Program-made: the position numbers and the translations under genes | Shown: positions 1-36,128 of the stretch, one piece after another | Layout of the letters: each line of letters begins with the position of its first letter | Numbering within the stretch: position 1 is the first letter of the stretch | The notes under the pieces: generated by a model | Seen by the model: the letters and a program-made list of their open reading frames with translations, nothing else | Database searches by the model: none | What the model was told of the DNA's origin: nothing | Virus record (IMG/VR): IMGVR_UViG_2778261667_000013 | Coordinates: 1-36,128 of that record | Reading direction: 5' to 3' (one strand) | Length of the DNA: 36,128 nucleotides | DNA from: a virus | Taxonomy: Duplodnaviria; Heunggongvirae; Uroviricota; Caudoviricetes

Positions 1-579
1 CTAATTACTACTGGTCGCCATCGCTCGGATTGAGCGTAAATCATCCAGGTTGCTCAACCTCTCTTTCATCTCCCGCTGACGTTGATAAATCTCGTCGTTG
101 CGATCGACCTGCGCCTGCGCCATTGCTGCTGCCAGTTCTTCCAGTTCCGGCATCGACAGTTTCACCTGTTGATTATCGGCGTCACCCCACGCCATAACGT
201 CCCGCGCCGTGTCAGATTTCGCAGCCATTACCACAGGATAAAGACGGGCCATTGAGTCGGGGCCAGCATTCCAGGTACGACCGTTCCATTCGAACGTGAA
301 CGGCAGTGCTTCCTGTTTTGTTCGCCACGCCTCGATTTCCCGCTTTTTGGCATCTTTTGCCGCTGCGATAAGTTCAGGTGTGACTGTAAACGGGGCGATT
401 TCACCCCATTTGCCGCTCTGTAACTCTTCCCAGATGCGCTGGCCTGTCGGCGCAGTATCATCCTGCATGGCGGTATACGGGACGAATTCCGTTTCACCTT
501 CAAATAACACCTCGCAGTCAACCGCGCCATTTTCAAGATAATGCGCGTTTCTGATGCCTTTTACTGCTCTGATTTTCAT
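1..579 (-). CDS. tail fibre assembly protein (Tfa-like chaperone) of second fibre module
   Basis: 192 aa ORF directly downstream of the long fibre gene; size and position typical of Tfa chaperones; stop codon at window positions 1-3. Confidence 0.55.
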   Translation of the reverse strand: MKIRAVKGIRNAHYLENGAVDCEVLFEGETEFVPYTAMQDDTAPTGQRIWEELQSGKWGEIAPFTVTPELIAAAKDAKKREIEAWRTKQEALPFTFEWNGRTWNAGPDSMARLYPVVMAAKSDTARDVMAWGDADNQQVKLSMPELEELAAAMAQAQVDRNDEIYQRQREMKERLSNLDDLRSIRAMATSSN

Positions 580-593
580 GTTTTATTTCCTCG

Positions 594-2876
594 TTACTCG
601 ATGCGCACAAACAGGCAAATACGGGCTTCATTACCGTAAGAATCTCTTGCACCGGATAACGCCATATAACGCCCAGGAAATGTGTACCCGGTAGCCCCAA
701 CCTGTGGCGTTGAGCCGTACGACCCTATCCCCGTAGGTGCTGCGCACTTAATATTTACGGCCCCCAGACGCGAACCCGTCACCACATCACCAAGACCAAT
801 TTTGATTTCTTTATCCCCGGAAGTTGTTCCGCGATAAACGGCAAGCACCGGAACGCCAATACCCGGGTACTGAAAATAAGTTCCCGCCCCTGCCGTGGAC
901 GACAGATACTCGCTTAACATCTTTGGCGTCAGAGACAGATTTCTGACTGATGTCAGCCCCCATGTCACCACCCCGTCAACATATGCAGAGCTGTACTGTG
1001 CGTAAAAAACAGCCTGTTCAGAATTTGATTGATATCTGCTGTAAAAAAACAATCCCTTGTTGGTTTCTGCCGGATTACTGCTACTGCCCCCGGTCGGAAA
1101 AAGCACCACGTCAACAATCCCCATAAAAGAATCGCTGTCCGGAAATAAATTTGAATTGTACGAATAAACCAAATAACGCCCGTCAGTGGCGCTCGTTACC
1201 CACTCCAGGAATTTTTCATCGGAATTAAAATCAAGACGTTCGGACTGGCTGAACGCATAACCAAAACCAAAGGCACCAGGCAGTGCCAGCCTGCCCGGCG
1301 TGCGGTCGCGGATATCGCTCTGGGGTTCCATTGTCGCAGCCGCTTTCAGCTCAAGCTCCGTGCGCATGGCTTCTGTTGTGTCCAGTGCCAGTAATGCGCG
1401 GGCTTTTTCTGACAACTCTGCCAGTAAAATCCGGCCCCCTGCACTGAAATAAGGCAGCGTGTTTTCTTCCGGTGTTATCTGGCTGACAGCCGTTAACACG
1501 TCATTAAGCGGCTGTTTACCTGCCAGTGCATTAGTGACCGTTGTCGCAAAGTTCGGGTCATTACCCAGCGCCGCTGCCAGCTCGTTCAGCGTGTCGAGGG
1601 CTTCCGGTGACGAGCCAACCAGCGCAGCGAGCAGTTTGCGGACAAAAGCAGCATTCGCTGTTTCCAGACCGGCAGCATCATCCGGTGGTGTTGGTGTGGT
1701 TGGCGTACCTGTGAACGCCGGGCTGTCCAGTGGCGCTTTTGTTTTCGTCTCGTCCATGACGGTTTTGACGGCTTTTGCCGTGGCTGCCAGCTCTTCGCTG
1801 GCGTTGTCAGTGTCACTACAGAGCTGTACCAGGCCTTTTTCTGTCGTGGTGGCATTGGTTCCCTTCAGGTCATCAACTATCCGTTGCGCCTCGTCCCTGT
1901 GCTGTTTCGCTTCCTGCGCATTGCCTGCGCTCGCATCCTGGCTGACCTTCGCCTGCCGGGCATATTCGGCAGCGTTATTTTCATGGCCCAGCGCAACATT
2001 TGCCGCATTTTCTGCACTGGTCGCAGCCGAAGACGCAGCTTCCTTATACTGGCTGGCGCGTTCGGCTGCATCAACCGATTCATCCCGCGCCACCCCTGAT
2101 GTCTGTGCACTGTTTTCTGCCTCATTCGCAAAACGTTCCGCATCATCACGGGCTGTTGTGGTGGCTTCTGCGTCCTGTGCGGTTTGCTGTGCGATTTCTG
2201 CTGCACTATCCGCGTGGCTTTTTGCATCCTGCTCGCTCAGGGCGGCGTTATCTGCATTGTTTTTTGATTCCTCTGCGCTGGATGCAGAATCATCTGCTGC
2301 CTGTTTAGCCTGCTTTACTGCATCTGTAACACTCTGCACCCCCTCCTGTACCTGCCCGGCGTTCAGCTCAACTTCTGAGGCCAGCTGTTCAACGCGCTGT
2401 TTGCTGGCTGCTACAGTTTCTGCATTCTGCTGAACATTATCTGCCAGCGTCTGGCAGTCGCTCTTAATTTGTTGCACATCAGCGACATGTTGCCCGGCCT
2501 GTCGTTCGCTTTCCGCTGCCGCTTCCGCGCTCTGCTGCGCCTGCGCCACCATTTCCTCGAAGCGTTTCACCACGTCGGGTTTGAGGTCGCCTTCATCGGG
2601 GGCGGTCAGAAAATCATTCAGTGTGCCGGGCTTTGAGTCATCGTATACAGCGATATCACCCACGCAGCACTTGGGGCCGTTCTTTTGCTTGATGTGTACG
2701 GTGTATTTGCCTTTTTGCGCTTCAAATGCATACTGTCCCGCCGCATCGGTTTCAATAATCGCGAATGATTCAGTGACCACCTCACTGGTATTAACCAGTG
2801 CATCTAAATAAATTTTGCATTCCGCCATCGGAACGCCAGCGCCATTAATAAGCGCGCCTGAGATTAATACAGACAT
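594..2876 (-). CDS. long tail fibre protein, lambda Stf-like N-terminal and central regions with a distinct C-terminal domain
   Basis: 760 aa; N-terminus resembles prophage side-tail-fibre N-terminal domain; long Ala/Gln/Glu-rich coiled-coil segment; conserved block ...KGLVQLCSDTDNASEELAATAKAVK...LNELAAALGNDPNFATTVTNALAGKQP...; own RBS (GAGG) after a terminator. Confidence 0.75.
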   Translation of the reverse strand: MSVLISGALINGAGVPMAECKIYLDALVNTSEVVTESFAIIETDAAGQYAFEAQKGKYTVHIKQKNGPKCCVGDIAVYDDSKPGTLNDFLTAPDEGDLKPDVVKRFEEMVAQAQQSAEAAAESERQAGQHVADVQQIKSDCQTLADNVQQNAETVAASKQRVEQLASEVELNAGQVQEGVQSVTDAVKQAKQAADDSASSAEESKNNADNAALSEQDAKSHADSAAEIAQQTAQDAEATTTARDDAERFANEAENSAQTSGVARDESVDAAERASQYKEAASSAATSAENAANVALGHENNAAEYARQAKVSQDASAGNAQEAKQHRDEAQRIVDDLKGTNATTTEKGLVQLCSDTDNASEELAATAKAVKTVMDETKTKAPLDSPAFTGTPTTPTPPDDAAGLETANAAFVRKLLAALVGSSPEALDTLNELAAALGNDPNFATTVTNALAGKQPLNDVLTAVSQITPEENTLPYFSAGGRILLAELSEKARALLALDTTEAMRTELELKAAATMEPQSDIRDRTPGRLALPGAFGFGYAFSQSERLDFNSDEKFLEWVTSATDGRYLVYSYNSNLFPDSDSFMGIVDVVLFPTGGSSSNPAETNKGLFFYSRYQSNSEQAVFYAQYSSAYVDGVVTWGLTSVRNLSLTPKMLSEYLSSTAGAGTYFQYPGIGVPVLAVYRGTTSGDKEIKIGLGDVVTGSRLGAVNIKCAAPTGIGSYGSTPQVGATGYTFPGRYMALSGARDSYGNEARICLFVRIE

Positions 2877-2888
2877 AAAACCTCTGAA

Positions 2889-2914
2889 TGATAAAAAGCC
2901 GCCTGCGGGCGGCT
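2889..2914 (-). terminator. rho-independent terminator between the two tail-fibre modules
   Basis: Minus-strand hairpin AGCCGCCCGCAGGCGGCT (7 bp GC stem) followed by TTTTTAT, just after the Tfa stop at 2922; coordinates approximate. Confidence 0.6.
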
Positions 2915-2921
2915 GTCTGAT

Positions 2922-3497
2922 TTATTCAAAGTCTGACCAGTCAATATCTGGCGCGTTTTCCGGTTGAATGCGATTTAACTTTATTCGTAATTTCCTGAGG
3001 GCTGTCAGCTGTTCCTGTTCTTCTGGCGTCGCTTCACCAAAATCAACGGCATCCTGTAAAACGGCGATTTGCTCTCCCATCTGTTTAAGCAGACCCGCTT
3101 TCTTCTCTGCCGCCTGATTTATCAGCGCATTACGCCTGGCTTCTTCATCTGTCACCCACTGACTGCCATTCCAGCGTTGGTATTCGCCATCAGGAGAAAC
3201 AGAAGTCACATTTTCAGGAAGGCTTCCCAGTTCAGACACTGTTACAGCTACTCCGGTTTCTGTTGAATAAACCGTTTTCCCTCGGTGGTCTTCCATCAGA
3301 TGCCATTTCATTTCATCAGCATTAAACACGGCAGCAAAACCCGCCGGAATATCAGGAGGCGCAATATCTGTTGAATTAGCTGGCAGACCTGTATGAGGTG
3401 GAATATATGCGTCGCTTTCGCCAATAAATTCATTTGTGCCATCGAGATAATTAAATACACGAATGGTTTGTGCTTCTGCACTCATTTTGAAAGTCAT
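2922..3497 (-). CDS. tail fibre assembly protein (Mu U-like / TfaE-like)
   Basis: 191 aa; N-terminal block [40 protein letters not shown] and ...QRWNGSQWV... typical of Tfa chaperones; start overlaps fibre stop (ATGA at 3497). Confidence 0.8.
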
Positions 3498-4483
3498 TAT
3501 GCCAGCCTCACAATATAGTTATATGCAATGTTTTTTACGGTGTTTTCCGCATTACCAGTAGCGTTAACCGTGATGGTATGTCCGTGCGCACCCAATGCCA
3601 CAGTGTGTGCATGGGCACCAATACCTACGGTGTGGTTATGTGCCCCAATGTCGACTGTATGTGCATGATTGCCTGATGCACTTGTAGTCGTAGCACCTTT
3701 ATCACTTCGGGGAACACCATAATCTGCACCGCCTGATTGCACGCTCACAGCAAAGCCAACGGTATGTGTATGATTTCCCGTATTGTTCGTTGATTTTGTG
3801 CCGTGGTTAAACGTGCTGACTGTCTTCGTGCCGTAATCAAATGAGCTGGTCGTTTTAGTACCGAGGTCAGTATTTGATGCGCTGGCACTGTGGGTGTGCG
3901 ACTTGATGCCATCCTGTTCCTGAGACAATACGGCACGCCCACTGGCAGGCTTACCCTTAATTGTCCAGCCGCGCATATCAGGAATAACCCCGGACGGATA
4001 GGCAGCCGCAAGTTTAGGGTAAGAGCCTTTATCAAAACTTTGCCCCTGCATTAAGGCATAACCGGATGGCACAGAATCAGATGGCCACGGGATTGGTGTC
4101 CCGACCGGTAAAGCAGTGCTCTGTAACTCTGTAATTTTTTCTGCTAACGCCTTTATTGCCTTTGGCGTGGCTGCCAGCTCTTCTGAGTCACTGTCTGTTG
4201 CGCTACTGAGCTGAACGATGCCTTTCTTCGTTAATGATGCGTCAGGAACTTTTTTCCCGACATATAAAGCCAGCGCCTCAACCAGTTGATTCTGTTTTTT
4301 CGGGTCCGGGTTTACACCGGCCTCTTTAAGGACGTTAATCACCTCCTGCTGCAAATCGCGCGTTGCTGCCTGATGATTATTCATATATTCAGCGTAAACG
4401 ATGGTTCCCTCAATTCCCTGAGTCGGGTCACCATCATGAAACAATTGATCCGGCGTATTCACCGGAGGCATTAAATTCTGCAT
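3497..4483 (-). CDS. short tail fibre protein (Mu S-like) with His-rich C-terminal tip
   Basis: 328 aa; conserved fibre motif [26 protein letters not shown]; C-terminus ...[72 protein letters not shown]... with repeated GAHxHTV units, as in lambda Stf-type fibre tips. Confidence 0.8.
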
Positions 4484-5055
4484 TACTGCTTATCCTCATA
4501 CGTGAAATAACAGTCTGTAAAAGCCGGTTTAAGGTCTTTAAATGTGTTTTCTAAAATGGATTCACCAAAGGCCGTCAGCGGCTCGCCGGTTGCCGATGCC
4601 CCCGTTCTGAAACGGTAGACCGGCGTTTTTGTTCCGATAACATTGACCTGCCATGCCCAGCGGATTTCCGGTATCAGCAGACGGTCGCCGCAGCGGTTTA
4701 TCCCCACCCGGAATGGTCGCGGCTCCGTAATGGTGATGGTATAGCCCAGGCTGGCGGCAAGGCTCTTAAAGTAAGGGATTGACAGCCCGCCTGTGGCTGC
4801 CATTTTTACCAGGATATTCTGCCGCCGCTCCTGTTGTGTGGCACCTTCACGGGGGACAACACCGTACACGCGCTCCCAGTCGGACAGCGTCATCGATGCC
4901 TGCAACGGGGTGATTTGTGCCAGAACGCTCGCCGCTGATGCCTTCACGGCCTCCATGACGTCAGCCTCGGCTGCCAGCTCTGCAGAAATATAATTCCCGT
5001 TCGGGTCATAACTGACAGGCGGCAGCATGGCGCGAAATAAATCGACCATATTCAT
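4483..5055 (-). CDS. tail/baseplate protein (Mu R / gp48-like)
   Basis: 190 aa ORF between baseplate J-like gene and tail fibre, matching Mu gp48 position; assignment by synteny and general resemblance. Confidence 0.55.
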
Positions 5056-5058
5056 GAA

Positions 5059-6138
5059 TCACCCCTCACGCGGAAAAGACTGAATATCAATATTTCCCGG
5101 GCGCAGCCATTCCCACGTTGACGCGTTAATAATGGCTTTTACGTTGTCTGCAGGCGTAACGATTCGCCGGTCACTCACGCCGGAAATGAGTGAAATCTGG
5201 GTTTCCAGTTGTGAAATAATTAATTCTTGCCCCGGCTCCAGTCGGTTCATAAAATCCGTGATAACGTCAGTTATCTGCGGTTTTATCTGCTCAACGGTCA
5301 GGCCGCTGGTTTTTACCCGGACAACGAAATCAACGGCTTTTTTCGTCGGGGCCAGTACCATCGTGTCCTTCGCTGTAACCGGGCGGACTTCCTCAATATG
5401 TGCCAGCACGGCATTAATCAGTTCCTGAGAGGGAAGATCATTAGCTGACGTAATGGCCACATCAACCGTCCCCAGTCCACGACGCAACGGCTCCACATAC
5501 GCAGACGTAACGCCATCCACTTCCAGCGCCCAGCGTTTGTAATCATATTTGTTACCGCCAGCGGGCGGCCTGCGCAGAATATCCAGATAACGCGCCAGCA
5601 GGTCGGCGTCGCTTTCCCTGTCCGTTCCGCCGGTCAGGGATTTAATCGTCACCGTGCTGTTGATGCCTTCCGGCGGGCTGACCAGCGTTGCCGTCTGCGT
5701 CGTGGATGCATTCGTCTGTGCCCCCGTGGCGGTGCTTTTTACCGTCACCTCCGCGCTGCCTTCATCACCGATGGTGCAGTCTGCTGTGGTGGCCACGCTG
5801 ACACCTTCACCACGAATTTCCGCACCGGCTGGCAGCGTCTTACCGGGTGTGCCGGTAATCACTACCGGACCGGATGAGGCTGTTGCTTTTTTACGAAAAA
5901 CATTGCGCGTGCGACAGTGCAGCTCCAGATATTCAGGGTCTGCCGTGTCAGGAAACACCTGACGGAGTATCCACCCCTGATGCATATAAAGCCCGTCAGC
6001 CACGCCGGATACGGCATTTGCACGAATGCGGTAATCGCTGTCAGCGCCGGTGTCTATGGTTTCTCCCGGCAGGGCGTTAGCGATATCACGTAGCTGGCGT
6101 TCTGTGTTTTCAGCAACGCCCGGAACAGGAAACGGCAT
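5059..6138 (-). CDS. baseplate J-like protein (Mu W / gp47-like)
   Basis: 359 aa; size, position and sequence character of baseplate J family; precedes gp48-like and fibre genes. Confidence 0.7.
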   Translation of the reverse strand: MPFPVPGVAENTERQLRDIANALPGETIDTGADSDYRIRANAVSGVADGLYMHQGWILRQVFPDTADPEYLELHCRTRNVFRKKATASSGPVVITGTPGKTLPAGAEIRGEGVSVATTADCTIGDEGSAEVTVKSTATGAQTNASTTQTATLVSPPEGINSTVTIKSLTGGTDRESDADLLARYLDILRRPPAGGNKYDYKRWALEVDGVTSAYVEPLRRGLGTVDVAITSANDLPSQELINAVLAHIEEVRPVTAKDTMVLAPTKKAVDFVVRVKTSGLTVEQIKPQITDVITDFMNRLEPGQELIISQLETQISLISGVSDRRIVTPADNVKAIINASTWEWLRPGNIDIQSFPREG

Positions 6139-6488
6139 TACATAATCCTCACAGGGTGTTCAAACGTCTGCGGTGTGCCCGCGTTATCCGTGACGGTGAT
6201 TAACAGCAACAGCCAGCCGCGCTGGCCCGCTTTCGTGTCAACGGTAATGGATTTTGCCCGCCCGTCATTGAGCAGTGGCTGAAGTGCCTGGCTGGCATAC
6301 TGCGCCGCCAGTCTGTGAACACGGGGAACGTCTTTTTCCCGCTTCAGCTCGTGCAGGCGTGACCCCAGCGACGCATCCGCCCAGTAACTGCCAAGCGGTG
6401 TCGCCAGTCGCAGATAAACCGCGTTATGGAGTGTGTAAATCCGGCGGCGTTCGTAGTCGCCGGTTGCAGGTGAAATCGTCTGGTCCAT
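6138..6488 (-). CDS. baseplate protein (Mu V / gp46-like)
   Basis: 116 aa, ATGA overlap with downstream J-like gene; synteny with Mu gp46. Confidence 0.55.
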   Translation of the reverse strand: MDQTISPATGDYERRRIYTLHNAVYLRLATPLGSYWADASLGSRLHELKREKDVPRVHRLAAQYASQALQPLLNDGRAKSITVDTKAGQRGWLLLLITVTDNAGTPQTFEHPVRIM

Positions 6489-6526
6489 GCCGCCAGTCTG
6501 GCAGCATGGACAGGTCAGAATCAGGT

Positions 6527-6541
6527 GAGGGTGTTCAGCAC
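6527..6541 (-). promoter_or_regulatory. conserved motif GGGTGTTCAGCACCC-like, site 1 (between gp45-like and gp46-like genes)
   Basis: gagggtgttcagcac on the plus strand, ~40 nt upstream of the gp46-like start; coordinates approximate. Confidence 0.4.
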
Positions 6542-7195
6542 TTAATTAACCGGCGTGTCAGACATGCCGTGTGGGGTTGGGTGTTTGTGTGTTCCGATTT
6601 TAACGCCATTAATGGTGACGTCAACGGAGGTAAGCACACCACCTACATGGTTGATGTTGCCTTCAAAAGTGGCGGCGTATTCCTTGCCCCCACTGATGGC
6701 CATGCCACCGTTGCCGGTGATTTTACCTTCCACCGTCAGCTTATCGCTGGCCGTCAGTAACGGTGTCGTGAATGCGGCGTTCTCCTCTGCCTCAACCTCA
6801 TAGCGTTTGCATTTCACCCGGTAAACGTCACATTCTGTTTCAATAATCCGCCCGCGCTTCAGTACGATTTTTGCGCCTTCGTCGGTATACAGGGCCACCT
6901 CGCCGGGTTTCAGTTCCGTCAGGCGATATGCGCCGTGCTCTGTGGCCACGACGACGGTATGGGAGGTATTGCCGTTCAGCGGAACGGCAATACCCATTGA
7001 GCCGGGCGGCGGGGATGTGGTGAGGCCGTAATGCTGAAAATACTCCGCACCGTCCAGCTGTTCGCCTGCCAGCCCGTTCAACTGAAGCAACTGTACTTTG
7101 GTCGAACTGTCCACCGTACCGGTCACCACCCTGAATGCCTGGCGAACGGCGGACAGCGCCTGCTGTATGCGCTGATTAATCTTGTCCCACATCAT
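6542..7195 (-). CDS. baseplate assembly/spike protein (Mu Q / gp45-like, V-family)
   Basis: 217 aa; position between P-like and gp46-like genes; 4-nt overlap with upstream gene. Confidence 0.65.
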   Translation of the reverse strand: MMWDKINQRIQQALSAVRQAFRVVTGTVDSSTKVQLLQLNGLAGEQLDGAEYFQHYGLTTSPPPGSMGIAVPLNGNTSHTVVVATEHGAYRLTELKPGEVALYTDEGAKIVLKRGRIIETECDVYRVKCKRYEVEAEENAAFTTPLLTASDKLTVEGKITGNGGMAISGGKEYAATFEGNINHVGGVLTSVDVTINGVKIGTHKHPTPHGMSDTPVN

Positions 7196-8403
7196 TTCTC
7201 CCAGACCTTAACAATGGCGACCTCTTTTTTCTTTTTGCCCCTGCGGTGATGGCGTTTCTTCTCGCGCGGGAAGGCGTCAGGTATCCACACGCCGTCCTCC
7301 TTAAAGCGGAGCCGGGTTGTCTTCCCGTTACGGCCTCCGCTGAACTCACGCCCCATCAGGAAAAAGATGGCGTCGATGCCGTGGGGTTCGCTGACAATCC
7401 GCACACGCTGGCCGGGCTGCCACAGGACACCGTCCGCCGTGCGATGACCTGCAACCAGTGCGACGATATCCAGCCCCGACAGACGGGCATCACTCATCAT
7501 TTTTTTGGCGCGCCAGTTCACCTGCTCCAGGTTGCTGGTGTCACCCTGAGTGATAATCTGCGGGCGGTAATAATCCACGGTGGGGTCGGTGGCCACAGCT
7601 TTCATGTTATGAATGCCTGTCTGGCCATTGTCCGTATTACCGCCGTCCCGCCCGGATAATGTGCGCACGCTGCCGTCCTCGTTCCAGATATCCAGTGGCA
7701 CTGTGGCCAGCTGCTTTTTGCTGTCTGCGCGGCGGGCGTGGCTCTGTGCCAGCACTGTAAGTTCGGAGAAGCAGCCGTTAATGGACCGGGTATCATCCAG
7801 CTCCATCACGTTGTTCCCGGTGCCGTCCAGCTTCAGAATCAGCGTATCCACCGGCGTGGTGGTGTAGTCAGGGCCACCCACAACCAGCGTCCCGTCAGGC
7901 TCAAACCACGGCCATAAGCCGCGACCGGCGGCAGCTTTAGCCAGTGCATCCCACGCACGCATCCCCGGCTCTATAACGACCTTGTCATTACGTGACACAC
8001 CGGACGCCTGAATACGAATGCGCTGTATCCCCAGCGGTCTGACTATCCTGTCGATGACCTCGTCCAGTGTCAGCTGGTTGGCGCTGAACACCGGCGCGGC
8101 ACAGTCCACCAGAATGGCGGCATCATCACGCCCGGACAGCGTCAGCGTGCAGCTCTGACGGGATACACTGCGGCGCACGCTGTCCACGCGACCACTGAGC
8201 ACCGTTTCGTCTCCCACCTGCAACCGGACTGGCGCACCCCGGACGATATCCGCCGGGAACACCTTTTCAGGCAGTCCCAACTGAAGCTGCCAGCCGTCGG
8301 CAGCTTTCAGGAAATCACTGTCAATACGGTAACTGCTCCAGTCAGAATGCGACCTTCCGGCAATGACCAGACTGATTTTGTCGTCGTTATTTTGCGTAGG
8401 CAT
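7192..8403 (-). CDS. tail protein (Mu P / gp44-like)
   Basis: 403 aa; follows N-like gene with 17-nt overlap; synteny with Mu P. Confidence 0.6.
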   Translation of the reverse strand: MPTQNNDDKISLVIAGRSHSDWSSYRIDSDFLKAADGWQLQLGLPEKVFPADIVRGAPVRLQVGDETVLSGRVDSVRRSVSRQSCTLTLSGRDDAAILVDCAAPVFSANQLTLDEVIDRIVRPLGIQRIRIQASGVSRNDKVVIEPGMRAWDALAKAAAGRGLWPWFEPDGTLVVGGPDYTTTPVDTLILKLDGTGNNVMELDDTRSINGCFSELTVLAQSHARRADSKKQLATVPLDIWNEDGSVRTLSGRDGGNTDNGQTGIHNMKAVATDPTVDYYRPQIITQGDTSNLEQVNWRAKKMMSDARLSGLDIVALVAGHRTADGVLWQPGQRVRIVSEPHGIDAIFFLMGREFSGGRNGKTTRLRFKEDGVWIPDAFPREKKRHHRRGKKKKEVAIVKVWEK

Positions 8404-9736
8404 TAATCATCATCCCGGCGGTTATGTTGTTCGGGTCGCGCAGCTGCGGGTTCAGACGTTGCAGCTCTGCCGCACGGCTGTAATCGCCGTACCACTGCCA
8501 CGCCAGCAACAGCAGACAGCTGTCCGCCTGTACCTGTTTCTGCGTCAGCGGTGGGCGGCGTGAAAGCACCAGCAGGCCGACATCCTGCACGGATGCCGCC
8601 ACGTTCTTCATGCTCTGAATGATTTCCGGGTACATCAGCCCCAGCGGTGATGCGGTTTCGGTTATCCGTTCGCGTTCGCCTTCATAGCGTTCACGGAACA
8701 GCGTGATGGCGGCCTGTAAGCGGGTGCGCACATCCCCGACCAGTCGCCCGATATCCGCCGGTATAAGCTGTTCTGACTGGGCTTCATCGGACAGTATCGC
8801 CGTCGCCACGCTGGCCAGCTCTGAGGCCGCCAGAACCGCATAAGCCGCTTTCACGTCCTGTACGTCTTCCACGGACGCATCCGGCGGAAGTGCCACAGAC
8901 GGCGTTTTATCACCGCTGACCAGTGCGACCGGCAGCGCGACCAGCTCATCCATATCTGCCATCACCTCATTCCAGCAGGTCATCACTGTCGCAGAACTGG
9001 CGACGCTGTCTTCTCCGGTCAGTCCGGTCGTGGTGGCGGAATCAGTACGTTCCAGCACCGGCACCGCGTGCCCGACATCTGACGTGTGGATTTCCAGCAC
9101 CTCTGCCAGCCCGCCAATAAATTTCCCGGGTTCGCTGGCCAGCGACATCATATTGTCGATGGATGAGAGAAAATCGCTTTTGAACGTCAGCAGGGTATTT
9201 ACCAGTGTGGCGCGCACTGTCTGGATTTTTTTAATCACGCTGTTAATGGTCTTTAAAGGGGCTGTAACAGCGTCAAATAATTCGCTTAACTGTGCCAGTA
9301 ACTTATCCAGTTCTTCAAATAACTGCTGTGCAAACAACTCCGGTAACGGGGTGCTGAACAACGCGCTGCCGGTGCGGTTCTCCAGAAAACTCATGTCGAT
9401 GGTGCAGCTGTCCGGGCTTTCTGCGTCATGGCGGATGCTGTAGCCGGTCACAATCACCGACGGTACGGAGCCGTAAACCGGGTGAATCAGCTCACCATCG
9501 CCGCCTTCGTCCAGGGCGGCGATCAGCTTTTCAAGTTTATATTCGTAATACTCCCCCCACAGGAACGCCGTCATGCGGAACGGTCGCGCCTTGCGTCCGA
9601 GGTCGTGCAAATCCGCCCCGTCAACAAACGGGTATTCATAGACCGCATGGTCGCGGCTGATTTGTTCGTCCGTGTTCAGTACATCAAACTGCACGCCACG
9701 AAAGGAGGCGTTTTGCAGGTTTTCAGCCCAGCCCAT
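8387..9736 (-). CDS. DNA circularisation protein N-like tail protein (Mu gp43-like)
   Basis: 449 aa immediately downstream of tape measure (ATGA overlap at 9736); N-terminus MGWAENLQNASFRGVQFDVLNTDEQISRDHAVYEYPFVDGADLHDLGRKARPF typical of this family. Confidence 0.7.
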   Translation of the reverse strand: MGWAENLQNASFRGVQFDVLNTDEQISRDHAVYEYPFVDGADLHDLGRKARPFRMTAFLWGEYYEYKLEKLIAALDEGGDGELIHPVYGSVPSVIVTGYSIRHDAESPDSCTIDMSFLENRTGSALFSTPLPELFAQQLFEELDKLLAQLSELFDAVTAPLKTINSVIKKIQTVRATLVNTLLTFKSDFLSSIDNMMSLASEPGKFIGGLAEVLEIHTSDVGHAVPVLERTDSATTTGLTGEDSVASSATVMTCWNEVMADMDELVALPVALVSGDKTPSVALPPDASVEDVQDVKAAYAVLAASELASVATAILSDEAQSEQLIPADIGRLVGDVRTRLQAAITLFRERYEGERERITETASPLGLMYPEIIQSMKNVAASVQDVGLLVLSRRPPLTQKQVQADSCLLLLAWQWYGDYSRAAELQRLNPQLRDPNNITAGMMINAYAK

Positions 9737-12018
9737 CAGTAAGTTCCTCCCGTGCCTCTGTTGCCGTCCTGAAGGTTGTATTTGTTCACTGCCTCCGCCA
9801 CGACCTGACCATCGAGCACCAGTTGTGTGGTGAAATTAATGGGGCTGGCAGGTGGTCCCCAGTGCGTGAGGTATTCCGGCTGGGTGATGCGTCCGGGTTG
9901 CTTTGATGCTGTTTCAGACGCTGCCATTCCGGCTTGCTGTCGGACTTGTTCTGGTGTTGGCAGAGAATCACCGGCGATAACCCCGGTTTTTTTCAGTTCG
10001 TCAAGATACTGCTGGATCCATTTCTCGTTTTCTGTTGAGTAACCTTCGCCAAACTGCCACCACGGCTGATATTTTTCACGGGCAGCATCAATCAGCCACT
10101 GAGGATATTTAGTCCGTATATTTTTCCAGCGCTCCTCGCTTCCTTCGACGGCGGCGTCTTCTTCCGGGCTGGTTGCAGTGGCCAGTGCCGTAACGGTGCC
10201 ACCGAAAGAAAGCAGGCTACCGGCAATGCCGGGGAATTTAAATCCTTTGCCTTTTTTGACCGTGTTTTCAATTACATCACCGACAACCTCGCCAGCCTTG
10301 CCACCGGGTTTACCCCCGGTCAGGATTTTGATCCCGGCCCATGTCAGAGCCGCTGCGGTCATCGCTTCAATGGCTGTCGTGGCACCCACCACTGCTGTGG
10401 TCAGCCCCGGAAATTTTTCACCCGCCCAGCTTATGGCATCGGCCACAGTACCGGACGCATCAGCCAGCTTTTTCATGCTGTCCATTTGTGAAAATTCAAG
10501 CGTGTTTTTAGCCTGTTCGGTTTTAAAATCATTCGTGCCTGACATGAATTTAAAATCCAGATCTCCGGCGCGCTGACCTTCTGGCAGGGTGCGTTGCTGA
10601 CTGATTTCAGCTTCGACCTGCTTTCGGTATTCCGGGTTATTCCTGTAAGCCAGGATTGCCTTCAGTGCCTGCATATCACCGACAAGCTCACCAACACCGA
10701 ACCCCTCAAGAATTTTCGCCATAGACTCCAGAATTTTGTCCTGCTGGCCTTTGTCTTTTGTTGCTGCCAGGCGCTTCTGAAGCTCCTGATATTGTTTGTT
10801 GTTCGCGGCGACTTTATCAGCAAGGCGTGAAAATGCCTCTATCGGATCAATGCCGTTTTCCATAGCTCGGGTCAATGTACCGGGTAAATCAATACCCTTG
10901 CCATCAATCGTGATGCTTTTCGCCCTTGTTGCTGATTCACTACTGAAAAGTTTGGCCAACAGGTTTACAACGTTATTACCTGCCTCACTGCTGCTGCCTG
11001 CGGCAATACCTGCGACCTCATTAAATGCCAGTAATTTCTGGAATCCATCCAGTCCTTTCATTCCGGCGTTACCAGCTAACGCCATCTGAGGTCCAAGATG
11101 CTCCGCCATATCCCGTAGCTCAAAATTACCGGCTTTACCGGCTGCAATAGCCATATTAAACATGGCCGGAAGATCGTTGTCTGTCAGTCCAAATGTTTGC
11201 TTAGCTTTGGCCGCCATAGTGACCAGATCGCGTGGGGATGCACCGGATGCAGTAGCAAATTTCATAATCTGCGGTAAGAGATTATTCGCGGTATCCCAGG
11301 AAAAAGCGCCGCTGGCCAACATCTCATTCATTGCTTCAGCTGCATCCTCTTTCGTTCCGCCACCATACGTTACCGCCGCGCGGATACTGTTTTTCAGCTT
11401 TTCACGCCCAAACTGCCTGCCTTCCAGACCACCATCACTGAACGCCGTGTTCGCCATCATGCTGAGCTGACGTTCATAACTCATTTGATTTCTGACTGGT
11501 TGCGTCATAATGGCGGCCCCTGCCATAATTCCGCCGCCTATTGTCACGGCATTCCCGCCAAATGCAGCCGCACGGGCAAAACGCCCCCGTTCAGGGATAA
11601 CAGGCGTTTTCGCCATCTTCATCTGAGCCTGAGTGACGCCATCCAGTTCACGCTTGAGTGCCCGGGCTTTTTCCCGGGTGGCCTGCATGGCGCGCTCCTG
11701 CTCCTGCGCAGATTCAAAACCGGCGCGGGCCAGACGGTTATAGCTGGCAACCGTCTGATAAATTTCACGCCGGATTTCACGTTCTGCACGAATACCGAGC
11801 GTTTCCCGGGCACGGGCGGCACGCTGTATCTCTTTTGCCGCCTTTTTCGTGCTGTTAACGCTTTCCTGCTCGGTACGCTTCTGCTCTGCGCCTGCCTTCC
11901 GTGTCGCCTTTGTTACACCTTCGGTGGCTTTGATAACCTGTTTTTGTCCCTTTTCCAGAACCTGCGAGGCTTCGTCCTTCGCAGTCAGGGTCATGCCAAC
12001 TTTGAAATTACCGGCCAT
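9736..12018 (-). CDS. tail tape measure protein
   Basis: 760 aa, Ala/Gly-rich with predicted long helical regions and hydrophobic Gly-rich central segments; located between tail chaperone and N-like gene. Confidence 0.8.
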   Translation of the reverse strand: MAGNFKVGMTLTAKDEASQVLEKGQKQVIKATEGVTKATRKAGAEQKRTEQESVNSTKKAAKEIQRAARARETLGIRAEREIRREIYQTVASYNRLARAGFESAQEQERAMQATREKARALKRELDGVTQAQMKMAKTPVIPERGRFARAAAFGGNAVTIGGGIMAGAAIMTQPVRNQMSYERQLSMMANTAFSDGGLEGRQFGREKLKNSIRAAVTYGGGTKEDAAEAMNEMLASGAFSWDTANNLLPQIMKFATASGASPRDLVTMAAKAKQTFGLTDNDLPAMFNMAIAAGKAGNFELRDMAEHLGPQMALAGNAGMKGLDGFQKLLAFNEVAGIAAGSSSEAGNNVVNLLAKLFSSESATRAKSITIDGKGIDLPGTLTRAMENGIDPIEAFSRLADKVAANNKQYQELQKRLAATKDKGQQDKILESMAKILEGFGVGELVGDMQALKAILAYRNNPEYRKQVEAEISQQRTLPEGQRAGDLDFKFMSGTNDFKTEQAKNTLEFSQMDSMKKLADASGTVADAISWAGEKFPGLTTAVVGATTAIEAMTAAALTWAGIKILTGGKPGGKAGEVVGDVIENTVKKGKGFKFPGIAGSLLSFGGTVTALATATSPEEDAAVEGSEERWKNIRTKYPQWLIDAAREKYQPWWQFGEGYSTENEKWIQQYLDELKKTGVIAGDSLPTPEQVRQQAGMAASETASKQPGRITQPEYLTHWGPPASPINFTTQLVLDGQVVAEAVNKYNLQDGNRGTGGTY

Positions 12019-12177
12019 TTTTCTGCTTACCTTTTCTGCGTTTCTTTCTGAGGGATTTAAATGACTGGCGGGTGGTCTGTGAGGTGTCCTTCCTTCCTGA
12101 GCCGCCGTTCAGCCTGTCAACGGCGGCAAGCCAGCCGTCCAGCTCGGGACGGCTCATGGTCATGATTTGCTCTTCGG

Positions 12178-12561
12178 TTATTCCGTAGCGCCCGAGGATG
12201 AGGACTGCGAGCCGGAGTCCGGCGAGCCGGGATTCCCGCCGTTCCGCTTTACCTTCAGGACGTTGCGTGATGCCAGCAGAATATTAAAATCGTCCGGCGT
12301 CATGTTGTCGTGTAACAGCTCCGCCGTCAGTTCTTCCTGCGGAATATCCCCCAGACGGACCAGCGTTGCCGCCATCACCGCACAGCGGAAGTAATAATCC
12401 GCCGCGAAGCCATCCACCGTCTGAAAGCGTTCTTCAGTTTCTTCCAGTGCCTGCCCGTTATCACGCATGACCGGCAGACGCAGCTCAAAGTTTTTATGAA
12501 CGGTGCCGTTAAACACCACGCCATCAGACAGTTCGCCAGTCTGTGTATTAATCAAAGTCAT
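12178..12561 (-). CDS. tail assembly chaperone (Mu gp41-like)
   Basis: 127 aa acidic ORF between tail tube and tape measure genes, the canonical chaperone position; Ser/Gly-rich C-terminus; overlapping -1 frame is open (see findings). Confidence 0.5.
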   Translation of the reverse strand: MTLINTQTGELSDGVVFNGTVHKNFELRLPVMRDNGQALEETEERFQTVDGFAADYYFRCAVMAATLVRLGDIPQEELTAELLHDNMTPDDFNILLASRNVLKVKRNGGNPGSPDSGSQSSSSGATE

Positions 12562-12932
12562 CCTGTCACCTTCCTGAGTGCAGCCAGTTTGATATCAATT
12601 TTCGCTTCATTATCGACGGTGTATTTCTCACCCACTTCGGTTGTGAAGCAGTCCAGATAGGAGGTGCGTTTGCCGCTTTTACTGAGCGGATACAACGAGA
12701 TTTTCACACCTTCAAGGTTTTCCCAGTCCGGCTCGTTGGTATCAGGGATCACCGCCGAAACGGACAGTTCGTAGGTGCCAATGCCCCGGGCAAAGCCTTT
12801 GGCCCTGCCGGTTTTGTTCATGGTCTTGACCAGTTTTCGCCCGGTGTTGATCTGAACATCAAGGTCGGTGATCTCGATTTCCTGGCTGTCCACCTCCAGC
12901 ACAATCGAGCCAATGTATTCATGCAGAGACAT
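12558..12932 (-). CDS. tail tube protein (Mu M / gp40-like)
   Basis: 124 aa ORF immediately downstream of sheath gene; synteny. Confidence 0.6.
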   Translation of the reverse strand: MSLHEYIGSIVLEVDSQEIEITDLDVQINTGRKLVKTMNKTGRAKGFARGIGTYELSVSAVIPDTNEPDWENLEGVKISLYPLSKSGKRTSYLDCFTTEVGEKYTVDNEAKIDIKLAALRKVTG

Positions 12933-12944
12933 TTACCGCGCTCC

Positions 12945-14366
12945 TTACAAAATCATGTCGATGCGACCGGCAAACACATGCAGGCCGTTAACCACATCCG
13001 CCGGAACCACGCAGTCGAGACGGTTTGCATCTTTCCCGTTTCGCTGAACGCGCAGCTTTGCCTTGTTCGCTTCCACGTTCTCCAGAATCTCCGCTTCCTC
13101 CAGCTTGATCAGCACGTCATACAGTTCGCTTTCCACTTTGGCGATAGTGCGGGTGCTGAGTTTTTCGCGCGGGAAGCGAAGGCTGATGCGTTCGCGGCAC
13201 GCCTTGCGGGTGTAGTCCAGCGTTCTGATGGACGTGATATCCAGTAACGAGACGTCAGTCACGCCCTGTGCGTTAACCGTGTACGTACTGACCGCACGCA
13301 CAATCTGCACCGTGTTACCCGGGCCAACCTCAACCGGCGTCAGGCCGTTATGCAGGGCGTTTTCCTGCTCGTTACGGCTTTCACGCTGTGACATGGCGAC
13401 CACATCCAGCCCGGGCAGCGCCAGCGAGTTCAGCGGACGCGCCGGGTCTTCCTCGCCCGCCATCACAGCGCCGTAGATAGCGGCCAGCACCGCTGGCAGC
13501 TTCACGGAGCCGCGATACCAGGGGACGGACACGCGCCCGCTGTTCACACCGGCTGCCAGGGTGATCCCGTTTCCGAGACTGCCCGTCCAGCCCGCACAGC
13601 CAATCGCGCCGCGCTGTTCCATCGCGTTCCCGGTTTTCTCCAGATGCTGCTTCAGGGCCGCAAGGGCTGGCGCGGTACTGAACGGACAAATCAGAATGTT
13701 GTGACCGGCAGCAAAGACCGCATCCAGTGCAGGCTGAATATCCGGGTCCATTTCGCCGTTCGCCATCGGCGTGGTGCTCACGGTCAGACCGCCTGCCGTG
13801 GTGGACGCTGACAGGGTGATATCATTCCCCCAGGCCCCTTTGGTCCGGGTGGTCACCGTCAGCTGAGAGGCTTCCGATTTGTATTCCCCCGTGACCAGAA
13901 GCGATGGCGTCTGCGTCATTGCTTCCACCAGTGCCGGAATGATTTTCGACGGTTCATCACCGGTTTCCACATCCACCGTGACCTGCTCACCGGCAACCCA
14001 TACCGACAGCGTGCCGCTGCTGGTTGCCGTGCCACTGACGGTAACTGCGCCGGTTGCCGCCTTTCCTGCGCCACTGTCTGCAATACCGATAACATCCAGT
14101 TGCAGATAGCTGTTGGCATTAATGGCCGCGCGCGCCATTGCAGCGGCCAGCGAACCGGCCCCGAAATACAAATCCGCTTCGTCTTCGGAATACACGGAGA
14201 CGGCATTCAGGGGCGTGGCGGTGCCGCCTGACAGCATCGGACCAATCACCAGAACACGCTGTTCATTACCCGGCAGCGTGTTAACGGCCAGTCGGGTATT
14301 AAACTCAAAATGCACACCGGGCTTACGGATGCCGCCCGAAATGGTGTCAAACTGAATTTCACTCAT
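12945..14366 (-). CDS. contractile tail sheath protein (Mu L-like)
   Basis: 473 aa; size and sequence character of myovirus sheath proteins; followed by tube and chaperone genes. Confidence 0.85.
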   Translation of the reverse strand: MSEIQFDTISGGIRKPGVHFEFNTRLAVNTLPGNEQRVLVIGPMLSGGTATPLNAVSVYSEDEADLYFGAGSLAAAMARAAINANSYLQLDVIGIADSGAGKAATGAVTVSGTATSSGTLSVWVAGEQVTVDVETGDEPSKIIPALVEAMTQTPSLLVTGEYKSEASQLTVTTRTKGAWGNDITLSASTTAGGLTVSTTPMANGEMDPDIQPALDAVFAAGHNILICPFSTAPALAALKQHLEKTGNAMEQRGAIGCAGWTGSLGNGITLAAGVNSGRVSVPWYRGSVKLPAVLAAIYGAVMAGEEDPARPLNSLALPGLDVVAMSQRESRNEQENALHNGLTPVEVGPGNTVQIVRAVSTYTVNAQGVTDVSLLDITSIRTLDYTRKACRERISLRFPREKLSTRTIAKVESELYDVLIKLEEAEILENVEANKAKLRVQRNGKDANRLDCVVPADVVNGLHVFAGRIDMIL

Positions 14367-14601
14367 CGGAATCCACCTGTTTCTCTCTCTTCGCCTTCGC
14401 TTTTACCTGCACGGCGTCCTGTTCAGCCGTCACGGTGGTTTCAGGCTCATCCTTCACCAGAATCAGGTCACCGTCCTGAACGGCGCGCCGGTAATAAGCG
14501 GTGTTCTCAACGGTCACCGCTTCCGTGGTGATGTATTTCCGGGCGTTATCCTCCATCGGGAACTTCATCCCGGGAGCCGCCTTAACCTTCATTTTGTTCA
14601 T
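14359..14601 (-). CDS. small phage protein (Mu gp38-like)
   Basis: 80 aa ORF between gp37-like and sheath genes; overlaps both neighbours; synteny only. Confidence 0.45.
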   Translation of the reverse strand: MNKMKVKAAPGMKFPMEDNARKYITTEAVTVENTAYYRRAVQDGDLILVKDEPETTVTAEQDAVQVKAKAKREKQVDSDE

Positions 14602-15163
14602 GCTGTTGCTCTCTTAATTCATCCAGACCACAGATATCTGCGCCGTATTGCGTACCAATTCGCAGTAAATCCGGGTCAGGGTCTGACAGCCTGCCGTGGT
14701 AGCGGTTGAAGAGACGGTCCGCTTCTGCGCCGCGCTCCGGCCATTTGCCGTTCTCCAGCGCGTGCTCCACCCAGCGGGTATCGAACTCACAGGCAAACAC
14801 GGACATTGCCCGCTCTGCCACGCCGGTGTTAAACAGCGTCCTGACCCGCCCGGGTTCGAAATAATCAATCTCCAGCCCCAAATCCTGACCGGTCAGCAGG
14901 CGACGGACGGATTCAACCAGCAGGTTTGTACCGACCTCATCCCGGACGGTGCCTCCCTGTCTGGCGCTCTGTTCGCTGCGGGTGTTGTAATCACCCACCA
15001 CAACCACAAAGCGTCCGGTGGCAATGTATTTCCGGCGTGACGTGGAATAACGTTCGGTTTTCACGATGCCGCCGAACGTCACCCAGGCTGCCGGAAGGCT
15101 GCGAACAATCCGGCCCGGATCTTCATCCAGTTCACCGGCATAGGTGCGGACTTCCCGCACCAT
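14582..15163 (-). CDS. head-tail joining / neck protein candidate (Mu K / gp37-like)
   Basis: 193 aa; position after gp36-like gene as in Mu. Confidence 0.5.
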   Translation of the reverse strand: MVREVRTYAGELDEDPGRIVRSLPAAWVTFGGIVKTERYSTSRRKYIATGRFVVVVGDYNTRSEQSARQGGTVRDEVGTNLLVESVRRLLTGQDLGLEIDYFEPGRVRTLFNTGVAERAMSVFACEFDTRWVEHALENGKWPERGAEADRLFNRYHGRLSDPDPDLLRIGTQYGADICGLDELREQQHEQNEG

Positions 15164-15216
15164 TTCACCCAGACCACAACGCAGACGCTCAACCAGCGCC
15201 CGTTCAATTTCAGTAA

Positions 15217-15648
15217 TCAGAATGCACCTCCCCGCGTGGACTCACGCCCGAACTGACGGGACCCGGAGCGGATACGCACCTGTGACGATGACTGGATCAC
15301 ACTGCCGGACGTATCCCGTCCAAGGTTGATTAGTCCTGCTGCGACTTTCTCCAGAAAGCGGATGGCGTCCCGGTAGCGCATCTGAATTTCTTCTGAGCTG
15401 ATACGGTAATCGGTCGCCAGGTGATAGCGGGAGATATCGCAGCAGTAACCCACCAGAATCCCCGGGCTGTCAGGCCACGGGGTCCGGTAACGCCCCACCA
15501 GATAGCCATCAATCTGGGCACTGGCGCGCGCAAGCGCGGAGACCAGCTTTTCTTCGTCGATGAATCCCGTCATGTCTTCATCCGTCAGTGTGCGCGCCTC
15601 GCGTTCACTGAACGCCCTGATGAACTGTTCCGGTGTGGCGTAAGACAT
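15217..15648 (-). CDS. head completion protein candidate (Mu J / gp36-like)
   Basis: 143 aa; synteny downstream of major head gene. Confidence 0.5.
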   Translation of the reverse strand: MSYATPEQFIRAFSEREARTLTDEDMTGFIDEEKLVSALARASAQIDGYLVGRYRTPWPDSPGILVGYCCDISRYHLATDYRISSEEIQMRYRDAIRFLEKVAAGLINLGRDTSGSVIQSSSQVRIRSGSRQFGRESTRGGAF

Positions 15649-15651
15649 GGG

Positions 15652-15993
15652 TTACTTCTCCTTTTTGTCCGCTTTTTGTGTTTTCTGTGCGGCGTTCAGC
15701 TGTGCAGTCAGCTCACTGACTTTCTGGCGTTCTTCTTCCAGTTGCGCCGTCAGTTCGCTGACTTTCTGACGCTCGGCATCCAGCTGTGCGGCCAGTTCAT
15801 CCCCCCGGGCCGCGTCGTTCTGGCCGGATGCTTTATCGCGCTCCACCACAATCAGCATGGGGTCAGCCTTCAGCACCGCCAGCTGTTCCGGGGTGAACGC
15901 ATCCGCAGGCCATTCCTTCGTGGTTGCGCTGTGTGCCACACCGCAGCGGCGAAAACCCTCACGGCGGGCGGTAATTTCAATCACCTTTTCCAT
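15652..15993 (-). CDS. small head-associated protein (Mu gp35-like) with tandem peptide repeat
   Basis: 113 aa directly downstream of major head gene; internal tandem repeat ERQKVSELTAQL x2 encoded by a ~39 bp direct repeat. Confidence 0.5.
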   Translation of the reverse strand: MEKVIEITARREGFRRCGVAHSATTKEWPADAFTPEQLAVLKADPMLIVVERDKASGQNDAARGDELAAQLDAERQKVSELTAQLEEERQKVSELTAQLNAAQKTQKADKKEK

Positions 15994-15996
15994 GCA

Positions 15997-16905
15997 TTAC
16001 TCCGTCGTACCATCAGAACCAAATGCCATCTGCCAGAAGCCGTAACCGCCGTTACAGCGCGCTTCGGCACCAAACCGAAACTTCTTACGCATGAATACGT
16101 TGTCGCTGTTGTAGTCCGTCTGCTCCACAAAAACCGGTTTCTTACGCTGCTGGAAGATCAGCGGCTTGACCGAGCGGGAGGTGTCGAACAGGAACCACGC
16201 AGAATCCGATGTCAGCTCCGGCATCACCAGTACTTCGGCGGTATTGCGGTACGGGTTCGGTGTGCCGTCCGGGAACTTCTCGGCGGTCATCAGGTAGTTC
16301 GCGTCATCCTCCAGCGCCGGTGGCACAACCAGCAGATTCGGGCGGATTCTGAGAGACGCGCCTTCGTCATCTTTCAGACTGCGCATGGCCGTACGGGCAG
16401 CACCGTAGGAGGCTTTCGCTTCAGCAAGCGACCCCACTTTGAGTTTTTTAGTGCCTTTGTTGGACACCGATTTACCGGCGACCAGGTGGTCGGTATCAAA
16501 GAACATCTGGCCGTCGTAACAGGGACTGGTAAAACCGTTATTGATAAGGGACGCCACAATATCTGCCGGGAGTTCTGCCGCTGACTGGCCCGCGTCTCTG
16601 GCCTGAAGGGCATAGCCCATAATCTGGTCGTCCTCGATGTCGTTACGATCGACTTCAACCGTGGCTTCCCAGTCCTTGTTGCGGATGGTGTAGTTGAAGG
16701 CTTCCAGAGATTTAACGTTTTTATCACCGACCCACTCGCGCATTTTCGGGAAACGACTCAACCAGCTGTAGTCGTTCTCCTTGCTGCCTGATGGCACTTC
16801 CATTGCCACTTTTTGCCAGTCAGTGGGGGTCTGGTCGAAGGCTTTCTGATAGGTGGTCTTCAGATTGATAAAAATCTGGTTGAGGTTTTTAGCGTTAACT
16901 AACAC
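15997..16905 (-). CDS. major head (capsid) subunit, Mu T-like
   Basis: ORF 15997..16947; start trimmed to GTG at 16905 (VLVNAKNLNQ...) which has a GGAG RBS 6 nt upstream and removes overlap with the upstream gene; Mu-type major head protein by size and synteny. Confidence 0.8.
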   Translation of the reverse strand: MLVNAKNLNQIFINLKTTYQKAFDQTPTDWQKVAMEVPSGSKENDYSWLSRFPKMREWVGDKNVKSLEAFNYTIRNKDWEATVEVDRNDIEDDQIMGYALQARDAGQSAAELPADIVASLINNGFTSPCYDGQMFFDTDHLVAGKSVSNKGTKKLKVGSLAEAKASYGAARTAMRSLKDDEGASLRIRPNLLVVPPALEDDANYLMTAEKFPDGTPNPYRNTAEVLVMPELTSDSAWFLFDTSRSVKPLIFQQRKKPVFVEQTDYNSDNVFMRKKFRFGAEARCNGGYGFWQMAFGSDGTTE

Positions 16906-16915
16906 GTTTCGCTCC

Positions 16916-17311
16916 TTAACTGAAATGAACCCAGACGCCATCGTCACCGATGCCGATTACTTTCCCGGCGACAGGGCGGGCGCTGCTGTTGTCGGTTTTT
17001 GCCACGGTCACGCTGTCTTCCACGTAGCACAGCTTGCCGACCTGCGATTGCGTGACCGGATCTGAGGTGCTGTTCGCCATCAGAAAGGCTTTGCCGCAAC
17101 GCACCAGAACGGTGGCGTCGCCATCGCTGCCCTTGCTGTTATCCACCCAGCCATCAGACACGCCCAGCGTAATCTGTGAGGCCGTGGCACTGGCCGGAAC
17201 GGCATAACCGGAGGCGTTAACGGCCACCATATGACCGCCAAAAATTTCGGTCGCAGCGGCAACCGGCACCGGGTTCAGTTCGCCGTCACGGTAGGGGGTA
17301 TTGCGATCCAT
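16916..17311 (-). CDS. hypothetical head protein between protease/scaffold and major head genes
   Basis: 131 aa ORF (MDRNTPYRDGELNPVPVAAATEIF...), adjacent to I stop and T start; no confident family assignment. Confidence 0.45.
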   Translation of the reverse strand: MDRNTPYRDGELNPVPVAAATEIFGGHMVAVNASGYAVPASATASQITLGVSDGWVDNSKGSDGDATVLVRCGKAFLMANSTSDPVTQSQVGKLCYVEDSVTVAKTDNSSARPVAGKVIGIGDDGVWVHFS

Positions 17312-18436
17312 TTACTTGTCTCCTGCGTAACGGGCGACATCCTCTGGATCAACGCCCATCATTGAACAAATGGCGATATCGACATCGACGTCATCGCCGG
17401 TTTTAATCTGCGCCGGGGCCGGTGACGGCGTTTTGGGTGGTTTGCCGCCGGTCTGGGTGCTGCTGAGTGCGGCAAGCGGGGTGGTTTTATCCAGCCAGGT
17501 TTTAAAACCGTTGATATCGCGACGGGCGTAATCTTTCGCCCAGTCTTCCAGCGTCGGAAGCAGTCGCCCGTCAGACAGCGCCGCCTGAATCAGTGCCCCG
17601 GCTTCGGCTTCACCGGACTGTTGCGCCAGTACGGCATAACGTCCCTGAAGTTCTTCATATGCCGTCAGAGGGATATGCTTCGTCGGGTCATAGGCATTTG
17701 CTGACAGGCTGGCGATTTGCTCGTCTTTCTGATTCAGCAGGGCCAGCAGGCTGACGGATGCCGCCGCCGTTCCCTGACCGTTCGAAATCATGTCAACGAC
17801 CTTTTGCAGCTCGTTTTTGATATCTTCCGCCGTTGAGGTAACCGGGAGGTTAAGCATCCAGCGCAGGTCGGAAAGCAAATTGTTTAACAGTTCTTCATCC
17901 ACCGTTGTGGTCTCCGTTTCAGTTGACAGACTCGCCAGACGACTGGCCGCAGCCAGCATGACCGCGTCCATACCGTCCAGCGCCGGGGTATTGGTCAGCG
18001 CAGCATGTAACAGCTCCAGCACTTCGCCGCGCTTGTTGTAGGCAAAAACAGGGGAAATAAATTTGTACTCACCGGCGGCAATCATGGCCGCCGCGTTCTC
18101 CGTCCACTCCACACCGGTGGCATACAGGCCCACACCTTCACGCCATTCCACCTGGCTGAACCAGCCCGCCGCCGGGGCGGGCTTGCCGTTGTTTACGGCG
18201 CGCAGCGTCTGATGTTCGTAATCAATGACAAAAGGCGTGGTACGGGCTGCCACCTGTGCGACAAGCTGCGCGGCCAGTTCGGCAGTCAGCACCCATTTAC
18301 CGCTTTCGACTTCATCGGTATGTGGGCGACCATCCACCGCACTGAACTCGCCTGCCGGAAACAGCTGGATTTCGCTGTGGGTTGCTTTGGTGATTTCGAG
18401 GCTTAATGCCGCAATGTTCATCTTCATACGCGGCAT
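17312..18436 (-). CDS. head maturation protease / scaffold protein (Mu I-like)
   Basis: ORF 17312..18481 begins at a GTG inside a conserved intergenic motif; likely start is one of the ATGs at MPRMKM (18436/18427/18421); start uncertain. Confidence 0.75.
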   Translation of the reverse strand: MPRMKMNIAALSLEITKATHSEIQLFPAGEFSAVDGRPHTDEVESGKWVLTAELAAQLVAQVAARTTPFVIDYEHQTLRAVNNGKPAPAAGWFSQVEWREGVGLYATGVEWTENAAAMIAAGEYKFISPVFAYNKRGEVLELLHAALTNTPALDGMDAVMLAAASRLASLSTETETTTVDEELLNNLLSDLRWMLNLPVTSTAEDIKNELQKVVDMISNGQGTAAASVSLLALLNQKDEQIASLSANAYDPTKHIPLTAYEELQGRYAVLAQQSGEAEAGALIQAALSDGRLLPTLEDWAKDYARRDINGFKTWLDKTTPLAALSSTQTGGKPPKTPSPAPAQIKTGDDVDVDIAICSMMGVDPEDVARYAGDK

Positions 18437-18465
18437 GATGACGGAAGGGGAGCACGGGGTACTGT

Positions 18466-18483
18466 GGAGGGTGTTCAGCACCC
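18466..18483 (-). promoter_or_regulatory. conserved motif site 2 (G-I intergenic region, upstream of protease/scaffold gene)
   Basis: gggtactgtggagggtgttcagcaccct; shares ~27 of 30 positions with site 3. Confidence 0.45.
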
Positions 18484-18636
18484 TGCCATAACGCGAAAGG
18501 ATAAAAGGGGAAATAAAACCGTTTTTAAAACCCTTTTAAAAACGATTCTGACAGCATTTACGGGGTGCAGTGCTGTAATGCCTCATCCGTGAGGCGTTTA
18601 TGTTGTCACAGGCGATTACAGCGCGTTTGTGGCCAT

Positions 18637-19188
18637 TCAGTCAATCACCCGCGCAAAATAGCGGTTTGCGGTGTTCTCCAGCTCGTCGATGTCGTCCTGC
18701 ACAAGCTGAAGGAAGGGACGCGCGGGCATGTTGACTGTATACGCTCCGACCGTTGCGCTCTGCACAAAATTACTGTTGCGCTTTTTCACAAAACGGCTGC
18801 TGACGCTGCCGTTTTTGTACTGTTTAAAATACAGGTTCTGCGTCCGTGCCTGATGGCGTATTTCGCCGCCTTCGTTGTGGATACGGGCATAACGAACGTT
18901 TGTCCCGACCGTGGCCTCGTTATTGTTAACCGCAGAGCGGATACTGGCAGCCAGTCGCCCGGACTTCTGAAGGATTTGCCCGGGGCCGCGTCGCTTCGCA
19001 TAAGCCGGACTCCAGCCCATCCATTTCGGGCGCCCCTGTTGTTCAAAGTTAGTTTCAACCGCATCCAGCATGGAACCCGCAAGCGCCGTCATCAGGTCGC
19101 GCCGGTCCTTCACGGAACGAATCAGGTTACCCAGCGTGGTGTTATACGCGCTTAAATCAATCTTAATATCCAGTTTACCGTTGCTCAT
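18637..19188 (-). CDS. virion morphogenesis protein (Mu G-like)
   Basis: 183 aa; synteny between F and I; 4-nt overlap with F. Confidence 0.75.
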   Translation of the reverse strand: MSNGKLDIKIDLSAYNTTLGNLIRSVKDRRDLMTALAGSMLDAVETNFEQQGRPKWMGWSPAYAKRRGPGQILQKSGRLAASIRSAVNNNEATVGTNVRYARIHNEGGEIRHQARTQNLYFKQYKNGSVSSRFVKKRNSNFVQSATVGAYTVNMPARPFLQLVQDDIDELENTANRYFARVID

Positions 19189-20351
19189 GATGCCTCCGGG
19201 GTGTCCTGCATAACCCAGTCTGTCAGCGCGTCATCCTCAACCGTCGCCACTGACCAGCGGTCGCCCGACTGTAACGCATACCGCCACGCGTTGCCGTCCT
19301 GCGTGACATGCTCCGCCCGTTCGATGGTCTGCTGCATCAGCACATAGTCGGCGGCGGTCGGGGGCGTGTCTGCTGCACTGAGGCGCTTCATGACGTCAGC
19401 CGTAAGGTTTACCGTCTGCCGTGCAGCGCCCGTGGCAGCGACCTGTTCCGGTGACCGGATGGCCAGCGGATATCGCTGGCGTGCATCCAGTTCGCTGACG
19501 TTTGCCAGTCCCCGGGCAAAATCCGGCCCGGTCAGAGTGCCGGTGACATACTGGCGGGCACTGCGGTAATCATATTTTTCCAGTTCCGGCTGCCATGCCA
19601 CCCGACCGGGATTAAATCCGAAGCCCGGGTCGGCGGTATACACGGAACCGTCCGGCATCTTCAGCCCCATTGTTCTGATGGTCTGGCCCGGCTGGCCATA
19701 TTCCTGCTCAACCTCAGCCAGTCGCCCCTCGCTGCTCTGTACCGTCAGGCCATATTTCTCCACATCCGACGCCGAACGCGCCCGGATACGGCAGCGGCAT
19801 CCGTATCCGTCCGGCGCGTAGAAATACTCCCAGACCGGATCATCCGCCCGGGCGGTAAAACCGTTCAGGGCGGCGTGTTTCGGGCGTGTGTGAAGGTCCA
19901 TCACCGCCACGCGCTCAAAATAAGGCCGGTCAGCCACGTTCGCCATCTGCTGCTGATAACGTCCGGCGTTGTATGACGACTGAATATTGGTATCAAATAT
20001 CGTGCGCAACCGGCGCGGCGTCAGCTGTCTGCCGTGCAGTTCGCCGGTATCCTCGTCCACAATCAGTTTTTTACCCAGCCAGCCTTTTGATTCCAGCAGT
20101 GGTTCCAGTTGTGCAGCAAACTCCCGGAACGTCCCGCCGTCAGCCAGTGCAGCCGTCAGGCCATCACGGACATCCTTCAGAACATCCAGTTTCAGCACGC
20201 CCGCCACCGTGAACGCCCGGGCGTTGGCGATGTCCTTCACATCGTGCCAGCGGAAGCCAATAACGTACCCCTTGCTTTCGAAATACTTAATCGCTTCTTC
20301 CGGTTTCAGGGTGTACGCATAACCCAGGTCAACATCGTCAGTTGTCGGCAT
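19185..20351 (-). CDS. head morphogenesis / minor head protein (Mu F-like)
   Basis: 388 aa immediately downstream of portal gene with overlap; Mu F-like by size and order. Confidence 0.8.
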   Translation of the reverse strand: MPTTDDVDLGYAYTLKPEEAIKYFESKGYVIGFRWHDVKDIANARAFTVAGVLKLDVLKDVRDGLTAALADGGTFREFAAQLEPLLESKGWLGKKLIVDEDTGELHGRQLTPRRLRTIFDTNIQSSYNAGRYQQQMANVADRPYFERVAVMDLHTRPKHAALNGFTARADDPVWEYFYAPDGYGCRCRIRARSASDVEKYGLTVQSSEGRLAEVEQEYGQPGQTIRTMGLKMPDGSVYTADPGFGFNPGRVAWQPELEKYDYRSARQYVTGTLTGPDFARGLANVSELDARQRYPLAIRSPEQVAATGAARQTVNLTADVMKRLSAADTPPTAADYVLMQQTIERAEHVTQDGNAWRYALQSGDRWSVATVEDDALTDWVMQDTPEAS

Positions 20352-21933
20352 TCAGTCGCCCCCAGATATCCGCCACAAAGAATGCCTGTGTCAGCAACTG
20401 CCGCAGCGTGTCATCCGGCAGCTCCGGCCATGCTTCCGCCAGTACGTTCATGGCCTCGTCTGCATCCCGGCCTTCCTGTATGGCCTGCACCAGTGGGGCC
20501 ACCAGTTCGTTCATCCCCTGCGCGATGGCCTCTGCCGGAAGTTCTGCACGGTCGATGGCGCGCTGTGCCGGGTCGTCCTCCCCGTTGTCTTGCTGACTGA
20601 GCGCGGCAACATTCAGCCGCTCACGCAGCTGGCTGAGGCCCGCCTGCACAGGGAGACGCTGTGCCACCGGCACCAGTACCTCTTCGCCGTCTTTCGGGGT
20701 GGGGATGCCGGTTTTTTTGCGCACCCACGACGCCGGGATATCCTTCATTCCCACACTGTTGAGCAACACGTTGACGGCTTCTGCCACACCCTTAATGTCG
20801 GCTTCCTGCTGCACATCAAACACCAGTCGCGGAAGACGGCGTGGCGGGACATCCTGCCAGCCGTTCAGGCTGGCCATCATCTGTATCAGGCTGCTGAACA
20901 TGCCGGACAGCTGGCGCGCATCGGCAGCCAGAATGTCGTGCCGGACCTCGTTATGCACATTGCCCAGCGCGTTGGTGGAGGTTTTACCGTCGGCCTGGCT
21001 GGTCAGCGTACTGCCCAGAATCACTTTTGAGGTGGTACGCTCTGCCCATTCCACCATCGACATGAACGCCTCCGGCCCGCCGGACGCGGCCTCCTTGAAT
21101 TCAATCTCGTTACCCTGCGGCAGGGCTGCCACCGCTTCATGGCCCAGATTGACCAGGGCGTCAAGAATCCTGTCACGGTCCGCGTCACTGGTGCCCTGTG
21201 CATAGTAGGCAATGCGCGCCGGAAGGCCGTAAATCTCCAGAAACTCCGCCATATCACGCAGCGCAAAGTTTTTGAACAGATACGGCCAGACCAGTACGCG
21301 GAACAGACCGGATGACCCCAGGAACCCCGACCGGGCGTTGTAACGGTGAACCAGCCAGCCGAACGGCCACAGCGCGGAACCGTCTTTACCATCTTCCCCA
21401 CGATTGCCGTCATCCAGCCGGAGTTCGTCATTGTGTTCCGGCAGGGTAATGAACCAGTTATGCGGACGCAGCGTCACCGCATCCGGTAGCCACGTTTTAT
21501 CCACGAACGCCCAGCTGATTTCCTGACAGCTGAAGCCGTAACCGACACTGCTCATCCCGTTGAGGATGATGTCCTCCATGTCCGGGATACCGTGCAGCCA
21601 TTCATCCACGGCGGCGGCCAGCTCCTTTTCTGCCTTCGAGGCATTGCGGGGCGGCTCCACCGACCAGTCCAGCGTCAGCAACGCTTTTTTGCGCTTTTCC
21701 ATCTCGGCGAACAGATGGCCATCACGTTCTTCCATATCCGCAAACAGCATCGCCTGCGCCGGAAGATAACCGCGTTCGGCAGCTTCCAGAATGCGCGGCA
21801 GTTTTCTGATGTTCAGACCACGGGACGGGTGGTCGGGATAAATGCGCAGCCGTTCCGCCACTCTGACCGACTGCGTGGTTTTGAGTGCCTCACGTTTCAG
21901 CGGGCGTCCGTAAATATCAACAAGCTGTGCCAT
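20338..21933 (-). CDS. portal protein (Mu H-like)
   Basis: 531 aa directly downstream of terminase large subunit; Mu-type portal by size and synteny. Confidence 0.85.
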   Translation of the reverse strand: MAQLVDIYGRPLKREALKTTQSVRVAERLRIYPDHPSRGLNIRKLPRILEAAERGYLPAQAMLFADMEERDGHLFAEMEKRKKALLTLDWSVEPPRNASKAEKELAAAVDEWLHGIPDMEDIILNGMSSVGYGFSCQEISWAFVDKTWLPDAVTLRPHNWFITLPEHNDELRLDDGNRGEDGKDGSALWPFGWLVHRYNARSGFLGSSGLFRVLVWPYLFKNFALRDMAEFLEIYGLPARIAYYAQGTSDADRDRILDALVNLGHEAVAALPQGNEIEFKEAASGGPEAFMSMVEWAERTTSKVILGSTLTSQADGKTSTNALGNVHNEVRHDILAADARQLSGMFSSLIQMMASLNGWQDVPPRRLPRLVFDVQQEADIKGVAEAVNVLLNSVGMKDIPASWVRKKTGIPTPKDGEEVLVPVAQRLPVQAGLSQLRERLNVAALSQQDNGEDDPAQRAIDRAELPAEAIAQGMNELVAPLVQAIQEGRDADEAMNVLAEAWPELPDDTLRQLLTQAFFVADIWGRLNADN

Positions 21934-21936
21934 TAA

Positions 21937-23577
21937 TTACCATCCTCCTGAACCAAAACGCCCGCCACGGTCACGCCCGCTGCTGCGTGGGGTGTGAATC
22001 TGAAATTTTGCGCTGCGCGATACCGCCAGCGTCCACAGCATGTGCAGACAGTCCGGGCCATCATCGTGGTCGGCTTTGGGGTAGTGGCGCAGCTGGTCAA
22101 TCAGCGTCTGATGTGCCGGACTGATGCGGATCAGGCCGTTGGCCATATGCGGCTGAAGGGACTCAATACGCAGCGCCTTATCCTCCAGCGGGATGACCGG
22201 CAGCGCCGGAACCGGCACGCCCAGCGCCGCCGAACGCTCAACCAGCACGGTACGCAGAAACTCCTGAAACTGGACGGACTCAAACGACCAGCACAGGCAG
22301 TGGTATTCCCGCTGATACTTAATCACGTCTTCGATAAGTTTATTTGGCAGACGTCGGCGGATATCGGCTTCAACCACATCCAGAATGCCGGTAAAACGGT
22401 TAAAGCCCCCCACGAGAATGGCCGACGGGTCGCGGTTTTTATTCTTCTTCCCGAGGCTGGGGTCAACAGCGCCGTAGAACACCCATTCATCAAGACGGTT
22501 AACCCAGAACTTAATGCAGCCCGCAAACAGCGCGTCTTCACCGCTGACCGGGTCGTTCTGGTATTCAGAATCAAAGGTGTCGTGACCGTCACGGACACGG
22601 ATTTTCATCAGCGCCAGCAGGGGACGCGCCGCCCATGACACCACCGACCCGGCGAGCATGTCGGCTTCGTTCTGTCGGTAAAGTGCCTCCGCCGCTTCCG
22701 GCTGTTTGTTGCGGATGAGTTCTTCCCACTCGTCCCACAGTTTCATATTGGCAGGCCACTGAATGACGGCCTTAAAGCGGGCCGTTTTCCACATCGGGTT
22801 ATTGAGCGTGCGCGAGAGTACGGAGTCGTAATGCAGGATGGTCCCGATATAAATAATATCGGTTTTACCGCCAGCCTCGCCCAGCGGCATCACGGTTTTG
22901 GTGAGCCAGTCGTGCAGCTTGTCGCGCTGCTCCGGGTTACGCACCATCTCGTCGTTCTCGATGTCGTCGAGGATGACCAGGTCAGGACGGTACGGACCGT
23001 GGCGCAGACCACGCAGTTTTTTACCACTACCGGCAACGGTCACCTTGATATTGTTGGCCGTGACGATGGTCCCCATACGCCAGACGCGCCCCTGTCCGCA
23101 CACCTCCGGGAAATCGTTTTTTAAACGGGGGTTAAATTCCAGTTCAGCCTTGATGGCTTCCAGCATCGGATAAGCCTGGTCGATACTGTCCATAATGATG
23201 ACCGGATAATGCTTAATACCCCGGATAATGGTCCACAGGGTAAACAGCTGAGTCACCAGCGTGGATTTTGCTTCACCACGGGGCGCGGCGATGGCGTCGT
23301 TCTCCGGGTCCGGGCTTGCCACAACCTGTGGCAGACGGCTGAACAGGTATTTATGCAGCTCACTTTTTGCCGGGTTGCGGACGTAGTGCGGGAAATAGTT
23401 TTCGACAAAATAATCGTAGCCCGTCACCGGGTCGCAGACTGCCGCCCGGCGGGCCTGTGTGGCCTGCGGGTTAACATCGAACCCCAGACATTCAGCCTCA
23501 ATGGTCTGGCGGAGGTTGGCGATGTACTCCTGTAAGCTTTTCTGAAACTCTTTAATGGAAAGTTTACGTTTTGCCAC
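21937..23577 (-). CDS. terminase large subunit
   Basis: ORF 21937..23595; likely start GTG at 23577 with AGGTG RBS (MAKRKLSIKEFQ...); ~550 aa followed by portal is the canonical terminase position. Confidence 0.85.
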   Translation of the reverse strand: MAKRKLSIKEFQKSLQEYIANLRQTIEAECLGFDVNPQATQARRAAVCDPVTGYDYFVENYFPHYVRNPAKSELHKYLFSRLPQVVASPDPENDAIAAPRGEAKSTLVTQLFTLWTIIRGIKHYPVIIMDSIDQAYPMLEAIKAELEFNPRLKNDFPEVCGQGRVWRMGTIVTANNIKVTVAGSGKKLRGLRHGPYRPDLVILDDIENDEMVRNPEQRDKLHDWLTKTVMPLGEAGGKTDIIYIGTILHYDSVLSRTLNNPMWKTARFKAVIQWPANMKLWDEWEELIRNKQPEAAEALYRQNEADMLAGSVVSWAARPLLALMKIRVRDGHDTFDSEYQNDPVSGEDALFAGCIKFWVNRLDEWVFYGAVDPSLGKKNKNRDPSAILVGGFNRFTGILDVVEADIRRRLPNKLIEDVIKYQREYHCLCWSFESVQFQEFLRTVLVERSAALGVPVPALPVIPLEDKALRIESLQPHMANGLIRISPAHQTLIDQLRHYPKADHDDGPDCLHMLWTLAVSRSAKFQIHTPRSSGRDRGGRFGSGGW

Positions 23578-23629
23578 GTCACACCTGGTATACAAATATC
23601 AGACGGCCCGGAAAACCGGGCCGCTGTGG

Positions 23630-24130
23630 TTAACTGAAATTATCCTCAAGCTCTTTAGCGAAGCCTTCGAGCACCTCAAGAAACGGGGCATACTGTGCCG
23701 GGTGACGCTCCTTGATGAACGCGCCGAGCCGCTGCACCACTTCCAGTGCCGTGGCGAGCCGGTCGGTTTCCGGCAGGATTTTTTTACTGCTGGCCACCGC
23801 CTTACTGAGACTGTCAGACAGACTCGCCAGCAGTTCGACGGACTCCTGCGGCGGGATGTCCGGGTTCTGGTTCAGCCGTTCAAGCGTCGTCTGACACTTC
23901 ACCACCAGACTGATAAGCACGGTGCGGGCGACACTTTCCAGCCCGTCACCGGCGAGCGCGTGCGCGGCCCGCAGCTTGTCCCAGTCGTCGCCGTTCTTCA
24001 TCGCCTGCGTTTTCCAGCGCCGCGCTGTGTCGTGCGGCACGGCGTACTTCATGGCGACGATATCCAGCGGAAGCTGGTCAAAGATGTACCCGTTACGGAC
24101 TTTGTCCCTGATATCCTGTGACCACGCCAT
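23630..24130 (-). CDS. terminase small subunit candidate (Mu gp27-like)
   Basis: 166 aa immediately upstream of terminase large subunit; synteny. Confidence 0.6.
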   Translation of the reverse strand: MAWSQDIRDKVRNGYIFDQLPLDIVAMKYAVPHDTARRWKTQAMKNGDDWDKLRAAHALAGDGLESVARTVLISLVVKCQTTLERLNQNPDIPPQESVELLASLSDSLSKAVASSKKILPETDRLATALEVVQRLGAFIKERHPAQYAPFLEVLEGFAKELEDNFS

Positions 24131-24336
24131 TAAGTGTCCTTCTGAGCCTGTTCAATCAGGCATTTAACTTCGTCGGGATTTTCAAGAACATACACGTTTT
24201 TCCCGGTATCCAGCTCAATGATCGTGCCACCATATGCACCACACTGACGGTAAAAATGGGTGATGCGTTCAGCGACTACCATGACAGCGCTGGTGCTCCC
24301 TGAGCCTGCGCATTCTGTAAATCTGATAATGCTCAC
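24130..24336 (-). CDS. hypothetical protein (Mu gp26 position)
   Basis: 68 aa ORF, ATGA overlap with terminase small subunit start. Confidence 0.4.
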   Translation of the reverse strand: MSIIRFTECAGSGSTSAVMVVAERITHFYRQCGAYGGTIIELDTGKNVYVLENPDEVKCLIEQAQKDT

Positions 24337-24356
24337 TGTGTCAGACCTTCAAAAAA

Positions 24357-24542
24357 TCAGTTCTGTGATGAACACTGCCGGATGCCGTCAATAATCCGGC
24401 AGACCTGTGCCGCCGCGTCAAACAGCTGGCCCGCTCTGTTAATGTCCGTGCATCCCACCGGAAGCAACATCACCAGAAACAGGGCCAGAACACAGCGCGC
24501 GGCTTTACGTGGCGTTCTGTGTGTCCAGTGCTGACGCGTCAT
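24357..24542 (-). CDS. small lipoprotein, outer-membrane spanin (Rz1-like) candidate
   Basis: 61 aa; hydrophobic signal VLALFLVMLLPVGC with lipobox-like LPVG-C, ~30 aa mature part with 3 Cys; overlaps endolysin stop by 4 nt. Confidence 0.5.
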   Translation of the reverse strand: MTRQHWTHRTPRKAARCVLALFLVMLLPVGCTDINRAGQLFDAAAQVCRIIDGIRQCSSQN

Positions 24543-25084
24543 ACCGCCACGCGCTCCTTCAGCCAGCCATAAACAAACGATTCGTTAGCCTCGCGTTTCT
24601 CTGCCAGTTCCAGATAGCGGTCACCCTGCGTGCAGTTCAGGGCTGTCAGCATCACCCGTTCACCGTCCTGACCGCGATTATTCAGGAAGGCACGCAATGC
24701 ACTGATGGTACGAGGCCCGATGCGTCCGTCTGCGTCCATATCCGGGTACAGCCTGCCGCGCAGATTGAACACATTCAGCCAGCGCTGAAGCATTCTGGAC
24801 GCCACGGTTGGCCCCATATTCACACCGGTATCACACAACTCTGCGGCAATATCAGGGGATAATGCGGCGACCTGGTCAAATCGCGGGCCATACCAGTAAT
24901 CGGCTTCAAGGATGTCCAGCGCCTGTTCGCGGGTTAAATCGCGCATATCGCCACGGTATCCGTGGGCACGGGCGACTTTTTCCGTAATGCCCCATTTGGT
25001 CGGACCACCCTTATCATCCGGGTGATTGACGTAACCGCCTTCTTTGCCCAGGACTTCATCAAAAATTTTATCTTTTGATTTCAT
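24539..25084 (-). CDS. endolysin, GH108-type lysozyme with C-terminal peptidoglycan-binding domain
   Basis: 181 aa; N-terminal motif FDEVLGKEGGYVNHPDDKGGPTKWGIT characteristic of glycoside hydrolase family 108; no N-terminal transmembrane segment. Confidence 0.85.
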   Translation of the reverse strand: MKSKDKIFDEVLGKEGGYVNHPDDKGGPTKWGITEKVARAHGYRGDMRDLTREQALDILEADYWYGPRFDQVAALSPDIAAELCDTGVNMGPTVASRMLQRWLNVFNLRGRLYPDMDADGRIGPRTISALRAFLNNRGQDGERVMLTALNCTQGDRYLELAEKREANESFVYGWLKERVAV

Positions 25085-25370
25085 GTGGATGCCTCAGTAA
25101 CGAAAGGATTTTTGACAAATTCCCGTGCGCCCACACGATAAGCGCACAGAAAACCAGATTCAGCGCCACAACCAGCCAGCTGGAGTGCGTGTATGTACCG
25201 GACAGCCAGCGGAACGGGATGATGATGTAACCGAGCATCAGCCAGTACGCCAGCCAGGTAATCATCGGTTTATGCGCCGCACCGTGGCGGCGATACACAA
25301 ACAACCCCAGCACAATGGCGAGGCACAGCCAGACGTTCACGATACCGGCAAGGCTACTTTCCATTTCCAC
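25068..25370 (-). CDS. small membrane protein (holin/antiholin candidate)
   Basis: 100 aa with 2-3 predicted transmembrane helices; sits between holin-like gene and endolysin. Confidence 0.45.
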   Translation of the reverse strand: MEMESSLAGIVNVWLCLAIVLGLFVYRRHGAAHKPMITWLAYWLMLGYIIIPFRWLSGTYTHSSWLVVALNLVFCALIVWAHGNLSKILSLLRHPHEIKR

Positions 25371-25746
25371 CCCCTCCGCCGCGCAGTCTGGAAAACAGGC
25401 CGAACAGCGATGAAATTTCCTGTTGATAAAGAAAGGTCAGTATCTTGATGGATAACGCCGAGACACCGACCGCACACAATGCATCGAGCGGCTTGTCGTT
25501 GTAGTGGGTCAACCACTGCATCAGTGACGCAGCCACGCCAGCCCCCAGAACGCCAACCACAAACGCGACGAGCAGGTGAATAGCCATTCGCCATACCGGG
25601 ATTTCTTTCTGCTGCGTGACAACAAAAAGCGCCCCGGCAAACGCGCCCACCACGACCCCGAAATCGGTATTGGTGAGAAGGCCAAACACACTGGCACCAC
25701 CGATGGTGACTGCCACAGCTCCGCCGCCTGATAAGGGTTCAGACAT
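25354..25746 (-). CDS. holin-like membrane protein
   Basis: ORF 25354..25806 trimmed to ATG at 25746 (MSEPLSGGG...) with strong RBS CAGGAGAAACTC; 3-4 predicted TM helices; first gene of the lysis cassette. Confidence 0.55.
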   Translation of the reverse strand: MSEPLSGGGAVAVTIGGASVFGLLTNTDFGVVVGAFAGALFVVTQQKEIPVWRMAIHLLVAFVVGVLGAGVAASLMQWLTHYNDKPLDALCAVGVSALSIKILTFLYQQEISSLFGLFSRLRGGGGGNGK

Positions 25747-25885
25747 GAGTTTCTCCTGTAAATCTGAGCCACTGACGGCCCGTAAATAACACCCTGTCAA
25801 AGGCACAAAAGCCTTTTGCAGGGCGCTATCCCTTAAGGTGCCTTGTGGTCTGAGTGGACAGGGTAAACGGTCTGGTGTGGTGGGT

Positions 25886-25914
25886 ACTGCTGGGGGTGTT
25901 CAGCACCCCCAGCA
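25886..25914 (-). promoter_or_regulatory. conserved motif site 3 (upstream of lysis cassette), 12 bp perfect inverted repeat
   Basis: ctgctgggggtg-ttcag-cacccccagcag; ~140 nt upstream of the holin start. Confidence 0.45.
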
Positions 25915-25933
25915 GGTTGATTAGCTGGATGGG

Positions 25934-26221
25934 TTAAAGGGAAGCGAGTTTTAATGGTGGCTTATAACACGCCTGCGCAAGCAGGTTAGCTCTTTCCACG
26001 GCTTTACGCATTTCCCGTTCTGCGTCCAGCATCCTGTTTACGGCTGACAGCACTTCATTATGATTCGTTTCTGACTCCGGGCTTTGGGCCTGTCTCGCCA
26101 GATAACTGGATAAATTACACATCTCAGCATGTCGGCGACGGGCTGCATCCCGGGCCTTGTCTGAAAATGCGGTATATTCACCGAGTGCTGCGTAGTCGAT
26201 ATTGGTGTCAGAACTCATCAT
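25934..26221 (-). CDS. hypothetical protein between activator gene and lysis cassette
   Basis: 95 aa ORF, Arg/Glu-rich, no recognisable motif. Confidence 0.4.
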   Translation of the reverse strand: MMSSDTNIDYAALGEYTAFSDKARDAARRRHAEMCNLSSYLARQAQSPESETNHNEVLSAVNRMLDAEREMRKAVERANLLAQACYKPPLKLASL

Positions 26222-26248
26222 TTCGTGTCTCCTTTTTTCTGAGTCTCA

Positions 26249-26280
26249 TTAATCAAAAAGCCCCACCTGGGTGGGGCTTT
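26249..26280 (-). terminator. rho-independent terminator overlapping the 3' end of the Mor/C gene
   Basis: Minus-strand hairpin GCCCCACC-CA-GGTGGGGC followed by TTTTTGAT and the stop codon; coordinates approximate. Confidence 0.6.
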
Positions 26281-26716
26281 TCAGCGAAGTCTGTTTTTGT
26301 CGTCGGTGTATCAGCTGCCATGCGTACCGGTCTGAAATGCCGTAACGGGGACAGAGCAGTGCCAGCGCCTGCCGGTGTGAGCATCCGTCTTTTACATGCT
26401 GCTGTAAATCAGCCATAAAACGGGTGTTACGCAGGGCACGTAACGCATGATCGCAACGGGGAATGTAAAACGGCGCACCGCCAAGAAAGCGGATCAGTTT
26501 GTTGATTTCGTCTTCGGTCAGCACATCATGTAACAGGGCATGGACACCGCCGGTTCGTTCGGCGTGTGCGCCGGTTTTACCGCTTAACGTCACGCCACCA
26601 AAAGAACGGATTAACCGGGTCAGGGCGGGGAAGCCAATCACGCTAATCAGTTGCTGCACGGAATCAGGCAACAGTGCCTGCGCATCGCGAAGATCTGTTT
26701 CACTGAAGGTCTGCAT
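26249..26716 (-). CDS. Mor/C-family transcriptional activator (middle/late gene activator)
   Basis: 155 aa; C-terminal region ...FLGGAPFYIPRCDHALRALRN...RYGISDRYAWQLIHRR matches the Mor/C signature (GG..YIPR plus C-terminal HTH). Confidence 0.8.
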   Translation of the reverse strand: MQTFSETDLRDAQALLPDSVQQLISVIGFPALTRLIRSFGGVTLSGKTGAHAERTGGVHALLHDVLTEDEINKLIRFLGGAPFYIPRCDHALRALRNTRFMADLQQHVKDGCSHRQALALLCPRYGISDRYAWQLIHRRQKQTSLKSPTQVGLFD

Positions 26717-26778
26717 GATGGCGTCTCCGGTAGTAACTTACTGTTATTATAGCCATACATGATCGCCTGTACAGACCA

Positions 26779-26806
26779 CAAAAAAAGCCCCTGCAAGGCA
26801 GAGGCT
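26779..26806 (-). terminator. rho-independent terminator downstream of GemA-like gene
   Basis: Minus-strand hairpin AGCCTCTGC-CTTG-CAGGGGCT followed by TTTTTTT; 7 nt after the stop at 26813; coordinates approximate. Confidence 0.7.
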
Positions 26807-26812
26807 GATTCT

Positions 26813-27226
26813 TTATTGTTTACGTGCTGCTCTGGCTCGTTTTCTGGCGTCTTTTGTCAGCGCCACCATCACCCCGAACAGTTGATCATCTGTCAGCCAT
26901 TCGATCACATGTTGCTTATACATGTGAGATGCCAGTCCTTCCGCATACGCCCAGGAACGACCGGCATCAGCCAGCAACGCTTCAATTTTGGATAATACTG
27001 ATTTTCTGCTCATTGCAACACGGGGGCGGCGACCTTTACCGGCGGGTGCCTTGCGCGGAAATCCCTGTTCGTGCATGTATTCCCGGATGATGCGCAGTTC
27101 ATCAAGATTGCAACGTGTGGTGCTGGTTTTACCTGTCAGGCGGGCCAGTGTCTGGCGATAAAGGGCATCATCCCACCCCAGATACGCCTGACCGGCTTTA
27201 ATGGCCCCGATCATCTTTTTCAGCAT
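26813..27226 (-). CDS. GemA-like protein (Mu gp16 / DUF1018-like)
   Basis: ORF 26813..27325; start placed at MLKKMIGAIKAGQAYLGWDD... (27226); position immediately before the activator gene as in Mu. Confidence 0.55.
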   Translation of the reverse strand: MLKKMIGAIKAGQAYLGWDDALYRQTLARLTGKTSTTRCNLDELRIIREYMHEQGFPRKAPAGKGRRPRVAMSRKSVLSKIEALLADAGRSWAYAEGLASHMYKQHVIEWLTDDQLFGVMVALTKDARKRARAARKQ

Positions 27227-27476
27227 GTTTGTTATCCTCAAAACGCACGGTAAAACGTGAAACGCCAATTCCTGACAGGAACGTGGCGGCACGATCAAGA
27301 GACAGCCACGTCTTGTAATCGCCACGGCGTTCCTGTAGAAAATAGGACACCCCGGCGCGACGATTCACAGCAAAGAGGTGATACACACCACCGAACCGCT
27401 GCACGACGAACTCATCCACGCCACCGCTTTCAGCCTGCTGCCTGAAGGCAGCTATTCCGATTTGTTCAATCTTCAT
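27198..27476 (-). CDS. hypothetical early protein
   Basis: ORF 27198..27512; ORF-track start ATG lies in the centre of a 26 bp palindrome, so downstream ATG (MKIEQIG..., 27476) is preferred; no clear RBS for either. Confidence 0.35.
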   Translation of the reverse strand: MKIEQIGIAAFRQQAESGGVDEFVVQRFGGVYHLFAVNRRAGVSYFLQERRGDYKTWLSLDRAATFLSGIGVSRFTVRFEDNKHAEKDDRGH

Positions 27477-27499
27477 AATGACCAAAACACTACTTTTGG

Positions 27500-27525
27500 C
27501 AGACCAAAACATATGTTTTGGTCTG
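27500..27525. promoter_or_regulatory. 26 bp perfect palindrome CAGACCAAAACATATGTTTTGGTCTG (operator-like site)
   Basis: Perfect dyad centred on CATATG, preceded by a second CCAAAAC...TTTTGG inverted repeat at ~27482-27499; intergenic between two early ORFs; coordinates approximate. Confidence 0.5.
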
Positions 27526-27556
27526 CGCTTAATTGTTATTTGCTCAATGCGGTGAA

Positions 27557-27808
27557 TTATTTATCACCATCACCGAGCGTCACTTCATGACAGGATGGCG
27601 TGCCATTTTTCCCCGCAGAGCAATAAATAAACTTATCTCCGTCGGTCATGGTGGCACTTCCATCATCACAATGCGTAATGGTTTTGATGAAATTTCTCTT
27701 TACCACGCAATGCCCATTTTTCGCATCATCAGAAGCCTTGTTAGTTGTCACACAAAGCGCAATACCCGTAGCAATCAGAGCGATAATAAAAATGTCAACC
27801 CATCTCAT
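27557..27808 (-). CDS. small Cys-rich protein with N-terminal signal/TM segment
   Basis: ORF 27557..27976 trimmed to MRWVDIFIIALIATGIALCV... (83 aa); hydrophobic N-terminus then soluble part with 4 Cys. Confidence 0.4.
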   Translation of the reverse strand: MRWVDIFIIALIATGIALCVTTNKASDDAKNGHCVVKRNFIKTITHCDDGSATMTDGDKFIYCSAGKNGTPSCHEVTLGDGDK

Positions 27809-27812
27809 CTTT

Positions 27813-28031
27813 TCACCCCGCGTAATCAGGTCCATGTTCCCATCTGGCATCGAGTATTTCCGTTCCCTCCGTCCGGCATGGGTTATCAAGTGCCATTTTT
27901 CCGCACTCCCCATACTCGACATCGACAAAATCAGCAATATCATTGTCCGTTGCGTTATCAGGAACGTCGATTTCAAGCGTTACAGTGATAGTTTTCATCA
28001 GGTTGTTACTCCGAGATTCAGAAAATTTCAT
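27813..28031 (-). CDS. small acidic hypothetical protein
   Basis: 72 aa ORF (possible internal start MKTITV...); Asp/Glu-rich. Confidence 0.35.
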   Translation of the reverse strand: MKFSESRSNNLMKTITVTLEIDVPDNATDNDIADFVDVEYGECGKMALDNPCRTEGTEILDARWEHGPDYAG

Positions 28032-28039
28032 GCCGGGAC

Positions 28040-28450
28040 TCAGTATGTGAAATAGACAGTTGCCACACCGTTATAGTGGTCAAACGACACGGCGTTTACC
28101 TCATAACTGGCCGGGAGCTTCGAGCCAAGAACGTATCCGGGCCACGTTTTCCATGGAATTTCTCTGCTCTCACTATCGCCATATACCGTACATCCCAGTG
28201 AGCCTACAGCTTCATAAGAACGCTTACCGCACGTTATGAACCCCAGATTTTGCTTACTGCCCTTAACAGAAATCGGGAGAGCACTGGCTGATGCGTTAGC
28301 AGCGCCCCGCTCCTGTTGGCTTGCGATATTCGCAGAGTTCGCAGCAGCTACAGCAGCCGTTGTCGCGGCGGTAGATGCCACAATAACTGCTGAAGCCTGT
28401 GCCTGTTGGGTAACGGTCAGCAATGCCGCCACAAAAATCATCTTCTTCAC
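28040..28450 (-). CDS. secreted protein with cleavable signal peptide
   Basis: 136 aa; N-terminus MKKMIFVAALLTVTQQAQA is a classic Sec signal peptide; Ala-rich linker then a domain with two Cys; ~190 bp non-coding region upstream. Confidence 0.55.
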   Translation of the reverse strand: MKKMIFVAALLTVTQQAQASAVIVASTAATTAAVAAANSANIASQQERGAANASASALPISVKGSKQNLGFITCGKRSYEAVGSLGCTVYGDSESREIPWKTWPGYVLGSKLPASYEVNAVSFDHYNGVATVYFTY

Positions 28451-28643
28451 CTGGTATCTCCTTTACATGCTGTGATTTTTCCAGCGGTTTTGCGCCGCAC
28501 TTCTGCTCCGCCAGACACCGTAAAAACGAATAGAGGAGCACCCCCTAAAACCCAGATATCTATAGTAAATAACAAGCCTGTTTGAGATACGGATACGCTG
28601 CCCTGGCTTTGCTATCAGCAGTCTTGCCTTACGGTTTTTCATC

Positions 28644-28835
28644 TCATCCTTCCTCGCTTTTTGCAGTTTCAAACCACGCATCCTGCCCCACAACATCATC
28701 ACCACATGGTGGTTCAGATTCTGAATAGCGACCGGCCCACCAGTATTTACCATTACGATGCTTTGCTGTGCCGCAACGCTGGCATATGAAAATTGACCCA
28801 TCACGCTGATAATGATGGATGTGCTCGTTACTCAT
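28644..28835 (-). CDS. small Cys/His-containing protein (zinc-ribbon-like candidate)
   Basis: 63 aa; HIHHY...ICQRCG...PPCGDD; ATGA overlap with upstream ORF. Confidence 0.4.
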   Translation of the reverse strand: MSNEHIHHYQRDGSIFICQRCGTAKHRNGKYWWAGRYSESEPPCGDDVVGQDAWFETAKSEEG

Positions 28836-29056
28836 TGTGCAGCCTCCTGTTTTGCCACTTTAAACGCCCGTAACATCGGGACCGTTTTACCGGTGATGAC
28901 GGTTCTCATTAAAAGACCGCCACCGCTCTCATGGCGCACTTCAGGAGCAACAAACAGCGCCGCATCCACAACCCGGCAATAGCGACGGAACTCCCAGAAC
29001 CAGCAGGTAACAATGATTTTTGCGGTGACTCCGTAGTCATAAAATTCAATATTCAT
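28832..29056 (-). CDS. hypothetical early protein
   Basis: 74 aa; ATGA overlaps on both sides (translationally coupled cluster). Confidence 0.4.
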   Translation of the reverse strand: MNIEFYDYGVTAKIIVTCWFWEFRRYCRVVDAALFVAPEVRHESGGGLLMRTVITGKTVPMLRAFKVAKQEAAQ

Positions 29057-29280
29057 TTGCAGTTAAACCTTCTTTTGTGACGTTCTACAGCGGCTTTCAT
29101 GGCGTTGTGCACGGTTCTTTTAATAATCCGGCGTCCCGCACTGTCATAGAACCGCCACCGGGAAGCCTCCGGATATTTAGGGAACTCAACCGCCGCGCTG
29201 TCGTCATTCATCCTGTATTCGTGGCGTTCTCCGGGCGGCTGGTATATTGCTTCGGTAACACTGAGAAGTTTAAAAGCCAT
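29053..29280 (-). CDS. hypothetical early protein
   Basis: 75 aa basic protein; start 3 nt after the DUF2786-like gene stop. Confidence 0.4.
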   Translation of the reverse strand: MAFKLLSVTEAIYQPPGERHEYRMNDDSAAVEFPKYPEASRWRFYDSAGRRIIKRTVHNAMKAAVERHKRRFNCK

Positions 29281-29282
29281 CG

Positions 29283-29993
29283 TTATCCCCTCCCCAGTGC
29301 CAGCGGCCTGTTGTTCTGACCATTAACTCCCTGATGCAGTCTGGCGTTTTTCCCGGCGATAAAACCGGCTGTAGCAGCAAACTCTGCACCCCTGCACGCT
29401 TTAGCTGTGCGCATATCCCCGTCGCGCAGCCCTTTAGTGCTGTGCAGGTTCTTTCTGTAAAGCTCAAGGCGGCTTTTTTCTTCCGGGGAGACGTCATACA
29501 CCGCAATGACATCACGGGCACCAAAGACCCAGCCTTCGCAGAACTGGTCGCCACGGGCCACCCGCGTGGACGGACCGCAACGTTTGCAGTGTTTATCCTG
29601 ATATTTCTTGCGCTCTGCCATCATCTGACGGGAAAGCACATCAAACGCGTAGGCCGCAATTTCCGGGCGGCTGTCAGGGCCATAAAAACGAACGTAACGT
29701 TTGAGTGAACCAGAAGCCCGGTACTCACCGGAGATGTAACACTCGACACCGAAGGCTTTACATACCAGGTCACACAGGATGTGCATATAACGCGGCGGCG
29801 TACTGGCATCGCTCGGCGCACCCGCGCTGGCAGCTTCCTGAATGTCGAACAATTCCGCGTCGTTTTCGCTGATACCATGCTGGCGCATATAAGCCTGGGC
29901 TTTTGCAATAGCGTTAGCGGCTTCTTCCGGGCTTGATGTTCCTCTGGCAAGGCGTAACAGTTTTTTGATTTTGGCAATGTATTTATCTTTCAT
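29283..29993 (-). CDS. DUF2786-like protein
   Basis: 236 aa; N-terminus MKDKYIAKIKKLLRLARGTSSPEEAANAIAKAQAYMRQHGI resembles the DUF2786 N-terminal helical domain; C-terminal part has CxxC (HCKRCG) and further Cys. Confidence 0.5.
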   Translation of the reverse strand: MKDKYIAKIKKLLRLARGTSSPEEAANAIAKAQAYMRQHGISENDAELFDIQEAASAGAPSDASTPPRYMHILCDLVCKAFGVECYISGEYRASGSLKRYVRFYGPDSRPEIAAYAFDVLSRQMMAERKKYQDKHCKRCGPSTRVARGDQFCEGWVFGARDVIAVYDVSPEEKSRLELYRKNLHSTKGLRDGDMRTAKACRGAEFAATAGFIAGKNARLHQGVNGQNNRPLALGRG

Positions 29994-30006
29994 GGTCGCC
30001 TGAACC

Positions 30007-30189
30007 TCAGCGCCCTGGATTCTGAATTACGCAACTTCCAGCACGGCCTTCAGGAACGTGGGGAGTTCGTTCTGGCTGCGGCGCTGGATGAACATCTGCT
30101 GTCGATTGAAAACTGGTCGCAAGACGATTAAAACAAACGATTGTCAGATTAATTTCGCGGGCGAATTTTTTTTGCTTGGCGATATTCAT
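30007..30189 (-). CDS. short ORF downstream of repeat copy A (possibly a gene remnant)
   Basis: 60 aa; good RBS (GAGGA) supplied by the repeat, but protein is low-complexity and Pro-rich in its second half. Confidence 0.25.
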   Translation of the reverse strand: MNIAKQKKFAREINLTIVCFNRLATSFQSTADVHPAPQPERTPHVPEGRAGSCVIQNPGR

Positions 30190-30202
30190 AAATAAACTTC
30201 CT

Positions 30203-30273
30203 CAGATTCAGGCGTAAGCCAGCCCTGGCGGGTTTACGCCATATACAAATAAAATTAAAAACAGACTTATTAA
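30203..30273. repeat. intergenic direct repeat copy A (hairpin + RBS cassette)
   Basis: cagattcaggcgtaagccagccctggcgggtttacgcc + AT-rich tail; ~38 bp core identical to copy B except 1 nt; coordinates approximate. Confidence 0.7.
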
Positions 30274-30821
30274 CTACGACGTTCAGCTTTCCGGTAATGA
30301 CGGTCAACAGACTTTACGAACGCCTTCACATCACGGGCAATCGAATCCAGCGGATAATATTCATCCAGCAGTTCCATCCCGCTGAATCGAATCTGAAAAA
30401 AATCAGGCTTATCTTTATATGACTCCATCAGGTCAATAAACCGCAGCTGACGCGGGAGGGATTCCTGCACGCCTGAAATAGTGAGCAAATCATCTTCAAG
30501 GATGTATGCAAGGTCTACCATATCCTTACAGTCAGACATCATGGATATTCTTGTCAGTATGTTCCGTGTGGCGATATACAGCGCGGCTGTGTCATTCGCC
30601 ATCATGGCGAACAAATCCCCCTGAATATAAGCCCCCTTACTGGCCATAGCATTCCCGGCAATCTGCGCATCAAGTACCACATACATAAAATCGCCAGGTG
30701 CACCCAGATGGCCCAGCAATGATGACGCCCATAACGTTACATTGGTTAACTTCCCAGATGAACGGACAGCAAAACCTTCAGGAGTAACAATAAATTCCCA
30801 GACTTTATCTTTCATATACAA
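30270..30821 (-). CDS. hypothetical protein (accessory module gene 2)
   Basis: 183 aa; no recognisable motif; lies between the two repeat copies. Confidence 0.5.
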   Translation of the reverse strand: MYMKDKVWEFIVTPEGFAVRSSGKLTNVTLWASSLLGHLGAPGDFMYVVLDAQIAGNAMASKGAYIQGDLFAMMANDTAALYIATRNILTRISMMSDCKDMVDLAYILEDDLLTISGVQESLPRQLRFIDLMESYKDKPDFFQIRFSGMELLDEYYPLDSIARDVKAFVKSVDRHYRKAERRS

Positions 30822-30879
30822 ATCCCCTTAATTCAGGCGCAGACCTGTTTACCTGCGCCATAAAAAAACGAAGTCAGAG

Positions 30880-31272
30880 TTAAAAATCGAAGACGTCAGT
30901 TAATTCCCGCTTCAGTGAAACGCACTCAGAATAAAAGCCCTCGCTCTCACCGCACCATCTGACGACTACACAGCCTTTTGATGTGCCGAACTTAAAGAAA
31001 CTCCATGTCTGATGACCTTCCCCGACATCACATTCTTCGGTAACCACTTCAGCCTCTGTCAGCGGTTCATCTTTCAGGTCGTCAAGGTCTCCGACGATGT
31101 CCTCAATCCAGACTTTTTCGCAGCCTTCCTGAAAGTGGAAAAATGTAAACACGGTTCCCCATACTCCCCGGGAATAATCACCACGAAAAACAAGTTCATC
31201 GTTTTCATTCTTAACTACTTCTTTAAATGTACGCCCAAGCATTTCATTGATAACGGTAACACTCATTTTCAT
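30880..31272 (-). CDS. hypothetical acidic protein (accessory module gene 1)
   Basis: 130 aa, acidic with 6 Cys; RBS GGAG supplied by repeat copy B. Confidence 0.5.
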   Translation of the reverse strand: MKMSVTVINEMLGRTFKEVVKNENDELVFRGDYSRGVWGTVFTFFHFQEGCEKVWIEDIVGDLDDLKDEPLTEAEVVTEECDVGEGHQTWSFFKFGTSKGCVVVRWCGESEGFYSECVSLKRELTDVFDF

Positions 31273-31277
31273 TTCTC

Positions 31278-31350
31278 CAGATTCAGGCGTAAGCCAGCCC
31301 CGGCGGGTTTACGCCTGTTTTAAATAACAATTAAAAACAAATTAAATTAA
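31278..31350. repeat. intergenic direct repeat copy B (hairpin + RBS cassette)
   Basis: cagattcaggcgtaagccagccccggcgggtttacgcc + AT-rich tail; ends at the stop of the upstream ORF; coordinates approximate. Confidence 0.7.
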
Positions 31351-31538
31351 TGCGGTGCTTTCAGTGTTTCGACTTTTACGAAATAAGGCTCGACATTAAT
31401 TTCAACCACACAACCACATTTAAAATCTCTGACAGGTGAAACGGTTTTCACCACACGACCGCCACGCAACGCCGGATGTGCAGTGTGCATGAAGCGAGTC
31501 CCTACCGGATACTGCTTATTAAAGTTCTTCGCATTCAT
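31347..31538 (-). CDS. hypothetical early protein
   Basis: 63 aa ORF; no motif recognised. Confidence 0.35.
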   Translation of the reverse strand: MNAKNFNKQYPVGTRFMHTAHPALRGGRVVKTVSPVRDFKCGCVVEINVEPYFVKVETLKAPH

Positions 31539-31752
31539 GGCGTGGCCTCCAGCCCTTCAGGTGAGCGTTAGCGCAGAACTCCGCACGATGTTCAGCCCAG
31601 ATGCGGCGCAGGGTGCTACACGGGCTTTGCGCTGCCTTACGCCACAGCTTTTCAGCCTCGGCATAATCGCCGCGTTGTTCTGCTCTGGACGCGCCCAGCG
31701 AATACGCCGCGCAACTATTTCCGGCTCTGTACTCTTTGATATCCTGATGCAT
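31519..31752 (-). CDS. small hypothetical protein (possible small regulator)
   Basis: ORF 31519..31863 trimmed to MHQDIKEY... (31752) so that it abuts the upstream gene stop at 31754; weak resemblance to small helical regulators. Confidence 0.3.
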   Translation of the reverse strand: MHQDIKEYRAGNSCAAYSLGASRAEQRGDYAEAEKLWRKAAQSPCSTLRRIWAEHRAEFCANAHLKGWRPRHECEEL

Positions 31753-31753
31753 G

Positions 31754-32398
31754 TTAAACCCCTGCAATATCAAGCGGGATTGCGCGGTATTCAGCAGAAT
31801 CACCGACGCGCTCATACACGCGGATATAGCTTCTGCTGCCAACCACCTGGACGGCTTCACCAATCAGTTTCATGGCGTTATCCCAGCGTTCCTCCGTAAT
31901 ATCGAGACGACGCAGAGCCAGAACGCGCCCGGTGTTAATGTTGCCTTCCTTGTCCGTGCTGAATGCCTCACTGATGATGGCTTTAATTTCAGGGCGCGCT
32001 CCTTCCGTCCAGTCAGCCAGGCAGTCATCAATCAGTGCCTTCGCGGTCTGAATGCGTTCATCAAGCGCGATACGGTCCTGCATGGCGCGCTGAATCTTGT
32101 AACGCCCGTCAAAGCTGTAAAGCGTGATATTGCCTTTTTTGCCGCCTTTCACAGCGCCGTATTTCTCCGCTGACAGGTCAATAAATGCCTGAATATCACC
32201 AAACGCACGCAGTTTCAGTTCACGCAGTGAGGCGGAGGCAGCAATCACCATCTCCACAAGCTCACCGACCAACTGCTCACGGTCTCGGTCAATATCTTTG
32301 ATAAGACTTTCAGGCGTCATCACACCACGGGCATCAACCCAGTAGCCTTCCTGCACTTTATTTTTTGTATATTGCTTAACTTTATTTTCAGTCGTCAT
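31754..32398 (-). CDS. DUF3164-like phage protein
   Basis: 214 aa; sequence character and position downstream of B match the DUF3164 family common in Mu-like prophages; from recall, not searched. Confidence 0.5.
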   Translation of the reverse strand: MTTENKVKQYTKNKVQEGYWVDARGVMTPESLIKDIDRDREQLVGELVEMVIAASASLRELKLRAFGDIQAFIDLSAEKYGAVKGGKKGNITLYSFDGRYKIQRAMQDRIALDERIQTAKALIDDCLADWTEGARPEIKAIISEAFSTDKEGNINTGRVLALRRLDITEERWDNAMKLIGEAVQVVGSRSYIRVYERVGDSAEYRAIPLDIAGV

Positions 32399-32427
32399 AA
32401 TTAAATTACCTCAGTGATATTTACAGA

Positions 32428-32643
32428 TTAATTTGTGTTATGTGCGCGAGGCGCAACGTTTTCAGAAAAAAGATTCACGCCGTTATAGTCATTTCTGAGC
32501 GTTTCCTTGATAACATCATGTAATCTTGTTGCCACCTGAAACTCCTTTTCGGAAGCTCCGTCCTCCGAATAACTCCCCGTGGTCTGGGTTAAAACACAGC
32601 CTTTTTCATCGGTATAGATAATTACTTCTAACTTAACCGCCAT
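32428..32643 (-). CDS. hypothetical early protein
   Basis: 71 aa ORF. Confidence 0.35.
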   Translation of the reverse strand: MAVKLEVIIYTDEKGCVLTQTTGSYSEDGASEKEFQVATRLHDVIKETLRNDYNGVNLFSENVAPRAHNTN

Positions 32644-32655
32644 TCTGATTTCCTC

Positions 32656-32895
32656 TCATTGCCATACGACGGTGCAGCCGTCGATACAGGACGTTTTCAC
32701 CACGCGGCGCAGGCCGCTGAATGTCTGGATGATTTCCGTTACCGGCCATACAGGACCACCCACGGGCGGGCAGGCATAAACCACAGGTAAACGGTGATGC
32801 TGTCCCGTTACACGACCGCCAGTGGTGTGGATGGCCACACGGGCACGGGAACGGACGGCGTTAATGGTCTGCTTGTCCATCGTCTTGTTCTCCAT
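32656..32895 (-). CDS. hypothetical early protein immediately downstream of B (Mu kil position)
   Basis: 79 aa; stop/start overlap with B; synteny only. Confidence 0.35.
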   Translation of the reverse strand: MENKTMDKQTINAVRSRARVAIHTTGGRVTGQHHRLPVVYACPPVGGPVWPVTEIIQTFSGLRRVVKTSCIDGCTVVWQ

Positions 32896-33788
32896 CAGTG
32901 AATTAACATTTCTGCGAATTTATCAATGGCCTGCACACTGACCGGTGCATCGCTGATATCACAAATCCGGTACACACCGCGCGCCAGTTTGAAGAGGCGG
33001 CGGGCATTACCCAGCGAGCGTGCGTAAAGCGCCTCGCTGATTTCCGGTTCTGCTGCTTCCGGCATCAACCCGGTAGCTATCTGGTTAAAATCTTCCTGCG
33101 ACAACGTATCGCCCAGGTTAAGCGCCAGCGCCACACGGCTGTATAACTGGGCGAACTCACCACGACGCCCCTTAAGGTTAATCAGAAGACGAGGCATACC
33201 CGCCAGGACAACCCCGATACCCGCTTTGTCATGCAGACGACGCAGAACCTCCAGTGCGCGATAGGGGAGCAGTTCAGCCTCGTCCACCATCAGCAGGCGA
33301 CCGGAATCACGCAGTTCGCGCACACAGGCATCTATCAGTTCGTGAATGTTGCCGCGAACCTTTACCCCCAGCTGGCGGCACAACTCCTCAAGCAGTGTTC
33401 TGGCTGTATAGCCCGGGTCAGCCTCAATCAGGACCGCATCCCGGTTTCTGGCGGCGTATTCACGCAGAATCATTGTTTTGCCAAGACCTGCCGCGCCATA
33501 CAGTACGCAGATTTCACATTCCAGGTGAGCATAGGCCAACACCTCCAGTCCTTTGGCAGCCATACCGGTGGCAACAAATTTCGCTTTAATACGGCGGCTG
33601 TTTTCCTTTTCCCGCTCACGGGTCACAAAGGCAGAAATGCGTTCTTCAATATCAGCCATATCGCCCTGATATTTACCCTGTAAATACTGGTTGATAACGG
33701 CGCTGCTACGACCAATAGCACGGGCGACGTGGGTTTGCGTATAGCCGCGACGGGCCATTACGTCATTTAATTGCGTAATTAAACTCAT
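32895..33788 (-). CDS. MuB-like transposition ATPase (AAA+)
   Basis: 297 aa; N-terminal HTH-like segment (YTQTHVARAIGRSSAVINQYLQGK), Walker A GAAGLGKT, Walker B LLMVDEAE; immediately downstream of transposase. Confidence 0.85.
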   Translation of the reverse strand: MSLITQLNDVMARRGYTQTHVARAIGRSSAVINQYLQGKYQGDMADIEERISAFVTREREKENSRRIKAKFVATGMAAKGLEVLAYAHLECEICVLYGAAGLGKTMILREYAARNRDAVLIEADPGYTARTLLEELCRQLGVKVRGNIHELIDACVRELRDSGRLLMVDEAELLPYRALEVLRRLHDKAGIGVVLAGMPRLLINLKGRRGEFAQLYSRVALALNLGDTLSQEDFNQIATGLMPEAAEPEISEALYARSLGNARRLFKLARGVYRICDISDAPVSVQAIDKFAEMLIH

Positions 33789-33806
33789 AATTAAATACCT
33801 TTTAAA

Positions 33807-35849
33807 TTAACGGTTGTTTGTGCCGTTTTTCTTTAAATTGCGCTCGCGTTCAGATGCGAATAAATAAAGTTCTTCTTTTTCCTTTTTCTCCTGGCGTTCC
33901 AGTCCATATCCCAGATTAAACTCAGGCTTCTGCGTAATAGCCGGGGTAAGCTCGCGTTTAGCCTCTTCGATTTTCTGCGCGGCCCGTGCAATGCGGCCTC
34001 TGACGCGTTTCTCCAGTTTTTGCTCGATAACTGGTTTAGCGAAGGCATCAACCTTGTTACCGTTCCAGATGGCATCGCAGATATAAGAGCCATCAGCCCG
34101 CCGGACAATGACACTGTTTGCATCATGAATATCGTAACTGACCCTGACTTCATTCCCGTGCTCTGCGGCCAGCTCATACGAGTAATAAATATTGTTGAAT
34201 AACTGAATTTCCCCGCGAAATGTTTTGCGCGTCACTTCCGGTCTGAACATTTCATGCAGTTCTTCCGGCGACAGGAAATCAATTTCAACATTCTGCTCTT
34301 TTATCAGTTTCCGGCGATACGCTGCCGGGCTGTAATATTCGCCATCCTCTTTGCGGGGAAGGCTGCTGTGTGGCCGGTTGTTATAGCGTCTGACCTCCAG
34401 TTCTATGGCTGCCATCAGTTGCTCAAAGGTGGGGATTTCATCCCTCGCCTTAACCTGCCGTTTTGTCAGTTCTTTCCCTTTGTGGGTGGCCTTAATGGCT
34501 GACTGCATAATCCGTTGCTGCATCATTACGGTTTCCTTGTCTGCTCCCTTTGAGCAGTACGTCTGGAAACTCAGGGCCACATCCCGGGGAATTTCCTTGT
34601 TAAGCCTTTCAATCACCCCGCGCCCCTGCGGGTTACCTGGTATCCCCGTGTGATGTTCCACACCCAGCCGGGGGAGAATCCCGGTAATATCGGCATCAAG
34701 AACCCGGTTTTTTTCGCCGCCCCCGTTATCGGAGTAATAAATCAGCGGTATCCCGTGCTGTGCCATGCCGTAACGCAACGCATCAGCAACGGCTATCACG
34801 TTCTCCGACAGGGACAGCGACCAGCCCACAACAAAGCGTTGCCCCGCATCCATAACCAGCGTCACTTCTGGCCGGAAAATATTGCCGGTCAGTGGGTTAA
34901 ACGCGGTCATCTTCATACAGTGACCATCCCCGACCCATACCGCATTAACCGGTAGCGATGTCCAGTCGCGCCGCACAAAGGGATTGAGCGAACGCCAGGC
35001 TGAACCGGTGGAGCGGAAACGCTCCTTAACAATCACCGGGACGTTGCTTAACACCCGTCTTACTGCGTGAACGGAAGGCAGTGCTGCCAGCATTCCCGCA
35101 TCATTCGCGTGTTTTTCATGCCACCAGGCTGAAAACTCGCGATAAGCGTATTCAACGGTCGGGCGCTTCCATGAGCGATAGAACATAAAGAAATCGCTCA
35201 ACCACCAGACCTGCTCCCACGGTGTTCCCTTATGATGACCGGGAGCCAGTAACGCCAGTAACTGATTGGCATCACCGCGCGCCATCAGCCAGGCGGAATA
35301 CCATTCCTGTAAACATCCCCAGCTGACGCCAGTTCGCTTACCCTGTCTGGCGTTGGCAGTACCTGCGGCCTCAATAATGCGGTCAGGCAATGCCCTCTGA
35401 CGAATACCATCAACGATGTGTTTTACTGCTGCCGTCCTGGACATTCCTGCGTATTCACGCAGTTTATGCACTTCGGTAGCCAGCAATATCCGCGCATCAG
35501 CGATGGCCTTTTGCTTGTCGGTCAGTGCCTGGACTTCGCGTAATGCCAGTTCCGGGCATTTGACCATCACTTCCAGTTCATCGCGAACGGTAACGTTTTT
35601 AACTGCCTTCTGCTCAACCACGGCAGGCAGTTGTGCATCTTCCAGAACCTGATGGGTCAGGCGTTTACGTAAAACTTTCTGCGCTTCAGCAGGCAGGCAG
35701 TCGATGTGATACTCGAATGCTTTGGTGCCTTCACGCTTGCGCTTCCATTCCGGGTTATTTTCAGCAAGACGATCCAGACGTGCCCGGATGTTTTTTTCTG
35801 CTGATGGAAAACCGGATAATCCCAGGCAATCCCGCACTACAAACCACAC
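33807..35849 (-). CDS. MuA-like DDE transposase
   Basis: 680 aa; catalytic-core-like motifs WVGDGH and YYSDNGGGE; located between ner-like and B-like genes as in Mu. Confidence 0.9.
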   Translation of the reverse strand: MWFVVRDCLGLSGFPSAEKNIRARLDRLAENNPEWKRKREGTKAFEYHIDCLPAEAQKVLRKRLTHQVLEDAQLPAVVEQKAVKNVTVRDELEVMVKCPELALREVQALTDKQKAIADARILLATEVHKLREYAGMSRTAAVKHIVDGIRQRALPDRIIEAAGTANARQGKRTGVSWGCLQEWYSAWLMARGDANQLLALLAPGHHKGTPWEQVWWLSDFFMFYRSWKRPTVEYAYREFSAWWHEKHANDAGMLAALPSVHAVRRVLSNVPVIVKERFRSTGSAWRSLNPFVRRDWTSLPVNAVWVGDGHCMKMTAFNPLTGNIFRPEVTLVMDAGQRFVVGWSLSLSENVIAVADALRYGMAQHGIPLIYYSDNGGGEKNRVLDADITGILPRLGVEHHTGIPGNPQGRGVIERLNKEIPRDVALSFQTYCSKGADKETVMMQQRIMQSAIKATHKGKELTKRQVKARDEIPTFEQLMAAIELEVRRYNNRPHSSLPRKEDGEYYSPAAYRRKLIKEQNVEIDFLSPEELHEMFRPEVTRKTFRGEIQLFNNIYYSYELAAEHGNEVRVSYDIHDANSVIVRRADGSYICDAIWNGNKVDAFAKPVIEQKLEKRVRGRIARAAQKIEEAKRELTPAITQKPEFNLGYGLERQEKKEKEELYLFASERERNLKKNGTNNR

Positions 35850-35858
35850 GATTCCACC

Positions 35859-36128
35859 TTACACCGCTATTTGCGATGTCTCATGCAAATAGCGACTTGG
35901 CCAAATCACATCAGGCGTTACGCCAACAGCCTGGGCAATTACCTGTTCGTATTTGGAGCACGGTCGATAAAACACATTCCGCATGGAACCGGGTTTCAAT
36001 CCCTGTGCTTTTTCCAGCGAGGGTAAATCAATCCCTTTATTTTTTAACGCCGTTTGAATCGCCATTGCTGACCAGTCATGACCGCGACGAACAAACAGGT
36101 CGGTTAGATCTTGTCTCAACAACTGCAT
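35859..36128 (-). CDS. ner: Ner-like DNA-binding regulator (start at window edge)
   Basis: C-terminal region ...AQAVGVTPDVIWPSRY... matches the Ner/Nlp family motif (EVIWPSRY); ORF reaches the last base of the window so the true start may lie outside. Confidence 0.75.
   Translation of the reverse strand: MQLLRQDLTDLFVRRGHDWSAMAIQTALKNKGIDLPSLEKAQGLKPGSMRNVFYRPCSKYEQVIAQAVGVTPDVIWPSRYLHETSQIAV

Follow-up and report, generated by a model that had tools for sequence, protein, structure and literature searches.

Why a Mu-like prophage should end in two complete tail fibre genes, each followed by its own helper, is the question raised by the DNA analysed here (36,128 nucleotides of IMG/VR record IMGVR_UViG_2778261667_000013, hereafter the window), and with it whether both fibres can be carried by the same virion and where each would attach. 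The window covers the late genes and right-hand portion of an E. coli prophage that is Mu-like, transposable and contractile-tailed, its backbone genes including MuA/MuB, Mor, the Mu portal, gp36, gp37, gp44-48 and the sheath. The last four genes of the prophage, all on the minus strand, are two fibre-plus-helper pairs; the original prediction of two complete modules in direct orientation held for all four ORFs. We consider it fairly probable that the two fibre sets are displayed together, on independent anchors, in which case the virus would probably carry two receptor-binding devices simultaneously.

The prophage end and the slot of the Mu switch

The prophage extends 83 bp beyond the left edge of the window and finishes in a Mu-type end (...GCGAAGTTACA). 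Beyond its ACA lies unrelated host DNA that differs among three assemblies, and a fourth contig stops 3 bp beyond the ACA. A StfN-type side fibre gene occupies here the slot of Mu's invertible host-range switch. The resemblance to Mu extends to the backbone (transposase, gp36-gp48, sheath), to the S-type anchor of fibre 1, which adjoins gp48 and is followed by a Caudo_TAP helper, and to the right genome end as the place that holds host-range variation. Unlike the Mu G segment (S/U - S'/U', Gin), however, the window has no gin, inverted repeats or com/mom, and its second specificity is a complete gene in direct orientation with an unrelated anchor of its own. Invertase-flanked inverted repeats beyond the left edge had been named as the finding that would place module 2 inside an invertible segment, but there is no invertase. 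Inverted repeats of at least 18 nt were absent from positions 1-6000, and no gix-like site was found.

Two backbone relatives, E2348/69 and CFS3292 (89% DNA identity over 4328-7000; 92% with a wider backbone query), hold in the same slot an inverted Tfa'/S' cassette between inverted repeats of 19-20 nt, with no invertase of their own. The tandem module fills a slot in which Mu and close backbone relatives hold an invertible alternative-tip cassette. This shared position might mean that the fibres take turns at a single socket, as in a Mu G(+)/G(-) system without inversion, expression level deciding which of them a virion or burst carries; the hairpin that separates the modules (see below) could then serve as the switch point. 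We regard this as very improbable: the N-termini of the two fibres are unrelated, their only common part being the Phage_fiber_2 motif, fibre 2 has no Mu S-type anchor but a domain known to ring a tail, and the window holds nothing able to mediate switching.

Anchors, tips and helpers of the two fibres

Fibre 1, a baseplate fibre of 328 aa (3497..4483, minus strand; Pfam Phage_fiber_2, Collar and Phage_fiber repeat), is encoded directly after a Mu gp48-type baseplate wedge protein of the YmfQ family (4483..5055, minus strand; Pfam Phage_Mu_Gp48, 1.2e-30) that is 29% identical to Mu gp48. Its residues 4-111 (nt 4151-4474, minus strand) form a Mu S-type anchor (36% identity to Mu S by BLASTP, 2e-14). 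In Mu, a gp48 loop receives the gp49 N-terminus (PMC11915804); fibre 1 is predicted to dock on the gp48-type wedge, where it would sit by its S-type N-terminus as six trimers, as in Mu. Residues 115-328 (nt 3500-4141, minus strand) are a needle and tip of the lambda-Stf/T4 gp37 type with HxH repeats, matching the T4 gp37 tip (PDB 2XGF, 4.5e-77) and 60% identical to the lambda Stf C-terminus (orf-314; BLASTP, 8e-101), the resemblance that had been predicted for this region. The needle tip would be folded by Tfa1 (2922..3497, minus strand; 191 aa; Pfam Caudo_TAP, 3e-32), a lambda-type tail fibre assembly protein with 61% identity to lambda Tfa over its full length (BLASTP).

Fibre 2 (594..2876, minus strand; 760 aa) carries Pfam phage_tail_N (PF08400) over aa 1-131 (4.5e-49). 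Residues 1-95 (2592..2876, minus strand) are a lambda StfN-type collar domain, the anchor of this fibre (PF08400, PDB 9E7M): residues 1-123 are 41% identical to the lambda Stf N-terminus (orf-401; BLASTP), the anchor matches gpStfN in 9E7M with E 1.4e-15 by sequence and 2e-44 by profile, and its AF2 model (pLDDT 82) aligns with 9E7M at a TM of 0.85 (Foldseek). The shaft (1386..2579, minus strand), delimited by domain matches and PHROG tail-fibre families, consists of an Ala/Gln/Glu-rich coiled coil (aa ~100-340, minus strand; AF2 helix at 100-129), a Phage_fiber_2 repeat (aa 343-382; nt 1731-1850, minus strand) and a stretch resembling the start of lambda orf-314 (aa 447-497; nt 1386-1538, minus strand). 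The tip domain (aa ~499-760; 597..1382, minus strand), presumed to be receptor-binding, has no relation to lambda, and its AF2 model (pLDDT 68) gave no Foldseek match in the PDB. It is about 32-33% identical to the C-terminus of phiP27 L56 (BLASTP); its homologues form 145 clusters, the named ones from E. coli, Salmonella and E. albertii, and some are carried on PF12571-type anchors. A long fibre with a lambda-Stf-like N-terminus and shaft and a different C-terminal domain is what had been foreseen and what BLASTP confirmed, as was the division of the lambda Stf parts, with tip and Tfa on the short fibre and N-terminus and shaft on the long one; that the N-terminus is the lambda collar had been overlooked.

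The 192 aa protein encoded at 1..579 (minus strand; its stop codon is window bases 1-3) had been taken for a second Tfa, but it belongs to DUF4376 (Pfam, 2.7e-16) and shows no Caudo_TAP kinship by hhalign; the two helpers are unrelated to each other. A Tfa role for it is a guess at function, not a family assignment. It is the predicted chaperone of fibre 2; its N-terminal ~60 aa vary, and the DUF4376 domain at its C-terminus is conserved. Members of the family have been shown experimentally to be fibre chaperones in other phages, namely gp27 of Alteromonas phage V22 and the H-fibre partner of Campylobacter CJIE1 (PMC7289586, PMC10579305, PMC7882524). Like the window protein, these have a C-terminal DUF4376 domain, a variable N-terminal part and a gene directly downstream of the fibre; they are, however, distant in sequence, and the fibre tips are unrelated. 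The helper is also far more conserved here than the tip it would fold: compared with phiP27 L57, the whole protein is 81% identical over 180 aligned residues (about 84-85% in the C-terminal part), against 33% for the tips. Its identity to Rac-SA53 tail4 is about 79%.

Conserved gene order and exchanged cassettes

The same four-gene order was found in phiP27, Rac-SA53/pPE4, Yersinia and Shigella prophages and the window's backbone relatives C5 and TUM9812, and the contractile-tail backbones that carry it (sheath present) number three: that of the window, that of phiP27 and that of Rac-SA53/pPE4. In phiP27 (L54-L57; an Stx2e phage, NC_003356) and Rac-SA53 (tail1-tail4; KU052037) it stands, identical, at the tail-operon end, although these contractile-tail phages have integrase-type lambdoid or other backbones that are not transposable, their gp48 and fibre 1 anchors are only 15-26% identical to those of the window, and their fibre 2 tips only about 33%. 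The GenBank names of these genes are generic (tail fiber protein, hypothetical protein), and our literature search found no paper interpreting L54-L57 or tail1-tail4. Since the order recurs on three contractile backbones, the architecture is conserved and not a fresh accident, the tips being swapped cassettes; the suggestion of a recent acquisition therefore applies to the tips and fails for the architecture.

Exchange is also visible within the window's backbone. DNA homology to C5 and TUM9812 covers 4158-7000 (92-94%) and 2345/2386-2888/2903 (83-90%), and is missing over 2903-4158 and ~580-2345. The left breakpoint of the backbone homology falls on a direct repeat of 68 nt (4158..4225; 76% identical to 1771-1838) formed by the Phage_fiber_2 motif of both fibres. 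Window, C5 and TUM9812 have the anchor in common (93-96% aa identity, in fibres of 474, 760 and 852 aa), whereas the fibre 1 tip and Tfa differ. Purifying selection on the anchor is strong (dN/dS 0.05-0.07 at dS 0.3-0.5); for the C-terminal part of the DUF4376 protein, dN/dS is 0.14-0.17. The myophage anchors form a clade of their own, in which the window's is 63-69% identical to those of phiP27, Rac-SA53 and pPE4, with about 64-68% for the first two alone, compared with at most about 50% for all siphophage Stf. Between phiP27 and Rac-SA53, StfN is 96% identical, while gp48 is 15% and the fibre 1 N-termini 20% identical, and ten phiP27 virion proteins (portal to tape measure) have no match in the Rac-SA53 structural region. 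By these comparisons the StfN anchor type varies independently of gp48, fibre 1, Tfa and the neck proteins. Each anchor would keep to its lineage, and tip-plus-helper cassettes would be exchanged horizontally. Two observations count against joint display. An anchor shared at 96% identity by otherwise unrelated virions may signal promiscuity, or just as well a module that fails to assemble in one of the two. In addition, relatives that have the StfN module and relatives that lack it show 94-98% identity in the neck proteins gp36 and gp37, so the neck shows no adaptation to the module.

Between Tfa1 and fibre 2 lies a terminator-like hairpin with a T tract (2886..2914, minus strand; stem 2914-2897), which reads AGCCGCC-CGCA-GGCGGCT and then TTTTTAT on the minus strand; a GAGG ribosome-binding site (2881..2884, minus strand; read from the sequence) stands 4 nt ahead of the ATG (2876) of fibre 2, and both elements predicted ahead of module 2, a terminator structure and a separate ribosome-binding site, are present in the sequence. 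Terminator-like motifs are frequent in the region (20 observed, 7.1 expected from shuffles); the present one lies between genes and shares the top G-C pair count among the motifs listed (6 of 7 pairs). C5 and TUM9812 also have a hairpin at this junction, though its sequence is another one, and lambda too has one after tfa; neither phiP27 nor Rac-SA53 has a hairpin at the module junction. In the window the hairpin marks the end of the first swapped cassette. We infer that the late tail operon would supply both fibre sets, with transcripts running through a leaky terminator hairpin to reach fibre 2. The hairpin could stop most transcripts, and module 2 showed no sigma-70-like promoter; both points count against joint display.

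Module 2 might be a passenger or relic gained by horizontal transfer, with poor expression owing to the terminator-like hairpin directly upstream, and absent from the virion. It travels between unrelated backbones, the neck lacks adaptation to it, and it lies at the extreme prophage end, a place where morons accumulate (Shigella has an IpaH-type effector there, and Yersinia a glycosyltransferase between the two modules). A relic is nonetheless distinctly unlikely given that the module ORFs are uninterrupted in all full-length examples examined, that anchor and helper show the low dN/dS values given above, that both genes have good ribosome-binding sites and that at least 22 complete E. coli genomes retain the window's anchor type. 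Moreover, an anchor that persists through exchange of the parts distal to it behaves as a virion-attachment domain does.

Candidate attachment sites of fibre 2

The lambda collar domain at the N-terminus of fibre 2 implies an attachment site apart from the baseplate socket. With fibre 1 on the wedge, fibre 2 would run from its StfN collar through the coiled-coil shaft to the unrelated tip, folded by the downstream DUF4376 protein; the differing anchors would not compete for one socket, and both fibres on the same virion would confer two receptor specificities at once. In Ur-lambda, twelve StfN copies encircle the tail as a collar that bears four trimeric side fibres (PMC12617516). Fibre 2 resembles that Stf (9E7M/9MGH; PMC12617516) in its collar domain (42% identity, with the TM given above), flexible linker, coiled-coil shaft and orf-314-start-like stretch, and the fibre 1 tip and Tfa1 correspond to the distal tip and chaperone of lambda (60% and 61%). 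In contrast to Ur-lambda, these parts are split over two separate fibres, the fibre 2 tip differs and its helper is a DUF4376 protein. The carrier, moreover, has a contractile sheath, which makes docking at the gpV/gpM junction unavailable; that the lambda docking site is not exposed on a contractile tail counts against joint display.

Both fibres could also be displayed with fibre 2 away from the neck, its collar or N-domains lying at the baseplate periphery or the sheath-baseplate junction, or branching off fibre 1/Tfa1 in the manner of branched receptor-binding complexes. The fibre 2 gene does lie inside the baseplate/fibre gene block, and a distal placement fits host contact. These placements, taken together, seem rather unlikely, however: the StfN type varies independently of gp48, of the anchor and tip of fibre 1 and of Tfa, phiP27 and Rac-SA53 combine a common anchor with unrelated wedges, a tube-sized 12-mer ring would not be able to enclose the sheath (judging from PMC12617516), and both solved myophage examples of the anchor fold are at the neck.

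As the sheath covers the tube, the collar cannot sit where that of lambda does, which leaves the neck as the most plausible site. If the two sets are displayed together, we tentatively place the fibre 2 collar there, at a little short of even confidence; the fibre would hang from a self-assembling collar, as in the myophages XM1 and A-1(L). Among the structural matches of the anchor model, the XM1 neck collar-spike gp40 (7KJK; E 1.4e-6, TM 0.62) ranked second, and the A-1(L) neck fibre gp82N (8KEG; E 5e-3) was also among them (Foldseek). By sequence, the anchor alone does not match XM1 gp40 significantly (E 0.72), and transthyretin-like sandwiches are common among protein folds, which counts against the analogy. 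Fibre 2 shares with gp40 and gp82 an N-terminal beta-sandwich, a helix leading into a trimeric coiled coil and a distal binding domain. XM1 gp40 is present in 18 copies on gp4/gp5 and A-1(L) gp82 in 15 on gp5 (PMC10457771, PMC10966104), so that copy numbers and neck partners differ.

The prophage end and its fibre genes

The window covers nearly all of a Mu-like transposable prophage whose tail is contractile. Genes for a MuA-type transposase (Mu-transpos_C, HTH_Tnp_Mu_1 and rve domains) and an AAA+ MuB-like ATPase occupy its right-hand end; the Mu portal, Mor and an endolysin are also encoded, and the neck and tail set comprises Mu gp36, gp37, sheath, gp43/N, gp44, gp45, gp46, gp47/J and gp48. 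Base 1 lies near the opposite extremity, the prophage right end. The exact protein encoded by the second fibre gene (fibre 2, 760 aa) was present in four NCBI assemblies, in all of which phage DNA stops 83 bp past the stop codon of the last gene (12877–12959 in locus L002), the end being ...GCGAAGTTACA; outside the window, the prophage right end reads ...CAGAAAAAAACGCGAAGTTACA in L002 and also in L003, L004 and L005. Three of the four assemblies continue into unrelated host genes (an MFS transporter fragment, a xanthine/uracil permease region and an LPS-export region), while the fourth contig stops 3 bp further on. The module is present in exactly this form in GCA_002965265.1, GCA_002965845.1 and GCA_013369055.2; among complete genomes, E. 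coli UMNF18 came closest, with 63% of the 4.6-kb fibre region matched at 91% identity, and therefore has non-identical modules. An identical right end with differing host flanks indicates active, near-random transposition; the sequence 83 bp left of the window is thus the right end of a transposable phage, and the MuA/MuB genes together with ends at variable chromosomal sites place the element among the Mu-like transposable phages.

On the minus strand, in the order of transcription, a Mu gp48-type wedge gene (4483..5055, by Pfam) is followed by fibre 1 (3497..4483, 328 aa), Tfa1 (2922..3497, a 191-aa Caudo_TAP protein), fibre 2 (594..2876) and a 192-aa DUF4376 protein (1..579), the stop codon of which occupies bases 1–3. 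The original prediction had described both fibre-plus-helper modules correctly, coordinates included, except for the family of this last protein. It had also taken the region not to be an inversion system, which was borne out: a check beyond the left edge found the prophage end 83 bp out and no invertase, G segment or com/mom. Inverted repeats of at least 18 nt were not found in bases 1–6000, nor was a gix-like crossover site in the window; the region, lacking these and an invertase, is not a Mu G-segment invertible switch.

The 45-nt spacer between Tfa1 and fibre 2 holds a hairpin and a ribosome-binding site. The hairpin (2914 to 2897) is G+C-rich, with seven pairs (six of them G-C), a CGCA loop and a following TTTTTAT; GAGG at 2881–2884 precedes the fibre 2 ATG at 2876. 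A hairpin of the same form but another sequence occurs in C5 and TUM9812, two E. coli relatives sharing the Mu-like backbone, and lambda also has one after tfa. The spacer hairpin moves together with the cassette formed by the fibre 1 tip and Tfa. In Yersinia similis (L011, 5737–6738), the Tfa gene is separated from the StfN fibre gene by an inserted gene for a family-2 glycosyltransferase, which marks this junction as a module boundary; the glycosyltransferase may be an O-antigen-modifying moron.

Composition of the two modules

Fibre 1 belongs to the Mu S/P2 H type of baseplate fibres, having a Mu gp49-like anchor and a gene placed directly after that of the gp48-type wedge. Its residues 4–111 align with residues 12–141 of Mu S (36% identity, 2e-14, BLASTP). 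In Mu, the N-terminus of gp49 (S) docks on a gp48 loop (PMC11915804), and by analogy fibre 1 would be an ordinary wedge-bound fibre. The remainder (aa 115–328) is 60% identical to the C-terminal part of lambda Stf (orf-314) and matches the crystal structure of the T4 gp37 tip (2XGF, 4.5e-77), HxH repeats included. Tfa1 is 61% identical to lambda Tfa over its full length and bears the Caudo_TAP domain (PF02413; Pfam, 3e-32), the only protein of the two helpers to do so. The G+C content falls to 48% at 3001–4000, compared to 52–60% in the adjacent tail genes; the dip corresponds to the swapped fibre 1 tip/Tfa1 cassette.

Fibre 2 begins with StfN, the N-terminal collar (anchor) domain of the lambda side tail fibre (aa 1–131; PF08400, 4.5e-49). 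Residues 1–123 are 41% identical to the lambda Stf N-terminus, and residues 1–92 match chain Ta of PDB entries 9E7M/9MGH (1.4e-15 by sequence, 2e-44 with a small profile). This chain is gpStfN of Ur-lambda, 12 copies of which encircle the tail as a collar where gpV meets gpM; a beta4-beta5 loop is the collar's sole attachment to the tail, and four trimeric side fibres are suspended from it via flexible linkers, a structure solved in 2025 on a non-contractile tail (PMC12617516). An AlphaFold2 model of fibre 2 aa 1–130 (pLDDT 82) superimposed on 9E7M with a TM of 0.85 in Foldseek searches. The next-best match was the neck collar-spike protein gp40 of the Vibrio myophage XM1 (7KJK; E 1.4e-6, TM 0.62), followed by a tail-complex chain of the podophage Pan3 (E 2e-3) and the neck fibre gp82N of the myophage A-1(L) (8KEG; E 5e-3); the tail collar fibre of the siphophage Bxb1 was also among the structural matches. 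These proteins are fibre anchors too, and the beta-sandwich-plus-helix N-terminal anchor typical of XM1 gp40 and A-1(L) gp82 was recognized by Foldseek in fibre 2. A link to XM1 gp40 at the sequence level was considered and set aside: the E value was 0.003 when the coiled coil was included and 0.72 for the anchor alone, so that XM1 offers a fold-level precedent rather than demonstrated homology.

Beyond the anchor, residues 100–129 are helical in the model and residues 100–340 are rich in Ala, Gln and Glu, matching Stf-type PHROGs; this helical shaft may correspond to the long trimeric coiled coil that follows a short linker in lambda-type side fibres. A Phage_fiber_2 repeat lies at aa 343–382, and aa 447–497 resemble the start of orf-314, past which no similarity to this lambda protein was found in the tip. 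The tip itself (aa 499–759) is similar only to that of L56 of phage phiP27 (32%), and its AlphaFold2 model (pLDDT 68) gave no Foldseek match in the PDB below E 0.28. The tip has 145 homologous clusters, those named by source being from E. coli, Salmonella or E. albertii; a few carry it on PF12571-type (P2 H/Mu S) anchors, indicating that tips move between anchor types. As had been proposed, the parts of lambda Stf are therefore divided over two fibres: fibre 2 has the N-terminus and a putative Stf-type shaft but lacks the distal traits, i.e. the gp37-like HxH needle/tip and a Caudo_TAP Tfa, which are borne by fibre 1 and Tfa1, and its helper is a DUF4376 protein. Many partial tail-fibre fragments of this fibre family (P0007, P0013, P0015, P0022 and others; P0245, P0264 and P0266) are named 'shikimate transporter, partial' in NCBI, which looks like a propagated misannotation. 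Antisense to the fibre 2 coiled coil runs an Ala/Ser-rich open frame of 324 aa (1459–2433, plus strand); it is most likely a by-product of repetitive GC-rich codons, and no gene.

The 1..579 product had been predicted to be a second Tfa, an assignment that has to be replaced. The DUF4376 domain spans aa 73–177 (Pfam, 2.7e-16), while comparison with Caudo_TAP/Tfa gave no Pfam match, BLASTP E values above 4 and an hhalign probability of 0.7%. PHROG 1807 matches both proteins, yet through different parts of the profile, and a kinship between DUF4376 and Caudo_TAP was thus not retained. The gene begins 14 nt past the fibre 2 stop codon, and its domain and its position directly downstream of a fibre gene assign the product to the DUF4376 fibre chaperones, two members of which, V22 gp27 and the partner of the CJIE1 H fibre, are experimentally required as chaperones (PMC7289586, PMC7882524). 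By analogy with these, it is the predicted chaperone of fibre 2. It is 81% identical to phiP27 L57; a protein search with it returned matches solely at 90% identity or more. Its first ∼60 residues are variable and the remainder conserved, a logic shared with Tfa proteins. Between phages, the C-terminal part is 71–85% identical, against 19–40% for the fibre tips that precede it (597–1382 in the window). These fibres nonetheless retain an almost invariant C-terminal ending (...FPGRY.ALSG...LFVRIE), which may be the site where the helper docks.

Recurrence of the arrangement and exchange of tips

The two-module arrangement is not a one-off. The order fibre, Caudo_TAP protein, StfN fibre and DUF4376 protein has been in public records, routinely annotated, since phiP27 (2002). 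It was found in phiP27 (L54–L57), in the prophage Rac-SA53 and in vB_Apl-pPE4 (tail1–tail4), as well as in all six loci recovered by an anchor-based search of genome contigs (Yersinia similis, Shigella flexneri and E. coli). Since Rac-SA53 has a sheath and phiP27 an annotated one, three kinds of contractile-tail phage carry the arrangement, and on contractile-tail prophages of E. coli and relatives the StfN anchor invariably belongs to the second module of a pair. In tblastn comparisons, its identity to the phiP27/Rac-SA53/pPE4-type anchors is 68–69%, and with no siphophage Stf (lambda, 21, Gifsy, Fels-1 and Stx phages) does it exceed about 50%. The 'Actinobacillus phage vB_Apl-pPE4' record (PP818812.1, L009) encodes baseplate proteins 99% identical to those of E. 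coli prophage Rac-SA53, and the host stated for it may deserve checking.

Of 5426 complete E. coli genomes, 59 carry the backbone (4484–12100), at 91–97% identity; this anchor type occurs in at least 22 complete E. coli genomes. C5 and TUM9812 keep the four-gene order with other alleles (fibre 1 of 267 aa; StfN fibres of 474 and 852 aa). Two further E. coli relatives with the same backbone, E2348/69 (L018, 4258–6500) and CFS3292 (L020, 4320–6500), have instead a fibre, a Tfa, an inverted Tfa' and an inverted tip fragment, the cassette being bounded by 19–20-nt inverted repeats (TTCTCCCAAACCAAGGTTT). No invertase gene was found in either prophage, so that inversion, if any, would need an invertase supplied in trans. 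Across these relatives, Tfa is thus followed either by a tandem StfN module or by an invertible cassette of the G-segment kind. The comparison amounts to a natural experiment, in which one problem has been solved in two ways at a single genomic position.

When compared with C5 and TUM9812, DNA identity was 92–94% over 4158–7000, homology was absent over 2903–4158 (fibre 1 tip, Tfa1 and hairpin), it returned at 83–90% from 2345/2386 to 2888/2903 (StfN anchor and its ribosome-binding site), and it was gone again across about 580–2345, to reappear in the C-terminal part of the DUF4376 protein (76–81%). At the 4158 breakpoint begins a 68-nt direct repeat whose other copy lies at 1771–1838; it is the Phage_fiber_2 motif of both fibres. 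These blocks and breakpoints show that both anchors stay with the lineage while the two tip-plus-helper cassettes are exchanged independently. The suggestion of a recently acquired mosaic hence applies to the tips but not to the two-module architecture, the order of which recurs in phiP27, Rac-SA53, C5 and TUM9812.

In E. coli JNE21-009 (L022, 1–4700), a member of the Mu-like family adjoins a second prophage, whose tape-measure and DNA-circularisation genes run in the opposite orientation. The last protein encoded in the fibre region of this Mu-like member has 351 aa and no relation to StfN; the element has probably transposed into the tail operon of the resident prophage. In Shigella flexneri and E. 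coli ECMA0423 (L012/L014, 9019–11891), an IpaH-type effector (LRR_TTSS plus NEL E3 ligase) is encoded downstream of the DUF4376 gene, along with a Gin-like invertase (77% identical to Mu Gin), and no inverted fibre cassette lies between the two; the StfN fibre is split, which marks the prophage as degraded.

Proposed mounting of the collar fibre on a contractile tail

The lambda Stf collar sits at the junction of the tube and the distal tail protein of a non-contractile tail, whereas the phage studied here has a sheath and a Mu-type baseplate. On a contractile tail, sheath and baseplate bury that junction, and the collar must have another position. The XM1 and A-1(L) anchors bind connector or terminator proteins at the neck (PMC10457771, PMC10966104), and by geometry and these two solved myophage precedents the neck would be the favoured site for the fibre 2 collar.

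The anchor is under purifying selection: its dN/dS is 0.05–0.07 at a dS of 0.3–0.5, whether measured inside the Mu-like lineage or from phiP27 to Rac-SA53, the corresponding figure for the C-terminal part of the DUF4376 protein being 0.14–0.17. It is common to the window, C5 and TUM9812 despite their differing fibre 1 tips and Tfa. Between phiP27 and Rac-SA53 it is 96% identical, against 15–20% for gp48 and the fibre 1 anchors, and no detectable match to the phiP27 portal, head, adaptor, neck, sheath, tube and tape-measure proteins was found in Rac-SA53. On sequence comparison, then, the anchor type does not follow gp48, Tfa or either the anchor or the tip of fibre 1. The simplest reading, by analogy with lambda, is that the anchor would form a largely self-supporting ring making few specific contacts.

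The right end of this Mu-like prophage is best read as encoding two fibre sets displayed together on independent anchors; we infer their expression, co-display and location. It is possible, although on balance rather doubtful, that StfN collar fibres (anchor, shaft, tip and DUF4376 protein) would be backbone-agnostic plug-in modules, self-assembling as rings, most likely at the neck, on contractile tails that are unrelated to one another and have no adapted partners, and that in Mu-like phages they would have replaced the invertible G segment as the carrier of a second host specificity. Searches of the literature returned no functional study of PF08400/Stf-type fibres on myophages, of the phiP27 fibres or of two-fibre Mu-like prophages. 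A lambda-type collar fibre on contractile tails is a variation on known fibre kinds, and its mounting site is a testable question. Selection conserves the anchor domain of the lambda collar in E. coli and related bacteria, where at least three kinds of prophage with contractile tails carry it. If both fibres are displayed, these common prophages, which include the Stx2e phage phiP27, the LT-II phage Rac-SA53 and the Mu-like family (about 1% of complete E. coli genomes), would be dual-receptor phages, and their host range could not be predicted from one fibre. If self-assembling and portable, the collar fibre would be useful for retargeting phages and tailocins.

A neck protein annotated as 'phage protein Gp37' in StfN-positive prophages and as 'DUF1834 family protein' in StfN-negative ones was considered as a possible correlate of the module. 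The correlation was dropped: the neck proteins gp36 and gp37 are 91–98% identical in relatives with and without the module and do not covary with it, so the split in annotation is a naming artefact, and the difference between C5 and E2348/69 disappears at the sequence level.

Follow-up and report, generated by a model that had tools for sequence, protein, structure and literature searches.

A short repeat that occurs three times in the window, the 36-kb (36,128-nt) stretch of phage DNA analysed here, very probably represents the upstream binding sites of an activator on which sigma-70 late promoters of a Mu-like E. coli prophage depend. The promoters would head the lysis operon, the head operon beginning with the protease gene I, and the baseplate/tail-fibre operon beginning with gp46. 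Each would consist of a block at about −53 to −34, followed by a poor −35-like sequence and a −10 hexamer with the pattern (T/C)ANNNT. The Mor/C-family protein encoded at 26249-26716 would bind the block and recruit the host RNA polymerase; in Mu, the C protein recruits RNA polymerase at Plys, PI, PP, and Pmom. The features are listed in Table 1.

Table 1. Features of the three predicted late promoters and of the genes linked to them
Feature	Position	Strand	Basis
Mor/C-family activator gene, proposed binder of the three blocks	26249..26716	−	Pfam, PHROG
Site 3 (lysis promoter), block GTGCTGAACACCCCCAGCAG, proposed activator site with imperfect dyad TGAACACCCCCA, predicted −53 to −34	25887..25906	−	19.3 bits; exact core; position shared with relatives
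Site 3, predicted −10 TACCCT	25860..25865	−	21-bp spacing; A2/T6 invariant
Site 3, predicted transcription start	~25851-25853	−	
Holin gene (Phage_holin_8), first gene of the lysis cassette	25354..25746	−	Pfam, PHROG
Site-3 hairpin CTGCTGGGGGTG CTGAA CACCCCCAGCAG, lineage-specific	25887..25915	−	Fold −25.7 kcal/mol, z −5.3
Site 2 (gene I promoter), block GTGCTGAACACCCTCCACAG, predicted −53 to −34	18462..18481	−	Core and weight matrix
Site 2, predicted −10 CATCAT	18435..18440	−	
Site 2, predicted transcription start	18428/18427	−	
Protease/scaffold gene I	17312..18427	−	Pfam Mu-like_Pro, 1.5e-99
Site 1 (baseplate promoter, gp45/gp46), block GTGCTGAACACCCTCACCTG	6522..6541	−	23.9 bits
Site 1, predicted −10 CAGACT	6495..6500	−	Spacing; A/T invariance
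Site 1, predicted +1 (A of the gp46 ATG)	6488	−	
gp46, baseplate wedge gene, predicted leaderless	6138..6488	−	Pfam GP46; NCBI-annotated start
Palindrome CCATGCTGCC-AGACT-GGCGGCATGG, conserved	6485..6509	−	Fold and covariation

The repeat is present in three copies located in noncoding gaps

The 12-mer GGTGTTCAGCAC was found in three exact copies, all on the + strand of the window (at 6530, 18470, and 25895), compared with about 0.004 copies expected by chance according to an arithmetic estimate. The genes of the window lie on the − strand throughout, and in their orientation the repeat reads GTGCTGAACACCC(T/C)C. When up to two mismatches to the 12-mer were allowed, 14 matches were obtained versus a mean of 3.6 in shuffled sequences, and none of 100 shuffles reached 14. 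A 20-column weight matrix made from the sites themselves gave exactly three matches of at least 14 bits in the entire window, all on the − (gene) strand, and no antisense match at this threshold. Site 3 lies in the gap between a 95-aa open reading frame and the holin gene, site 2 between G and the protease gene I, and site 1 between gp45 and gp46, where the block begins at the first base past the gp45 stop codon and is separated from the gp46 ATG by 33 bp. These results agree with an earlier note on this DNA, which had reported three copies, all in noncoding gaps. The contexts given there followed the gene order of the phage, which, with all genes on the − strand, is opposite to that of the coordinates, and the longer strings quoted were slightly off position (site 2 extends from 18457 to 18484 and the site-3 hairpin from 25887 to 25915). 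A fourth site of the mom type was absent from the 36 kb of the window.

We searched for the motif in 80 capsid-anchored relatives, counting matches of at least 19 bits as strong. In every relative with at least 68% capsid identity, strong matches were confined to the same three places and to the sense strand. The same layout was present in species-representative genomes of Kosakonia, Trabulsiella, Symbiopectobacterium, and Pectobacterium, and the window's own type was found in 55 of 5,426 complete E. coli genomes. These data bear on the reading that the repeat arose by chance or is a generic REP-like intergenic repeat with no phage-specific role. An exact 15-mer of the motif does occur in unrelated phage contigs too; however, the number of such matches is of the order that chance would give for a 15-mer in a very large collection (a few hundred, as a rough estimate) and their contexts differ. 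The count seen in the window was never attained by shuffling, position and strand are kept in dozens of relatives, and the spacing to two invariant bases described below is fixed. We give this reading practically no weight, since the comparative data effectively refute it.

A predicted −10 hexamer follows the block at a fixed distance

For an ungapped alignment we used 50 sites with less than 90% mutual identity, taken from relatives with a capsid identity of 68% or more; the sites were selected without regard to the −10 region. The alignment revealed a conserved 20-bp block containing the imperfect dyad TGAAC-N-CC-Y-TCA and, 21 bp beyond the block in 50 of the 50 nonredundant sites, the hexamer, whose second and sixth positions were invariant (A at −11 and T at −7, 50/50 each). 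C was present at −1 in 42 and A at +1 in 32 of the 50 sites. In this numbering, which assumes that +1 lies 7 nt past the hexamer, the hexamer occupies −12 to −7 and the dyad −49 to −38 with its centre at about −43.5, and the information content across the 50 sites was high from −53 to −33 and low through the spacer. The relatives share ancestry, and thus 50 of 50 does not correspond to 50 independent events; simple inheritance is disfavoured because the intervening spacer is poorly conserved.

The hexamer has the properties expected of a sigma-70 −10 element without a −35 consensus, the −35-like sequence at −36 to −31 being CTGATT or CAGTAC, with at most three of six matches to TTGACA. A simple promoter scan called no gene-strand promoter at site 2 or site 3; its sole match in the vicinity of site 1 was TTGACG/TAAAAT, which is unrelated and located inside gp45. 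The −10 hexamers of the three sites are weak. Both observations are expected of promoters that depend on an activator. We infer that the activator binds to the block and that transcription starts 7 nt past the hexamer. Many relatives have the perfect dyad TGAACCCCTTCA, and in the window's own clade the dyad is imperfect (TGA-N6-TCA, -TCC, or -CCA). It is possible that the symmetry recognised is instead GGGTG-N5-CACCC, which is centred at about −48.

The predicted promoters resemble the C-dependent late promoters of Mu. The imperfect dyad bound by the C protein spans 16 bp and has its centre at −43.5, the region from −52 to −34 is required at Plys (PMC2582627), and C-dependent promoters possess a −10 hexamer but no −35 element (PMC2582627; 10.1101/2025.05.02.651988). 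The promoters described here would likewise be sigma-70 promoters having a −10 without a −35 and a dyad with the predicted centre at −43.5, and the −10 sequence of Mu Plys, TAGACT, compares with CAGACT at site 1. In Mu, too, promoters head the lysis and gene I operons (Mu annotation AF083977). The correspondence with Mu late promoters drawn in the earlier note is well supported for the equivalents of Plys and PI; the third promoter, between gp45 and gp46, is located two genes past the position of PP, which in Mu is annotated inside N, upstream of P. A further difference concerns the sequence itself: the element CCATAACCCC shared by the Mu promoters lies at about −41 to −32, whereas CTGAAC is found here at −50 to −45, in an unrelated register.

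In the Ogr/Delta-dependent late promoters of P2 and P4, too, a small activator encoded by the phage binds a partial dyad, which precedes several promoters without a −35 consensus. They differ from those described here in that Ogr proteins form a zinc-binding family and the site, TGT-N12-ACA, is positioned at about −55.

The motif changes together with the recognition helix of a Mor/C-family activator

The protein encoded at 26249-26716 matched the Pfam family Mor (PF08765; 1.1e-6, 29.1 bits versus a cut-off of 24.9) and PHROG 836, “late transcriptional activator” (1.2e-42), and its linker GG..(F/L)YIPR and C-terminal helix-turn-helix could be aligned with those of Mu Mor and C, which confirms the family assignment made in the earlier note. 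Its relationship to Mu C and Mor is distant (BLASTP E of ~1e-4 each). No second family member was detected among 22 distinct proteins scanned, and the NCBI annotation of the whole of a near-identical prophage in E. coli E423 names one Mor/C-family protein; in contrast to the Mor-then-C cascade of Mu, there is one activator here. The activator gene is a near upstream neighbour of the lysis promoter, as in Mu; it lay just upstream of the lysis site in every relative checked, and it is preceded by a GemA homologue, as is mor in Mu. Of the features that characterise a Mor/C-activated late promoter, a −10 hexamer, the lack of a −35 element, a dyad, an activator of this family, and positions at the heads of operons are present.

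Activators with ~40% identity retained the helix SDR(Y/F)(A/G)WQL, and this helix was accompanied by the motif CTGAAC..CC.TCA. In the relative L186 the helix is GNTRAWAIV, and the same three places carry the motif CCGCTTCACCCC, followed by TATCAC, TATCCT, or CATTCT. The motif changes together with the recognition helix of the activator. Along with the fixed 21-bp spacing and the A(−11) and T(−7) present in 50 of 50 sites, this gives good support to the activator-site role that the earlier note had put forward as one candidate.

It is unlikely that the promoters are real but the block is bound by another phage protein or a host factor, or serves as a repressor site. A candidate for such a binder is the product of a small open reading frame that most relatives carry in the interval from the activator gene to the lysis site. 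This frame is poorly conserved, however, with 46% identity within the window's clade, and L186, in which the motif starts 7 nt past the activator stop codon, has no room for it and yet keeps the three-site layout. Moreover, the block matches the Mu C footprint in position and size (PMC2582627), the motif type tracks the helix-turn-helix sequence of the activator, and inspection revealed no consensus for IHF, sigma-54, or an ECF sigma factor at a workable spacing.

The hairpin shape of the motif is not the conserved feature

The earlier note had described the repeat as a hairpin motif with dyad symmetry around a TTCAG loop in each copy and had considered an RNA stem-loop as its function. At site 3 the perfect 12-bp stem reported there was indeed found (−25.7 kcal/mol, z −5.3). 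The symmetry did not hold for the other two copies, as site 2 has a 6-bp stem that folds no better than shuffled sequences (z −1.0) and site 1 a stem of just 3 bp, GTG/CAC (z −0.6). In the site-3 hairpin, the 3′ arm is the conserved block and the 5′ arm is variable. The stem at the lysis site comprises 12, 7, 6, or 1 bp in close relatives and 0 to 1 bp in other clades that retain the motif, which leaves the proposed stem-loop role unsupported. The hairpin shape is incidental, and the 12-bp hairpin of site 3 is a by-product of the flanking sequence of this lineage, not a functional unit.

A stem-loop acting in late transcripts, as a processing, stability, or antitermination hairpin, would fit the perfect hairpin at site 3, the single compensatory pair by which sites 2 and 3 differ (G-C versus A-T), and the location of every copy on the transcribed strand. 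These points are outweighed by the poor folds at sites 2 and 1, by the uncompensated variation of the 5′ arm of the lysis site among close relatives, and by a conservation that is one-sided, covering the 3′ arm and the sequence beyond it. In addition, if the promoter model is correct, +1 is downstream of the block, which only read-through would transcribe. We regard such a stem-loop as very improbable. An intrinsic (Rho-independent) terminator was rejected, as a U-tract (T-run) after the stem was absent on either strand at all three sites and a terminator scan gave nothing at the three motifs. A conserved structured RNA of the nut/boxB, processing, or stability type was rejected as well: the stem is neither conserved nor compensated among relatives, and no Rfam family matched. 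That a Mor/C site can resemble a hairpin is shown by the Mor site of the Mu middle promoter Pm, AGCCGG-TTAAT-CCGGCT, in which GC-rich inverted arms flank a centre of 5 bp, much as in GGGTG-CTGAA-CACCC. In Mu, a T-run comes after the hairpin, which carries the annotation of early terminator; the sites described here lack a T-run, and their inverted repeat is not conserved.

Two of the three predicted transcription starts coincide with start codons

The holin ATG at 25746 is preceded by the Shine-Dalgarno sequence AGGAG and a structured leader of ~105 nt. Gene I starts at the ATG at 18427, not at the GTG at 18481 of the longest open reading frame; this ATG lies at, or 1 nt past, the predicted +1 and has no Shine-Dalgarno sequence. 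Both start codons are those annotated by NCBI in a 96%-identical E. coli prophage. Because the predicted +1 coincides with the gp46 ATG and is at most one base away from that of gene I, we infer that the mRNAs of both genes are leaderless. When the 47 annotated genes were ranked by ribosome-binding complementarity, gene I was the weakest and gp46 the second weakest, tied with transposase A. It is unusual in E. coli for a major structural operon to have a first gene that is translated without a leader. All four Mu promoters precede an annotated ribosome-binding site, in contrast to the two of three predicted starts that coincide with a start codon here. The cI mRNA transcribed from PRM of phage lambda is a leaderless phage mRNA that starts at the A of the AUG and has no Shine-Dalgarno sequence. 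Unlike cI, the genes predicted to be leaderless here are the first ones of late structural operons, and the AUG lies inside a conserved hairpin whose formation is restricted to read-through transcripts.

This hairpin corresponds to the palindrome at 6485-6509, which holds the −10 core in its loop and the gp46 start codon in its 3′ arm (−26.2 kcal/mol, z −6.7). Across 23 distinct sites, pairing was preserved in 94% of cells versus 23 to 50% in shifted registers, and the compensatory changes include ATG to GTG paired with CCAT to CCAC. The covarying gp45/gp46 hairpin would bury the gp46 ATG in read-through transcripts. Transcription from the gp45/gp46 promoter would begin at the start codon and yield a leaderless mRNA, and the DNA just upstream of +1 would encode the 5′ arm, so that the AUG would be hidden in read-through RNA only. 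The gene I promoter has the same build in many relatives, with a hairpin that extends to the AUG or stops just short of it. For the lysis promoter of the CCACTGAAC clade, our reading is that +1 lies within the 5′ arm and that the hairpin ends 1 to 2 bases before the AUG. We tentatively consider it possible, though somewhat doubtful, that the late promoters couple translation to the transcription start, with the first genes of the operons being translated only from activator-initiated transcripts. If this is true, control over translation of the holin, the protease, and the baseplate wedge protein would insulate lysis and assembly from early and middle read-through. Alternatively, the −10 core might lie in the loop because a hairpin of the non-template strand aids promoter opening.

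Implications

The repeat most likely consists of sites for the phage's own late activator, elements of a kind to be expected; the sole unusual part is the combination of predicted leaderless starts with a hairpin masking the start codon in read-through RNA. The analysis defines the regulatory motif of the late genes and the arrangement of their promoters in a widespread clade of Mu-like prophages of Enterobacterales, and the motif, taken with its fixed spacing to the −10 hexamer, provides a means of annotating late promoters and correcting start codons in such prophages. Cryo-EM structures of Mu complexes have been reported. As the layout is constant and the recognition sequence varies with the activator, the clade offers natural matched pairs for studies of Mor/C specificity.

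The late region and its repeated block

The window reads as a Mu-like prophage taken backwards, with every gene on the minus strand, as listed in the table. Of 5426 complete E. coli genomes, 55 carried a copy with about 96% identity, and the GenBank phage collection contained no close relative. The window has exactly three copies of GGTGTTCAGCAC, at 6530, 18470 and 25895, all of them on the plus strand, and its near-match count was reached by no shuffle of the window. Read along the gene strand, the three copies share GTGCTGAACACCC(T/C)C. Over the whole window, a weight matrix built on the conserved 20-bp block gave three sense-strand and no antisense matches. The repeat in the window is real, and its three gene contexts (upstream of the lysis cassette, upstream of protease gene I and between two baseplate genes) are those given in the earlier note, though they had been listed there in phage order and not in coordinate order.

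Features of the window and predicted promoter elements
Feature	Position	Strand	Remark
Transposase A and B	35.8-32.9 kb	-	
GemA homologue, then Mor/C-family gene (activator)	latter 26249-26716	-	Pfam Mor, 1.1e-6 (above cut-off); PHROG 836 "late transcriptional activator", 1.2e-42
95-aa ORF, two holins, GH108 endolysin, then terminase, portal, F, G		-	follow the activator gene
Protease I, capsid T, tail genes, tape measure, N, gp44, gp45, gp46, gp47		-	follow G; protease I is Mu-like_Pro, 1.5e-99
Site 3	25887-25906		starts 19 nt past the stop of the 95-aa ORF; upstream of holin
Site 2	18462-18481		between G and protease I
Site 1	6522-6541		starts at the first base past the gp45 stop codon; its end lies 33 bp upstream of the gp46 ATG
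Site 3 predicted -10, TACCCT	25865..25860	-	predicted +1 ~25851-25853
Site 2 predicted -10, CATCAT	18440..18435	-	predicted +1 18428 or 18427
Site 1 predicted -10, CAGACT	6500..6495	-	predicted +1 6488, A of the gp46 ATG
Palindrome at the gp46 start	6485-6509	-	CCATGCTGCC-AGACT-GGCGGCATGG
64-nt direct repeats, early-region intergenic gaps	30198-30261 and 31273-31336		83% identical; each with a long hairpin GGCGTAA...TTACGCC adjoining an AT-rich stretch
Terminator-like hairpin, G/gene I gap	18577-18598		GCCTCA TCCG TGAGGC, then GTTTATGTT; a terminator only in the plus-strand reading, antisense to the genes; separated from site 2 by an AT-rich stretch

The earlier note had described each copy as a hairpin. 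This label held for site 3 (12 perfect pairs, -25.7 kcal/mol, z -5.3), but not for site 2, where six pairs gave a fold no better than shuffles, or for site 1, with three pairs. Lysis-site stems in close relatives measured 12, 7, 6 or 1 bp, the 5′ arm varying without compensation, and in the clades carrying the CCACTGAAC motif the lysis site had no stem. A U-tract was absent at all three sites, and Rfam gave no family match anywhere in the window. The motif is kept where the hairpin is lost, and the hairpin is incidental.

Predicted promoter signature and geometry

All sites could be aligned without gaps over the whole stretch between the block and the downstream gene. The alignment set comprised 50 sites with mutual identities below 90% (16 lysis, 16 gene I and 18 baseplate sites), which were chosen without use of the -10 region. 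Its information profile consisted of a 21-column conserved block, a poorly conserved spacer and two invariant columns four bases apart, A (50/50) and T (50/50); six and seven bases beyond this pair, C was found in 42 and A in 32 of the 50 sites. The hexamers seen at the sites were TACCCT, CATCAT, CAGACT, TATCGT, TAGTAT, CATTCT and AATACT. Judged from the alignment, the invariant pair represents A(-11) and T(-7), the hallmark of a predicted sigma-70 -10 element.

If +1 is assumed to lie 7 nt past the hexamer, a distance on which all positions depend, the block extends from -53 to -33 and its internal dyad, TGAAC-N-CC-Y-TCA, is centred at -43.5. Many relatives carry a perfect dyad, TGAACCCCTTCA. 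Between -36 and -31 there is only a poor -35-like sequence, CTGATT or CAGTAC. In phage Mu, the C protein recognizes an imperfect dyad of 16 bp with its centre at -43.5, Plys requires the region from -52 to -34, and the late promoters have -10 hexamers and lack -35 hexamers (PMC2582627). The same layout, with the dyad just upstream of a non-optimal -35, was described in a cryo-EM preprint (10.1101/2025.05.02.651988). Because the dyad centre, the region and the -10 element without a -35 element match Mu, the geometry of the motif corresponds to that of a Mor/C-dependent promoter, and the three copies are best explained as activator sites of three predicted Mor/C-type late promoters. In contrast to Mu, the third predicted promoter of the window is not at the place of Mu PP, which is annotated inside N, upstream of P.

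Other assignments of the sequence elements were rejected. CTGAAC as -35 with the proximal CTGATT, GATAAT or CATTAT as -10 would have a spacing of 9 bp, not 17; for a sigma-54 promoter, GG and GC are 8 apart, not 12; and for an ECF-type promoter, GAAC and TCTGA are 7 apart, not 16. The sequence shared by the Mu late promoters, CCATAACCCC, resembles CTGAACCCC, a likeness that we discounted because of a 9-bp offset relative to the -10 hexamers (-41 to -32 in Mu, -50 to -42 here). A literature search for the motif strings returned only unrelated primer sequences, and a keyword search of the literature gave no account of late promoters in this clade.

Conservation in relatives and co-change with the activator

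Conservation was analyzed in 80 capsid-anchored viral contigs, with 10 kb on each side and capsid identities from 100% down to 44%. In relatives with at least 90% capsid identity, the exact core recurred at the three positions known from the window and invariably on the gene strand. More distant relatives had a related yet different triple repeat at those places, for example TGCTGAACTCCC and CCACTGAACCCCTTCA. With the block weight matrix, strong matches in relatives down to 68% capsid identity were found only at the three conserved positions. Weak extra matches (14.5-16.9 bits, sense strand) were present at recurring positions in two clades of contigs, at ~5763 in L141-L146 and at ~13531 in L158, L160, L165, L183 and L184; these may represent further, weaker late promoters or have arisen by chance. 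The three sites and their spacing were repeated in species-representative genomes of Kosakonia sacchari, Trabulsiella odontotermitis, Pectobacterium odoriferum and several Symbiopectobacterium, a few of the Symbiopectobacterium copies being damaged. A main limit of the analysis is the shared ancestry of the compared phages.

The activator of the window aligned with Mu Mor and C across the GG..YIPR linker and the C-terminal helix-turn-helix, and its relationship to both proteins is only distant. A second Mor/C-family gene was found neither in the NCBI-annotated E. coli prophage copy nor among the early-region ORFs, so that nothing points to a Mor-then-C cascade. The CCACTGAAC clade has activator homologues with ~40% identity upstream of the lysis site, in which the second helix, SDR(F/Y)(G/A)WQL, is kept. 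Contig L186 (capsid identity 50%) also encodes a ~40% identical activator, with the helix GNTRAWAIV instead, and its three corresponding places (860, 8417 and 19961) are occupied by another repeat, CCGCTTCACCCC, each copy followed by a -10-like hexamer (TATCAC, TATCCT or CATTCT). Since L186 combines a different helix and a different motif with the same layout, the architecture is conserved and the sequence changes with the activator. Such a co-change is what a matched binding site would predict. In two distant Mu-like prophages with 38% capsid identity, from Pectobacterium sp. B2J-2 (contig L301, 1758) and Erwinia tracheiphila (contig L305, 9922), a CCACTGAAC-type motif with AATACT or AACACT is located immediately upstream of the capsid gene, and the same activator/site pair may serve differently placed promoters there.

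An exact 15-mer scan of viral contigs returned true relatives and two other recurrent groups. Group B, with many metagenome contigs, contains GGGGGTGCTGAACACCCCC and has its genes on the opposite strand; in gene orientation, a hairpin followed by TTTTGTTT lies between the tail tube gene and the next ORF. We judged it an unrelated terminator-like hairpin matching by chance. Group C (contig L066, 2560-2700, also L003, L006, L008, L011, L026, L034, L062 and L072) is a lambda-like prophage (Nu1/gpA terminase) with a homologous holin and GH108 endolysin cassette. Here AAGTGCTGAACACCCTCAAC lies 18 nt past the endolysin stop, with TACGAT at the right distance for a -10 element and a strong terminator ~65 nt downstream; this stretch was not conserved in the named phages sharing the endolysin. 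It may be a chance match, a relic of recombination or the source of a short RNA transcribed from a Mu-type late promoter.

Predicted leaderless starts and a hairpin at the gp46 start codon

The ATG of gene I at 18427 lies at the predicted +1 or 1 nt after it, and is also the start annotated by NCBI in a 96%-identical E. coli prophage; the longest ORF would begin at GTG 18481, which falls within the motif, and is probably over-extended. The holin start codon, ATG 25746, has a normal Shine-Dalgarno sequence (AGGAG) and would be preceded by a ~105-nt structured leader from the predicted start. The predicted starts suggest that the gp46 and gene I mRNAs are leaderless. This is independently fitted by the ribosome-binding complementarity of the 47 annotated genes of the E. 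coli copy, which was weakest for protease I and second-weakest for gp46, tied with transposase A.

The palindrome at the baseplate site (-26.2 kcal/mol, z -6.7) has a loop containing the predicted -10 core and a 3′ arm that includes the gp46 start codon, and it is present at the same position in contigs L137-L172. Across 23 distinct baseplate sites, 94% of cells were paired in register compared to 23-50% in shifted registers, and compensatory changes occurred at several pairs, for example ATG to GTG matched by CCAT to CCAC. By our own count from the site table, there were 18 G-T wobbles versus 4 A-C mismatches, which points to pairing of the sense strand, as RNA or non-template DNA. This second hairpin is genuinely conserved.

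As its 5′ arm lies upstream of the predicted +1, the gp46 hairpin would form only in read-through transcripts. A plausible reading is that it would prevent translation of the first gene from all transcripts but those initiated at the late promoter. In our own reading of the site sequences, many gene I sites have a similar hairpin design, of which the gene I site of the window shows only a weak version (z -1.9), and in the CCACTGAAC clade the predicted +1 of the lysis site falls within the 5′ arm of a hairpin ending 1-2 bases before the ATG. The combination of predicted leaderless starts with a hairpin masking the start codon in read-through transcripts is possibly a new element.

Follow-up and report, generated by a model that had tools for sequence, protein, structure and literature searches.

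A bare A_AAG tetramer as the probable site of a programmed -1 frameshift in the tail chaperone gene of a Mu-like Escherichia coli prophage

Introduction

Programmed frameshifting that extends a tail assembly chaperone is a known phenomenon and is common in tailed phages. In lambda (gpG/gpGT) and P2 (gpE/gpE+E'), a -1 shift in the gene that immediately precedes the tape measure gene yields a C-terminally extended protein in minor amounts (PMC5009743). Both phages use canonical slippery heptamers, U_UUU_UUG in the case of P2. Mu reaches its extended product (gp41 and its frameshift product, Mu_41/Mu_56, AF083977) by a -2 shift at a G-rich site, which is annotated as experimentally verified (PMID 15469818, PMC5009743).

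Shifting can also take place at tetramers, which are used by 87 IS elements (PMC4066793) and are barely shifty without strong structure ~5-9 nt downstream. A_AAG, the tetramer at which E. coli ribosomes shift most readily, gave 5.6% frameshifting with a strong downstream stimulator and approximately background levels without one (PMC4066793). The IS3-family element IS1222 uses an A_AAG site and Bacillus subtilis cdd contains one (PMC5009743); in both (G_CGA_AAG and A_CGA_AAG, respectively), tRNA-Lys slips from AAG to AAA next to a P-site codon that does not re-pair, and the shift depends on a structure downstream (PMC4066793, PMC5009743).

Here we describe a phage chaperone gene, as opposed to a transposase or cellular gene, at which an A_AAG tetramer is very likely to direct a programmed -1 shift, a reading that draws on sequence comparison. 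The gene lies in a Mu-like E. coli prophage, which we analyzed as a window of 36,128 nucleotides (IMG/VR record IMGVR_UViG_2778261667_000013, positions 1-36,128). In position and logic the locus resembles those of lambda and P2, and it differs from them in having no canonical heptamer.

Results

The prophage has in common with Mu the gene order sheath, tube, chaperone, tape measure, and DNA circularisation protein, and all genes of the locus are carried on the minus strand (Table 1). The chaperone ORF matched the "tail assembly chaperone" family phrog_508 (E=2.7e-40), into which Mu gp41 falls too (E=6e-49), and it had no match among the Pfam families. The description of the phage as Mu-like in a first-pass annotation of this DNA thus holds for the prophage and for the chaperone family, but Mu itself shifts by -2 and the geometry here is -1. 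A Mu-type -2 (+1) extension was not found, as the +1 frame that runs past the chaperone stop closes after ~43 codons, short of the tape measure gene, and the Mu extension has no detectable similarity to the one described here.

Between the tube and tape measure genes, the chaperone ORF overlaps a second ORF on the same strand (12283-12008), which is read in the -1 frame. This frame (codon starts = 1 mod 3) is open for 91 codons, from 12283 to 12011, as the first-pass annotation had reported, and the sole stops flanking the open stretch are at 12286-12284 and 12010-12008. That annotation had also placed the open frame across the gap between chaperone stop and tape measure ATG and over the end of the chaperone, and had seen an internal ATG at 12163; these features are all present, with the gap measuring 159 nt instead of 158, the overlap comprising 34 C-terminal chaperone codons instead of ~35, and the peptide from the ATG being 51 aa long instead of 52. 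The tape measure ATG sits 11 nt inside the end of the extension ORF, and no ATG, GTG, or TTG occurs in the open -1 frame until ATG 12163. Compared with other gene ends in the window, where -1 open stretches had a median of 39 codons and the longer ones represented the next gene, 91 open codons are not extreme on length alone. Judged from the sequences, however, an overlap of 34 codons that has no start codon and that the relatives conserve in sequence far exceeds what chance would give. A DNA-level search of the phage collection returned no match, and a word-indexed protein search with the -1 peptide recovered only close relatives.

Table 1. Genes and proposed frameshift elements at the chaperone locus (positions within the window).
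Feature	Position	Strand	Basis
Tail tube gene	12932-12558	minus	phrog_185
Tail assembly chaperone gene, zero frame; short product 127 aa, stop TAA 12180-12178	12561-12178	minus	phrog_508
Nearly invariant 46-nt island, CUGAAGGYAAAG plus next 34 nt	12213..12258	minus	clade alignments
Proposed shift site G_GUA_AAG; slippery part only the tetramer A_AAG (12250-12247)	12247..12253	minus	read from sequence; alignment to relatives
Predicted stimulatory hairpin	12213..12246	minus	folding; RNAalifold
-1 frame extension, 79 codons, stop 12010-12008	12011..12247	minus	translation; conservation
Small ORF from internal ATG 12163, 51 aa	12008..12163	minus	ORF list; PGAP-annotated
Tape measure protein gene	12018-9736	minus	PF10145, E=2.6e-21

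A canonical X_XXY_YYZ heptamer was not found in the window's overlap, as had been noted before. Reading the overlap for slippery tetramers, we found a single efficient Z_ZZN motif, the A_AAG within G_GUA_AAG, where the chaperone frame reads GUA AAG at 12252-12247. This A_AAG was invariant in 12/12 sequences of the enterobacterial clade to which the window belongs, and the bases before it varied (G_GCA_AAG, G_GAA_AAG, or A_GCA_AAG in clade relatives). The motif alone means little, because 41 in-frame copies of A_AAG occur in the prophage's genes. In about 30 relatives of 30-41% identity, a canonical A_AAA_AAG (in a few, G_GGA_AAG/A) aligned codon for codon with G_GUA_AAG of the window; counted by distinct loci (~25), A_AAA_AAG stood at the codons aligned to GUA_AAG in nearly all, with G_GGA_AAG/A in one subclade. 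Each relative with a canonical heptamer had a -1 ORF that extended to the tape measure start and encoded the same domain. The heptamer was degenerate solely in the window's clade, which keeps just the tetramer.

Two of the relatives are the Klebsiella phage ST405-OXA48phi1.1 (MK388859) and the Ralstonia phage YO374_1, which encode a homologous chaperone (36-37% identity) and extension and have their shift site at the corresponding codons of the alignment (K-K-R). They differ from the window in having the canonical tandem A_AAA_AAG, often in an A8 run, and in lacking the invariant CGGAACGGCGGGAAUCCCGGCUCGCCGGACUCCG element, and their genes are likewise annotated as separate hypothetical proteins. 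Other solutions within this gene family are the -2 shift (Mu, possibly also the relative L068) and G_GGA_AAG.

Several features bound or qualify the site. In several clade members, the -1 frame has a stop 3-4 codons upstream of A_AAG, and -1-silent substitutions start 2 codons downstream of it. Counting against the site, a -1 shift would leave the P-site codon, which is GUA here and GCA or GAA in clade relatives, mispaired at its middle base; the P-site codons of IS1222 and cdd likewise do not re-pair. We also considered and rejected other elements. Stimulation of -1 shifting by an upstream Shine-Dalgarno-like element needs a spacing of ~10-14 nt, and the only candidate here, AAGG, lies 2 nt before the site and is too close. 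The CGG codon that follows AAG is not a rare, "hungry" codon, as it makes up 111 of the 673 Arg codons in the prophage. A second tetramer, G_GGC (12193-12190), hardly promotes shifting (PMC4066793), and slippage at that point would leave out the conserved AERRESRLAGLRLAVLIL.

A shift at A_AAG would join chaperone residues 1-105 to the 79 residues of the extension, giving a predicted fusion of 184 aa. The extension encodes a conserved domain, xLAG[LY]RLAxLALGRYGI[TS]ExQ..M[ST]..EL[DE]G.L, with a basic tail, and is 24-73% identical across relatives, with conservation from the first codons past the shift site; its match to phrog_2768 begins at open-frame residue 23, upstream of ATG 12163. In every relative examined, the -1 frame is uninterrupted downstream of the shift site. 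The zero-frame tails of the relatives, by comparison, are unrelated low-complexity sequences that diverge freely and vary in length. Within the 66-nt overlap, 23 distinct variants were silent only in the -1 frame versus 7 only in the zero frame, when the possible changes stand at 60:54 (p=0.02). The earlier proposal that the locus has the geometry of the conserved chaperone frameshift is therefore supported at the level of sequence by the relatives' A_AAA_AAG or G_GGA_AAG at homologous codons, by the uninterrupted -1 frame, and by a domain that starts upstream of the ATG.

The extension (from the window and 17 relatives) had no match in Pfam, and a sequence search of the PDB with the extension profile returned spurious matches only. 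P2 E' loosely resembles it in one motif, M-S-x-x-E-L-x-x-W after a hydrophobic stretch. The comparison with P2 gpE' gave no Pfam match (Phage_P2_GpE), no significant hit in an hmmsearch of the profile against P2 E+E', and an hhalign probability of 10%, and the two belong to different families, P2 E' to phrog_1756/6416 and the extension to phrog_3114/2768.

Scanning for structure next to A_AAG pointed to a conserved element immediately downstream. In the clade, 2/35 columns after the slip site were variable versus 15/33 among the remaining dual-coded columns (Fisher p=2e-4), and the near-invariance of these 35 nt persists although the clade has diverged to 52-54% chaperone identity. This sequence is predicted to fold into a hairpin (minimum free energy -17.3 kcal/mol) with an outer stem (12246-12243 with 12216-12213), an inner stem of 7 bp (12241-12235 with 12226-12220), and an 8-nt loop (12234-12227), the inner stem being separated from the AAG by a 5-nt spacer. 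RNAalifold on 12 clade sequences gave the same hairpin as the window alone, and 95.5% of the hairpin cells were paired in the clade versus 20-45% when the partners were slid. Changes within the clade include a compensatory G-C to A-U pair in L091 (a single such event), a G-U to A-U change in L087, and changes confined to the loop in L089; one member, L088, breaks the stem.

The hairpin did not significantly exceed dinucleotide-shuffled sequences of equal composition in stability (z=-0.66 and +0.2 to +0.4). Across the wider family, no consensus fold emerged from RNAalifold; relatives had 63% of the window's structure paired versus 34-42% in slid controls, which is suggestive only. A pseudoknot between the loop CCCGG and UCGGG (12195-12191) was rejected, as it would have just 4-5 bp and is weakened by a G to A change in several clade members. 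An Rfam scan of 12000-12400 returned only chance matches below threshold. On the basis of the folding and its conservation in the clade, we infer that the hairpin probably acts as a stimulator of the frameshift. The arrangement would parallel that of IS1222 and cdd, with G_GUA_AAG as the site and the predicted hairpin 5 nt downstream as a candidate stimulator.

Discussion

We propose that most ribosomes would read 12561-12178 and release the 127-aa chaperone, while in a minority tRNA-Lys on AAG (12249-12247) would slip one base back and re-pair with AAA (12250-12248). The shifted ribosomes would then read GCG GAA CGG and onward in the -1 frame to the stop at 12010-12008, producing the 184-aa protein. 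This would be a slip of a single tRNA on the tetramer A_AAG within G_GUA_AAG, with no tandem heptamer involved. The GC-rich hairpin, which starts 5 nt downstream (12241-12220, or 12246-12213 with its outer stem), probably makes the ribosome pause and, by this model, would raise shifting into the few-percent range. If the two products work as lambda G and GT do, the N-terminal part that they share would bind the tape measure protein, and the tail tube protein would be recruited through the extension.

We were concerned that the extension region might be made only as a separate 51-aa protein that starts at ATG 12163, for instance through termination-reinitiation, with this clade having lost frameshifting along with the heptamer. 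The degenerate heptamer is indeed restricted to the window's clade, the ATG is present and retained within that clade 14 nt past the chaperone stop, and its ORF was called by PGAP and other gene callers and matches phrog_3114 (E=3.6e-16), which models such small ORFs. Only the last two thirds of the extension lie in this ORF, however, and the conserved domain begins 28 codons before the ATG, which means that the product would lack LAGLRLAVLILGRYGITEEQI. The window has no ATG, GTG, or TTG in its first 28 extension codons; many relatives lack a start codon over the first 40 codons or more, and in L047 there is none anywhere. Nor is ATG 12163 conserved in the family, the aligned residue being Leu or missing in many relatives, and the Shine-Dalgarno match before it is weak (GAAGAG). 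Non-canonical -1 starts (AUC, AUA) were rejected because several clade members have -1 stops downstream of the first AUC. Within the clade, the -1 codons upstream of the ATG appear to be under purifying selection, with substitutions that are silent in -1 and change the zero frame from 2 codons past A_AAG onward, and the invariant island and hairpin would be purposeless if only the 51-aa protein were made. We consider this explanation unlikely as the sole route to the extension, but the 184-aa fusion and the 51-aa product may co-exist.

A fusion could in principle also arise by transcriptional slippage, in which RNA polymerase adds or drops a base and leaves some mRNAs with both parts in one frame. 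Polymerase slippage is known at runs of 8 A (PMC5009743), many relatives have an 8-A run before G (TAAAAAAAAG), and rare in-frame fused versions with their junction exactly at the A-run are found in Logan assemblies. The window and its clade have three consecutive A only (GGUAAAG), which is far too short for polymerase slippage, and the fused database entries come from 1-2 contigs each, for which errors in homopolymer length are the simplest reading; we therefore did not take these proteins as "Rosetta stone" evidence for a fusion either. For the locus studied here, transcriptional slippage is very improbable. Least credible of all is that no extended product is made, the -1 frame being open only as a side effect of GC-rich composition and the nearby tape measure gene and conservation coming from the zero frame only: the 91-codon stretch is unexceptional by itself in the window and neither extension nor RNA matches Pfam, Rfam, or PDB, but this explanation is already contradicted by the comparative sequence data, in which the -1 peptide is conserved across relatives with unrelated zero-frame tails, the substitution spectrum favors the -1 frame, and the relatives' frame junctions carry canonical slippery heptamers.

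Returning to a programmed shift at A_AAG, we suggest tentatively that the clade replaced an ancestral A_AAA_AAG by the bare A_AAG and offset the loss with a newly fixed, near-invariant hairpin.

The proposed frameshift has gone unnoticed in genome annotation. PGAP gives two hypothetical proteins at the locus, the chaperone and the 51-aa ORF. The prophage is present in 55-56 of 5,426 complete E. coli genomes, including that of EPEC E2348/69. In every one of them, and in related entries from Citrobacter, E. albertii, and Yersinia, the label "hypothetical protein" is given both to the chaperone and to a truncated ORF of 51-52 aa; none of the clade's database entries carries a frameshift or fusion annotation. 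Annotation probably misses the shift because the short A_AAG replaces the usual seven-base slippery sequence.

The locus is a probable, unannotated example of chaperone frameshifting, and what is known of tail assembly is unchanged by it. Its immediate consequences are a corrected annotation and a case in which heptamer-based frameshift finders fail. In addition, the A_AAG tetramer and the hairpin make up a compact cassette of 60 nt, and their contributions could be assayed alongside orthologous A_AAA_AAG cassettes. If the replacement of heptamer by tetramer did occur, it would represent a natural instance of slip site and stimulator co-evolving within one orthologous gene family.

Results

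An open -1 frame at the tail chaperone

A Mu-like transposable prophage, close to complete, makes up the window, with genes for MuA transposase, a MuB-like ATPase, Mu portal, Mu F, protease I, gpT capsid and gp37. The gene order on the minus strand is sheath, tube, a 127-aa ORF and tape measure; the product of this ORF hits PHROG 508 ('tail assembly chaperone', E=2.7e-40), as does phage Mu gp41 (E=6e-49). A 113-aa ORF (15652-15993, minus strand; 'HI1506-related protein' in the E. coli M8 annotation) has an internal tandem duplication in which ERQKVSELTAQL occurs twice.

Coordinates of Mu-like and tail genes in the window, and elements of the predicted hairpin
Feature	Position	Strand	Match or detail
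MuA	35849-33807
AAA+ MuB-like gene	33788-32895
Portal	21933-20338
Mu F	20351-19185
Protease I	18481-17312
Capsid gpT	16947-15997
Tail sheath	14366-12945	minus
Tail tube	12932-12558	minus	phrog_185
Chaperone ORF, 127 aa	12561-12178	minus	phrog_508
Tape measure	12018-9736	minus	PF10145
Tail fibre	2876-594
Hairpin outer stem (predicted)			CGGA/UCCG
Hairpin inner stem (predicted)			7 bp CGGCGGG/CUCGCCG, first base 5 nt past AAG
Hairpin loop (predicted)			8 nt

Around this ORF, the only stops in the frame -1 to the chaperone are at 12286-12284 and 12010-12008, so the frame is open for 91 codons (12283-12011), as the first-pass annotation had estimated, and overlaps the last 34 chaperone codons. That annotation had also rightly described an intergenic gap and a peptide from an internal ATG, whose sizes we revise from 158 bp to 159 nt and from 52 to 51 aa; ATG 12163 is the earliest ATG/GTG/TTG of the open frame. 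By itself, 91 codons is unremarkable among -1 stretches of the window; the case for a frameshift comes from comparison with relatives.

Conservation of the -1 product among relatives

The comparison took in about 60 related loci, drawn from IMG/VR, GTDB genomes, GenBank phages and Logan assemblies. At 30-41% chaperone identity, a K-K-K-R aligns to the window's zero-frame K-V-K-R, and at the DNA level nearly all distinct loci carry the canonical heptamer A_AAA_AAG here, one subclade having G_GGA_AAG or G_GGA_AAA. From this site the -1 frame, whose conservation in orthologous loci had been proposed as a check, reaches the tape measure start unbroken in every such relative. All encode in that frame the same domain, x-LAG[LY]RLAxLALGRYGI[TS]ExQ..M[ST]..EL[DE]G.L with a basic tail after it, whereas zero-frame tails past the slip site are Ser/Pro-rich, variable in length and unrelated to one another. 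The domain starts directly after the slip site, 28 codons 5' of ATG 12163 in the window. Relatives often have Leu aligned to the Met region of this ATG, and in several of them at least the first 40 extension codons include no ATG/GTG/TTG (in L047, the whole extension); independent initiation therefore cannot express the domain family-wide.

A proposed tetramer slip site in the window's clade

The window groups with sequences of E. coli, Citrobacter, E. albertii, Yersinia, Buttiauxella and Trabulsiella in an enterobacterial clade whose chaperone identity reaches as low as 52-54%. Here the heptamer gives way to G_GUA_AAG (window 12253-12247), G_GCA_AAG, G_GAA_AAG or A_GCA_AAG; it had been correctly noted that the window has no canonical heptamer. 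Only the A_AAG tetramer (12250-12247) is kept, invariantly, and it evidently took the place of an ancestral A_AAA_AAG. Several members have -1 stops 3-4 codons 5' of A_AAG, and substitutions that are silent in -1 and change the zero frame (GAA to GAG, CGG to AGG or AGA) start two codons 3' of it. The overlap contains a single further Z_ZZN motif, the inefficient G_GGC at 12193-12190, which is situated past conserved -1 residues. The upstream stops, the substitution start and the exclusion of G_GGC would place the shift at A_AAG, giving a 184-aa product (105 + 79). Of the distinct variants counted over the 66-nt overlap, 23 are silent only in -1 and 7 only in the zero frame, against possible changes of 60:54 (p=0.02).

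A separately initiated 51-aa protein may be an additional product, its ATG lying 14 nt past the chaperone stop, but it leaves the conservation and selection 5' of that ATG unexplained. Transcriptional slippage is conceivable for relatives with A8 runs but not for the window, whose site has just three A. The comparative data rule out a chance open frame.

The end of the extension ORF (…AAA AAU GGC CGG UAA) runs 11 nt into the tape measure gene (window 12008-12018, AUG at 12018), and the overlap AUGGCCGGUAA is kept throughout the clade; translation of the frameshift product may thus be coupled to that of the tape measure protein.

A candidate downstream stimulator

In 12 clade sequences, the 35 nt 3' of A_AAG hold only 2 variable columns, against 15/33 in the other dual-coded stretch (Fisher p=2e-4), a pattern that fits a requirement for a stimulator. 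This stretch and 8 invariant upstream bases make up a 46-nt island (12258-12213) predicted to fold into a hairpin (-17.3 kcal/mol), which RNAalifold recovered independently from the clade alignment. Compatible changes occur in L091 (one pair, G-C to A-U) and L087 (G-U to A-U); those of the Yersinia copy, L089, fall in the loop and internal loop, and the bulge varies within the clade. Nevertheless, there is only one compensatory event, the folding energy is no better than that of composition-matched shuffles, the conserved -1 peptide LAGLR accounts for part of the island's conservation, and in heptamer-bearing relatives folding potential varies and no common consensus structure was found. Moreover, L088 (E. 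coli GCA_002973135.1, JZQG01000002.1) is the single clade member with a broken stem (3' arm CUCGCCG to CUCGAAG). Given these points, we regard the hairpin as a probable rather than an established stimulator. In L088 the upstream CUGAAGG is also altered and A_AAG and the -1 ORF are retained; decay of the prophage or a different stimulator could account for this.

Database annotation of the locus

Out of 5,426 complete genomes of E. coli, 55-56 (about 1%) carry the prophage, EPEC E2348/69 among them; 2 of the places matched are counted as plasmid records. PGAP annotates the chaperone and the 51-52-aa ORF there as two separate hypothetical proteins. Searched against 5.8 billion proteins, the predicted fusion returned only the unfused chaperone (57% query cover), always named 'hypothetical'. 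Among proteins from relatives of L047 and L023, P0044, P0047, P0060 and P0062 (Logan contigs; 170-174 aa) join chaperone and extension into one reading frame, the junction falling precisely at the A-run (…LKK|A…). They are rare (1-2 contigs each) beside the common unfused 131-aa form, and probably represent homopolymer length errors or variants. P0009, P0006, P0033 and P0024, from E. coli assemblies, switch frame repeatedly (P0009 runs from zero-frame …KVK into AERRES…, then back to the earlier frame), which points to indel-ridden assemblies, not biology.

Discussion

We consider it very likely, from the comparative sequence evidence, that a programmed -1 frameshift of a well-known kind has gone unannotated at this locus, and that it uses a non-canonical tetramer slip site. 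A_AAG is by far the best tetramer in E. coli, giving 5.6% frameshifting with a strong downstream stimulator and about 0.15%, roughly background, without one; its level is about ten-fold under the best heptamers, and 87 IS1/IS3-family elements use tetramers (PMC4066793). IS1222 and B. subtilis cdd are documented A_AAG sites with non-re-pairing P-site codons, and the lambda G/GT ratio is low, about 30:1 (PMC5009743), with which a few-percent shift would be in line.

Functionally, the system is the same conserved tail-chaperone frameshift as in lambda (G/GT), P2 (E/E+E') and Mu: position, homology and overlap all agree, bearing out the geometry recognized in the first-pass annotation, and only the canonical heptamer is missing. 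The mechanism is not a copy of Mu's, which is a -2 shift (PMC5009743); the nearest slip mechanism is that of A_AAG sites in IS elements, and the conserved hairpin is specific to the window's clade. The extension has no Pfam family and no detectable similarity to Mu's, and one short motif resembles P2 E', without statistical support. In a distant relative (L068:1700-1990, IMG/VR UViG_3300005403_000050) an extension-like domain (ARLILVLLQMGFSYTDALGL...) is encoded in the +1/-2 frame relative to the chaperone, not -1, so one chaperone family seems to shift not only by -1 but also, like Mu, by -2 or +1. Unsurprising to a specialist, the frameshift locus is useful for annotation and offers a tidy evolutionary example.

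Follow-up and report, generated by a model that had tools for sequence, protein, structure and literature searches.

Introduction

[quoted passage not shown] The gap between the Mu G and I genes, in which it lies, reportedly also contains the rho-independent terminator of the lys transcript, a finding attributed to Zha, Zhao and Howe in 1994. Central sites resembling the SGS are likewise said to have been described by Oram and Pato in 2004, in D108 and in Sp18 of E. coli O157:H7 Sakai. The Mu SGS is reported to be replaceable by the Sakai site (PMC10052514).

[quoted passage not shown] The special quality of this arm has so far been described just as 'phased bending signals'. With the 130-bp gyrase motif obtained by Topo-Seq in E. 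coli (Sutormin et al. 2018, PMC6379681), the Mu SGS reaches a score of 13-14, the highest in the Mu genome. According to a 2021 survey, it is unclear if gyrase sites are conserved among transposable phages (PMC8705779).

In the Mu genome (GenBank AF083977), the G gene stops at 17859, gyrase cuts at 17879/80, a terminator predicted by TransTermHP occupies 17908-17953, the late promoter P_I extends from 17977 to 18043, and the I gene starts at 18056. This annotation agrees with the original prediction for the DNA studied here, which had placed a gyrase site and the late promoter for I in the Mu G-I gap and had pointed to an AT-rich palindrome in the corresponding gap of another phage. Here we compare that gap with the Mu site.

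The prophage and its G-I gap

The stretch of DNA analysed, referred to below as the window (36,128 nucleotides, IMG/VR record IMGVR_UViG_2778261667_000013), is a Mu-like E. coli prophage distinct from Mu, and the phage genes of the region examined are all on the minus strand. The two genes flanking the gap had been recognised as G-like and I-like, and matches to the respective protein families bear this out; F-like, portal and T-like genes surround the pair, and the Mu gene order is kept.

18637..19188, minus strand: G-like virion morphogenesis gene (Pfam Phage_tail_S, the Mu G family, 4.2e-26), upstream border of the gap
17312..18427, minus strand: I-like protease/scaffold gene (Pfam Mu-like_Pro, the Mu I family, 1.5e-99), with the start used in RefSeq

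The RefSeq name for the equivalent of the G-like gene is 'phage virion morphogenesis protein'. Of 5426 complete E. coli genomes, 55 (~1%) carry near-identical copies of the prophage (94-98%), among them EPEC E2348/69, where the prophage measures 35.7 kb and is inserted in eutC. The closest deposited phage is Klebsiella phage ST405-OXA48phi1.1, the I protein of which is 44% identical, and the clade is also represented in Klebsiella, Buttiauxella, Trabulsiella and Intestinirhabdus. In DNA-level searches, the window gave no match to Mu, and the gap had no similarity to Mu or to any deposited phage.

The gap had been given as 155 bp long, a size that turned out to be an artefact of an open reading frame beginning with GTG at 18481. 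The Mu-like_Pro domain begins only at residue 38 of that GTG-initiated frame (17312-18481), and the RefSeq start of the E2348/69 copy corresponds to the ATG at 18427, so that the gap is ~209 bp long (18428-18636); we took 18427 as the start of the I-like gene, the alternatives being ATG 18436 and ATG 18421. The central location of the gap was confirmed, as it lies at 0.51 of the window and, counted from the transposase end, at 0.54 of the E2348/69 prophage of 35.7 kb; in IMG/VR contigs of 33-36 kb, the value is 0.48-0.54.

Apart from the palindrome and its surroundings, the gap contains three further features.

18469..18483, minus strand: box GGGTGCTGAACACCC resembling a late promoter ('motif site 2'), at the position that P_I has in Mu
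18580..18595, no strand assigned: GC-rich hairpin GCCTCA-NNNN-TGAGGC, -9.3 kcal/mol, with a T-run on the plus strand, antisense
18615..18628, minus strand: conserved non-coding box AAACGCGCTGTAAT, the left arm of a GC-rich terminator present in the gaps of related loci (L008-L010, L088)

The box GGGTGCTGAACACCC occurs in three minus-strand copies, each in front of a block of late genes (lysis, I and baseplate); the sequence shared by all copies, GTGCTGAACACCC, is at 18469-18481, and the other copies are at 25906 and 6541. Thus the predicted 'motif site 2' exists as one of three copies, but it does not lie wholly within the gap as originally drawn, since it straddles the boundary set at 18481/18482. 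Relatives keep CTGAAC(C/A)CC at the equivalent position, and a single gene for an activator of the Mor/C family is located upstream of all three boxes. A sigma-70 promoter scan of 18000-19200 returned no sites.

A conserved palindrome in the gap

The palindrome was indeed found to be a perfect AT-rich repeat of 25 bp, as predicted; its real location is one base to the left of the predicted ~18521-18545.

18520-18544, no strand assigned: perfect palindrome CGTTTTTAAAA-CCC-TTTTAAAAACG (plus-strand reading), with 11-nt arms and a 3-nt loop
18516..18550, minus strand: invariant block CAGAATCGTTTTTAAAAGGGTTTTAAAAACGGTTT, 35 nt, identical in 18 distinct E. coli-type sequences
18484..18519, minus strand: phased T-blocks GTTTTATTT-CCCC-TTTTAT-CC-TTT, read from the sequence, extending an A/T periodicity of ~11-12 bp

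The arms can be extended to 14 nt at 93% complementarity (18517-18547), and the single-stranded DNA hairpin has a predicted energy of -9.2 kcal/mol (z = -3.3). Perfect repeats with arms of at least 11 nt and a loop of at most 10 nt appeared at a frequency of 0.115 per dinucleotide-shuffled window, with at least one in 18 of 200 shuffles, and the only occurrence of TTTTTAAAA in the window, against 0.26 expected, is the palindrome itself; on both grounds, the palindrome is more than a product of chance.

On the late-gene strand, the palindrome forms the beginning of a longer regular pattern. The T5A4, T4A5, TTTTATTT and TTTTAT blocks follow each other at ~11-12 bp, that is, they are phased in the way of the bending signals in the SGS right arm. 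The amplitude of the A/T periodicity at an 11-bp period was 0.39 over 18498-18567 (z = 3.7), which placed the region in the top 0.06-0.3%. Such periodicity is nevertheless not diagnostic, because even the real Mu arm reached only z = 2.2-2.6, and this in longer windows.

To judge the conservation, we compared the gap at increasing distances. In 18 E. coli variants aligned over 336 columns, the longest invariant run was the 35-nt block (18550 to 18516) and the next longest was 17 nt, while 32 of the 83 columns (39%) directly upstream of the block varied, and the stretch 18580..18595 varies among E. coli-type prophages as well. In the next sample, relatives were collected through the G protein in species-representative genomes, which gave Intestinirhabdus, Trabulsiella, Buttiauxella and one further relative, with G proteins 51-81% identical. 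All four kept C(G/A)TTTTTAAAA at the equivalent position; in two of them, the right arm had decayed to GGGGTTTAACAG(G/C)GG and the T-run following it was lost. In the Klebsiella phage, the palindrome is present and its spacer differs.

An exact-pattern scan of IMG/VR with GTTTTTAAA-N5-TTTAAAAAC returned 89 contigs, and in ~62 of them the match was located precisely between the G-like and I-like genes, 82-100 nt past the G stop. The proteins of these ~62 contigs are 42-58% identical to those of the window (the lowest values being 48% for G and 42% for I), and the 5-nt spacer took at least 12 forms, among them AGGGT, AAGGT, TCGTG, CGGGT, AACGG and AGCGG. The near-exact conservation of the 10-nt arms is tighter than indirect readout by gyrase predicts and would suit a sequence-specific protein.

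Since the exact-pattern scan selects for intact arms, a second sample was drawn through a distant G protein, blind to the motif (22 loci, at least 55% identity to the query). The sequence TTTTTAAA was in place in 19 of the 22 loci, several of these 19 having a decayed right arm (TTTAAACGGGG, TTTAAATGGGG); two of the 22 loci carry extra genes inserted behind G, and in one locus, L191, both sides were changed with a 7-bp dyad kept. Altogether, the right arm of the palindrome has decayed in about one third of lineages, and the left half persists. Across lineages with 42-58% protein identity, the element is found 82-113 nt past the G stop.

We conclude that strong purifying selection acts on the palindrome as DNA throughout a broad clade of prophages. 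What is conserved is a DNA element with a core of two T-tract/A-tract units about one helical turn apart, and the perfect palindrome is one form of it.

[quoted passage not shown]

For comparison on the Mu side, we used the Mu G protein to gather the Mu clade, which gave 23 loci with 55-99% identity, and aligned their G-I gaps. The sequence of the Mu cleavage site itself has diverged in the members with 55-57% identity. The conserved columns were found further to the right, starting 37 bp right of the Mu cut, and read ATTTTT(A/G)AA-N3-4-GT(A/T)TT(T/G)AA, with a further unit one turn after this stretch.

A pattern common to the two clades, TTTTT[AG]AA-N5-6-TTT[AG]A (motif P), was defined post hoc, when both clades had already been seen, and for this reason the following figures overstate its formal significance. 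Motif P was present in 23 of 23 Mu-clade G-I gaps, the members with 55-57% identity included, and, among the window-clade gaps obtained by way of a G protein, in 23 of 26. Its only place in the window is the palindrome, where both strands carry it; the Mu genome has two matches, one at 17913 in the right arm (+37 from the annotated cut) and one at 35253 on the minus strand. No match was found in 200 kb of E. coli W3110 (K-12), searched on both strands, or in 45.6 kb of DNA flanking the sampled loci.

Local alignment of the Mu gap with the window gap scored 28, compared to 17 +/- 2.3 in shuffled sequences, none of 500 of which reached 28. Using nhmmer, a profile of the clade element gave nothing significant against the Mu genome, the Mu-clade loci and control DNA (~240 kb). 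The Mu right arm was hit with E = 5-8 genome-wide, and with ~0.005 only if the search is limited a priori to the 196-bp Mu gap; this profile misses the TTTTTGAA variants. The similarity of the palindrome to Mu consists of a short low-complexity motif and its position.

The proposed alignment with the Mu site gave a mixed outcome: a rare motif is common to both gaps, and the profile E-value of ~5-8 is not significant. [quoted passage not shown]

The likeness extends to the setting of the two elements. Both are located in the same G-I gap at the centre of a transposable prophage of ~36 kb, which also holds the late promoter of I and a hairpin resembling a terminator; in both, motif P is on the coding strand and more phased T-blocks come after it. 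On the other hand, outside the short motif the DNA cannot be aligned, the G and I proteins are only distantly similar to those of Mu and the cleavage-core sequence is different; moreover, the window element is a perfect palindrome located 82-113 nt past the G stop, compared to ~54 nt in Mu. The sites of Sp18 and D108 are also central G-I sites in relatives of Mu, but those relatives are members of the Mu clade itself, with right arms that can be aligned to the Mu arm, whereas the window represents a separate clade. An Sp18-like element within an Stx2c phage record keeps ATTTTCTAACCTGTATTTAACGG.

Scoring of the gap for gyrase cleavage

Next, the gap was scored for gyrase cleavage. The target was the published 130-bp Topo-Seq matrix, of which we made an approximate reconstruction from 428 published site scores in positions 1-200 kb of W3110, using a symmetric model with a frequency prior and ridge regression (cross-validated r = 0.87 against the published scores). 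The reconstructed matrix gave the Mu SGS a score of 9.4 (published 13.3), at rank 6-8 in Mu, and we gave its results little weight. Two other scoring schemes were discarded: a matrix from plain ridge regression (cross-validated r = 0.80), with which the Mu SGS was not at the top, and a crude strong/weak template (G+C versus A+T) derived from the published consensus, which put the gap first (z = 4.5, cut at ~18593) and the Mu SGS sixth and was too coarse.

The best score in the gap was obtained for the following site.

18577..18580, minus-strand reading: predicted 4-bp gyrase cleavage stagger, GAGG|CATT|ACAGC, from the approximate matrix

With a score of 7.0, compared to 9.4 for the Mu SGS with the same approximate matrix, this site ranks ~235 among 36,000 positions of the window, i.e. 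in the top 1%, whereas in Mu the reconstructed matrix puts the SGS among the top 0.02% of positions. The predicted cut is 38 bp upstream of the T5A4 block, and the real cut of Mu is 37 bp upstream of its T5A3 block.

This geometry recurs in the clade. With R as the first T of the T5A4 block, the best site within 150 bp was at R-36 to R-38 in 14 of 22 diverse lineages, an agreement to which the conserved element common to them contributes. When just the core was scored, a part that has no overlap with the element, the result was above background in 20 of 20 lineages, by a mean z of 1.3, and the averaged core-only profile has a modest peak at -38. In an early registration, the T5A4 block of the window had been equated with the first T6A4 block of Mu at +15, with a cut GTAA|ATGC at ~18557; it was dropped because the matrix prefers R-38 and because the Mu-clade alignment shows that it is the +37 element that is conserved.

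As to the chromosomal sites mapped by Topo-Seq, they resemble the window region in the ~11-bp alternation of A/T and G/C flanking a central site, but the strong ones are without a T5A3-TTTAA module of the motif P type, and the A/T content of their arms did not correlate with the cleavage signal (r = -0.03).

Taken together, the shared motif and the geometry partly support the original view that the gap is the place to look for an equivalent of the Mu site; on this comparison, the palindrome would match the right-arm element and not the cleavage site. We tentatively propose, at a little short of an even chance, that the gap is a new member of the family of Mu-type central gyrase sites, in which case the palindrome would probably be wrapped arm DNA rather than the place of cleavage.

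Possible alternative roles of the palindrome

One alternative is that the palindrome is the site of a sequence-specific dimeric protein, either of the phage or a host nucleoid protein, which might act in prophage organisation or late-operon regulation and have nothing to do with gyrase. A perfect dyad with a constant 10+5+10 geometry, in which the arms are identical and only the 5-nt spacer is free to vary, is what such a protein would be expected to leave, and so is the invariance of the palindrome among the E. coli variants, which exceeds what the weak sequence preference of gyrase requires; even the two-sided change in L191 retains a 7-bp dyad. The decay of the right arm (TTTAAACGGGG, TTTAACAGGGG) with the left half kept, seen in about one third of the lineages sampled motif-blind, would however be unusual for a dimer, and the form that the motif takes in the Mu clade has no palindromic symmetry. 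No convincing IHF or Fis consensus was seen by eye, and a site for the Mor/C-type activator is contradicted by the other two late-promoter boxes, which lack the element. We consider a dimeric protein site unlikely, with some chance of being correct.

A second possibility is that the palindrome acts mainly as RNA, ending transcription of the preceding late operon (lysis through G) as an intrinsic terminator, in the manner of the terminator of the Mu lys transcript. The minus-strand hairpin is followed by GUUUUAUUU, the T-run is on the sense strand only, and the extended stem reaches -12.3 kcal/mol; the first T-block GTTTTATTT doubles as the U-tract behind this hairpin. The terminator predicted in Mu is at the equivalent place, between G and the I promoter on the coding strand, and its tail GTTTTATCTTCC is closely similar, both hairpins being followed by GTTTTAT(C/T)TT. 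The Mu stem, though, is closed by G-C pairs and has -19.8 kcal/mol, whereas the stem in the window is nearly all A-U, with 2 G-C pairs in its 11-bp arms, which by themselves give -6.3 kcal/mol, and its tail is not conserved. The U-tract is restricted to the E. coli lineage and is missing in most of the relatives that keep the palindrome; changes in the stem are not compensatory, with decay of the right arm, and a consensus scan for terminators did not call the palindrome. A search of Rfam 15 found no family match, only two chance-level hits (20 and 16 bits against gathering thresholds of 50 and 100).

The relatives offer a further comparison. Loci L008-L010 have a canonical GC-rich terminator just after G, AAACGCGC...GCGCGTTTTTAT, with -11 to -15 kcal/mol and a T-run behind it. 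The window has lost the right arm of this terminator, a point in favour of a terminator role, and has a GC hairpin in its place (18580..18595), which would be a poor terminator of late transcripts because its T-run is antisense to the phage genes. In L008-L010, the GC-rich terminator lies between G and the element, so that the element would be hardly transcribed there, and it is conserved all the same. The element is also independent of its RNA context in a wider sense, with a strong terminator upstream of it in L008-L010 and downstream of it in members of the Mu clade. In the E. coli lineage, the hairpin with GUUUUAUUU may weakly terminate transcripts of the preceding late operon; such a role cannot explain the conservation of the palindrome, and a mainly RNA-level function appears improbable to us.

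Finally, it is very unlikely that the AT-rich phased block is the upstream architecture of the I late promoter, as curved or UP-like DNA helping a Mor/C-type activator or RNA polymerase: its helically phased A/T tracts are typical of upstream curved DNA and in the window, L008, L009 and L010 it is 41-44 bp upstream of the CTGAAC box, but this distance is ~70 bp in the Klebsiella and L011 lineages, the Mu motif precedes the P_I start by over 100 bp and falls outside the annotated 67-bp promoter, and the palindrome is an element apart from the late-promoter box, 37 bp upstream of it, with no such block at the other two boxes of the window.

Organisation of the central region as a putative gyrase site

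The explanation we prefer is a composite central region resembling that of Mu. The gap would be organised, in the direction of late transcription, as a terminator remnant after G, an SGS-like site, the late promoter box and the I gene, with the SGS-like right arm beginning at the palindrome and continuing through the phased T-blocks. By analogy with Mu, host DNA gyrase would bind with its cleavage centre near 18577-18580, ~38 bp ahead of the palindrome. The T5A4, T4A5, TTTTATTT and TTTTAT blocks, each with a flexible TpA step, would wrap one C-terminal domain of GyrA, and the wrapped blocks would present the T segment. Processive supercoiling from the centre of the prophage could then favour synapsis of the two distant ends for replicative transposition after induction. 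Our confidence in this explanation is not higher because the gyrase step depends on the analogy and because the conservation is tighter than indirect readout needs. Since central gyrase sites in relatives of Mu are known (PMC10052514), the site in the window would be a new member from a different clade.

We hold with clearly greater doubt a more general idea, namely that TTTTT[AG]AA-N5-6-TTT[AG]A at ~37 bp from the cut is a portable determinant that turns an ordinary gyrase site into a processive 'strong' one of the kind found in transposable phages; this seems possible, if rather unlikely. If it is true, the module, two flexible T-tract/A-tract units spaced by one helical turn, would be common to two or more clades of Mu-like prophages that diverged deeply and would provide a signature for finding such sites.

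A separate enterobacterial clade of Mu-like prophages thus keeps a short, near-invariant element at the same central junction at which Mu has its gyrase site, and the shared motif gives a testable handle on the question of gyrase-site conservation among transposable phages. If gyrase does not act here, a strongly selected central site would be left without explanation, which would be still more interesting. If it does, the clades would supply natural variants with which to dissect the arm (palindromic or non-palindromic, TTTAAA versus TTTGAA), together with a simple site finder.

Putative late-promoter boxes and the start of the I-like gene

The sequence GTGCTGAACACCC was found in three copies on the coding strand of the window, each of them directly upstream of one late gene block, and the window holds a single gene for an activator of the Mor/C family.

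Copies of GTGCTGAACACCC and the activator gene in the window
25893-25908 (-): box 1, ahead of the lysis genes
18468-18483 (-): box 2, ahead of I
6527-6543 (-): box 3, ahead of the gp46-like baseplate gene
26249-26716 (-): Mor/C-family activator gene, the only one of its kind

The three copies are probably the late-promoter boxes on which this lone activator acts. At boxes 2 and 3 the distance to the start codon is only ~55 nt, so that the leaders of these transcripts would be very short. In the 18421-18481 region, the longest I-like ORF begins with a GTG that falls within the promoter box, and the true start is probably ATG 18427, the choice made by RefSeq for the near-identical prophage of E. 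coli E2348/69, or ATG 18436. No clear Shine-Dalgarno sequence was seen at any of the candidate I-like starts (18421-18481).

Palindromes and terminators

Box 1 is enclosed by a longer perfect palindrome, CTGGGGGTG-CTGAA-CACCCCCAG (25887-25915), of which only the dyad remnants GGGTG/CACCC and GTG/CAC are present at box 2 and box 3, respectively. The V-like baseplate gene also contains a perfect palindrome with 13-nt arms, GGGTATTGCCGTTC..GAACGGCAATACC (6965-6994), and its centre, CGCTGAAC, is similar to the late-promoter core. In the early/middle region, a loopless 28-bp perfect palindrome (GCAGACCAAAACAT|ATGTTTTGGTCTGC, 27499-27526) has the appearance of an operator or activator site.

The Mor/C-like gene carries at its 3ʹ end a canonical GC-rich terminator, AAAAGCCCCACC-cagg-GGTGGGGCTTTTT (26256-26281, minus strand), which parallels the one that follows gene C in Mu. 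The intergenic region between the G-like and I-like genes holds the conserved box AAACGCGCTGTAAT (18615-18628, minus strand), which in the relatives L008-L010 forms one half, the left arm, of a strong terminator; in the window the right arm is replaced by a different GC hairpin (18580-18595), with its T-run on the antisense (+) strand.

The G-I junction

[quoted passage not shown] In two IMG/VR relatives (L189 and L193), extra ORFs directly follow the G-like gene and replace the usual gap, and in D3112-like phages the equivalent junction carries anti-CRISPR genes (PMC8705779). The G-I junction looks like a hotspot of gene insertion.

Follow-up and report, generated by a model that had tools for sequence, protein, structure and literature searches.

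A lone lipoprotein in the spanin position of a two-holin lysis cassette: a candidate stand-alone envelope disruptor in a Mu-like Escherichia coli prophage

The lysis cassette of a Mu-like Escherichia coli prophage ends in a gene for a predicted 61-residue lipoprotein, which stands where related phages carry a two-component spanin, and no inner-membrane spanin (i-spanin) is recognisable in the window, meaning here the whole stretch of DNA that was analysed (36,128 nucleotides). The reading that we put forward from sequence comparison, tentatively and with considerable doubt, is that this gene encodes a stand-alone envelope-disrupting lipoprotein that has displaced the two-component spanin and has no dedicated phage inner-membrane partner. 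A lone conserved lipoprotein in the spanin slot implies that the final lysis step probably follows an uncharacterised mode. Phage lysis research has yet to explain how spanin-less phages get through the outer membrane, and in a 2018 census about 13% of phages of Gram-negative hosts had no identifiable spanins, while 31 genomes had a partnerless lipoprotein (PMC6139136). The present family is a clean case in a tractable host, in which a conserved lipoprotein and classical spanin pairs exclude each other within cassettes that are otherwise homologous.

The prophage (36 kb) carries genes for a Mor-family activator, DUF1804 and a Mu-type transposase. Coordinates, Pfam and PHROG assignments bear out the gene order given in an earlier note on this DNA, namely a holin-like protein, a second membrane protein, a GH108 endolysin and the 61-residue lipoprotein (Table 1). 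The PF16931 gene that opens the cassette is named “phage holin family protein” by PGAP in E. coli E423, and in its product the motif DALCAV places a cysteine where the fourth transmembrane segment (TM4) is predicted to end on the periplasmic side. The gene of the three-TM holin, for which PGAP calls a slightly shorter form, overlaps its neighbours on both sides, and the sequence of the 181-residue endolysin contains neither a signal nor a SAR segment. The overlap of the lipoprotein gene with the endolysin stop, also claimed earlier, was found as an ATGA, and AAGGAG stands 11 nt upstream of the lipoprotein ATG. The same junction of -4 nt recurs in 12 GH108-type loci, a gap of 13-15 nt is found in M15-type loci, and the lipoprotein starts between -4 and +15 nt from the endolysin stop in 48 of 79 loci. 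All cassette genes are tightly packed, with no terminator-like site between them.

Table 1. Features of the lysis cassette and of the lipoprotein precursor, in window coordinates
Feature	Position	Strand	Basis
Holin-like four-TM membrane protein, 130 aa	25354..25746	minus	PF16931 Phage_holin_8 E 3e-25; phrog_198 holin E 9e-42
3TM holin-family protein, 100 aa from GTG	25068..25370	minus	PF05449 Phage_holin_3_7 E 7e-17; phrog_217 holin E 2e-31
Cytoplasmic-type endolysin, 181 aa, GH108 + PG_binding_3	24539..25084	minus	PF05838 E 4e-27; PF09374 E 1e-26; phrog_315
ATGA overlap, endolysin stop TGA within lipoprotein start ATG	24539..24542	minus	sequence read; translational coupling
Predicted lipoprotein precursor, 61 aa	24357..24542	minus	phrog_7528 E 4.9e-42, residues 1-60 of 60-position profile
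Codons 1-16, long basic n-region of signal peptide, MTRQHWTHRTPRKAAR, 5 K/R + 2 His	24495..24542	minus	conservation
Codons 17-30, hydrophobic h-region, lipobox-like L-L-P-V-G before Cys31	24453..24494	minus	hydropathy scan
Codons 31-61, mature part, CTDINRAGQLFDAAAQVCRIIDGIRQCSSQN, Pro-free amphipathic helix	24360..24452	minus	invariant Cys, hydrophobic moment, AlphaFold2

The phage type recalls Mu, as does the order in which lysis genes come before packaging genes; Mu lysis employs the SAR endolysin gp22, the releasin gp25 and the spanin gp23/gp23.1 (PMC9239132). The cassette itself differs from that of Mu throughout, in having two holins rather than none, a cytoplasmic GH108 enzyme rather than a SAR endolysin, and one lipoprotein rather than the gp23/gp23.1 pair, and none of the 13 ORFs scanned matched a releasin family.

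The lipoprotein gene is real and under purifying selection, with a whole-gene dN/dS of 0.26 between subfamilies and 0.19-0.29 within them. In the n-region, T7, H8, R9 and R12 are invariant (alignment A2), and dN/dS between subfamilies is 0.12 with synonymous sites saturated, so that the constraint falls on the protein and not on the nucleotides; the n-region is thus about as constrained as the mature part, where dN/dS is 0.15. The h-region, part of the single hydrophobic segment that a hydropathy scan finds in the protein (about residues 18-34), has a dN/dS of about 1 between subfamilies, which indicates that hydrophobicity alone is kept. The LPVG-C lipobox noted earlier stands insofar as this segment ends in L-L-P-V-G-C31, with the qualification that proline at -3 is atypical; it is conserved within the subtype of the window protein, whereas the phiP27 subtype has the canonical LLVGC. 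By our reading, LLPVGC would fall outside the PROSITE PS51257 and DOLOP patterns, and because of this proline the lipidation presumed for the LLPVGC subtype is uncertain. Every aligned member has the three cysteines C31, C48 and C57, the last two nine residues apart, and the residue at +2 after Cys31 is threonine, not aspartate. The mature part has a hydrophobic moment of about 0.5 and a net charge of 0 (-1 in the phiP27 homologue), and AlphaFold2, given an 18-sequence alignment, returned one long helix at a pLDDT of 65, a low-confidence model that is informative for helicity only. The C-terminus is polar (CSSQN).

Across the coding strand of the whole window, this is the sole ORF that combines a signal with a lipobox. 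The earlier note had seen no i-spanin nearby and had called for an all-frame search for small ORFs with one TM helix in 24100-25400; run over the whole 36-kb prophage in six frames, for ORFs of 40-260 aa with a single N-terminal TM, that screen yielded no i-spanin-like ORF, and seven genuine spanin subunits taken from relatives had no tblastn match in the prophage at E<=0.05. Likewise, Rz, Rz1 and D108 gp23 had no significant match in the prophage, and no cryptic similarity of the lipoprotein to Rz/Rz1 regions was found in any frame. Applied to 7 related phages as a positive control, this detector picked up a spanin pair immediately behind the endolysin in 6, and over larger sets it finds an i-spanin-like ORF in 0 of 72 lipoprotein loci versus 66 of 69 loci of the mEp390 type (the sister cassette clade), with no locus having both the lipoprotein and such an ORF. 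Some other candidates for a partner were rejected. One is the prophage's sole type II membrane ORF (27557-27808), which is situated in the early region, at a distance of about 3 kb, and is Cys-rich, not coiled-coil; it and a signal-peptide ORF, also in the early region (28040-28450), both fall in PHROGs without known function and occur at only 5 and 7 loci respectively, none of them lambdoid. A 57-residue tail-anchored ORF precedes the lipoprotein in 27 loci and precedes Rz/Rz1 in locus L177, and it has a basic N-terminus and no periplasmic domain and is absent from the window.

Among relatives that share the two-holin module the slot holds two unrelated types of classical spanin pair. Overlapped pairs of 91 aa and 75 aa occupy it in mEp390, HK639, Yersinia vB_YpM_41, Klebsiella ST16-OXA48phi5.3 and LMessi, the Yersinia phage also having the same GH108 endolysin, and embedded lambda-type Rz/Rz1 genes occupy it in F1055 and L177. 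Neither lipoprotein nor spanin follows the endolysin in Rac-SA53 and Raoultella L178/L179, which belong to the same clade, so that the slot can be empty, and those prophages may be defective. A second viral scan with the holin alignment brought up only mEp390-like loci, which make a good control set and sample diversity poorly. The lipoprotein itself has homologues in 85 loci, always after the two holin genes and the endolysin gene in the same order, and it accompanies the two-holin module both in Mu-like phages (Mor, DUF1804, TerL) and in lambdoid ones (HNH, cos). The endolysin between these constant neighbours is of either the GH108 or the M15 peptidase type, the one being exchanged for the other. 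This constancy across endolysin and phage types argues against a role specific to one endolysin or one receptor, and the fact that the lipoprotein and classical spanin pairs strictly exclude each other favours a role in place of spanins.

The arrangement has a partial precedent in the literature, where the homologue in phiP27 is already listed as an outer-membrane spanin (o-spanin). The census classes the spanin of phiP27 as two-component and separated. Its i-spanin is the 64-aa ORF 20348-20542; its o-spanin, 20706-20861, forms a singleton family and is predicted to be 83% helical, and with 62 periplasmic residues the pair is the shortest in that census (Kongari et al. 2018, PMC6139136). The o-spanin is a true homologue of the window protein (56% identity), with the same signal peptide, lipobox, 30-residue helical mature part and three cysteines, downstream of the same two holins; it differs in lying about 0.5 kb from an M15 endolysin, whereas the window gene abuts a GH108 endolysin. 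The 64-residue i-spanin looks spurious from its sequence and distribution, being an ORF with a TTG start (L001 3170-3364), antisense to a better ORF of 90 aa, present in 1 of 86 clustered loci and with no counterpart in the window. The published spanin assignment of phiP27 would be corrected if the lipoprotein works alone.

Set against known systems, the window protein resembles o-spanins of the lambda Rz1 and epsilon15 type in being a small predicted lipoprotein with periplasmic cysteines (C48 and C57, both invariant) that ends a lysis cassette and fills the same slot. It has signal-like n- and h-regions, Cys31 and a +2 residue other than aspartate, along with the atypical proline; but no i-spanin gene lies within its gene, overlaps it or stands up to about 1 kb away, and the protein shares no sequence similarity with those proteins, and with about 30 mature residues and no partner falls short of the periplasmic length needed to bridge the envelope. 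Rz1 has 10 prolines in 40 residues, whereas the mature part here has none and is predicted to be helical. The label “outer-membrane spanin” would, moreover, presume lipidation and sorting to the outer membrane. It also recalls unimolecular spanins of the T1 gp11 type, which likewise are encoded by one lysis gene and start with a lipoprotein signal; however, it lacks a C-terminal transmembrane domain, its length falls far short of the distance to the inner membrane, and without any C-terminal hydrophobic segment it cannot be a unimolecular spanin, as had been argued earlier from its length.

The small lytic lipoproteins of bacteria, such as entericidin B and the colicin lysis (bacteriocin release) proteins, have lipobox-bearing precursors of about 45-60 residues, which yield a lipopeptide of about 30 residues that permeabilises the envelope alone. 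The signal peptide of release proteins is long-lived and active, and lysis by colicin lysis proteins depends on the outer-membrane phospholipase A (PldA). The window protein shares their general design, and the active signal peptide possibly parallels the conserved n-region; it differs in composition and in lying in a phage late operon, not in a colicin or chromosomal operon. No Pfam match to lytic-lipoprotein families was found for the 18 family members scanned at E<=10, and 3 of these 18, the window protein not among them, matched the alanine-zipper lipoprotein profile Lpp/OprI (NCBIfam NF040598) with a best E of 0.025, which is not significant. Another system, the disruptin gp28 of phiKT, is a strongly cationic, LL-37-like amphipathic peptide of 56 residues from a spanin-less phage (bioRxiv 10.1101/515445). 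The likeness lies in a small, predicted amphipathic helix that would break the outer membrane without an inner-membrane partner, and the difference in a mature part of net charge 0, a signal peptide with lipobox and no homology; since the mature peptide is neutral and not cationic, the protein is not disruptin-like. The small lytic lipoproteins and the phiKT disruptin are probably the nearest functional models, in functional likeness only, and the window protein is a member of neither group.

If the protein is a stand-alone disruptor, it would be made late, from one transcript with the holins and the endolysin and translationally coupled to the latter, as the ATGA and the tight packing suggest. 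The precursor would be inserted by its signal peptide and lipidated at Cys31, and the Lol system would then sort it to the inner leaflet of the outer membrane, since the +2 residue is Thr, Val or Ala and not Asp. The amphipathic, Pro-free helix of about 30 residues would be left exposed, and its two invariant cysteines could give disulfide-linked oligomers. Once the holins have freed the endolysin (GH108) and the wall has been broken down, local weakening of the outer membrane by the lipopeptide may follow, rather than fusion with the inner one, given that the lipopeptide lacks an inner-membrane anchor and cannot cross the periplasm at its length. Conservation of the basic n-region points to a possible further role at the inner membrane, for example in timing, either for the precursor or for the signal peptide once cleaved. 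Position, exclusivity with spanins, selection and the lack of a spanin homologue in the prophage count in favour of such a disruptor, as do the invariant periplasmic cysteines, a general spanin trait (PMC6139136). Against it count the indirectness of an argument from positional replacement, the empty slots within the clade, the neutral mature peptide, the proline at -3, the lack of detectable similarity to colicin lysis proteins or entericidins in Pfam scans, and the fact that it leaves without explanation why a lipopeptide in the outer membrane should be harmless before the wall is lost. A bolder version, which we regard as decidedly improbable, is that the 61 codons make up a complete, partner-free spanin replacement acting at both membranes, with the basic signal peptide or uncleaved precursor at the inner and a disulfide-linked 30-residue lipopeptide at the outer one; in build it would resemble a bacteriocin release protein, and it would add a third class of phage outer-membrane disruptor to spanins and disruptins.

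The earlier note had left a choice between an unconventional partner and a different mode of outer-membrane disruption. Both survive, the exclusion between lipoprotein and spanin pairs favours spanin replacement, and a third reading has to be added, unlikely but a serious contender, by which the protein is an accessory and not a disruptor: either a precursor anchored in the inner membrane with a timing or anti-holin-like role, or a late envelope protein that protects progeny or blocks superinfection, the outer-membrane step being missing or unnecessary. The constraint on the n-region, matching that on the mature part, would not be expected if the signal peptide were simply discarded, which suggests inner-membrane activity, and the proline at -3 may slow or prevent processing. 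[quoted passage not shown] An accessory should, however, sometimes co-occur with spanins, and in the 72 and 69 loci compared it never does; its fixed position amid changing phage types and tail genes speaks against receptor blocking; it is translationally coupled inside the late operon and is no moron with its own promoter; it matches no PADLOC defence model; and in L177 the same holin clade works without it.

That the protein is instead a true o-spanin with an unconventional inner-membrane partner, be it a holin-like protein or a host protein, so that lysis would still end in membrane fusion, seems improbable to us. Other partner topologies have been explicitly allowed for, and the invariant periplasmic cysteines of the family are shared with most spanins (PMC6139136). 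Among the holins the most plausible partner would be the PF16931 protein, through a disulfide at the periplasmic DALCAV cysteine, since the residue at this end of TM4 is Cys in all 75 lipoprotein loci with the protein in view and Gly in the 80 mEp390-type loci without exception, as also in the six spanin-type phages that were looked at. The co-variation is a weak lead, however, for it is broken by L177 (the Cys form with lambda-type Rz/Rz1 and no lipoprotein) and by L178 and Rac-SA53 (the Cys form with neither), and it largely follows clade, amounting to about one independent event. Moreover, a 13-residue loop and a 30-residue helix cannot span the periplasm, and in sister cassettes these holins work beside ordinary spanins. 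Finally, it is very improbable that the protein is the outer-membrane half of a conventional separated pair whose i-spanin was overlooked here, as the cataloguing of phiP27 (PMC6139136) would suggest: besides the defects of the phiP27 partner ORF and its absence from the window, most loci have no room between endolysin and lipoprotein, and the remote, Cys-rich type II membrane ORF, found at 5 loci, is the only one that the prophage offers.

Should the lipoprotein work alone, it would be a new minimal outer-membrane disruptor, of use in engineered lysis and relevant to toxin release from Stx prophages, and should it fail alone, these phages would serve as a test bed for spanin-independent lysis. 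A literature search for orphan o-spanins or experimental work on this cassette found nothing relevant, phrog_7528 has no functional label, and its members are everywhere annotated as “unknown function” or “hypothetical”. Searches with the 61-residue protein in Pfam (E<=0.1), NCBIfam, PADLOC and PDB sequences gave nothing significant, and a HMMER search of 1.84 billion representatives returned only 20 clusters, all of the same short Enterobacterales family, so that no distant relatives with informative partners are at hand. The family is narrow and confined to prophages of Enterobacterales, in which it includes the Shiga-toxin phages phiP27 and phiSTEC1575-Stx2k, and the cassette region matches 168 of 5426 complete E. 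coli genomes.

The window holds an essentially complete Mu-like prophage, read from the minus strand and including head and tail genes, and the 3.2 kb around its lysis cassette are 96-98% identical to prophages of E. coli chromosomes, in which PGAP calls the same genes and names the small ORF 'hypothetical protein'. The cassette runs as the earlier note had read it, from a holin-like protein and a second membrane protein to a GH108 endolysin and a lipoprotein overlapping the endolysin stop: the endolysin TGA is overlapped by the lipoprotein ATG (ATGA), with AAGGAG 11 nt upstream. Given this overlap, the 20 nt between the lipoprotein stop and the start of the next gene, and the lack of any terminator-like site found between the cassette genes, the lipoprotein gene is part of the late lysis/packaging operon. 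The two soluble ORFs of the table, one between the Mor-family activator and the first holin and the other between the lipoprotein and DUF1804, are conserved cassette flanks in the Mu-like group, and neither has a TM segment.

Positions of the features discussed
Feature	Source	Positions	Strand	Remark
Large terminase	window	21937-23595		
DUF1804 protein	window	23630-24130		
68-aa soluble ORF	window	24130-24336		phrog_7691
61-aa lipoprotein ORF	window	24357-24542	minus	
Lipoprotein n-region	window	24495-24542	minus	codons 1-16
Endolysin	window	24539-25084	minus	GH108 + PG_binding_3; without signal or SAR segment
3TM holin	window	25068-25370	minus	PF05449 / phrog_217
Holin-like protein	window	25354-25746	minus	PF16931 / phrog_198
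DALCAV Cys	window	25477-25479		in the PF16931 protein
95-aa helical soluble ORF	window	25934-26221		phrog_7152
Mor-family activator	window	26249-26716		
83-aa type II membrane protein	window	27557-27808		early region; phrog_8391; Cys-rich periplasmic part
136-aa signal-peptide protein	window	28040-28450		early region; phrog_8805
Transposase-sized ORF	window	33807-35849		
Slot without spanin pair or lipoprotein	L090 (Rac-SA53)	3332-4562		
Slot without spanin pair or lipoprotein	L178/L179	4205-4800		

The lipoprotein begins with a basic n-region of 16 residues (MTRQHWTHRTPRKAAR; pattern M-x-R-x-H-W-T-H-R-x-P-R), followed by a hydrophobic stretch up to L-L-P-V-G-C31 and a 30-residue tail (CTDINRAGQLFDAAAQVCRIIDGIRQCSSQN) that is Pro-free, amphipathic (hydrophobic moment ~0.5) and neutral, and contains two more Cys. 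AlphaFold2 models it as one helix, with low confidence. A hydropathy scan found no second hydrophobic segment, so that a unimolecular spanin is excluded, in agreement with the earlier note. The LPVG-C residues proposed there as a lipobox are present, but LLPVGC, with Pro at -3, falls outside what we take, from our own reading of PROSITE PS51257 and DOLOP, to be the usual lipobox definitions. This Pro is kept within the window subtype, the sister phiP27 subtype having the canonical LLVGC, and lipidation of the window subtype is probable. A short a/d hydrophobic repeat in the mature part recalls a miniature Lpp-like helix, a likeness that is not significant (sub-threshold matches to the Lpp/OprI alanine-zipper lipoprotein model from 3/18 family members, best E 0.025).

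The protein matches phrog_7528, whose function is not annotated, from end to end, and searches of Pfam, NCBIfam, PADLOC and PDB sequences returned no match. With a word index, and with HMMER run exhaustively over 1.84 billion representatives, only a narrow family was recovered, comprising 20 clusters at 50% identity, with members of ~60 residues from E. coli, Salmonella, Citrobacter, Cronobacter and Yersinia and a Cys31-x16-Cys-x8-Cys spacing that is invariant across aligned members. The gene is real and under purifying selection overall (dN/dS 0.19-0.29 in a codon analysis of 53 distinct alleles). Between subfamilies, where synonymous sites are saturated, the cytoplasmic n-region (dN/dS 0.12) is as constrained as the mature part (0.15) and is the best conserved stretch of the protein, while the hydrophobic core (~1) evolves freely. 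Such constraint on a signal-peptide n-region is unusual and would not be expected if the peptide were simply cleaved and discarded; it suggests that the precursor or signal peptide has some activity. An unannotated phiP27-type copy, 56% identical to the window protein, is found at 20079-20249 of PP818812.1 ('Actinobacillus phage vB_Apl-pPE4'), a surprising host given that the family is otherwise restricted to Enterobacterales.

The earlier note had seen no inner-membrane spanin (i-spanin) beside the lipoprotein, an absence that was confirmed when ORFs of 40-260 aa with a single N-terminal TM were screened in six frames over the 36-kb window, and that extends to the relatives: no i-spanin-like ORF was found within -1500 to +1000 nt in any of 72 lipoprotein loci with adequate flanks, under fixed criteria. 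Leaving aside internal-start fragments of both holin genes and a small number of out-of-frame ORFs within other genes, the plausible coding-strand candidates were the lipoprotein itself and the two early-region membrane and signal-peptide proteins of the table. Both early-region proteins were rejected as partners; they belong to unknown PHROGs and are limited to some related Mu-like prophages (only 5 and 7 related loci, respectively, and no lambdoid locus). Searching the window by tblastn with seven spanin subunits from relatives gave no match at E<=0.05, and D108 gp23 and lambda Rz/Rz1 gave no significant match either. The ORF-screening script was also run on seven related phages as a positive control, and detected a spanin pair right after the endolysin in 6/7.

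Across 85 lipoprotein loci, drawn from IMG/VR contigs, GTDB genomes, phiP27, phiSTEC1575-Stx2k and E. coli E423, the order PF16931 protein, 3TM holin, endolysin and lipoprotein is found wherever upstream sequence suffices, both in Mu-like (Mor ... DUF1804, TerL) and in lambdoid (HNH, cos terminase) phages, and no conserved neighbour of the lipoprotein has i-spanin features. The lipoprotein start lies -4 to +15 nt from the endolysin stop in 48/79 loci. The endolysin is of GH108 or M15 peptidase type, even between near-identical Mu-like prophages; the Mu-like viral contigs L004 and L014 show a clean swap of one for the other between common flanks (Mor, 95-aa ORF, both holins, lipoprotein, DUF1804, TerL). 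Phages with the two-holin module and no lipoprotein carry classical spanins at exactly the same place, either as an overlapped pair (mEp390, HK639, Klebsiella ST16-OXA48phi5.3, LMessi and Yersinia vB_YpM_41, whose GH108 endolysin shares 82.6% DNA identity with that of the window), with an i-spanin of ~91 aa (N-terminal TM, charged helical domain) and an outer-membrane spanin (o-spanin) of ~75 aa, or as embedded lambda-type Rz/Rz1 (Salmonella F1055 and locus L177). Among mEp390-like loci from 80 viral contigs, 66 of the 69 complete ones contain an i-spanin-like ORF, and the lipoprotein occurs in none. Set against 0/72 in lipoprotein loci, and with this content of the slot after the endolysin, lipoprotein and spanin pairs are strict alternatives within one slot. 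The slot can also be empty, as a few cassettes of the clade (Rac-SA53 and Raoultella L178/L179) have neither. In Rac-SA53, the endolysin is directly followed by LT-IIa toxin genes, and these by a gene that carries a deletion-fusion annotation.

This either/or pattern is what would be expected for a non-homologous replacement of function, and it is on this that the case for an outer-membrane role chiefly rests. We tentatively favour a helical peptide that acts alone, is probably lipid-anchored, has taken the place of the spanin pair and weakens the outer membrane when the wall has been degraded; once sorted to that membrane and oligomerised, it would disrupt it like small lytic lipoproteins rather than via membrane fusion. 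An accessory or regulatory role is a somewhat unlikely reading. That a conventional i-spanin was missed is very improbable: phiP27 has been catalogued as a 'separated' two-component spanin, with an i-spanin at 20348-20542 (64 aa) and an o-spanin at 20706-20861, each a singleton family, and a combined periplasmic length of 62 residues, the shortest of the census (Kongari et al. 2018, PMC6139136), but while the listed o-spanin is a homologue of the window lipoprotein, the i-spanin call fails comparison, since it has a TTG start, runs antisense to a 90-aa ORF that is more plausible, and is present in 1/86 clustered loci. The same census left open the matter of 31 genomes with a lipoprotein and no linked i-spanin (PMC6139136).

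An unconventional inner-membrane partner is improbable as well. A disulfide link to the PF16931 protein would fit its DALCAV Cys, predicted to lie at the periplasmic end of TM4, which is present in 75/75 lipoprotein loci with that protein visible and replaced by Gly in 80/80 mEp390-type loci (the sister cassette clade) and six spanin-type phages. However, the Cys/Gly split follows clade, and the Cys form also occurs in L177, which has lambda-type Rz/Rz1 but not the lipoprotein, and in Rac-SA53 and L178, which have neither. The Cys is therefore a weak sign of such a partner.

Compared with known systems, the favoured stand-alone peptide does not resemble the cationic gp28 of phiKT (bioRxiv 10.1101/515445), which is the one spanin-independent outer-membrane factor characterised in the retrieved literature, the lipoprotein being neutral and signal-bearing. 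The SAR endolysin, releasin and gp23/gp23.1 spanin pair of phage Mu lysis (PMC9239132) have no counterpart in the window cassette. In phiP27, the conserved gene is a 62-aa frame left without annotation (record positions 20673-20861; 3495-3683 of the phiP27 locus L001), and RefSeq L32 (P27p32, 51 aa; L001 3452-3607), which overlaps it in another frame, looks like a mis-call. Finally, a ~57-aa tail-anchored membrane ORF (...AAAFAIRLVAVAVLIWAVRWW), absent from the window, immediately precedes the lipoprotein in 27 loci (for instance L002 3326-3499) and Rz/Rz1 in L177 (4579-4689), and may be an optional component of the lysis cassette.

Follow-up and report, generated by a model that had tools for sequence, protein, structure and literature searches.

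In phage Mu, the late genes are switched on by a cascade of three steps, in which Mor acts on Pm, C is expressed from Pm, and C then acts on the late promoters. In the Mu-like prophage described here, the original prediction recognized only one gene of the Mor/C family (26249..26716) and offered either a simplified or rearranged cascade or a second activator too diverged to be recognized. The question raised by this locus is whether the gene is alone and, if so, what switches it on and which genes it would switch on in turn.

A single Mor/C gene in the prophage

The window, that is, the whole stretch of DNA analyzed (36,128 nt), was found to be nearly the whole of an E. coli Mu-like prophage with its genes on the minus strand. 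The ner-like gene (36128-35859), the gene for transposase A (35849-33807), and the B gene (33788-32895) were followed by a series of small early genes; the early operon closed with the gene for GemA (27229..26813; PF06252, E 1.7e-18), which is annotated by PGAP as "regulatory protein GemA" in 98%-identical prophages. Downstream of the activator gene and a 95-aa ORF, on the same strand, lay the genes for two holins, endolysin, terminase, and portal, and the head and tail genes. The prophage contained no mom gene or mom operon. A complete 98%-identical element was present in E. coli STEC316, extending from a repressor gene beside host agaF to a DUF4376 gene beside host agaE; because this element is complete from flank to flank, the window comprises almost all of the phage. 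Prophages 97-98% identical over 25300-27600 were found in 61 of 5,426 complete E. coli genomes (approximately 1%), and the carriers included EPEC E2348/69 and several STEC strains. In the phage collection, a DNA search gave no close relative of the region, and we found no description of the Mu-like prophage of E2348/69 in the literature.

The 155-aa ORF at 26716..26249 on the minus strand matched the Pfam family PF08765 (Mor) with 29.1 bits (cut-off 24.9; E 1.1e-6) and phrog_836, "late transcriptional activator", with an E value of 1.2e-42. Pairwise searches with Mu Mor and Mu C over all ORFs barely found even this true gene (E 0.14 and 0.0015) and were replaced by Pfam scans and a family HMM. 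The Pfam scans, read up to an E value of 1, showed no Mor match in 20 other early ORFs. The HMM, which was built from the orthologue group, Mu Mor, Mu C, and a Xenorhabdus paralogue, was run against the 689 stop-to-stop ORFs of at least 30 aa in the six frames of the window, and only 26252-26737 was matched (E 5.6e-72; next best E 0.56). Thus, no second homologue was detected among the small early ORFs, and none lay just outside the window, the same HMM having matched once only in the complete STEC316 prophage and its flanks. The single recognizable gene of the original prediction was borne out by PF08765, phrog_836, and the single six-frame match, and the two paralogous activators of the Mu cascade were not found together in this genome.

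The same prediction implied that a single Mor/C gene would be unusual, and this was wrong. When 50,697 phage records were searched with the activator by tblastn, 136 records were matched at 136 places, one copy in each, among them Pseudomonas D3112/MP22-like phages, Ralstonia and Klebsiella phages, Haemophilus SuMu, and Mannheimia 3927AP2; a single Mor gene adjoining that of GemA is also listed for Burkholderia KS10 and for the Pseudomonas group. In 3927AP2, phiMhaMu2, and SuMu, lys directly follows mor, and C and com-mom are missing (PMC4553209). The window resembles SuMu, 3927AP2, the D3112/MP22-like phages, KS10, and Klebsiella ST405-OXA48phi1.1 in that its one Mor/C gene lies near gemA and is followed by lysis or head genes, and like them it lacks C and com-mom (PMC4553209). 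Among Mu-like phages, a lone Mor/C activator is the usual condition and was already known. The overall design is a variant of a known one; the observation itself is correct and more than chance.

Relationship of the activator to Mor and C

We compared a profile of 15 orthologues with the solved structures of the family. The Mu C structures 9l0x and 9vw8 were matched at an E value of approximately 1e-3 (9e-4 for 9l0x), whereas the Mor structure 1rr7 was matched at an E value of 0.78 only; C outscored Mor with 22 versus 12.5 bits, and the alignment with Mu C extended to the C-terminal QxxLF. Proteins of the Mor/C family are small (about 100-150 aa), acidic in the N-terminal half, and basic in the C-terminal half, with a beta-strand linker that contains glycine and a helix-turn-helix close to the C-terminus (PMC2582627). 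The net charges of the N- and C-terminal halves of the window activator, -2 and +7, fit this description. Furthermore, its linker FLGGAPFYIP aligned with FLGGRQFYIP of C and HLGGGQVYIP of Mor, LGG..FYIP being conserved.

A prophage of Xenorhabdus (L007) was informative in this respect, as it has two members of the family. Mor1 (4315-4779 in that locus) follows GemA, and the second member (5328-5786) lies after a gap of 92 nt and immediately before the lysis genes. The window protein was 55.6% identical to the protein at this second, C position and 34.6% identical to Mor1. The window activator is, on sequence, an orthologue of the C-position paralogue of the two-activator Xenorhabdus prophage; since it groups with that gene and the profile favors the C structures, the lone activator is best regarded as a C equivalent. 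It shares the family with Mu Mor, and in both phages a terminator adjoins the activator gene; however, in Mu, Mor is encoded by the final early gene and acts on Pm alone, and the window has no such first-tier paralogue. The window protein also differs from Mu C, in that the similarity amounts to approximately 20-30 bits only and an insertion of 20-30 residues (GFPALTRLIRSFGGVTL...) is present.

The codons for QVGLF (26269..26255, minus strand), which end one residue from the C-terminus, encode a motif resembling those that bind the beta clamp and align with QPDLF of Mu C. Q150, L153, and F154 were at least 90% conserved in the 15 orthologues, whose C-termini all had the form QxxLF(D), such as QVGLFD, QPGLF, QPRLFD, and QLGLFND. 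Ho and Harshey reported that QPDLF is a beta-clamp-binding motif, that it is needed for C-dependent transcription, and that such motifs occur family-wide (PMC12867686), either as N-terminal Qx[DE][LM]F, as C-terminal QPDLF, or as both (PMC12867686). The N-terminus of the window activator, MQTFSETDL, has no N-terminal clamp motif, which is a further difference from Mu C. By this C-terminal motif, the window activator would probably bind the beta clamp.

Predicted late promoters

On the minus strand, an exact 15-mer, GGGTGCTGAACACCC, was found before the holin gene (25908-25894) and again before the protease gene (18483-18469), and a copy with two mismatches was found before the baseplate gene (6543-6529). 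A reading of this repeat as a 15-bp palindrome, GGGTG-CTGAA-CACCC, or as an RNA hairpin was rejected, as the pairing was not kept in the third site and in the relatives. The conserved element proved to be a 16-bp imperfect dyad, GCTGA-N6-TCAGC, whose first G lies 39 nt before the start of an nAnnnT hexamer. This spacing was exact in 19 of 19 sites, taken from the lysis and protease positions in E. coli, Salmonella, Serratia, Xenorhabdus, Aeromonas, and four relatives from metagenome or read assemblies, and the 23 nt between dyad and hexamer diverge freely. The architecture at the lysis position was the same in nine relatives, and the spacing and position before the protease gene were the same in eight.

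Three activator-dependent promoters are thereby predicted on the minus strand. The putative lysis promoter (25915-25860) has the element GCTGAACACCCCCAGC (25904-25889) and the -10-like hexamer TACCCT (25865-25860); its element sits within a perfect palindrome of 29 bp (25915-25887; RNA fold -25.7 kcal/mol). The putative head promoter (18479-18425) has GCTGAACACCCTCCAC (18479-18464) and CATCAT (18440-18435), and the putative baseplate/tail promoter (6539-6486) has GCTGAACACCCTCACC (6539-6524) and CAGACT (6500-6495). The last of these occupies one of the few intergenic gaps in the late region. We then scanned the window with a position weight matrix built only from 16 sites of the relatives, the window being excluded. 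The baseplate site gave the highest score of the window (27.7 bits), and the head and lysis sites scored 27.5 and 24.9 bits, all three being intergenic and on the minus strand; the next best position in the window scored 13.0, and the maximum over 30 shuffles was 13.4.

When the hexamer is set at -12 to -7, the dyad occupies -51 to -36 and its center is at -43.5. Published work on Mu describes a 16-bp dyad centered at -43.5, a -10 element, and no -35 element both where Mor acts on Pm and where C acts on the late promoters (PMC4390567, PMC2582627), and the Mu geometry used here is that of these two papers. The window sites would thus be like the targets of Mu C in having a 16-bp imperfect dyad near -43.5 and a -10 without a -35, and they match three of the four late-operon positions of Mu, namely lysis, protease gene I, and baseplate, in parallel with Plys, PI, and PP. 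The sequence of the dyad, GCTGA-N6-TCAGC, differs from that of Mu C, and the same late-promoter motif is shared with the Xenorhabdus prophage L007. These findings suggest that the lone activator probably switches on three late promoters directly, those for lysis, head protease, and baseplate.

The weakness of the -10-like hexamers (TACCCT, CATCAT, and CAGACT) counts against the model, as does the degeneracy of the right half-dyad in the E. coli sites (CCAGC, TCCAC, and TCACC). The protease start ATGAAG lies at 18427, 7 nt past the head-promoter hexamer, and the ATG of the GP46-family baseplate gene (gp46 here) lies at 6488, 6 nt past its hexamer. Since the start codon is 6-7 nt past the hexamer in two of the three promoters, the predicted head-protease and baseplate mRNAs may be leaderless. 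The protease start codon was equally 6-7 nt past the hexamer in all eight relatives whose locus reaches the protease gene. Leaderless mRNAs are unusual for structural operons, and this also counts against the model.

Terminator hairpins and a predicted promoter at the activator gene

The original prediction placed the activator gene after a GemA-like gene and between two intrinsic terminators, and both hairpins were indeed present, on the minus strand. The first (26806-26779) ends the early operon and consists of the stem AGCCTCTGC / GCAGGGGCT with the loop CTT, followed by T7. A terminator scan reported 9 pairs (6 of them G-C) and a loop of 3 nt for its stem (26806..26786), and its fold had an energy of -16.5 kcal/mol (z -2.6). 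The second (26282-26250), with the stem GAAAAGCCCCAC / GUGGGGCUUUUU, the loop CCAG, and then GAUU, lies in the last codons of the activator gene. It was not picked up by the simple terminator scan and was found by folding (-20.6 kcal/mol, z -3.6; none of 200 shuffles was as good). An Rfam scan of 24000-29000 gave sub-threshold matches only, all to the terminator hairpin at 26226-26322. In both cases a G+C-rich hairpin is directly followed by a U run, so that both are predicted to act as intrinsic terminators.

Together with UUUUUGAUU, the second hairpin (26282..26255) overlaps both the stop codon and the KSPTQVGLFD codons. The same 30 bases at the end of the activator gene carry both the protein motif and the RNA signal. 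This terminator was kept in the relative L011 and in Salmonella L004, the sole substitution lying in or beside the loop, and it was absent from the orthologues that overlap gemA; the overlap of codons and terminator was found only in the E. coli/Salmonella lineage.

Between the first terminator and the start codon, a predicted promoter of the sigma-70 type was found (26773-26746, minus strand), with the -35 hexamer TGTACA (26773-26768), a spacer of 16 nt, and the -10 hexamer TATAAT (26751-26746), which together match the consensus at 10 of 12 positions. The spacer contains a GATC (26764-26761, minus strand). Both hexamers and the GATC were invariant in the window, Ec55, E2348/69, L011, and Salmonella L004, while the Salmonella promoter differed at 6 of the 16 spacer positions and also in the sequence 3' of the -10. 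A terminator preceded the promoter in all five variants, with four different stem sequences and compensatory changes. Upstream of it, the window has the gene for GemA, and each of the other four variants has one of three different secreted-protein genes, the one in L011 and Salmonella being the same; the homology between the E. coli prophages ends exactly at the terminator. The invariant hexamers amid diverging sequence, the different but compensated stems, and the different upstream genes argue that termination of the early transcript and the promoter of the activator are both under selection.

A scan with the position weight matrix found no dyad of the activator type upstream of 26716, so no autoregulation is predicted. 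In contrast to C of Mu, whose gene is transcribed from the Mor-dependent Pm, the window gene has a promoter of the sigma-70 type and does not lie behind an activator-dependent promoter. A repressor-operator-like sequence shared with the c-ner region of a related prophage was not found either, the only common sequence being a trivial AT-rich 8-mer. As in Mu, a terminator closes the early operon, and the activator unit, whose gene is followed by a hairpin, directly precedes the lysis promoter. Hairpin-plus-T-run motifs were found in the Mu sequence right after mor and right after C; accordingly, the order of terminator, promoter, activator, terminator, and lysis promoter in the window equals the Mu middle operon with its Mor-dependent promoter exchanged for an ordinary one. 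The unit also resembles an autonomous unit of the moron type, in which a sigma-70 promoter precedes a single gene and a terminator follows it; unlike a moron, however, it carries a core regulator and not cargo.

Three arrangements of the gene among relatives

The genomic context was taken for nine related activator genes. In five relatives (Serratia, Aeromonas, L009, L010, and L012), the activator gene, which overlaps the end of gemA, lacks a separate promoter and is thereby the last early gene. This counts against the model, as read-through from the early promoter could matter in the window too. In the Xenorhabdus prophage, the C-position gene follows an upstream paralogue and a predicted promoter of the activator type, ACTGAACCCCTTCAAC-N23-AATACT; it thus retains Mor1 and has an activator-type promoter where the window has TGTACA-N16-TATAAT. 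A terminator, a T-run, and TGTACA-N16-TATAAT precede the gene in the window, Ec55, E2348/69, L011, and Salmonella. Most of the single-activator phages named above, like the five close relatives, have the gene in the early operon, often overlapping gemA, whereas in the E. coli/Salmonella lineage a terminator separates it from the early operon, and it has a promoter and a terminator to itself. As single activators were already known, it is the insulated, self-promoted activator and the inferred regulon of three promoters that are new.

A model for the switch and its alternatives

We propose, with a probability of approximately 0.6, that the lytic programme of this E. coli Mu-like prophage is run by one Mor/C activator, the Mor step being missing and the activator gene having its own sigma-70 promoter. 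The early operon would stop at the terminator after gemA, and the activator would be transcribed from its own near-consensus promoter. Its transcript would mostly end at the hairpin in the last codons, if that hairpin is as efficient as its fold suggests, and read-through would feed the dispensable 95-aa gene. As the functional counterpart of Mu C, the protein would act as a multimer on the GCTGA-N6-TCAGC dyad, centered approximately 43.5 bp upstream of the start at three promoters with a weak -10 and no -35; on binding this DNA it would recruit sigma-70 RNA polymerase to the lysis, head-protease, and baseplate promoters, probably assisted by the beta clamp, which would be contacted by QVGLF at the C-terminus. 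The simplified or rearranged cascade of the original prediction is strengthened by the single C-type orthologue, the three predicted late promoters, and the sigma-70-type promoter of the gene itself, whereas the second diverged activator lost ground to the six-frame profiles and the related prophage.

One difficulty is raised by the model itself. In a lysogen, a late activator behind a sigma-70 promoter that matches at 10 of 12 positions should pose a hazard, but the prophage is intact and widespread. As an unregulated near-consensus promoter would be dangerous there, some control that is absent from the model must keep it presumably silent in lysogens. Possibilities are an early regulator or repressor, early read-through as the actual signal, control of activity by the copy number after replicative transposition and by dependence on the clamp, and Dam methylation. 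As to the last, GATC was four-fold depleted in the window (35 sites versus approximately 137 expected), and yet one lies in the promoter spacer of all five variants; 8 of the 35 sites clustered in 26449-27293.

Two alternatives, each considerably less probable than the proposed model and about equal to each other, offer such a control. The activator could be expressed mainly by read-through of a leaky first terminator, the hexamers being secondary and the terminator serving as an attenuator or a delay in a cascade from early to late. The silence of the prophage would then be explained, the early promoter being under the phage repressor, and the orthologue that overlaps the end of gemA without its own promoter in Serratia, Aeromonas, L009, L010, and L012 is consistent with such an origin of the transcript. 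Against it, the terminator is strong on paper with its 9 pairs and T7, four different stems kept at the same spot argue for selected termination, and the hexamers are invariant amid diverging surroundings. Alternatively, the three steps of the cascade may be kept, with a first step provided by an early protein outside the Mor/C family, or by loss of the repressor, that turns on the activator promoter. The -35 hexamer TGTACA would suit this idea, because it lacks the critical TTG, is itself a palindrome, and does not differ among the variants; several early ORFs lack an assigned function, one of them being annotated by PGAP as an ANR-family regulator in a related prophage, and a stable lysogen needs some control. 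However, no candidate emerged, nothing in common with the repressor-operator region was found, and a perfect TATAAT with a 16-nt spacer is usually active without an activator.

Somewhat more doubtful still is the view that, in the E. coli/Salmonella lineage, replication licensing took the place of the first transcriptional step known from Mu, so that timing would come from replication and not from a second activator. The activator would be made from an ordinary promoter separated from early transcription, and the late promoters would fire only after replicative transposition, which would raise the gene copy number, load beta clamps for QVGLF, and perhaps leave the GATC of the promoter spacer hemimethylated.

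It is improbable that the series of terminator, promoter, gene, and terminator is only a recombination scar, a cassette boundary of the moron type without regulatory meaning. The homology between the E. coli prophages does break exactly at the terminator, and the slot upstream holds differing secreted-protein genes in Ec55, E2348/69, L011, and Salmonella; however, the same promoter and a terminator are found in every variant, including the window, which has no extra gene, and this points to a function.

Returning to the proposed single-activator model, it offers a concrete regulon of one activator, one binding motif, and three predicted promoters in a prophage of approximately 1% of complete E. 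coli genomes. In addition, the same activator gene is wired in three ways in a natural series, namely in an early operon, behind a paralogue-dependent promoter, and behind an insulated sigma-70 promoter, and the gain or loss of steps in cascades could be traced in this series. The insulated version raises the question of how a late activator behind a near-consensus promoter is kept harmless in a lysogen, a question linked to the dependence of Mu C on the replication clamp, reported in 2026.

The 95-aa ORF

The ORF of 95 aa that the original prediction noted between the second terminator and the lysis genes was present (26221..25934, minus strand) and conserved. It matched phrog_7152 (function unknown) only and no Pfam family, and a homologue search gave close E. 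coli relatives only, none of them named. The AlphaFold model (pLDDT 87) showed two long helices, 10-46 and 54-82, for which no fold match was found at an E value of 0.001 or below, the matches being generic helical hairpins only. A stop codon and a change of frame disrupt the gene in Serratia, and in L009, L012, Aeromonas, and Xenorhabdus it is replaced by other small genes, the late promoters being unchanged. From the two-helix hairpin of the model and from its disruption or replacement in relatives, the 95-aa protein is judged to be a dispensable accessory helical hairpin and not a hidden activator.

Mu has two paralogues (37% identity) and a Xenorhabdus relative has two, but a second Mor/C homologue in the window that is too diverged to detect, or a 95-aa protein acting as one, is very improbable, considering the empty Pfam scans and six-frame search given above, the ease with which a protein like Xenorhabdus Mor1 would have been found (as a query, Mor1 matched the known gene at 1.3e-25 and nothing else in the window), the modeled hairpin without a helix-turn-helix, and the disruption of the 95-aa gene in Serratia and its absence from four relatives that keep the same late promoters.

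The ribosome-binding site of the ORF, a strong AAGGAG, lies 27 nt downstream of the activator stop codon. From this distance and the position of the ORF upstream of the lysis promoter, the ORF appears to belong to the transcription unit of the activator and would depend on read-through of the terminator. Homologues of the 95-aa protein occupied the same slot in L011, Salmonella, and L010.

Mor-family genes in related loci

The window prophage carries a single Mor/C-family activator gene. Two Mor/C paralogues are retained in the closely related Xenorhabdus locus L007, at 4315-4779 and 5328-5786, where they show 37% identity to each other and lie in a Mu-like arrangement. Since a close relative carries both paralogues, the first step of the cascade has been lost or gained within this phage group. 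As a candidate for an early regulator unrelated to Mor/C, a small ORF at approximately 31519-31752 of the window (minus strand) is possible: its counterpart in a related prophage is annotated by PGAP as an "ANR family transcriptional regulator", and a Pfam search of the window ORF gave weak TPR-like matches only.

A Mor-family gene, 49% identical to the activator, was also observed outside Mu-like phages, at 5904-6353 of locus L013. It shares an island with a Phage_ASH gene and a primase gene (Toprim, DUF927) rather than lying in a Mu-like phage. The sequence upstream of this gene (5833-5903) contains GCTGACCTCGTTCAAC-N22-TACGCT, which is predicted to be an activator-type promoter. This island could be satellite-like, under the control of the activator of a Mu-like helper.

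Gene content next to the activator and in the lysis cassette

Related prophages carry differing genes in the slot that separates gemA from the activator promoter, as seen in L014 (1132-1470), L015 (1014-1490), the Salmonella locus L004 (9359-9886), and L011 (9350-9874). All four genes encode a signal-peptide protein and have their own terminator at the end. The occurrence of different genes of this type in one slot, each with its own terminator, marks the slot as a cargo-gene hot spot; in the window, it is empty of such a gene.

The endolysins also differed between the window and the E. coli STEC316 prophage (L002), which are 98% related. The window endolysin (24539-25084) consists of a glycosyl hydrolase 108 domain and a peptidoglycan-binding domain, whereas that of STEC316 (19407-19784 of L002) is an M15 metallopeptidase. 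This difference is a module swap within the lysis cassette.

Starts of the protease and gp46 genes

The protease gene and gp46, a GP46-family baseplate gene, start 6-7 nt past the predicted -10 hexamers (hexamer-to-start regions 18425-18440 and 6486-6500, respectively, both on the minus strand), and neither gene has a Shine-Dalgarno sequence. This spacing, together with the missing Shine-Dalgarno sequence, implies that mRNAs transcribed from the predicted promoters would be leaderless. The arrangement of start codon and hexamer upstream of the protease gene is kept in eight relatives.

Hairpins, repeats, and tetranucleotide content

The dyad of the predicted lysis promoter lies within a 29-bp perfect palindrome (25887-25915, minus strand) directly downstream of the 95-aa ORF. 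As RNA, the palindrome has a folding energy of -25.7 kcal/mol (z -4.8) and lacks a U-run; it could double as a 3' stabilising hairpin of the upstream transcript. Within the predicted lysis-head operon, another strong hairpin (23603-23624, minus strand; 9 pairs, 8/9 G-C), followed by a poor T-run, separates the DUF1804 gene from the large terminase gene. Furthermore, the early region contains two copies (30198-30261 and 31273-31336; 83% identity) of a 64-nt intergenic element, each directly downstream of a small early gene. A long hairpin, which reads GGCGTAAACCCGCCAGGGCTGGCTTACGCC along the minus strand, is part of the element.

Throughout the window (1-36128), CTAG was absent (0 vs approximately 137 sites expected) and GATC was four-fold rarer than expected (35 vs approximately 137). 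No GATC site occurs across 27294-35770, 8.5 kb of the early region, and eight are grouped at 26449-27293, around gemA and the activator gene.

Follow-up and report, generated by a model that had tools for sequence, protein, structure and literature searches.

In phage Mu, the semi-essential early region (kil, gp6-gp9, gam, gp11-gp14 and gemA; AF083977, positions 4315-8784) lies between B and gemA/mor on the strand of A and B, and consists of closely packed small genes with a semi-early promoter upstream of gemA. In BcepMu, phiE255 and B3 the transposition genes are followed by DUF3164, GemA and Mor, in this order and without Gam. The locus described here, part of a viral sequence of 36,128 nucleotides (the window), resembles both. 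With Mu it shares the position, strand and size of the region and the packing of small genes, as well as a Kil homologue as the first and a GemA homologue as the last gene, and a promoter-like site is found upstream of its g16-GemA pair. With the BcepMu group it shares the gene order and the lack of Gam. Mu gp6-gp14 and Gam, however, have no counterpart here by blastp, shared PHROG family or profile-profile comparison, whereas the DUF3164, ANR, DUF2786 and DUF7448 proteins of this locus are missing from Mu. Our preferred reading, to which we assign a probability of roughly 80%, is that the block forms the accessory ('semi-essential') portion of an early operon, carried by a BcepMu/B3-lineage prophage circulating among E. 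coli and related enterobacteria, and that it is composed of a conserved backbone and three cargo slots. Transcription would run on the minus strand, from Ner, A and B through the block toward GemA and Mor, and the products of the block probably serve to take over the host early in lytic growth; as 11 ORFs give no functional clue, this role is extrapolated from three genes.

The 17 ORFs from B (32895-33788) to GemA (26813-27226), called g1 to g16 and g15b, are all located on the minus strand; 16 of them are supported and one, g8, is doubtful. An initial annotation had likewise counted about 17 ORFs between B and the activator, and its tentative placements of DUF3164-, DUF2786- and GemA-like proteins are confirmed by the Pfam matches given below. 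Its description of the region as almost entirely unassignable is largely right, with 11 ORFs matching only PHROG families of unknown function, but overstated, with named families (Kil, DUF3164, ANR, DUF7448 and DUF2786/DUF7168) accounting for five of the 16 supported ORFs, among them an Rnr orthologue. Profile-profile comparison (hhalign) with the Mu early proteins links only Kil and GemA, so most ORFs are not assigned to known Mu early functions. The comparison with relatives which that annotation had proposed separates a conserved backbone (Kil, g2, DUF3164, Rnr, g5, the DUF2786/DUF7168 protein, g10, g11, g16 and GemA) from three cargo slots with contents that vary among relatives: slot 1 from g5 to g9, slot 2 from g11 to g14 and slot 3 from g14 to g16. 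This split and the slot boundaries show which genes a screen should test first.

The first gene, g1 (32656..32880, 74 aa), is located directly downstream of B and had escaped recognition as Kil in the initial annotation. It matches the PHROG family annotated as 'Kil protein' (phrog_2679, 6e-35) and also phrog_2743 (5e-3), while Mu Kil matches phrog_2743 (1e-42) and phrog_2679 (9e-5), which is a reciprocal cross-match. Comparison with the Mu Kil profile gave a probability of 53.7% (hhalign, E 1.3e-4) over 58 columns that are collinear between residues 16-74 of g1 and 14-74 of Mu Kil, and the identity is 34-36% across the C-terminal 25-44 residues (blastp, 36% over the C-terminal 25 aa). The Mu kil product also has 74 amino acids, and the genes start 14 nt (g1) and 18 nt (Mu kil) past B. 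The pN/pS ratio of g1 is 0.06. The link, weak at the sequence level but consistent, suggests that g1 is a distant homologue of Mu Kil, and as such it might inhibit division of the host cell or change its shape.

At the opposite end, the GemA homologue (26813..27226, 137 aa) matches PF06252 (2e-18, 68 bits, cut-off 27) and the Mu GemA profile (hhalign, 99.9%), and by homology it may modulate host gene expression. Mor is found 96 nt downstream; a terminator-like hairpin with a T-run on the minus strand (26786..26806) just past GemA is followed by a promoter-like site before Mor. The start of GemA is overlapped by 29 nt by the backbone gene g16 (27198..27476, 92 aa; phrog_7844, 7e-62), which all relatives compared (7/7) carry and for which pN/pS is 0.10. 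Upstream of g16 a palindrome with a 12-bp stem and a third half-site (27479..27526; RNA fold z -5.5) is kept in 8/8 E. coli relatives regardless of the preceding cargo, and its half-site shows no enrichment in the rest of the window.

Four of the other backbone genes encode small proteins that match PHROG families of unknown function. The acidic g2 protein (32428..32643, 71 aa; phrog_7438, 3e-51) is found in 7/7 E. coli relatives, shows no match to Pfam or NCBIfam and has no similarity to Mu gp7. The g5 gene (31347..31538, 63 aa; phrog_5591, 6e-39), which overlaps g4 by 20 nt, occurs in all seven E. coli relatives (7/7) as well as in loci of Morganella, Serratia, Erwinia and Pantoea. The basic g10 protein (29053..29280, 75 aa; phrog_9400, 4e-39; pN/pS 0.23) is skipped by PGAP in most relatives examined, with a full-length annotation only in locus L122 and a shorter 138-nt call in L120, and g11 (28832..29056, 74 aa; phrog_1001, 2e-35) has counterparts of 74-98% identity in 7/7 relatives. 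The larger g9 protein (29283..29993, 236 aa) combines DUF2786 (PF10979, residues 4-43, 5e-13) with DUF7168 (PF23771, residues 60-187, 2e-29), both above the cut-offs. Nearly all of 120 homologues among the matches listed have this architecture, and a confident model of the protein matches no solved fold.

Slot 1 is bordered by prophage-specific hairpin repeats and slot 3 ends at the conserved palindrome. The repeat at the slot 1 boundary (31273..31336) is a 64-nt direct repeat that is 83% identical to the second copy (30198..30261), which in relatives occupies the would-be terminator site of a reverse-strand gene. Two copies of the 30-nt hairpin core lie in the window, where none would be expected, and the core is also found in 58 of 5426 E. 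coli genomes with a median of two copies. Enclosed by the repeats are g6 (30880..31272, 130 aa), a DUF7448 protein (PF24240, 2e-15; phrog_2650), and g7 (30270..30815, 181 aa; phrog_7741, 4e-119), an orphan that forms just its own single cluster among 1.84 billion representative proteins. Between these two genes a divergent hairpin (GGCGCAG...CTGCGCC, then TGAAT; 30822..30879) has a predicted RNA fold of -18.7 kcal/mol (z -2.8). The doubtful g8 (30007-30189), for which no family match was found, overlaps in antisense the remnant of a 72-aa reverse-oriented gene, the 3' part of which (29994-30131, plus strand) is 96% identical at the nucleotide level to locus L002. There the gene is intact (WP_000564495.1), whereas here it has lost its start and the adjoining upstream sequence to a deletion of ca. 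170 nt; the g8 frame gives a pN/pS of 0.30 and the antisense frame one of 0.48.

Slots 2 and 3 lie on either side of g14. The g12 protein (28644..28835, 63 aa; phrog_7369, 1e-42) has a CxxC motif, with zinc-finger matches in Pfam below the cut-offs, and g13 (28463..28642, 59 aa, pI 11.9; phrog_1380, 6e-9; pN/pS 0.21) has no known function. The g14 protein (28040..28450, 136 aa; phrog_8805) is predicted to be exported, with an N-terminal signal-like segment that, read from the sequence, ends AQA|S; its homologs form 56 clusters, all from Enterobacteriaceae and without a Pfam domain, one source naming it 'Prophage exported protein'. In slot 3, the acidic g15 protein (27813..27998, 61 aa) matches phrog_8773 (1e-45), the match beginning at residue 12 of a longer ORF, and g15b (27557..27808, 83 aa, five Cys; phrog_8391, 1e-43) carries an N-terminal transmembrane anchor with a Kyte-Doolittle maximum of 2.27 (19-residue window) at residues 4-22. 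Judged by hydrophobicity, g14 and g15b are probably envelope-acting proteins, with superinfection exclusion as one possible task.

An arms race against host defences and competing phages could underlie the turnover in the slots, which would then hold mainly anti-defence or superinfection-exclusion genes. The cargo is indeed patchy amid near-identical backbones, with g6 and g7 in 2/7 relatives and g12, g15 (at full length) and g15b in 1/7, and the same slots of relatives carry other genes, encoding DUF4752, Ea22-like and XF1762-family proteins; an exported g14, a membrane-anchored g15b and an orphan g7 would also suit such a function. On the other hand, none of the ORFs matches the defence-system models (PADLOC), with only weak short matches of g10 to E2 (E 1e-3 over 35 aa) and of g15b to MTase_I (E 0.05), and none in the block matches the Pfam anti-restriction families. 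We give this explanation of the slots a probability of about one in four.

The most conserved accessory protein is encoded by g3 (31754..32398, 214 aa), a core early protein across the lineage. It matches the DUF3164 family over its full length (PF11363, 9e-79, 264 bits, positions 1-193 of the 194-position profile) and is 64-66% identical to BcepMu gp05 (66%) and phiE255 gp36, with relatives in 209 phage records. DUF3164 occurs in 35/35 related loci and is the sole accessory protein kept in every one of them. Many basic residues and a GGKKGN loop are invariant, and an AF2 model of g3 (pLDDT 80) gave no fold match in the PDB or among viral structures. Gam, in agreement with the initial annotation, is not recognised: no ORF of the block matches it in Pfam or PHROG, no hhalign pair reached 5%, and a six-frame tblastn of the whole window with Mu Gam gave a best E of 0.02, within a structural gene.

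The distribution of the two proteins raises the idea that DUF3164 takes the place of Gam functionally, protecting the ends of linear phage DNA or inhibiting RecBCD by means of a fold not related to Ku. In the sampled loci they are mutually exclusive, with Gam in 0/35 DUF3164 loci and DUF3164 in 0/80 Gam loci, whereas GemA and DUF2786 are found in both types; the location in the same B-GemA segment, the presence in every locus and the invariant residues also fit. A Ku-like fold was not found in DUF3164, the candidate replacement. We regard the proposal as unlikely. Similarly doubtful is the broader notion of a mechanistically new early function among the backbone proteins without a known fold, concretely DUF3164 as a Gam replacement or, more loosely, the hairpin-bounded slot as a cassette-exchange site for novel proteins, such as g7, that act in anti-defence or exclusion. 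In the favoured reading of the block as an accessory early region, DUF3164 is the universal early protein of the lineage, occurring where Gam does not. Since it is lineage-wide, never found with Gam in the sampled loci and lacking a known fold, DUF3164 is the best single target for experiments.

That many of the small ORFs are no genes at all and their density is an artefact of mechanical ORF calling is very improbable: g8 fits such a view, PGAP leaves out g10 in most relatives examined, and g2, g12 and g15b differ too little from relatives for a pN/pS judgement, but PHROG families are matched by 16 of the 17 ORFs (E 6e-9 to 4e-119, the exception being g8), 14 genes of the block including GemA have a pN/pS of 0.04-0.31, and starts and stops abut or overlap, with a Shine-Dalgarno sequence before most starts. 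Values of 0.06-0.27 against E. coli relatives indicate purifying selection on g1, g3, g4, g5, g6, g9, g10, g11, g13, g14 and g16; those of g15 (0.14) and g7 (0.31) come from a single comparison each. The coding fraction of the B-GemA stretch is 90%, gaps of more than 40 nt occur only at cassette boundaries, and from spacing and strand g1-g16 would form one operon.

The g4 protein (31519..31752, 77 aa) belongs to the ANR family of anti-regulators, which includes Aar of EAEC and Rnr of C. rodentium and EPEC. It scores 57.3 bits (cut-off 32; E 1e-15) with NCBIfam NF033650 and is identical at 72 of 77 positions (94%) to E2348C_2635, the coordinates of which are those of the published rnr locus. 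Seven residues (A, E, A, W, A, W, R) are conserved along the helices of ANR proteins (PMC4983702); in g4 they are present, read from the sequence, as A21, E25, A33, W37, A40, W52 and R56, with the published spacing except that the gap before the second Trp is two residues shorter. The family model and a mass below 10 kDa are shared as well. The gene starts 1 nt past the DUF3164 stop and has a pN/pS of 0.07. EPEC Rnr binds H-NS and Ler in a two-hybrid assay, and by its 94% identity g4 would bind H-NS-family and AraC-type regulators too, so that silencing is relieved; that the phage makes use of this binding is our inference. Whereas the cited ANR papers give rnr no phage context (the word 'phage' occurs zero times in PMC10148876), g4 is located inside a predicted prophage early operon. 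The rnr gene, known from work on virulence anti-regulation in EPEC and C. rodentium, is here an early-operon gene of a transposable prophage, which raises the questions whether Rnr levels are set by prophage repression and induction, and whether the phage deploys Rnr against H-NS silencing. Deletion of rnr in EPEC gave a phenotype under non-inducing culture, which agrees poorly with expression solely from an early promoter under repression; upstream of g4 the search for promoter-like sites gave none.

Of 5426 complete E. coli genomes, 114 carry the module, EPEC E2348/69 among them; any single genome covers at most 81% of the region, and the full gene combination is absent from all 5426. The order A-B-DUF3164-(DUF2786)-GemA-Mor on one strand recurs in 29/32 genomes of other species and in BcepMu. 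The region is an ordinary, mosaic early accessory block, belonging to a transposable prophage of the BcepMu/B3 lineage that is common in E. coli. In BcepMu the block is compact and has five genes from B to GemA, among them those for an HU-like protein and a pyrophosphatase, whereas the block described here adds to the BcepMu, phiE255 and B3 arrangement the enterobacterial genes Kil, ANR and g14 to g16, and its DUF3164-to-GemA span is ca. 4.5 kb as compared to 0.27-3.8 kb in 29 other genomes. The Mu-like prophage in eutC of EPEC E2348/69 (NC_011601.1, about 2716000-2728000) differs in its cargo, in which the reverse-strand 72-aa gene is intact and is joined by DUF4752 and an Ea22-like protein, with no annotated gene at the positions of g6, g7, g14 or g15b, but it has the same order of B, Kil, DUF3164, rnr, g5, DUF2786, g16, a GemA-type protein and Mor, the 94% identical Rnr, and the same hairpin element and palindrome.

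The early genes of the prophage share the minus strand. Ner, which is cut by the end of the window, comes first and is followed by transposase A (33807-35849), B (32895-33788), a series of small ORFs, GemA (26813-27226) and finally Mor (26249-26716). Between B and GemA 17 ORFs were called (g1 to g16 and g15b), in agreement with the count of about 17 in 5.7 kb made in the initial annotation; their coordinates follow the NCBI annotation of close relatives where present and otherwise the boundaries of PHROG matches. The coding fraction of the region (27198-32895) is 90%, most adjacent genes are contiguous or share a few bases, and intervals of more than 40 nt occur at five places only, all of which are cassette boundaries. 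Sixteen of the 17 ORFs match a PHROG family (E 6e-9 to 4e-119), and comparison with seven E. coli relatives gave pN/pS values of 0.04-0.31 for 14 genes including GemA, the differences being too few for such a value in g2, g12 and g15b. These matches and ratios argue that the ORFs of the region are genes and not chance reading frames. The 75-amino acid ORF g10 (29053-29280; phrog_9400, pN/pS 0.23) is probably a small gene that is systematically missed by annotation: most relatives examined have no PGAP call but a gap of matching size, and a full-length call is found in L122 only.

The status of g8 (30007-30189), for which no family match was found, is doubtful. Its frame is antisense to the final 45 codons of a reverse-oriented gene of 72 amino acids (WP_000564495.1), a truncated remnant of which is located on the plus strand at 29994-30131. 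The reverse gene is intact in two relatives (L002 and L119) and in enteropathogenic E. coli (EPEC) E2348/69, whereas its start and upstream region were lost from the window through a deletion of about 170 nt. The pN/pS values are ambiguous (0.30 in the g8 frame versus 0.48 in the antisense frame), and PGAP called g8 in just one of the relatives examined.

Downstream of the region, a terminator-like hairpin with a run of seven T directly follows the GemA stop codon on the minus strand (26746-26806), and within the same interval, after the hairpin, a promoter-like site (TGTACA, 16-nt spacer, TATAAT) precedes Mor, which suggests a boundary between the transcription units of the early genes and Mor. 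A 95-amino acid ORF directly downstream of Mor (25937-26221, minus strand) matches phrog_7152 at 9e-52. An Rfam scan of 26000-33000 gave no family that reached its gathering score.

Pfam searches support the tentative placement of a DUF3164 protein (g3, 9e-79), a DUF2786 protein (g9, 5e-13, with DUF7168 at 2e-29) and GemA (2e-18), and add a DUF7448 protein (g6, 2e-15). The initial annotation recognised neither Gam nor Kil. Gam is indeed found neither among the ORFs nor in a six-frame translation of the whole window, but the statement on Kil does not hold, since g1 matches phrog_2679, annotated as Kil protein, at 6e-35. This ORF encodes 74 amino acids and starts 14 nt after B; Mu kil is equal in length and close in position. 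Mu Kil itself matches phrog_2743 at 1e-42 and phrog_2679 at 9e-5, while g1 reaches phrog_2743 at 5e-3. Profile-profile comparison (hhalign) of g1 and Mu Kil gave a probability of 53.7% with a collinear alignment across 58 columns, pointing to a distant but consistent homology. For an all-against-all comparison by hhalign, alignments of every ORF and every Mu early protein were prepared from a set of 120-odd loci. Links to Mu early proteins were obtained for GemA (99.9%) and Kil (53.7%) only; all other pairs stayed at or below 15%, the alignments of E. coli-specific ORFs being shallow (1-9 sequences), which limits the sensitivity of the method. Tests by blastp and by shared PHROGs agree on these links. 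Most ORFs are therefore without assignment to conserved Mu early functions.

The description of the region as almost entirely unassignable was thus largely right, though overstated. Eleven ORFs (g2, g5, g7, g10 to g16 and g15b) have no above-threshold match in Pfam, NCBIfam or PADLOC and belong to PHROGs of unknown function only. Among these, g7 is close to an orphan, forming a single cluster by itself in a set of 1.84 billion representative proteins; g14 has a signal peptide-like N-terminus and a narrow, enterobacterial distribution; and g15b has a predicted N-terminal transmembrane segment and five cysteines. Sequence and profile searches of g3, g6, g7, g9 and g16 against the PDB gave nothing at E below 0.2, and literature searches found no functional study of DUF3164 or DUF2786. 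Several candidate assignments were rejected. No alignment could be obtained between g2 and Mu gp7, which are alike in N-terminus and position. The match of g7 to a mucus-binding repeat protein (E 4e-5) is spurious, with 21% identity and a score inflated by five repeats. A ParC-like assignment of g16 scored 16 bits against a cut-off of 95, an E2-like PADLOC match of g10 (E 1e-3 over 35 amino acids) was below cut-off, and so were the RING and zinc finger matches of g12.

A functional link concerns g4 (31519-31752), which passes the NCBIfam ANR model with 57 bits (cut-off 32) and, read by eye, has all seven conserved residues listed in the ANR family papers. EPEC E2348/69 harbours the same prophage, inserted in eutC, and the counterpart of g4 in this copy is a 77-amino acid ANR gene at NC_011601.1 2721409-2721642 (5588-5821 in the extracted locus L123). 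These are exactly the coordinates of rnr, locus E2348C_2635 (Rodriguez-Valverde et al. 2023, PMC10148876). With 72 of 77 residues identical to E2348C_2635, g4 is, judged by its sequence, Rnr. In a two-hybrid assay the EPEC protein binds both H-NS and Ler; it also represses LEE/T3SS expression and affects over 500 genes in their expression, and deletion of rnr raises adherence (PMC10148876). The published virulence regulator gene of E2348/69 sits in the predicted early operon of a Mu-like prophage, directly after DUF3164. The word 'phage' is absent from PMC10148876, and the prophage context of rnr is not mentioned in other ANR papers (PMC4983702, PMC5570504); a tblastn search with g4 gave no match in sequenced phages. 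The start of g4 follows the end of DUF3164 by 1 nt, with no promoter-like site found in the sequence ahead of g4. This arrangement remains in tension with the deletion phenotype, which was seen in uninduced EPEC cultures, and the position in a prophage early operon raises the question of how rnr is expressed in a repressed lysogen.

Most likely, the block is co-expressed with A and B in the early phase of lytic growth, and its small proteins reprogramme the host. The phage may use Rnr against H-NS, g1 may act like Mu Kil, and g14 and g15b may act at the envelope. The order and conservation of the genes, the families they belong to and the identity of g4 with Rnr are observed directly, and the binding of H-NS and Ler by Rnr is taken from PMC10148876. 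The Mu early promoter is repressed with the help of H-NS, and inhibitors of H-NS are encoded by phages such as T7. PMC5570504 cites T7 gp5.5 as such a case.

Comparison of seven E. coli copies separates a backbone from cargo. Kil, g2, DUF3164, Rnr, g5, DUF2786, g11, g16, GemA and Mor are present in all seven, as is g10, which is about half its length in one copy. The cargo genes g6 and g7 occur in two of the seven, g12, full-length g15 and g15b in one, g14 in six, and g13 in five, with versions of about 40% identity in the other two. The cargo falls into three slots (g5 to g9, g11 to g14 and g14 to g16), which in relatives hold DUF4752, Ea22-like or XF1762-family genes or the reverse-strand gene of 72 amino acids. 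Three relatives (L003 7909-8385, L121 8671-9009, L123 9866-10342) have one more gene, missing in the window, between Mor and the GemA-type gene ('gp16 family protein'); this is therefore a fourth variable position. Other genera keep only DUF3164 (35 of 35), GemA (at least 28) and DUF2786 (12). DUF3164 and GemA are about 4.5 kb apart here, compared with 0.27-3.8 kb in 29 other genomes, and the accessory block is therefore expanded in this prophage family.

Two of the slots are bounded by repeated or palindromic elements. In the first slot, a direct repeat of 64 nt (30198-30261 and 31273-31336, 83% identical) flanks the g6/g7 cargo, and g6 is separated from g7 by a third, divergent hairpin (about 30830-30860). 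In each repeat copy, an AT-rich run is followed by a GC-rich hairpin, TGAAT and then the Shine-Dalgarno sequence and start codon of the gene downstream. The hairpin element is found in 58 of 5426 E. coli genomes (median two copies), all carrying this prophage family, and is therefore owned by the prophage and not a host repeat such as the generic REP elements of E. coli. In relatives with the intact reverse 72-amino acid gene, it occupies the expected terminator position. The repeats may act as homology patches for cassette exchange. At the end of the third slot, a perfect palindrome with a 12-bp stem (GCAGACCAAAAC..GTTTTGGTCTGC, 27499-27526, element 27479-27526) has a third half-site beside the g16 start and is kept in eight of eight E. 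coli relatives regardless of the preceding cargo; it may be an operator or an RNA element. A promoter-like site is located just upstream (27583-27556).

Gam is found in none of 35 DUF3164 loci and DUF3164 in none of 80 Gam loci from viral contigs, whereas GemA and DUF2786 are found in both sets. This exclusivity fits a role of DUF3164 as a substitute for Gam, but the comparison is between two lineages, and descent alone may account for it. The two proteins are not homologous and DUF3164 is acidic, and we consider substitution unlikely.

Among 5426 complete E. coli genomes, 114 match the 5.7-kb region with 80-99% identity, yet coverage in any single genome is at most 81% and the region is therefore mosaic. 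Prophage copies occupy differing chromosomal sites, beside yjiL in STEC308 and within eutC in E2348/69, and 23 of 144 matching places are on plasmids; both observations fit transposition-based integration. The region belongs to a known kind of prophage module, of which it is an ordinary, mosaic representative; the Rnr link and the exclusivity of Gam and DUF3164 are the points worth pursuing. The DUF3164 protein, present in 209 phage records, shares 64-66% identity with BcepMu gp05 and phiE255 gp36 and about 60% with the corresponding B3 protein. Of 32 genomes from other species located via DUF3164, 29 have A, B, DUF3164, (DUF2786), GemA and Mor in this order on one strand, and the order is the same in BcepMu. 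The identity of DUF3164 and the conserved gene order argue that the element is a transposable prophage of the BcepMu/B3 lineage and not a close relative of Mu itself.
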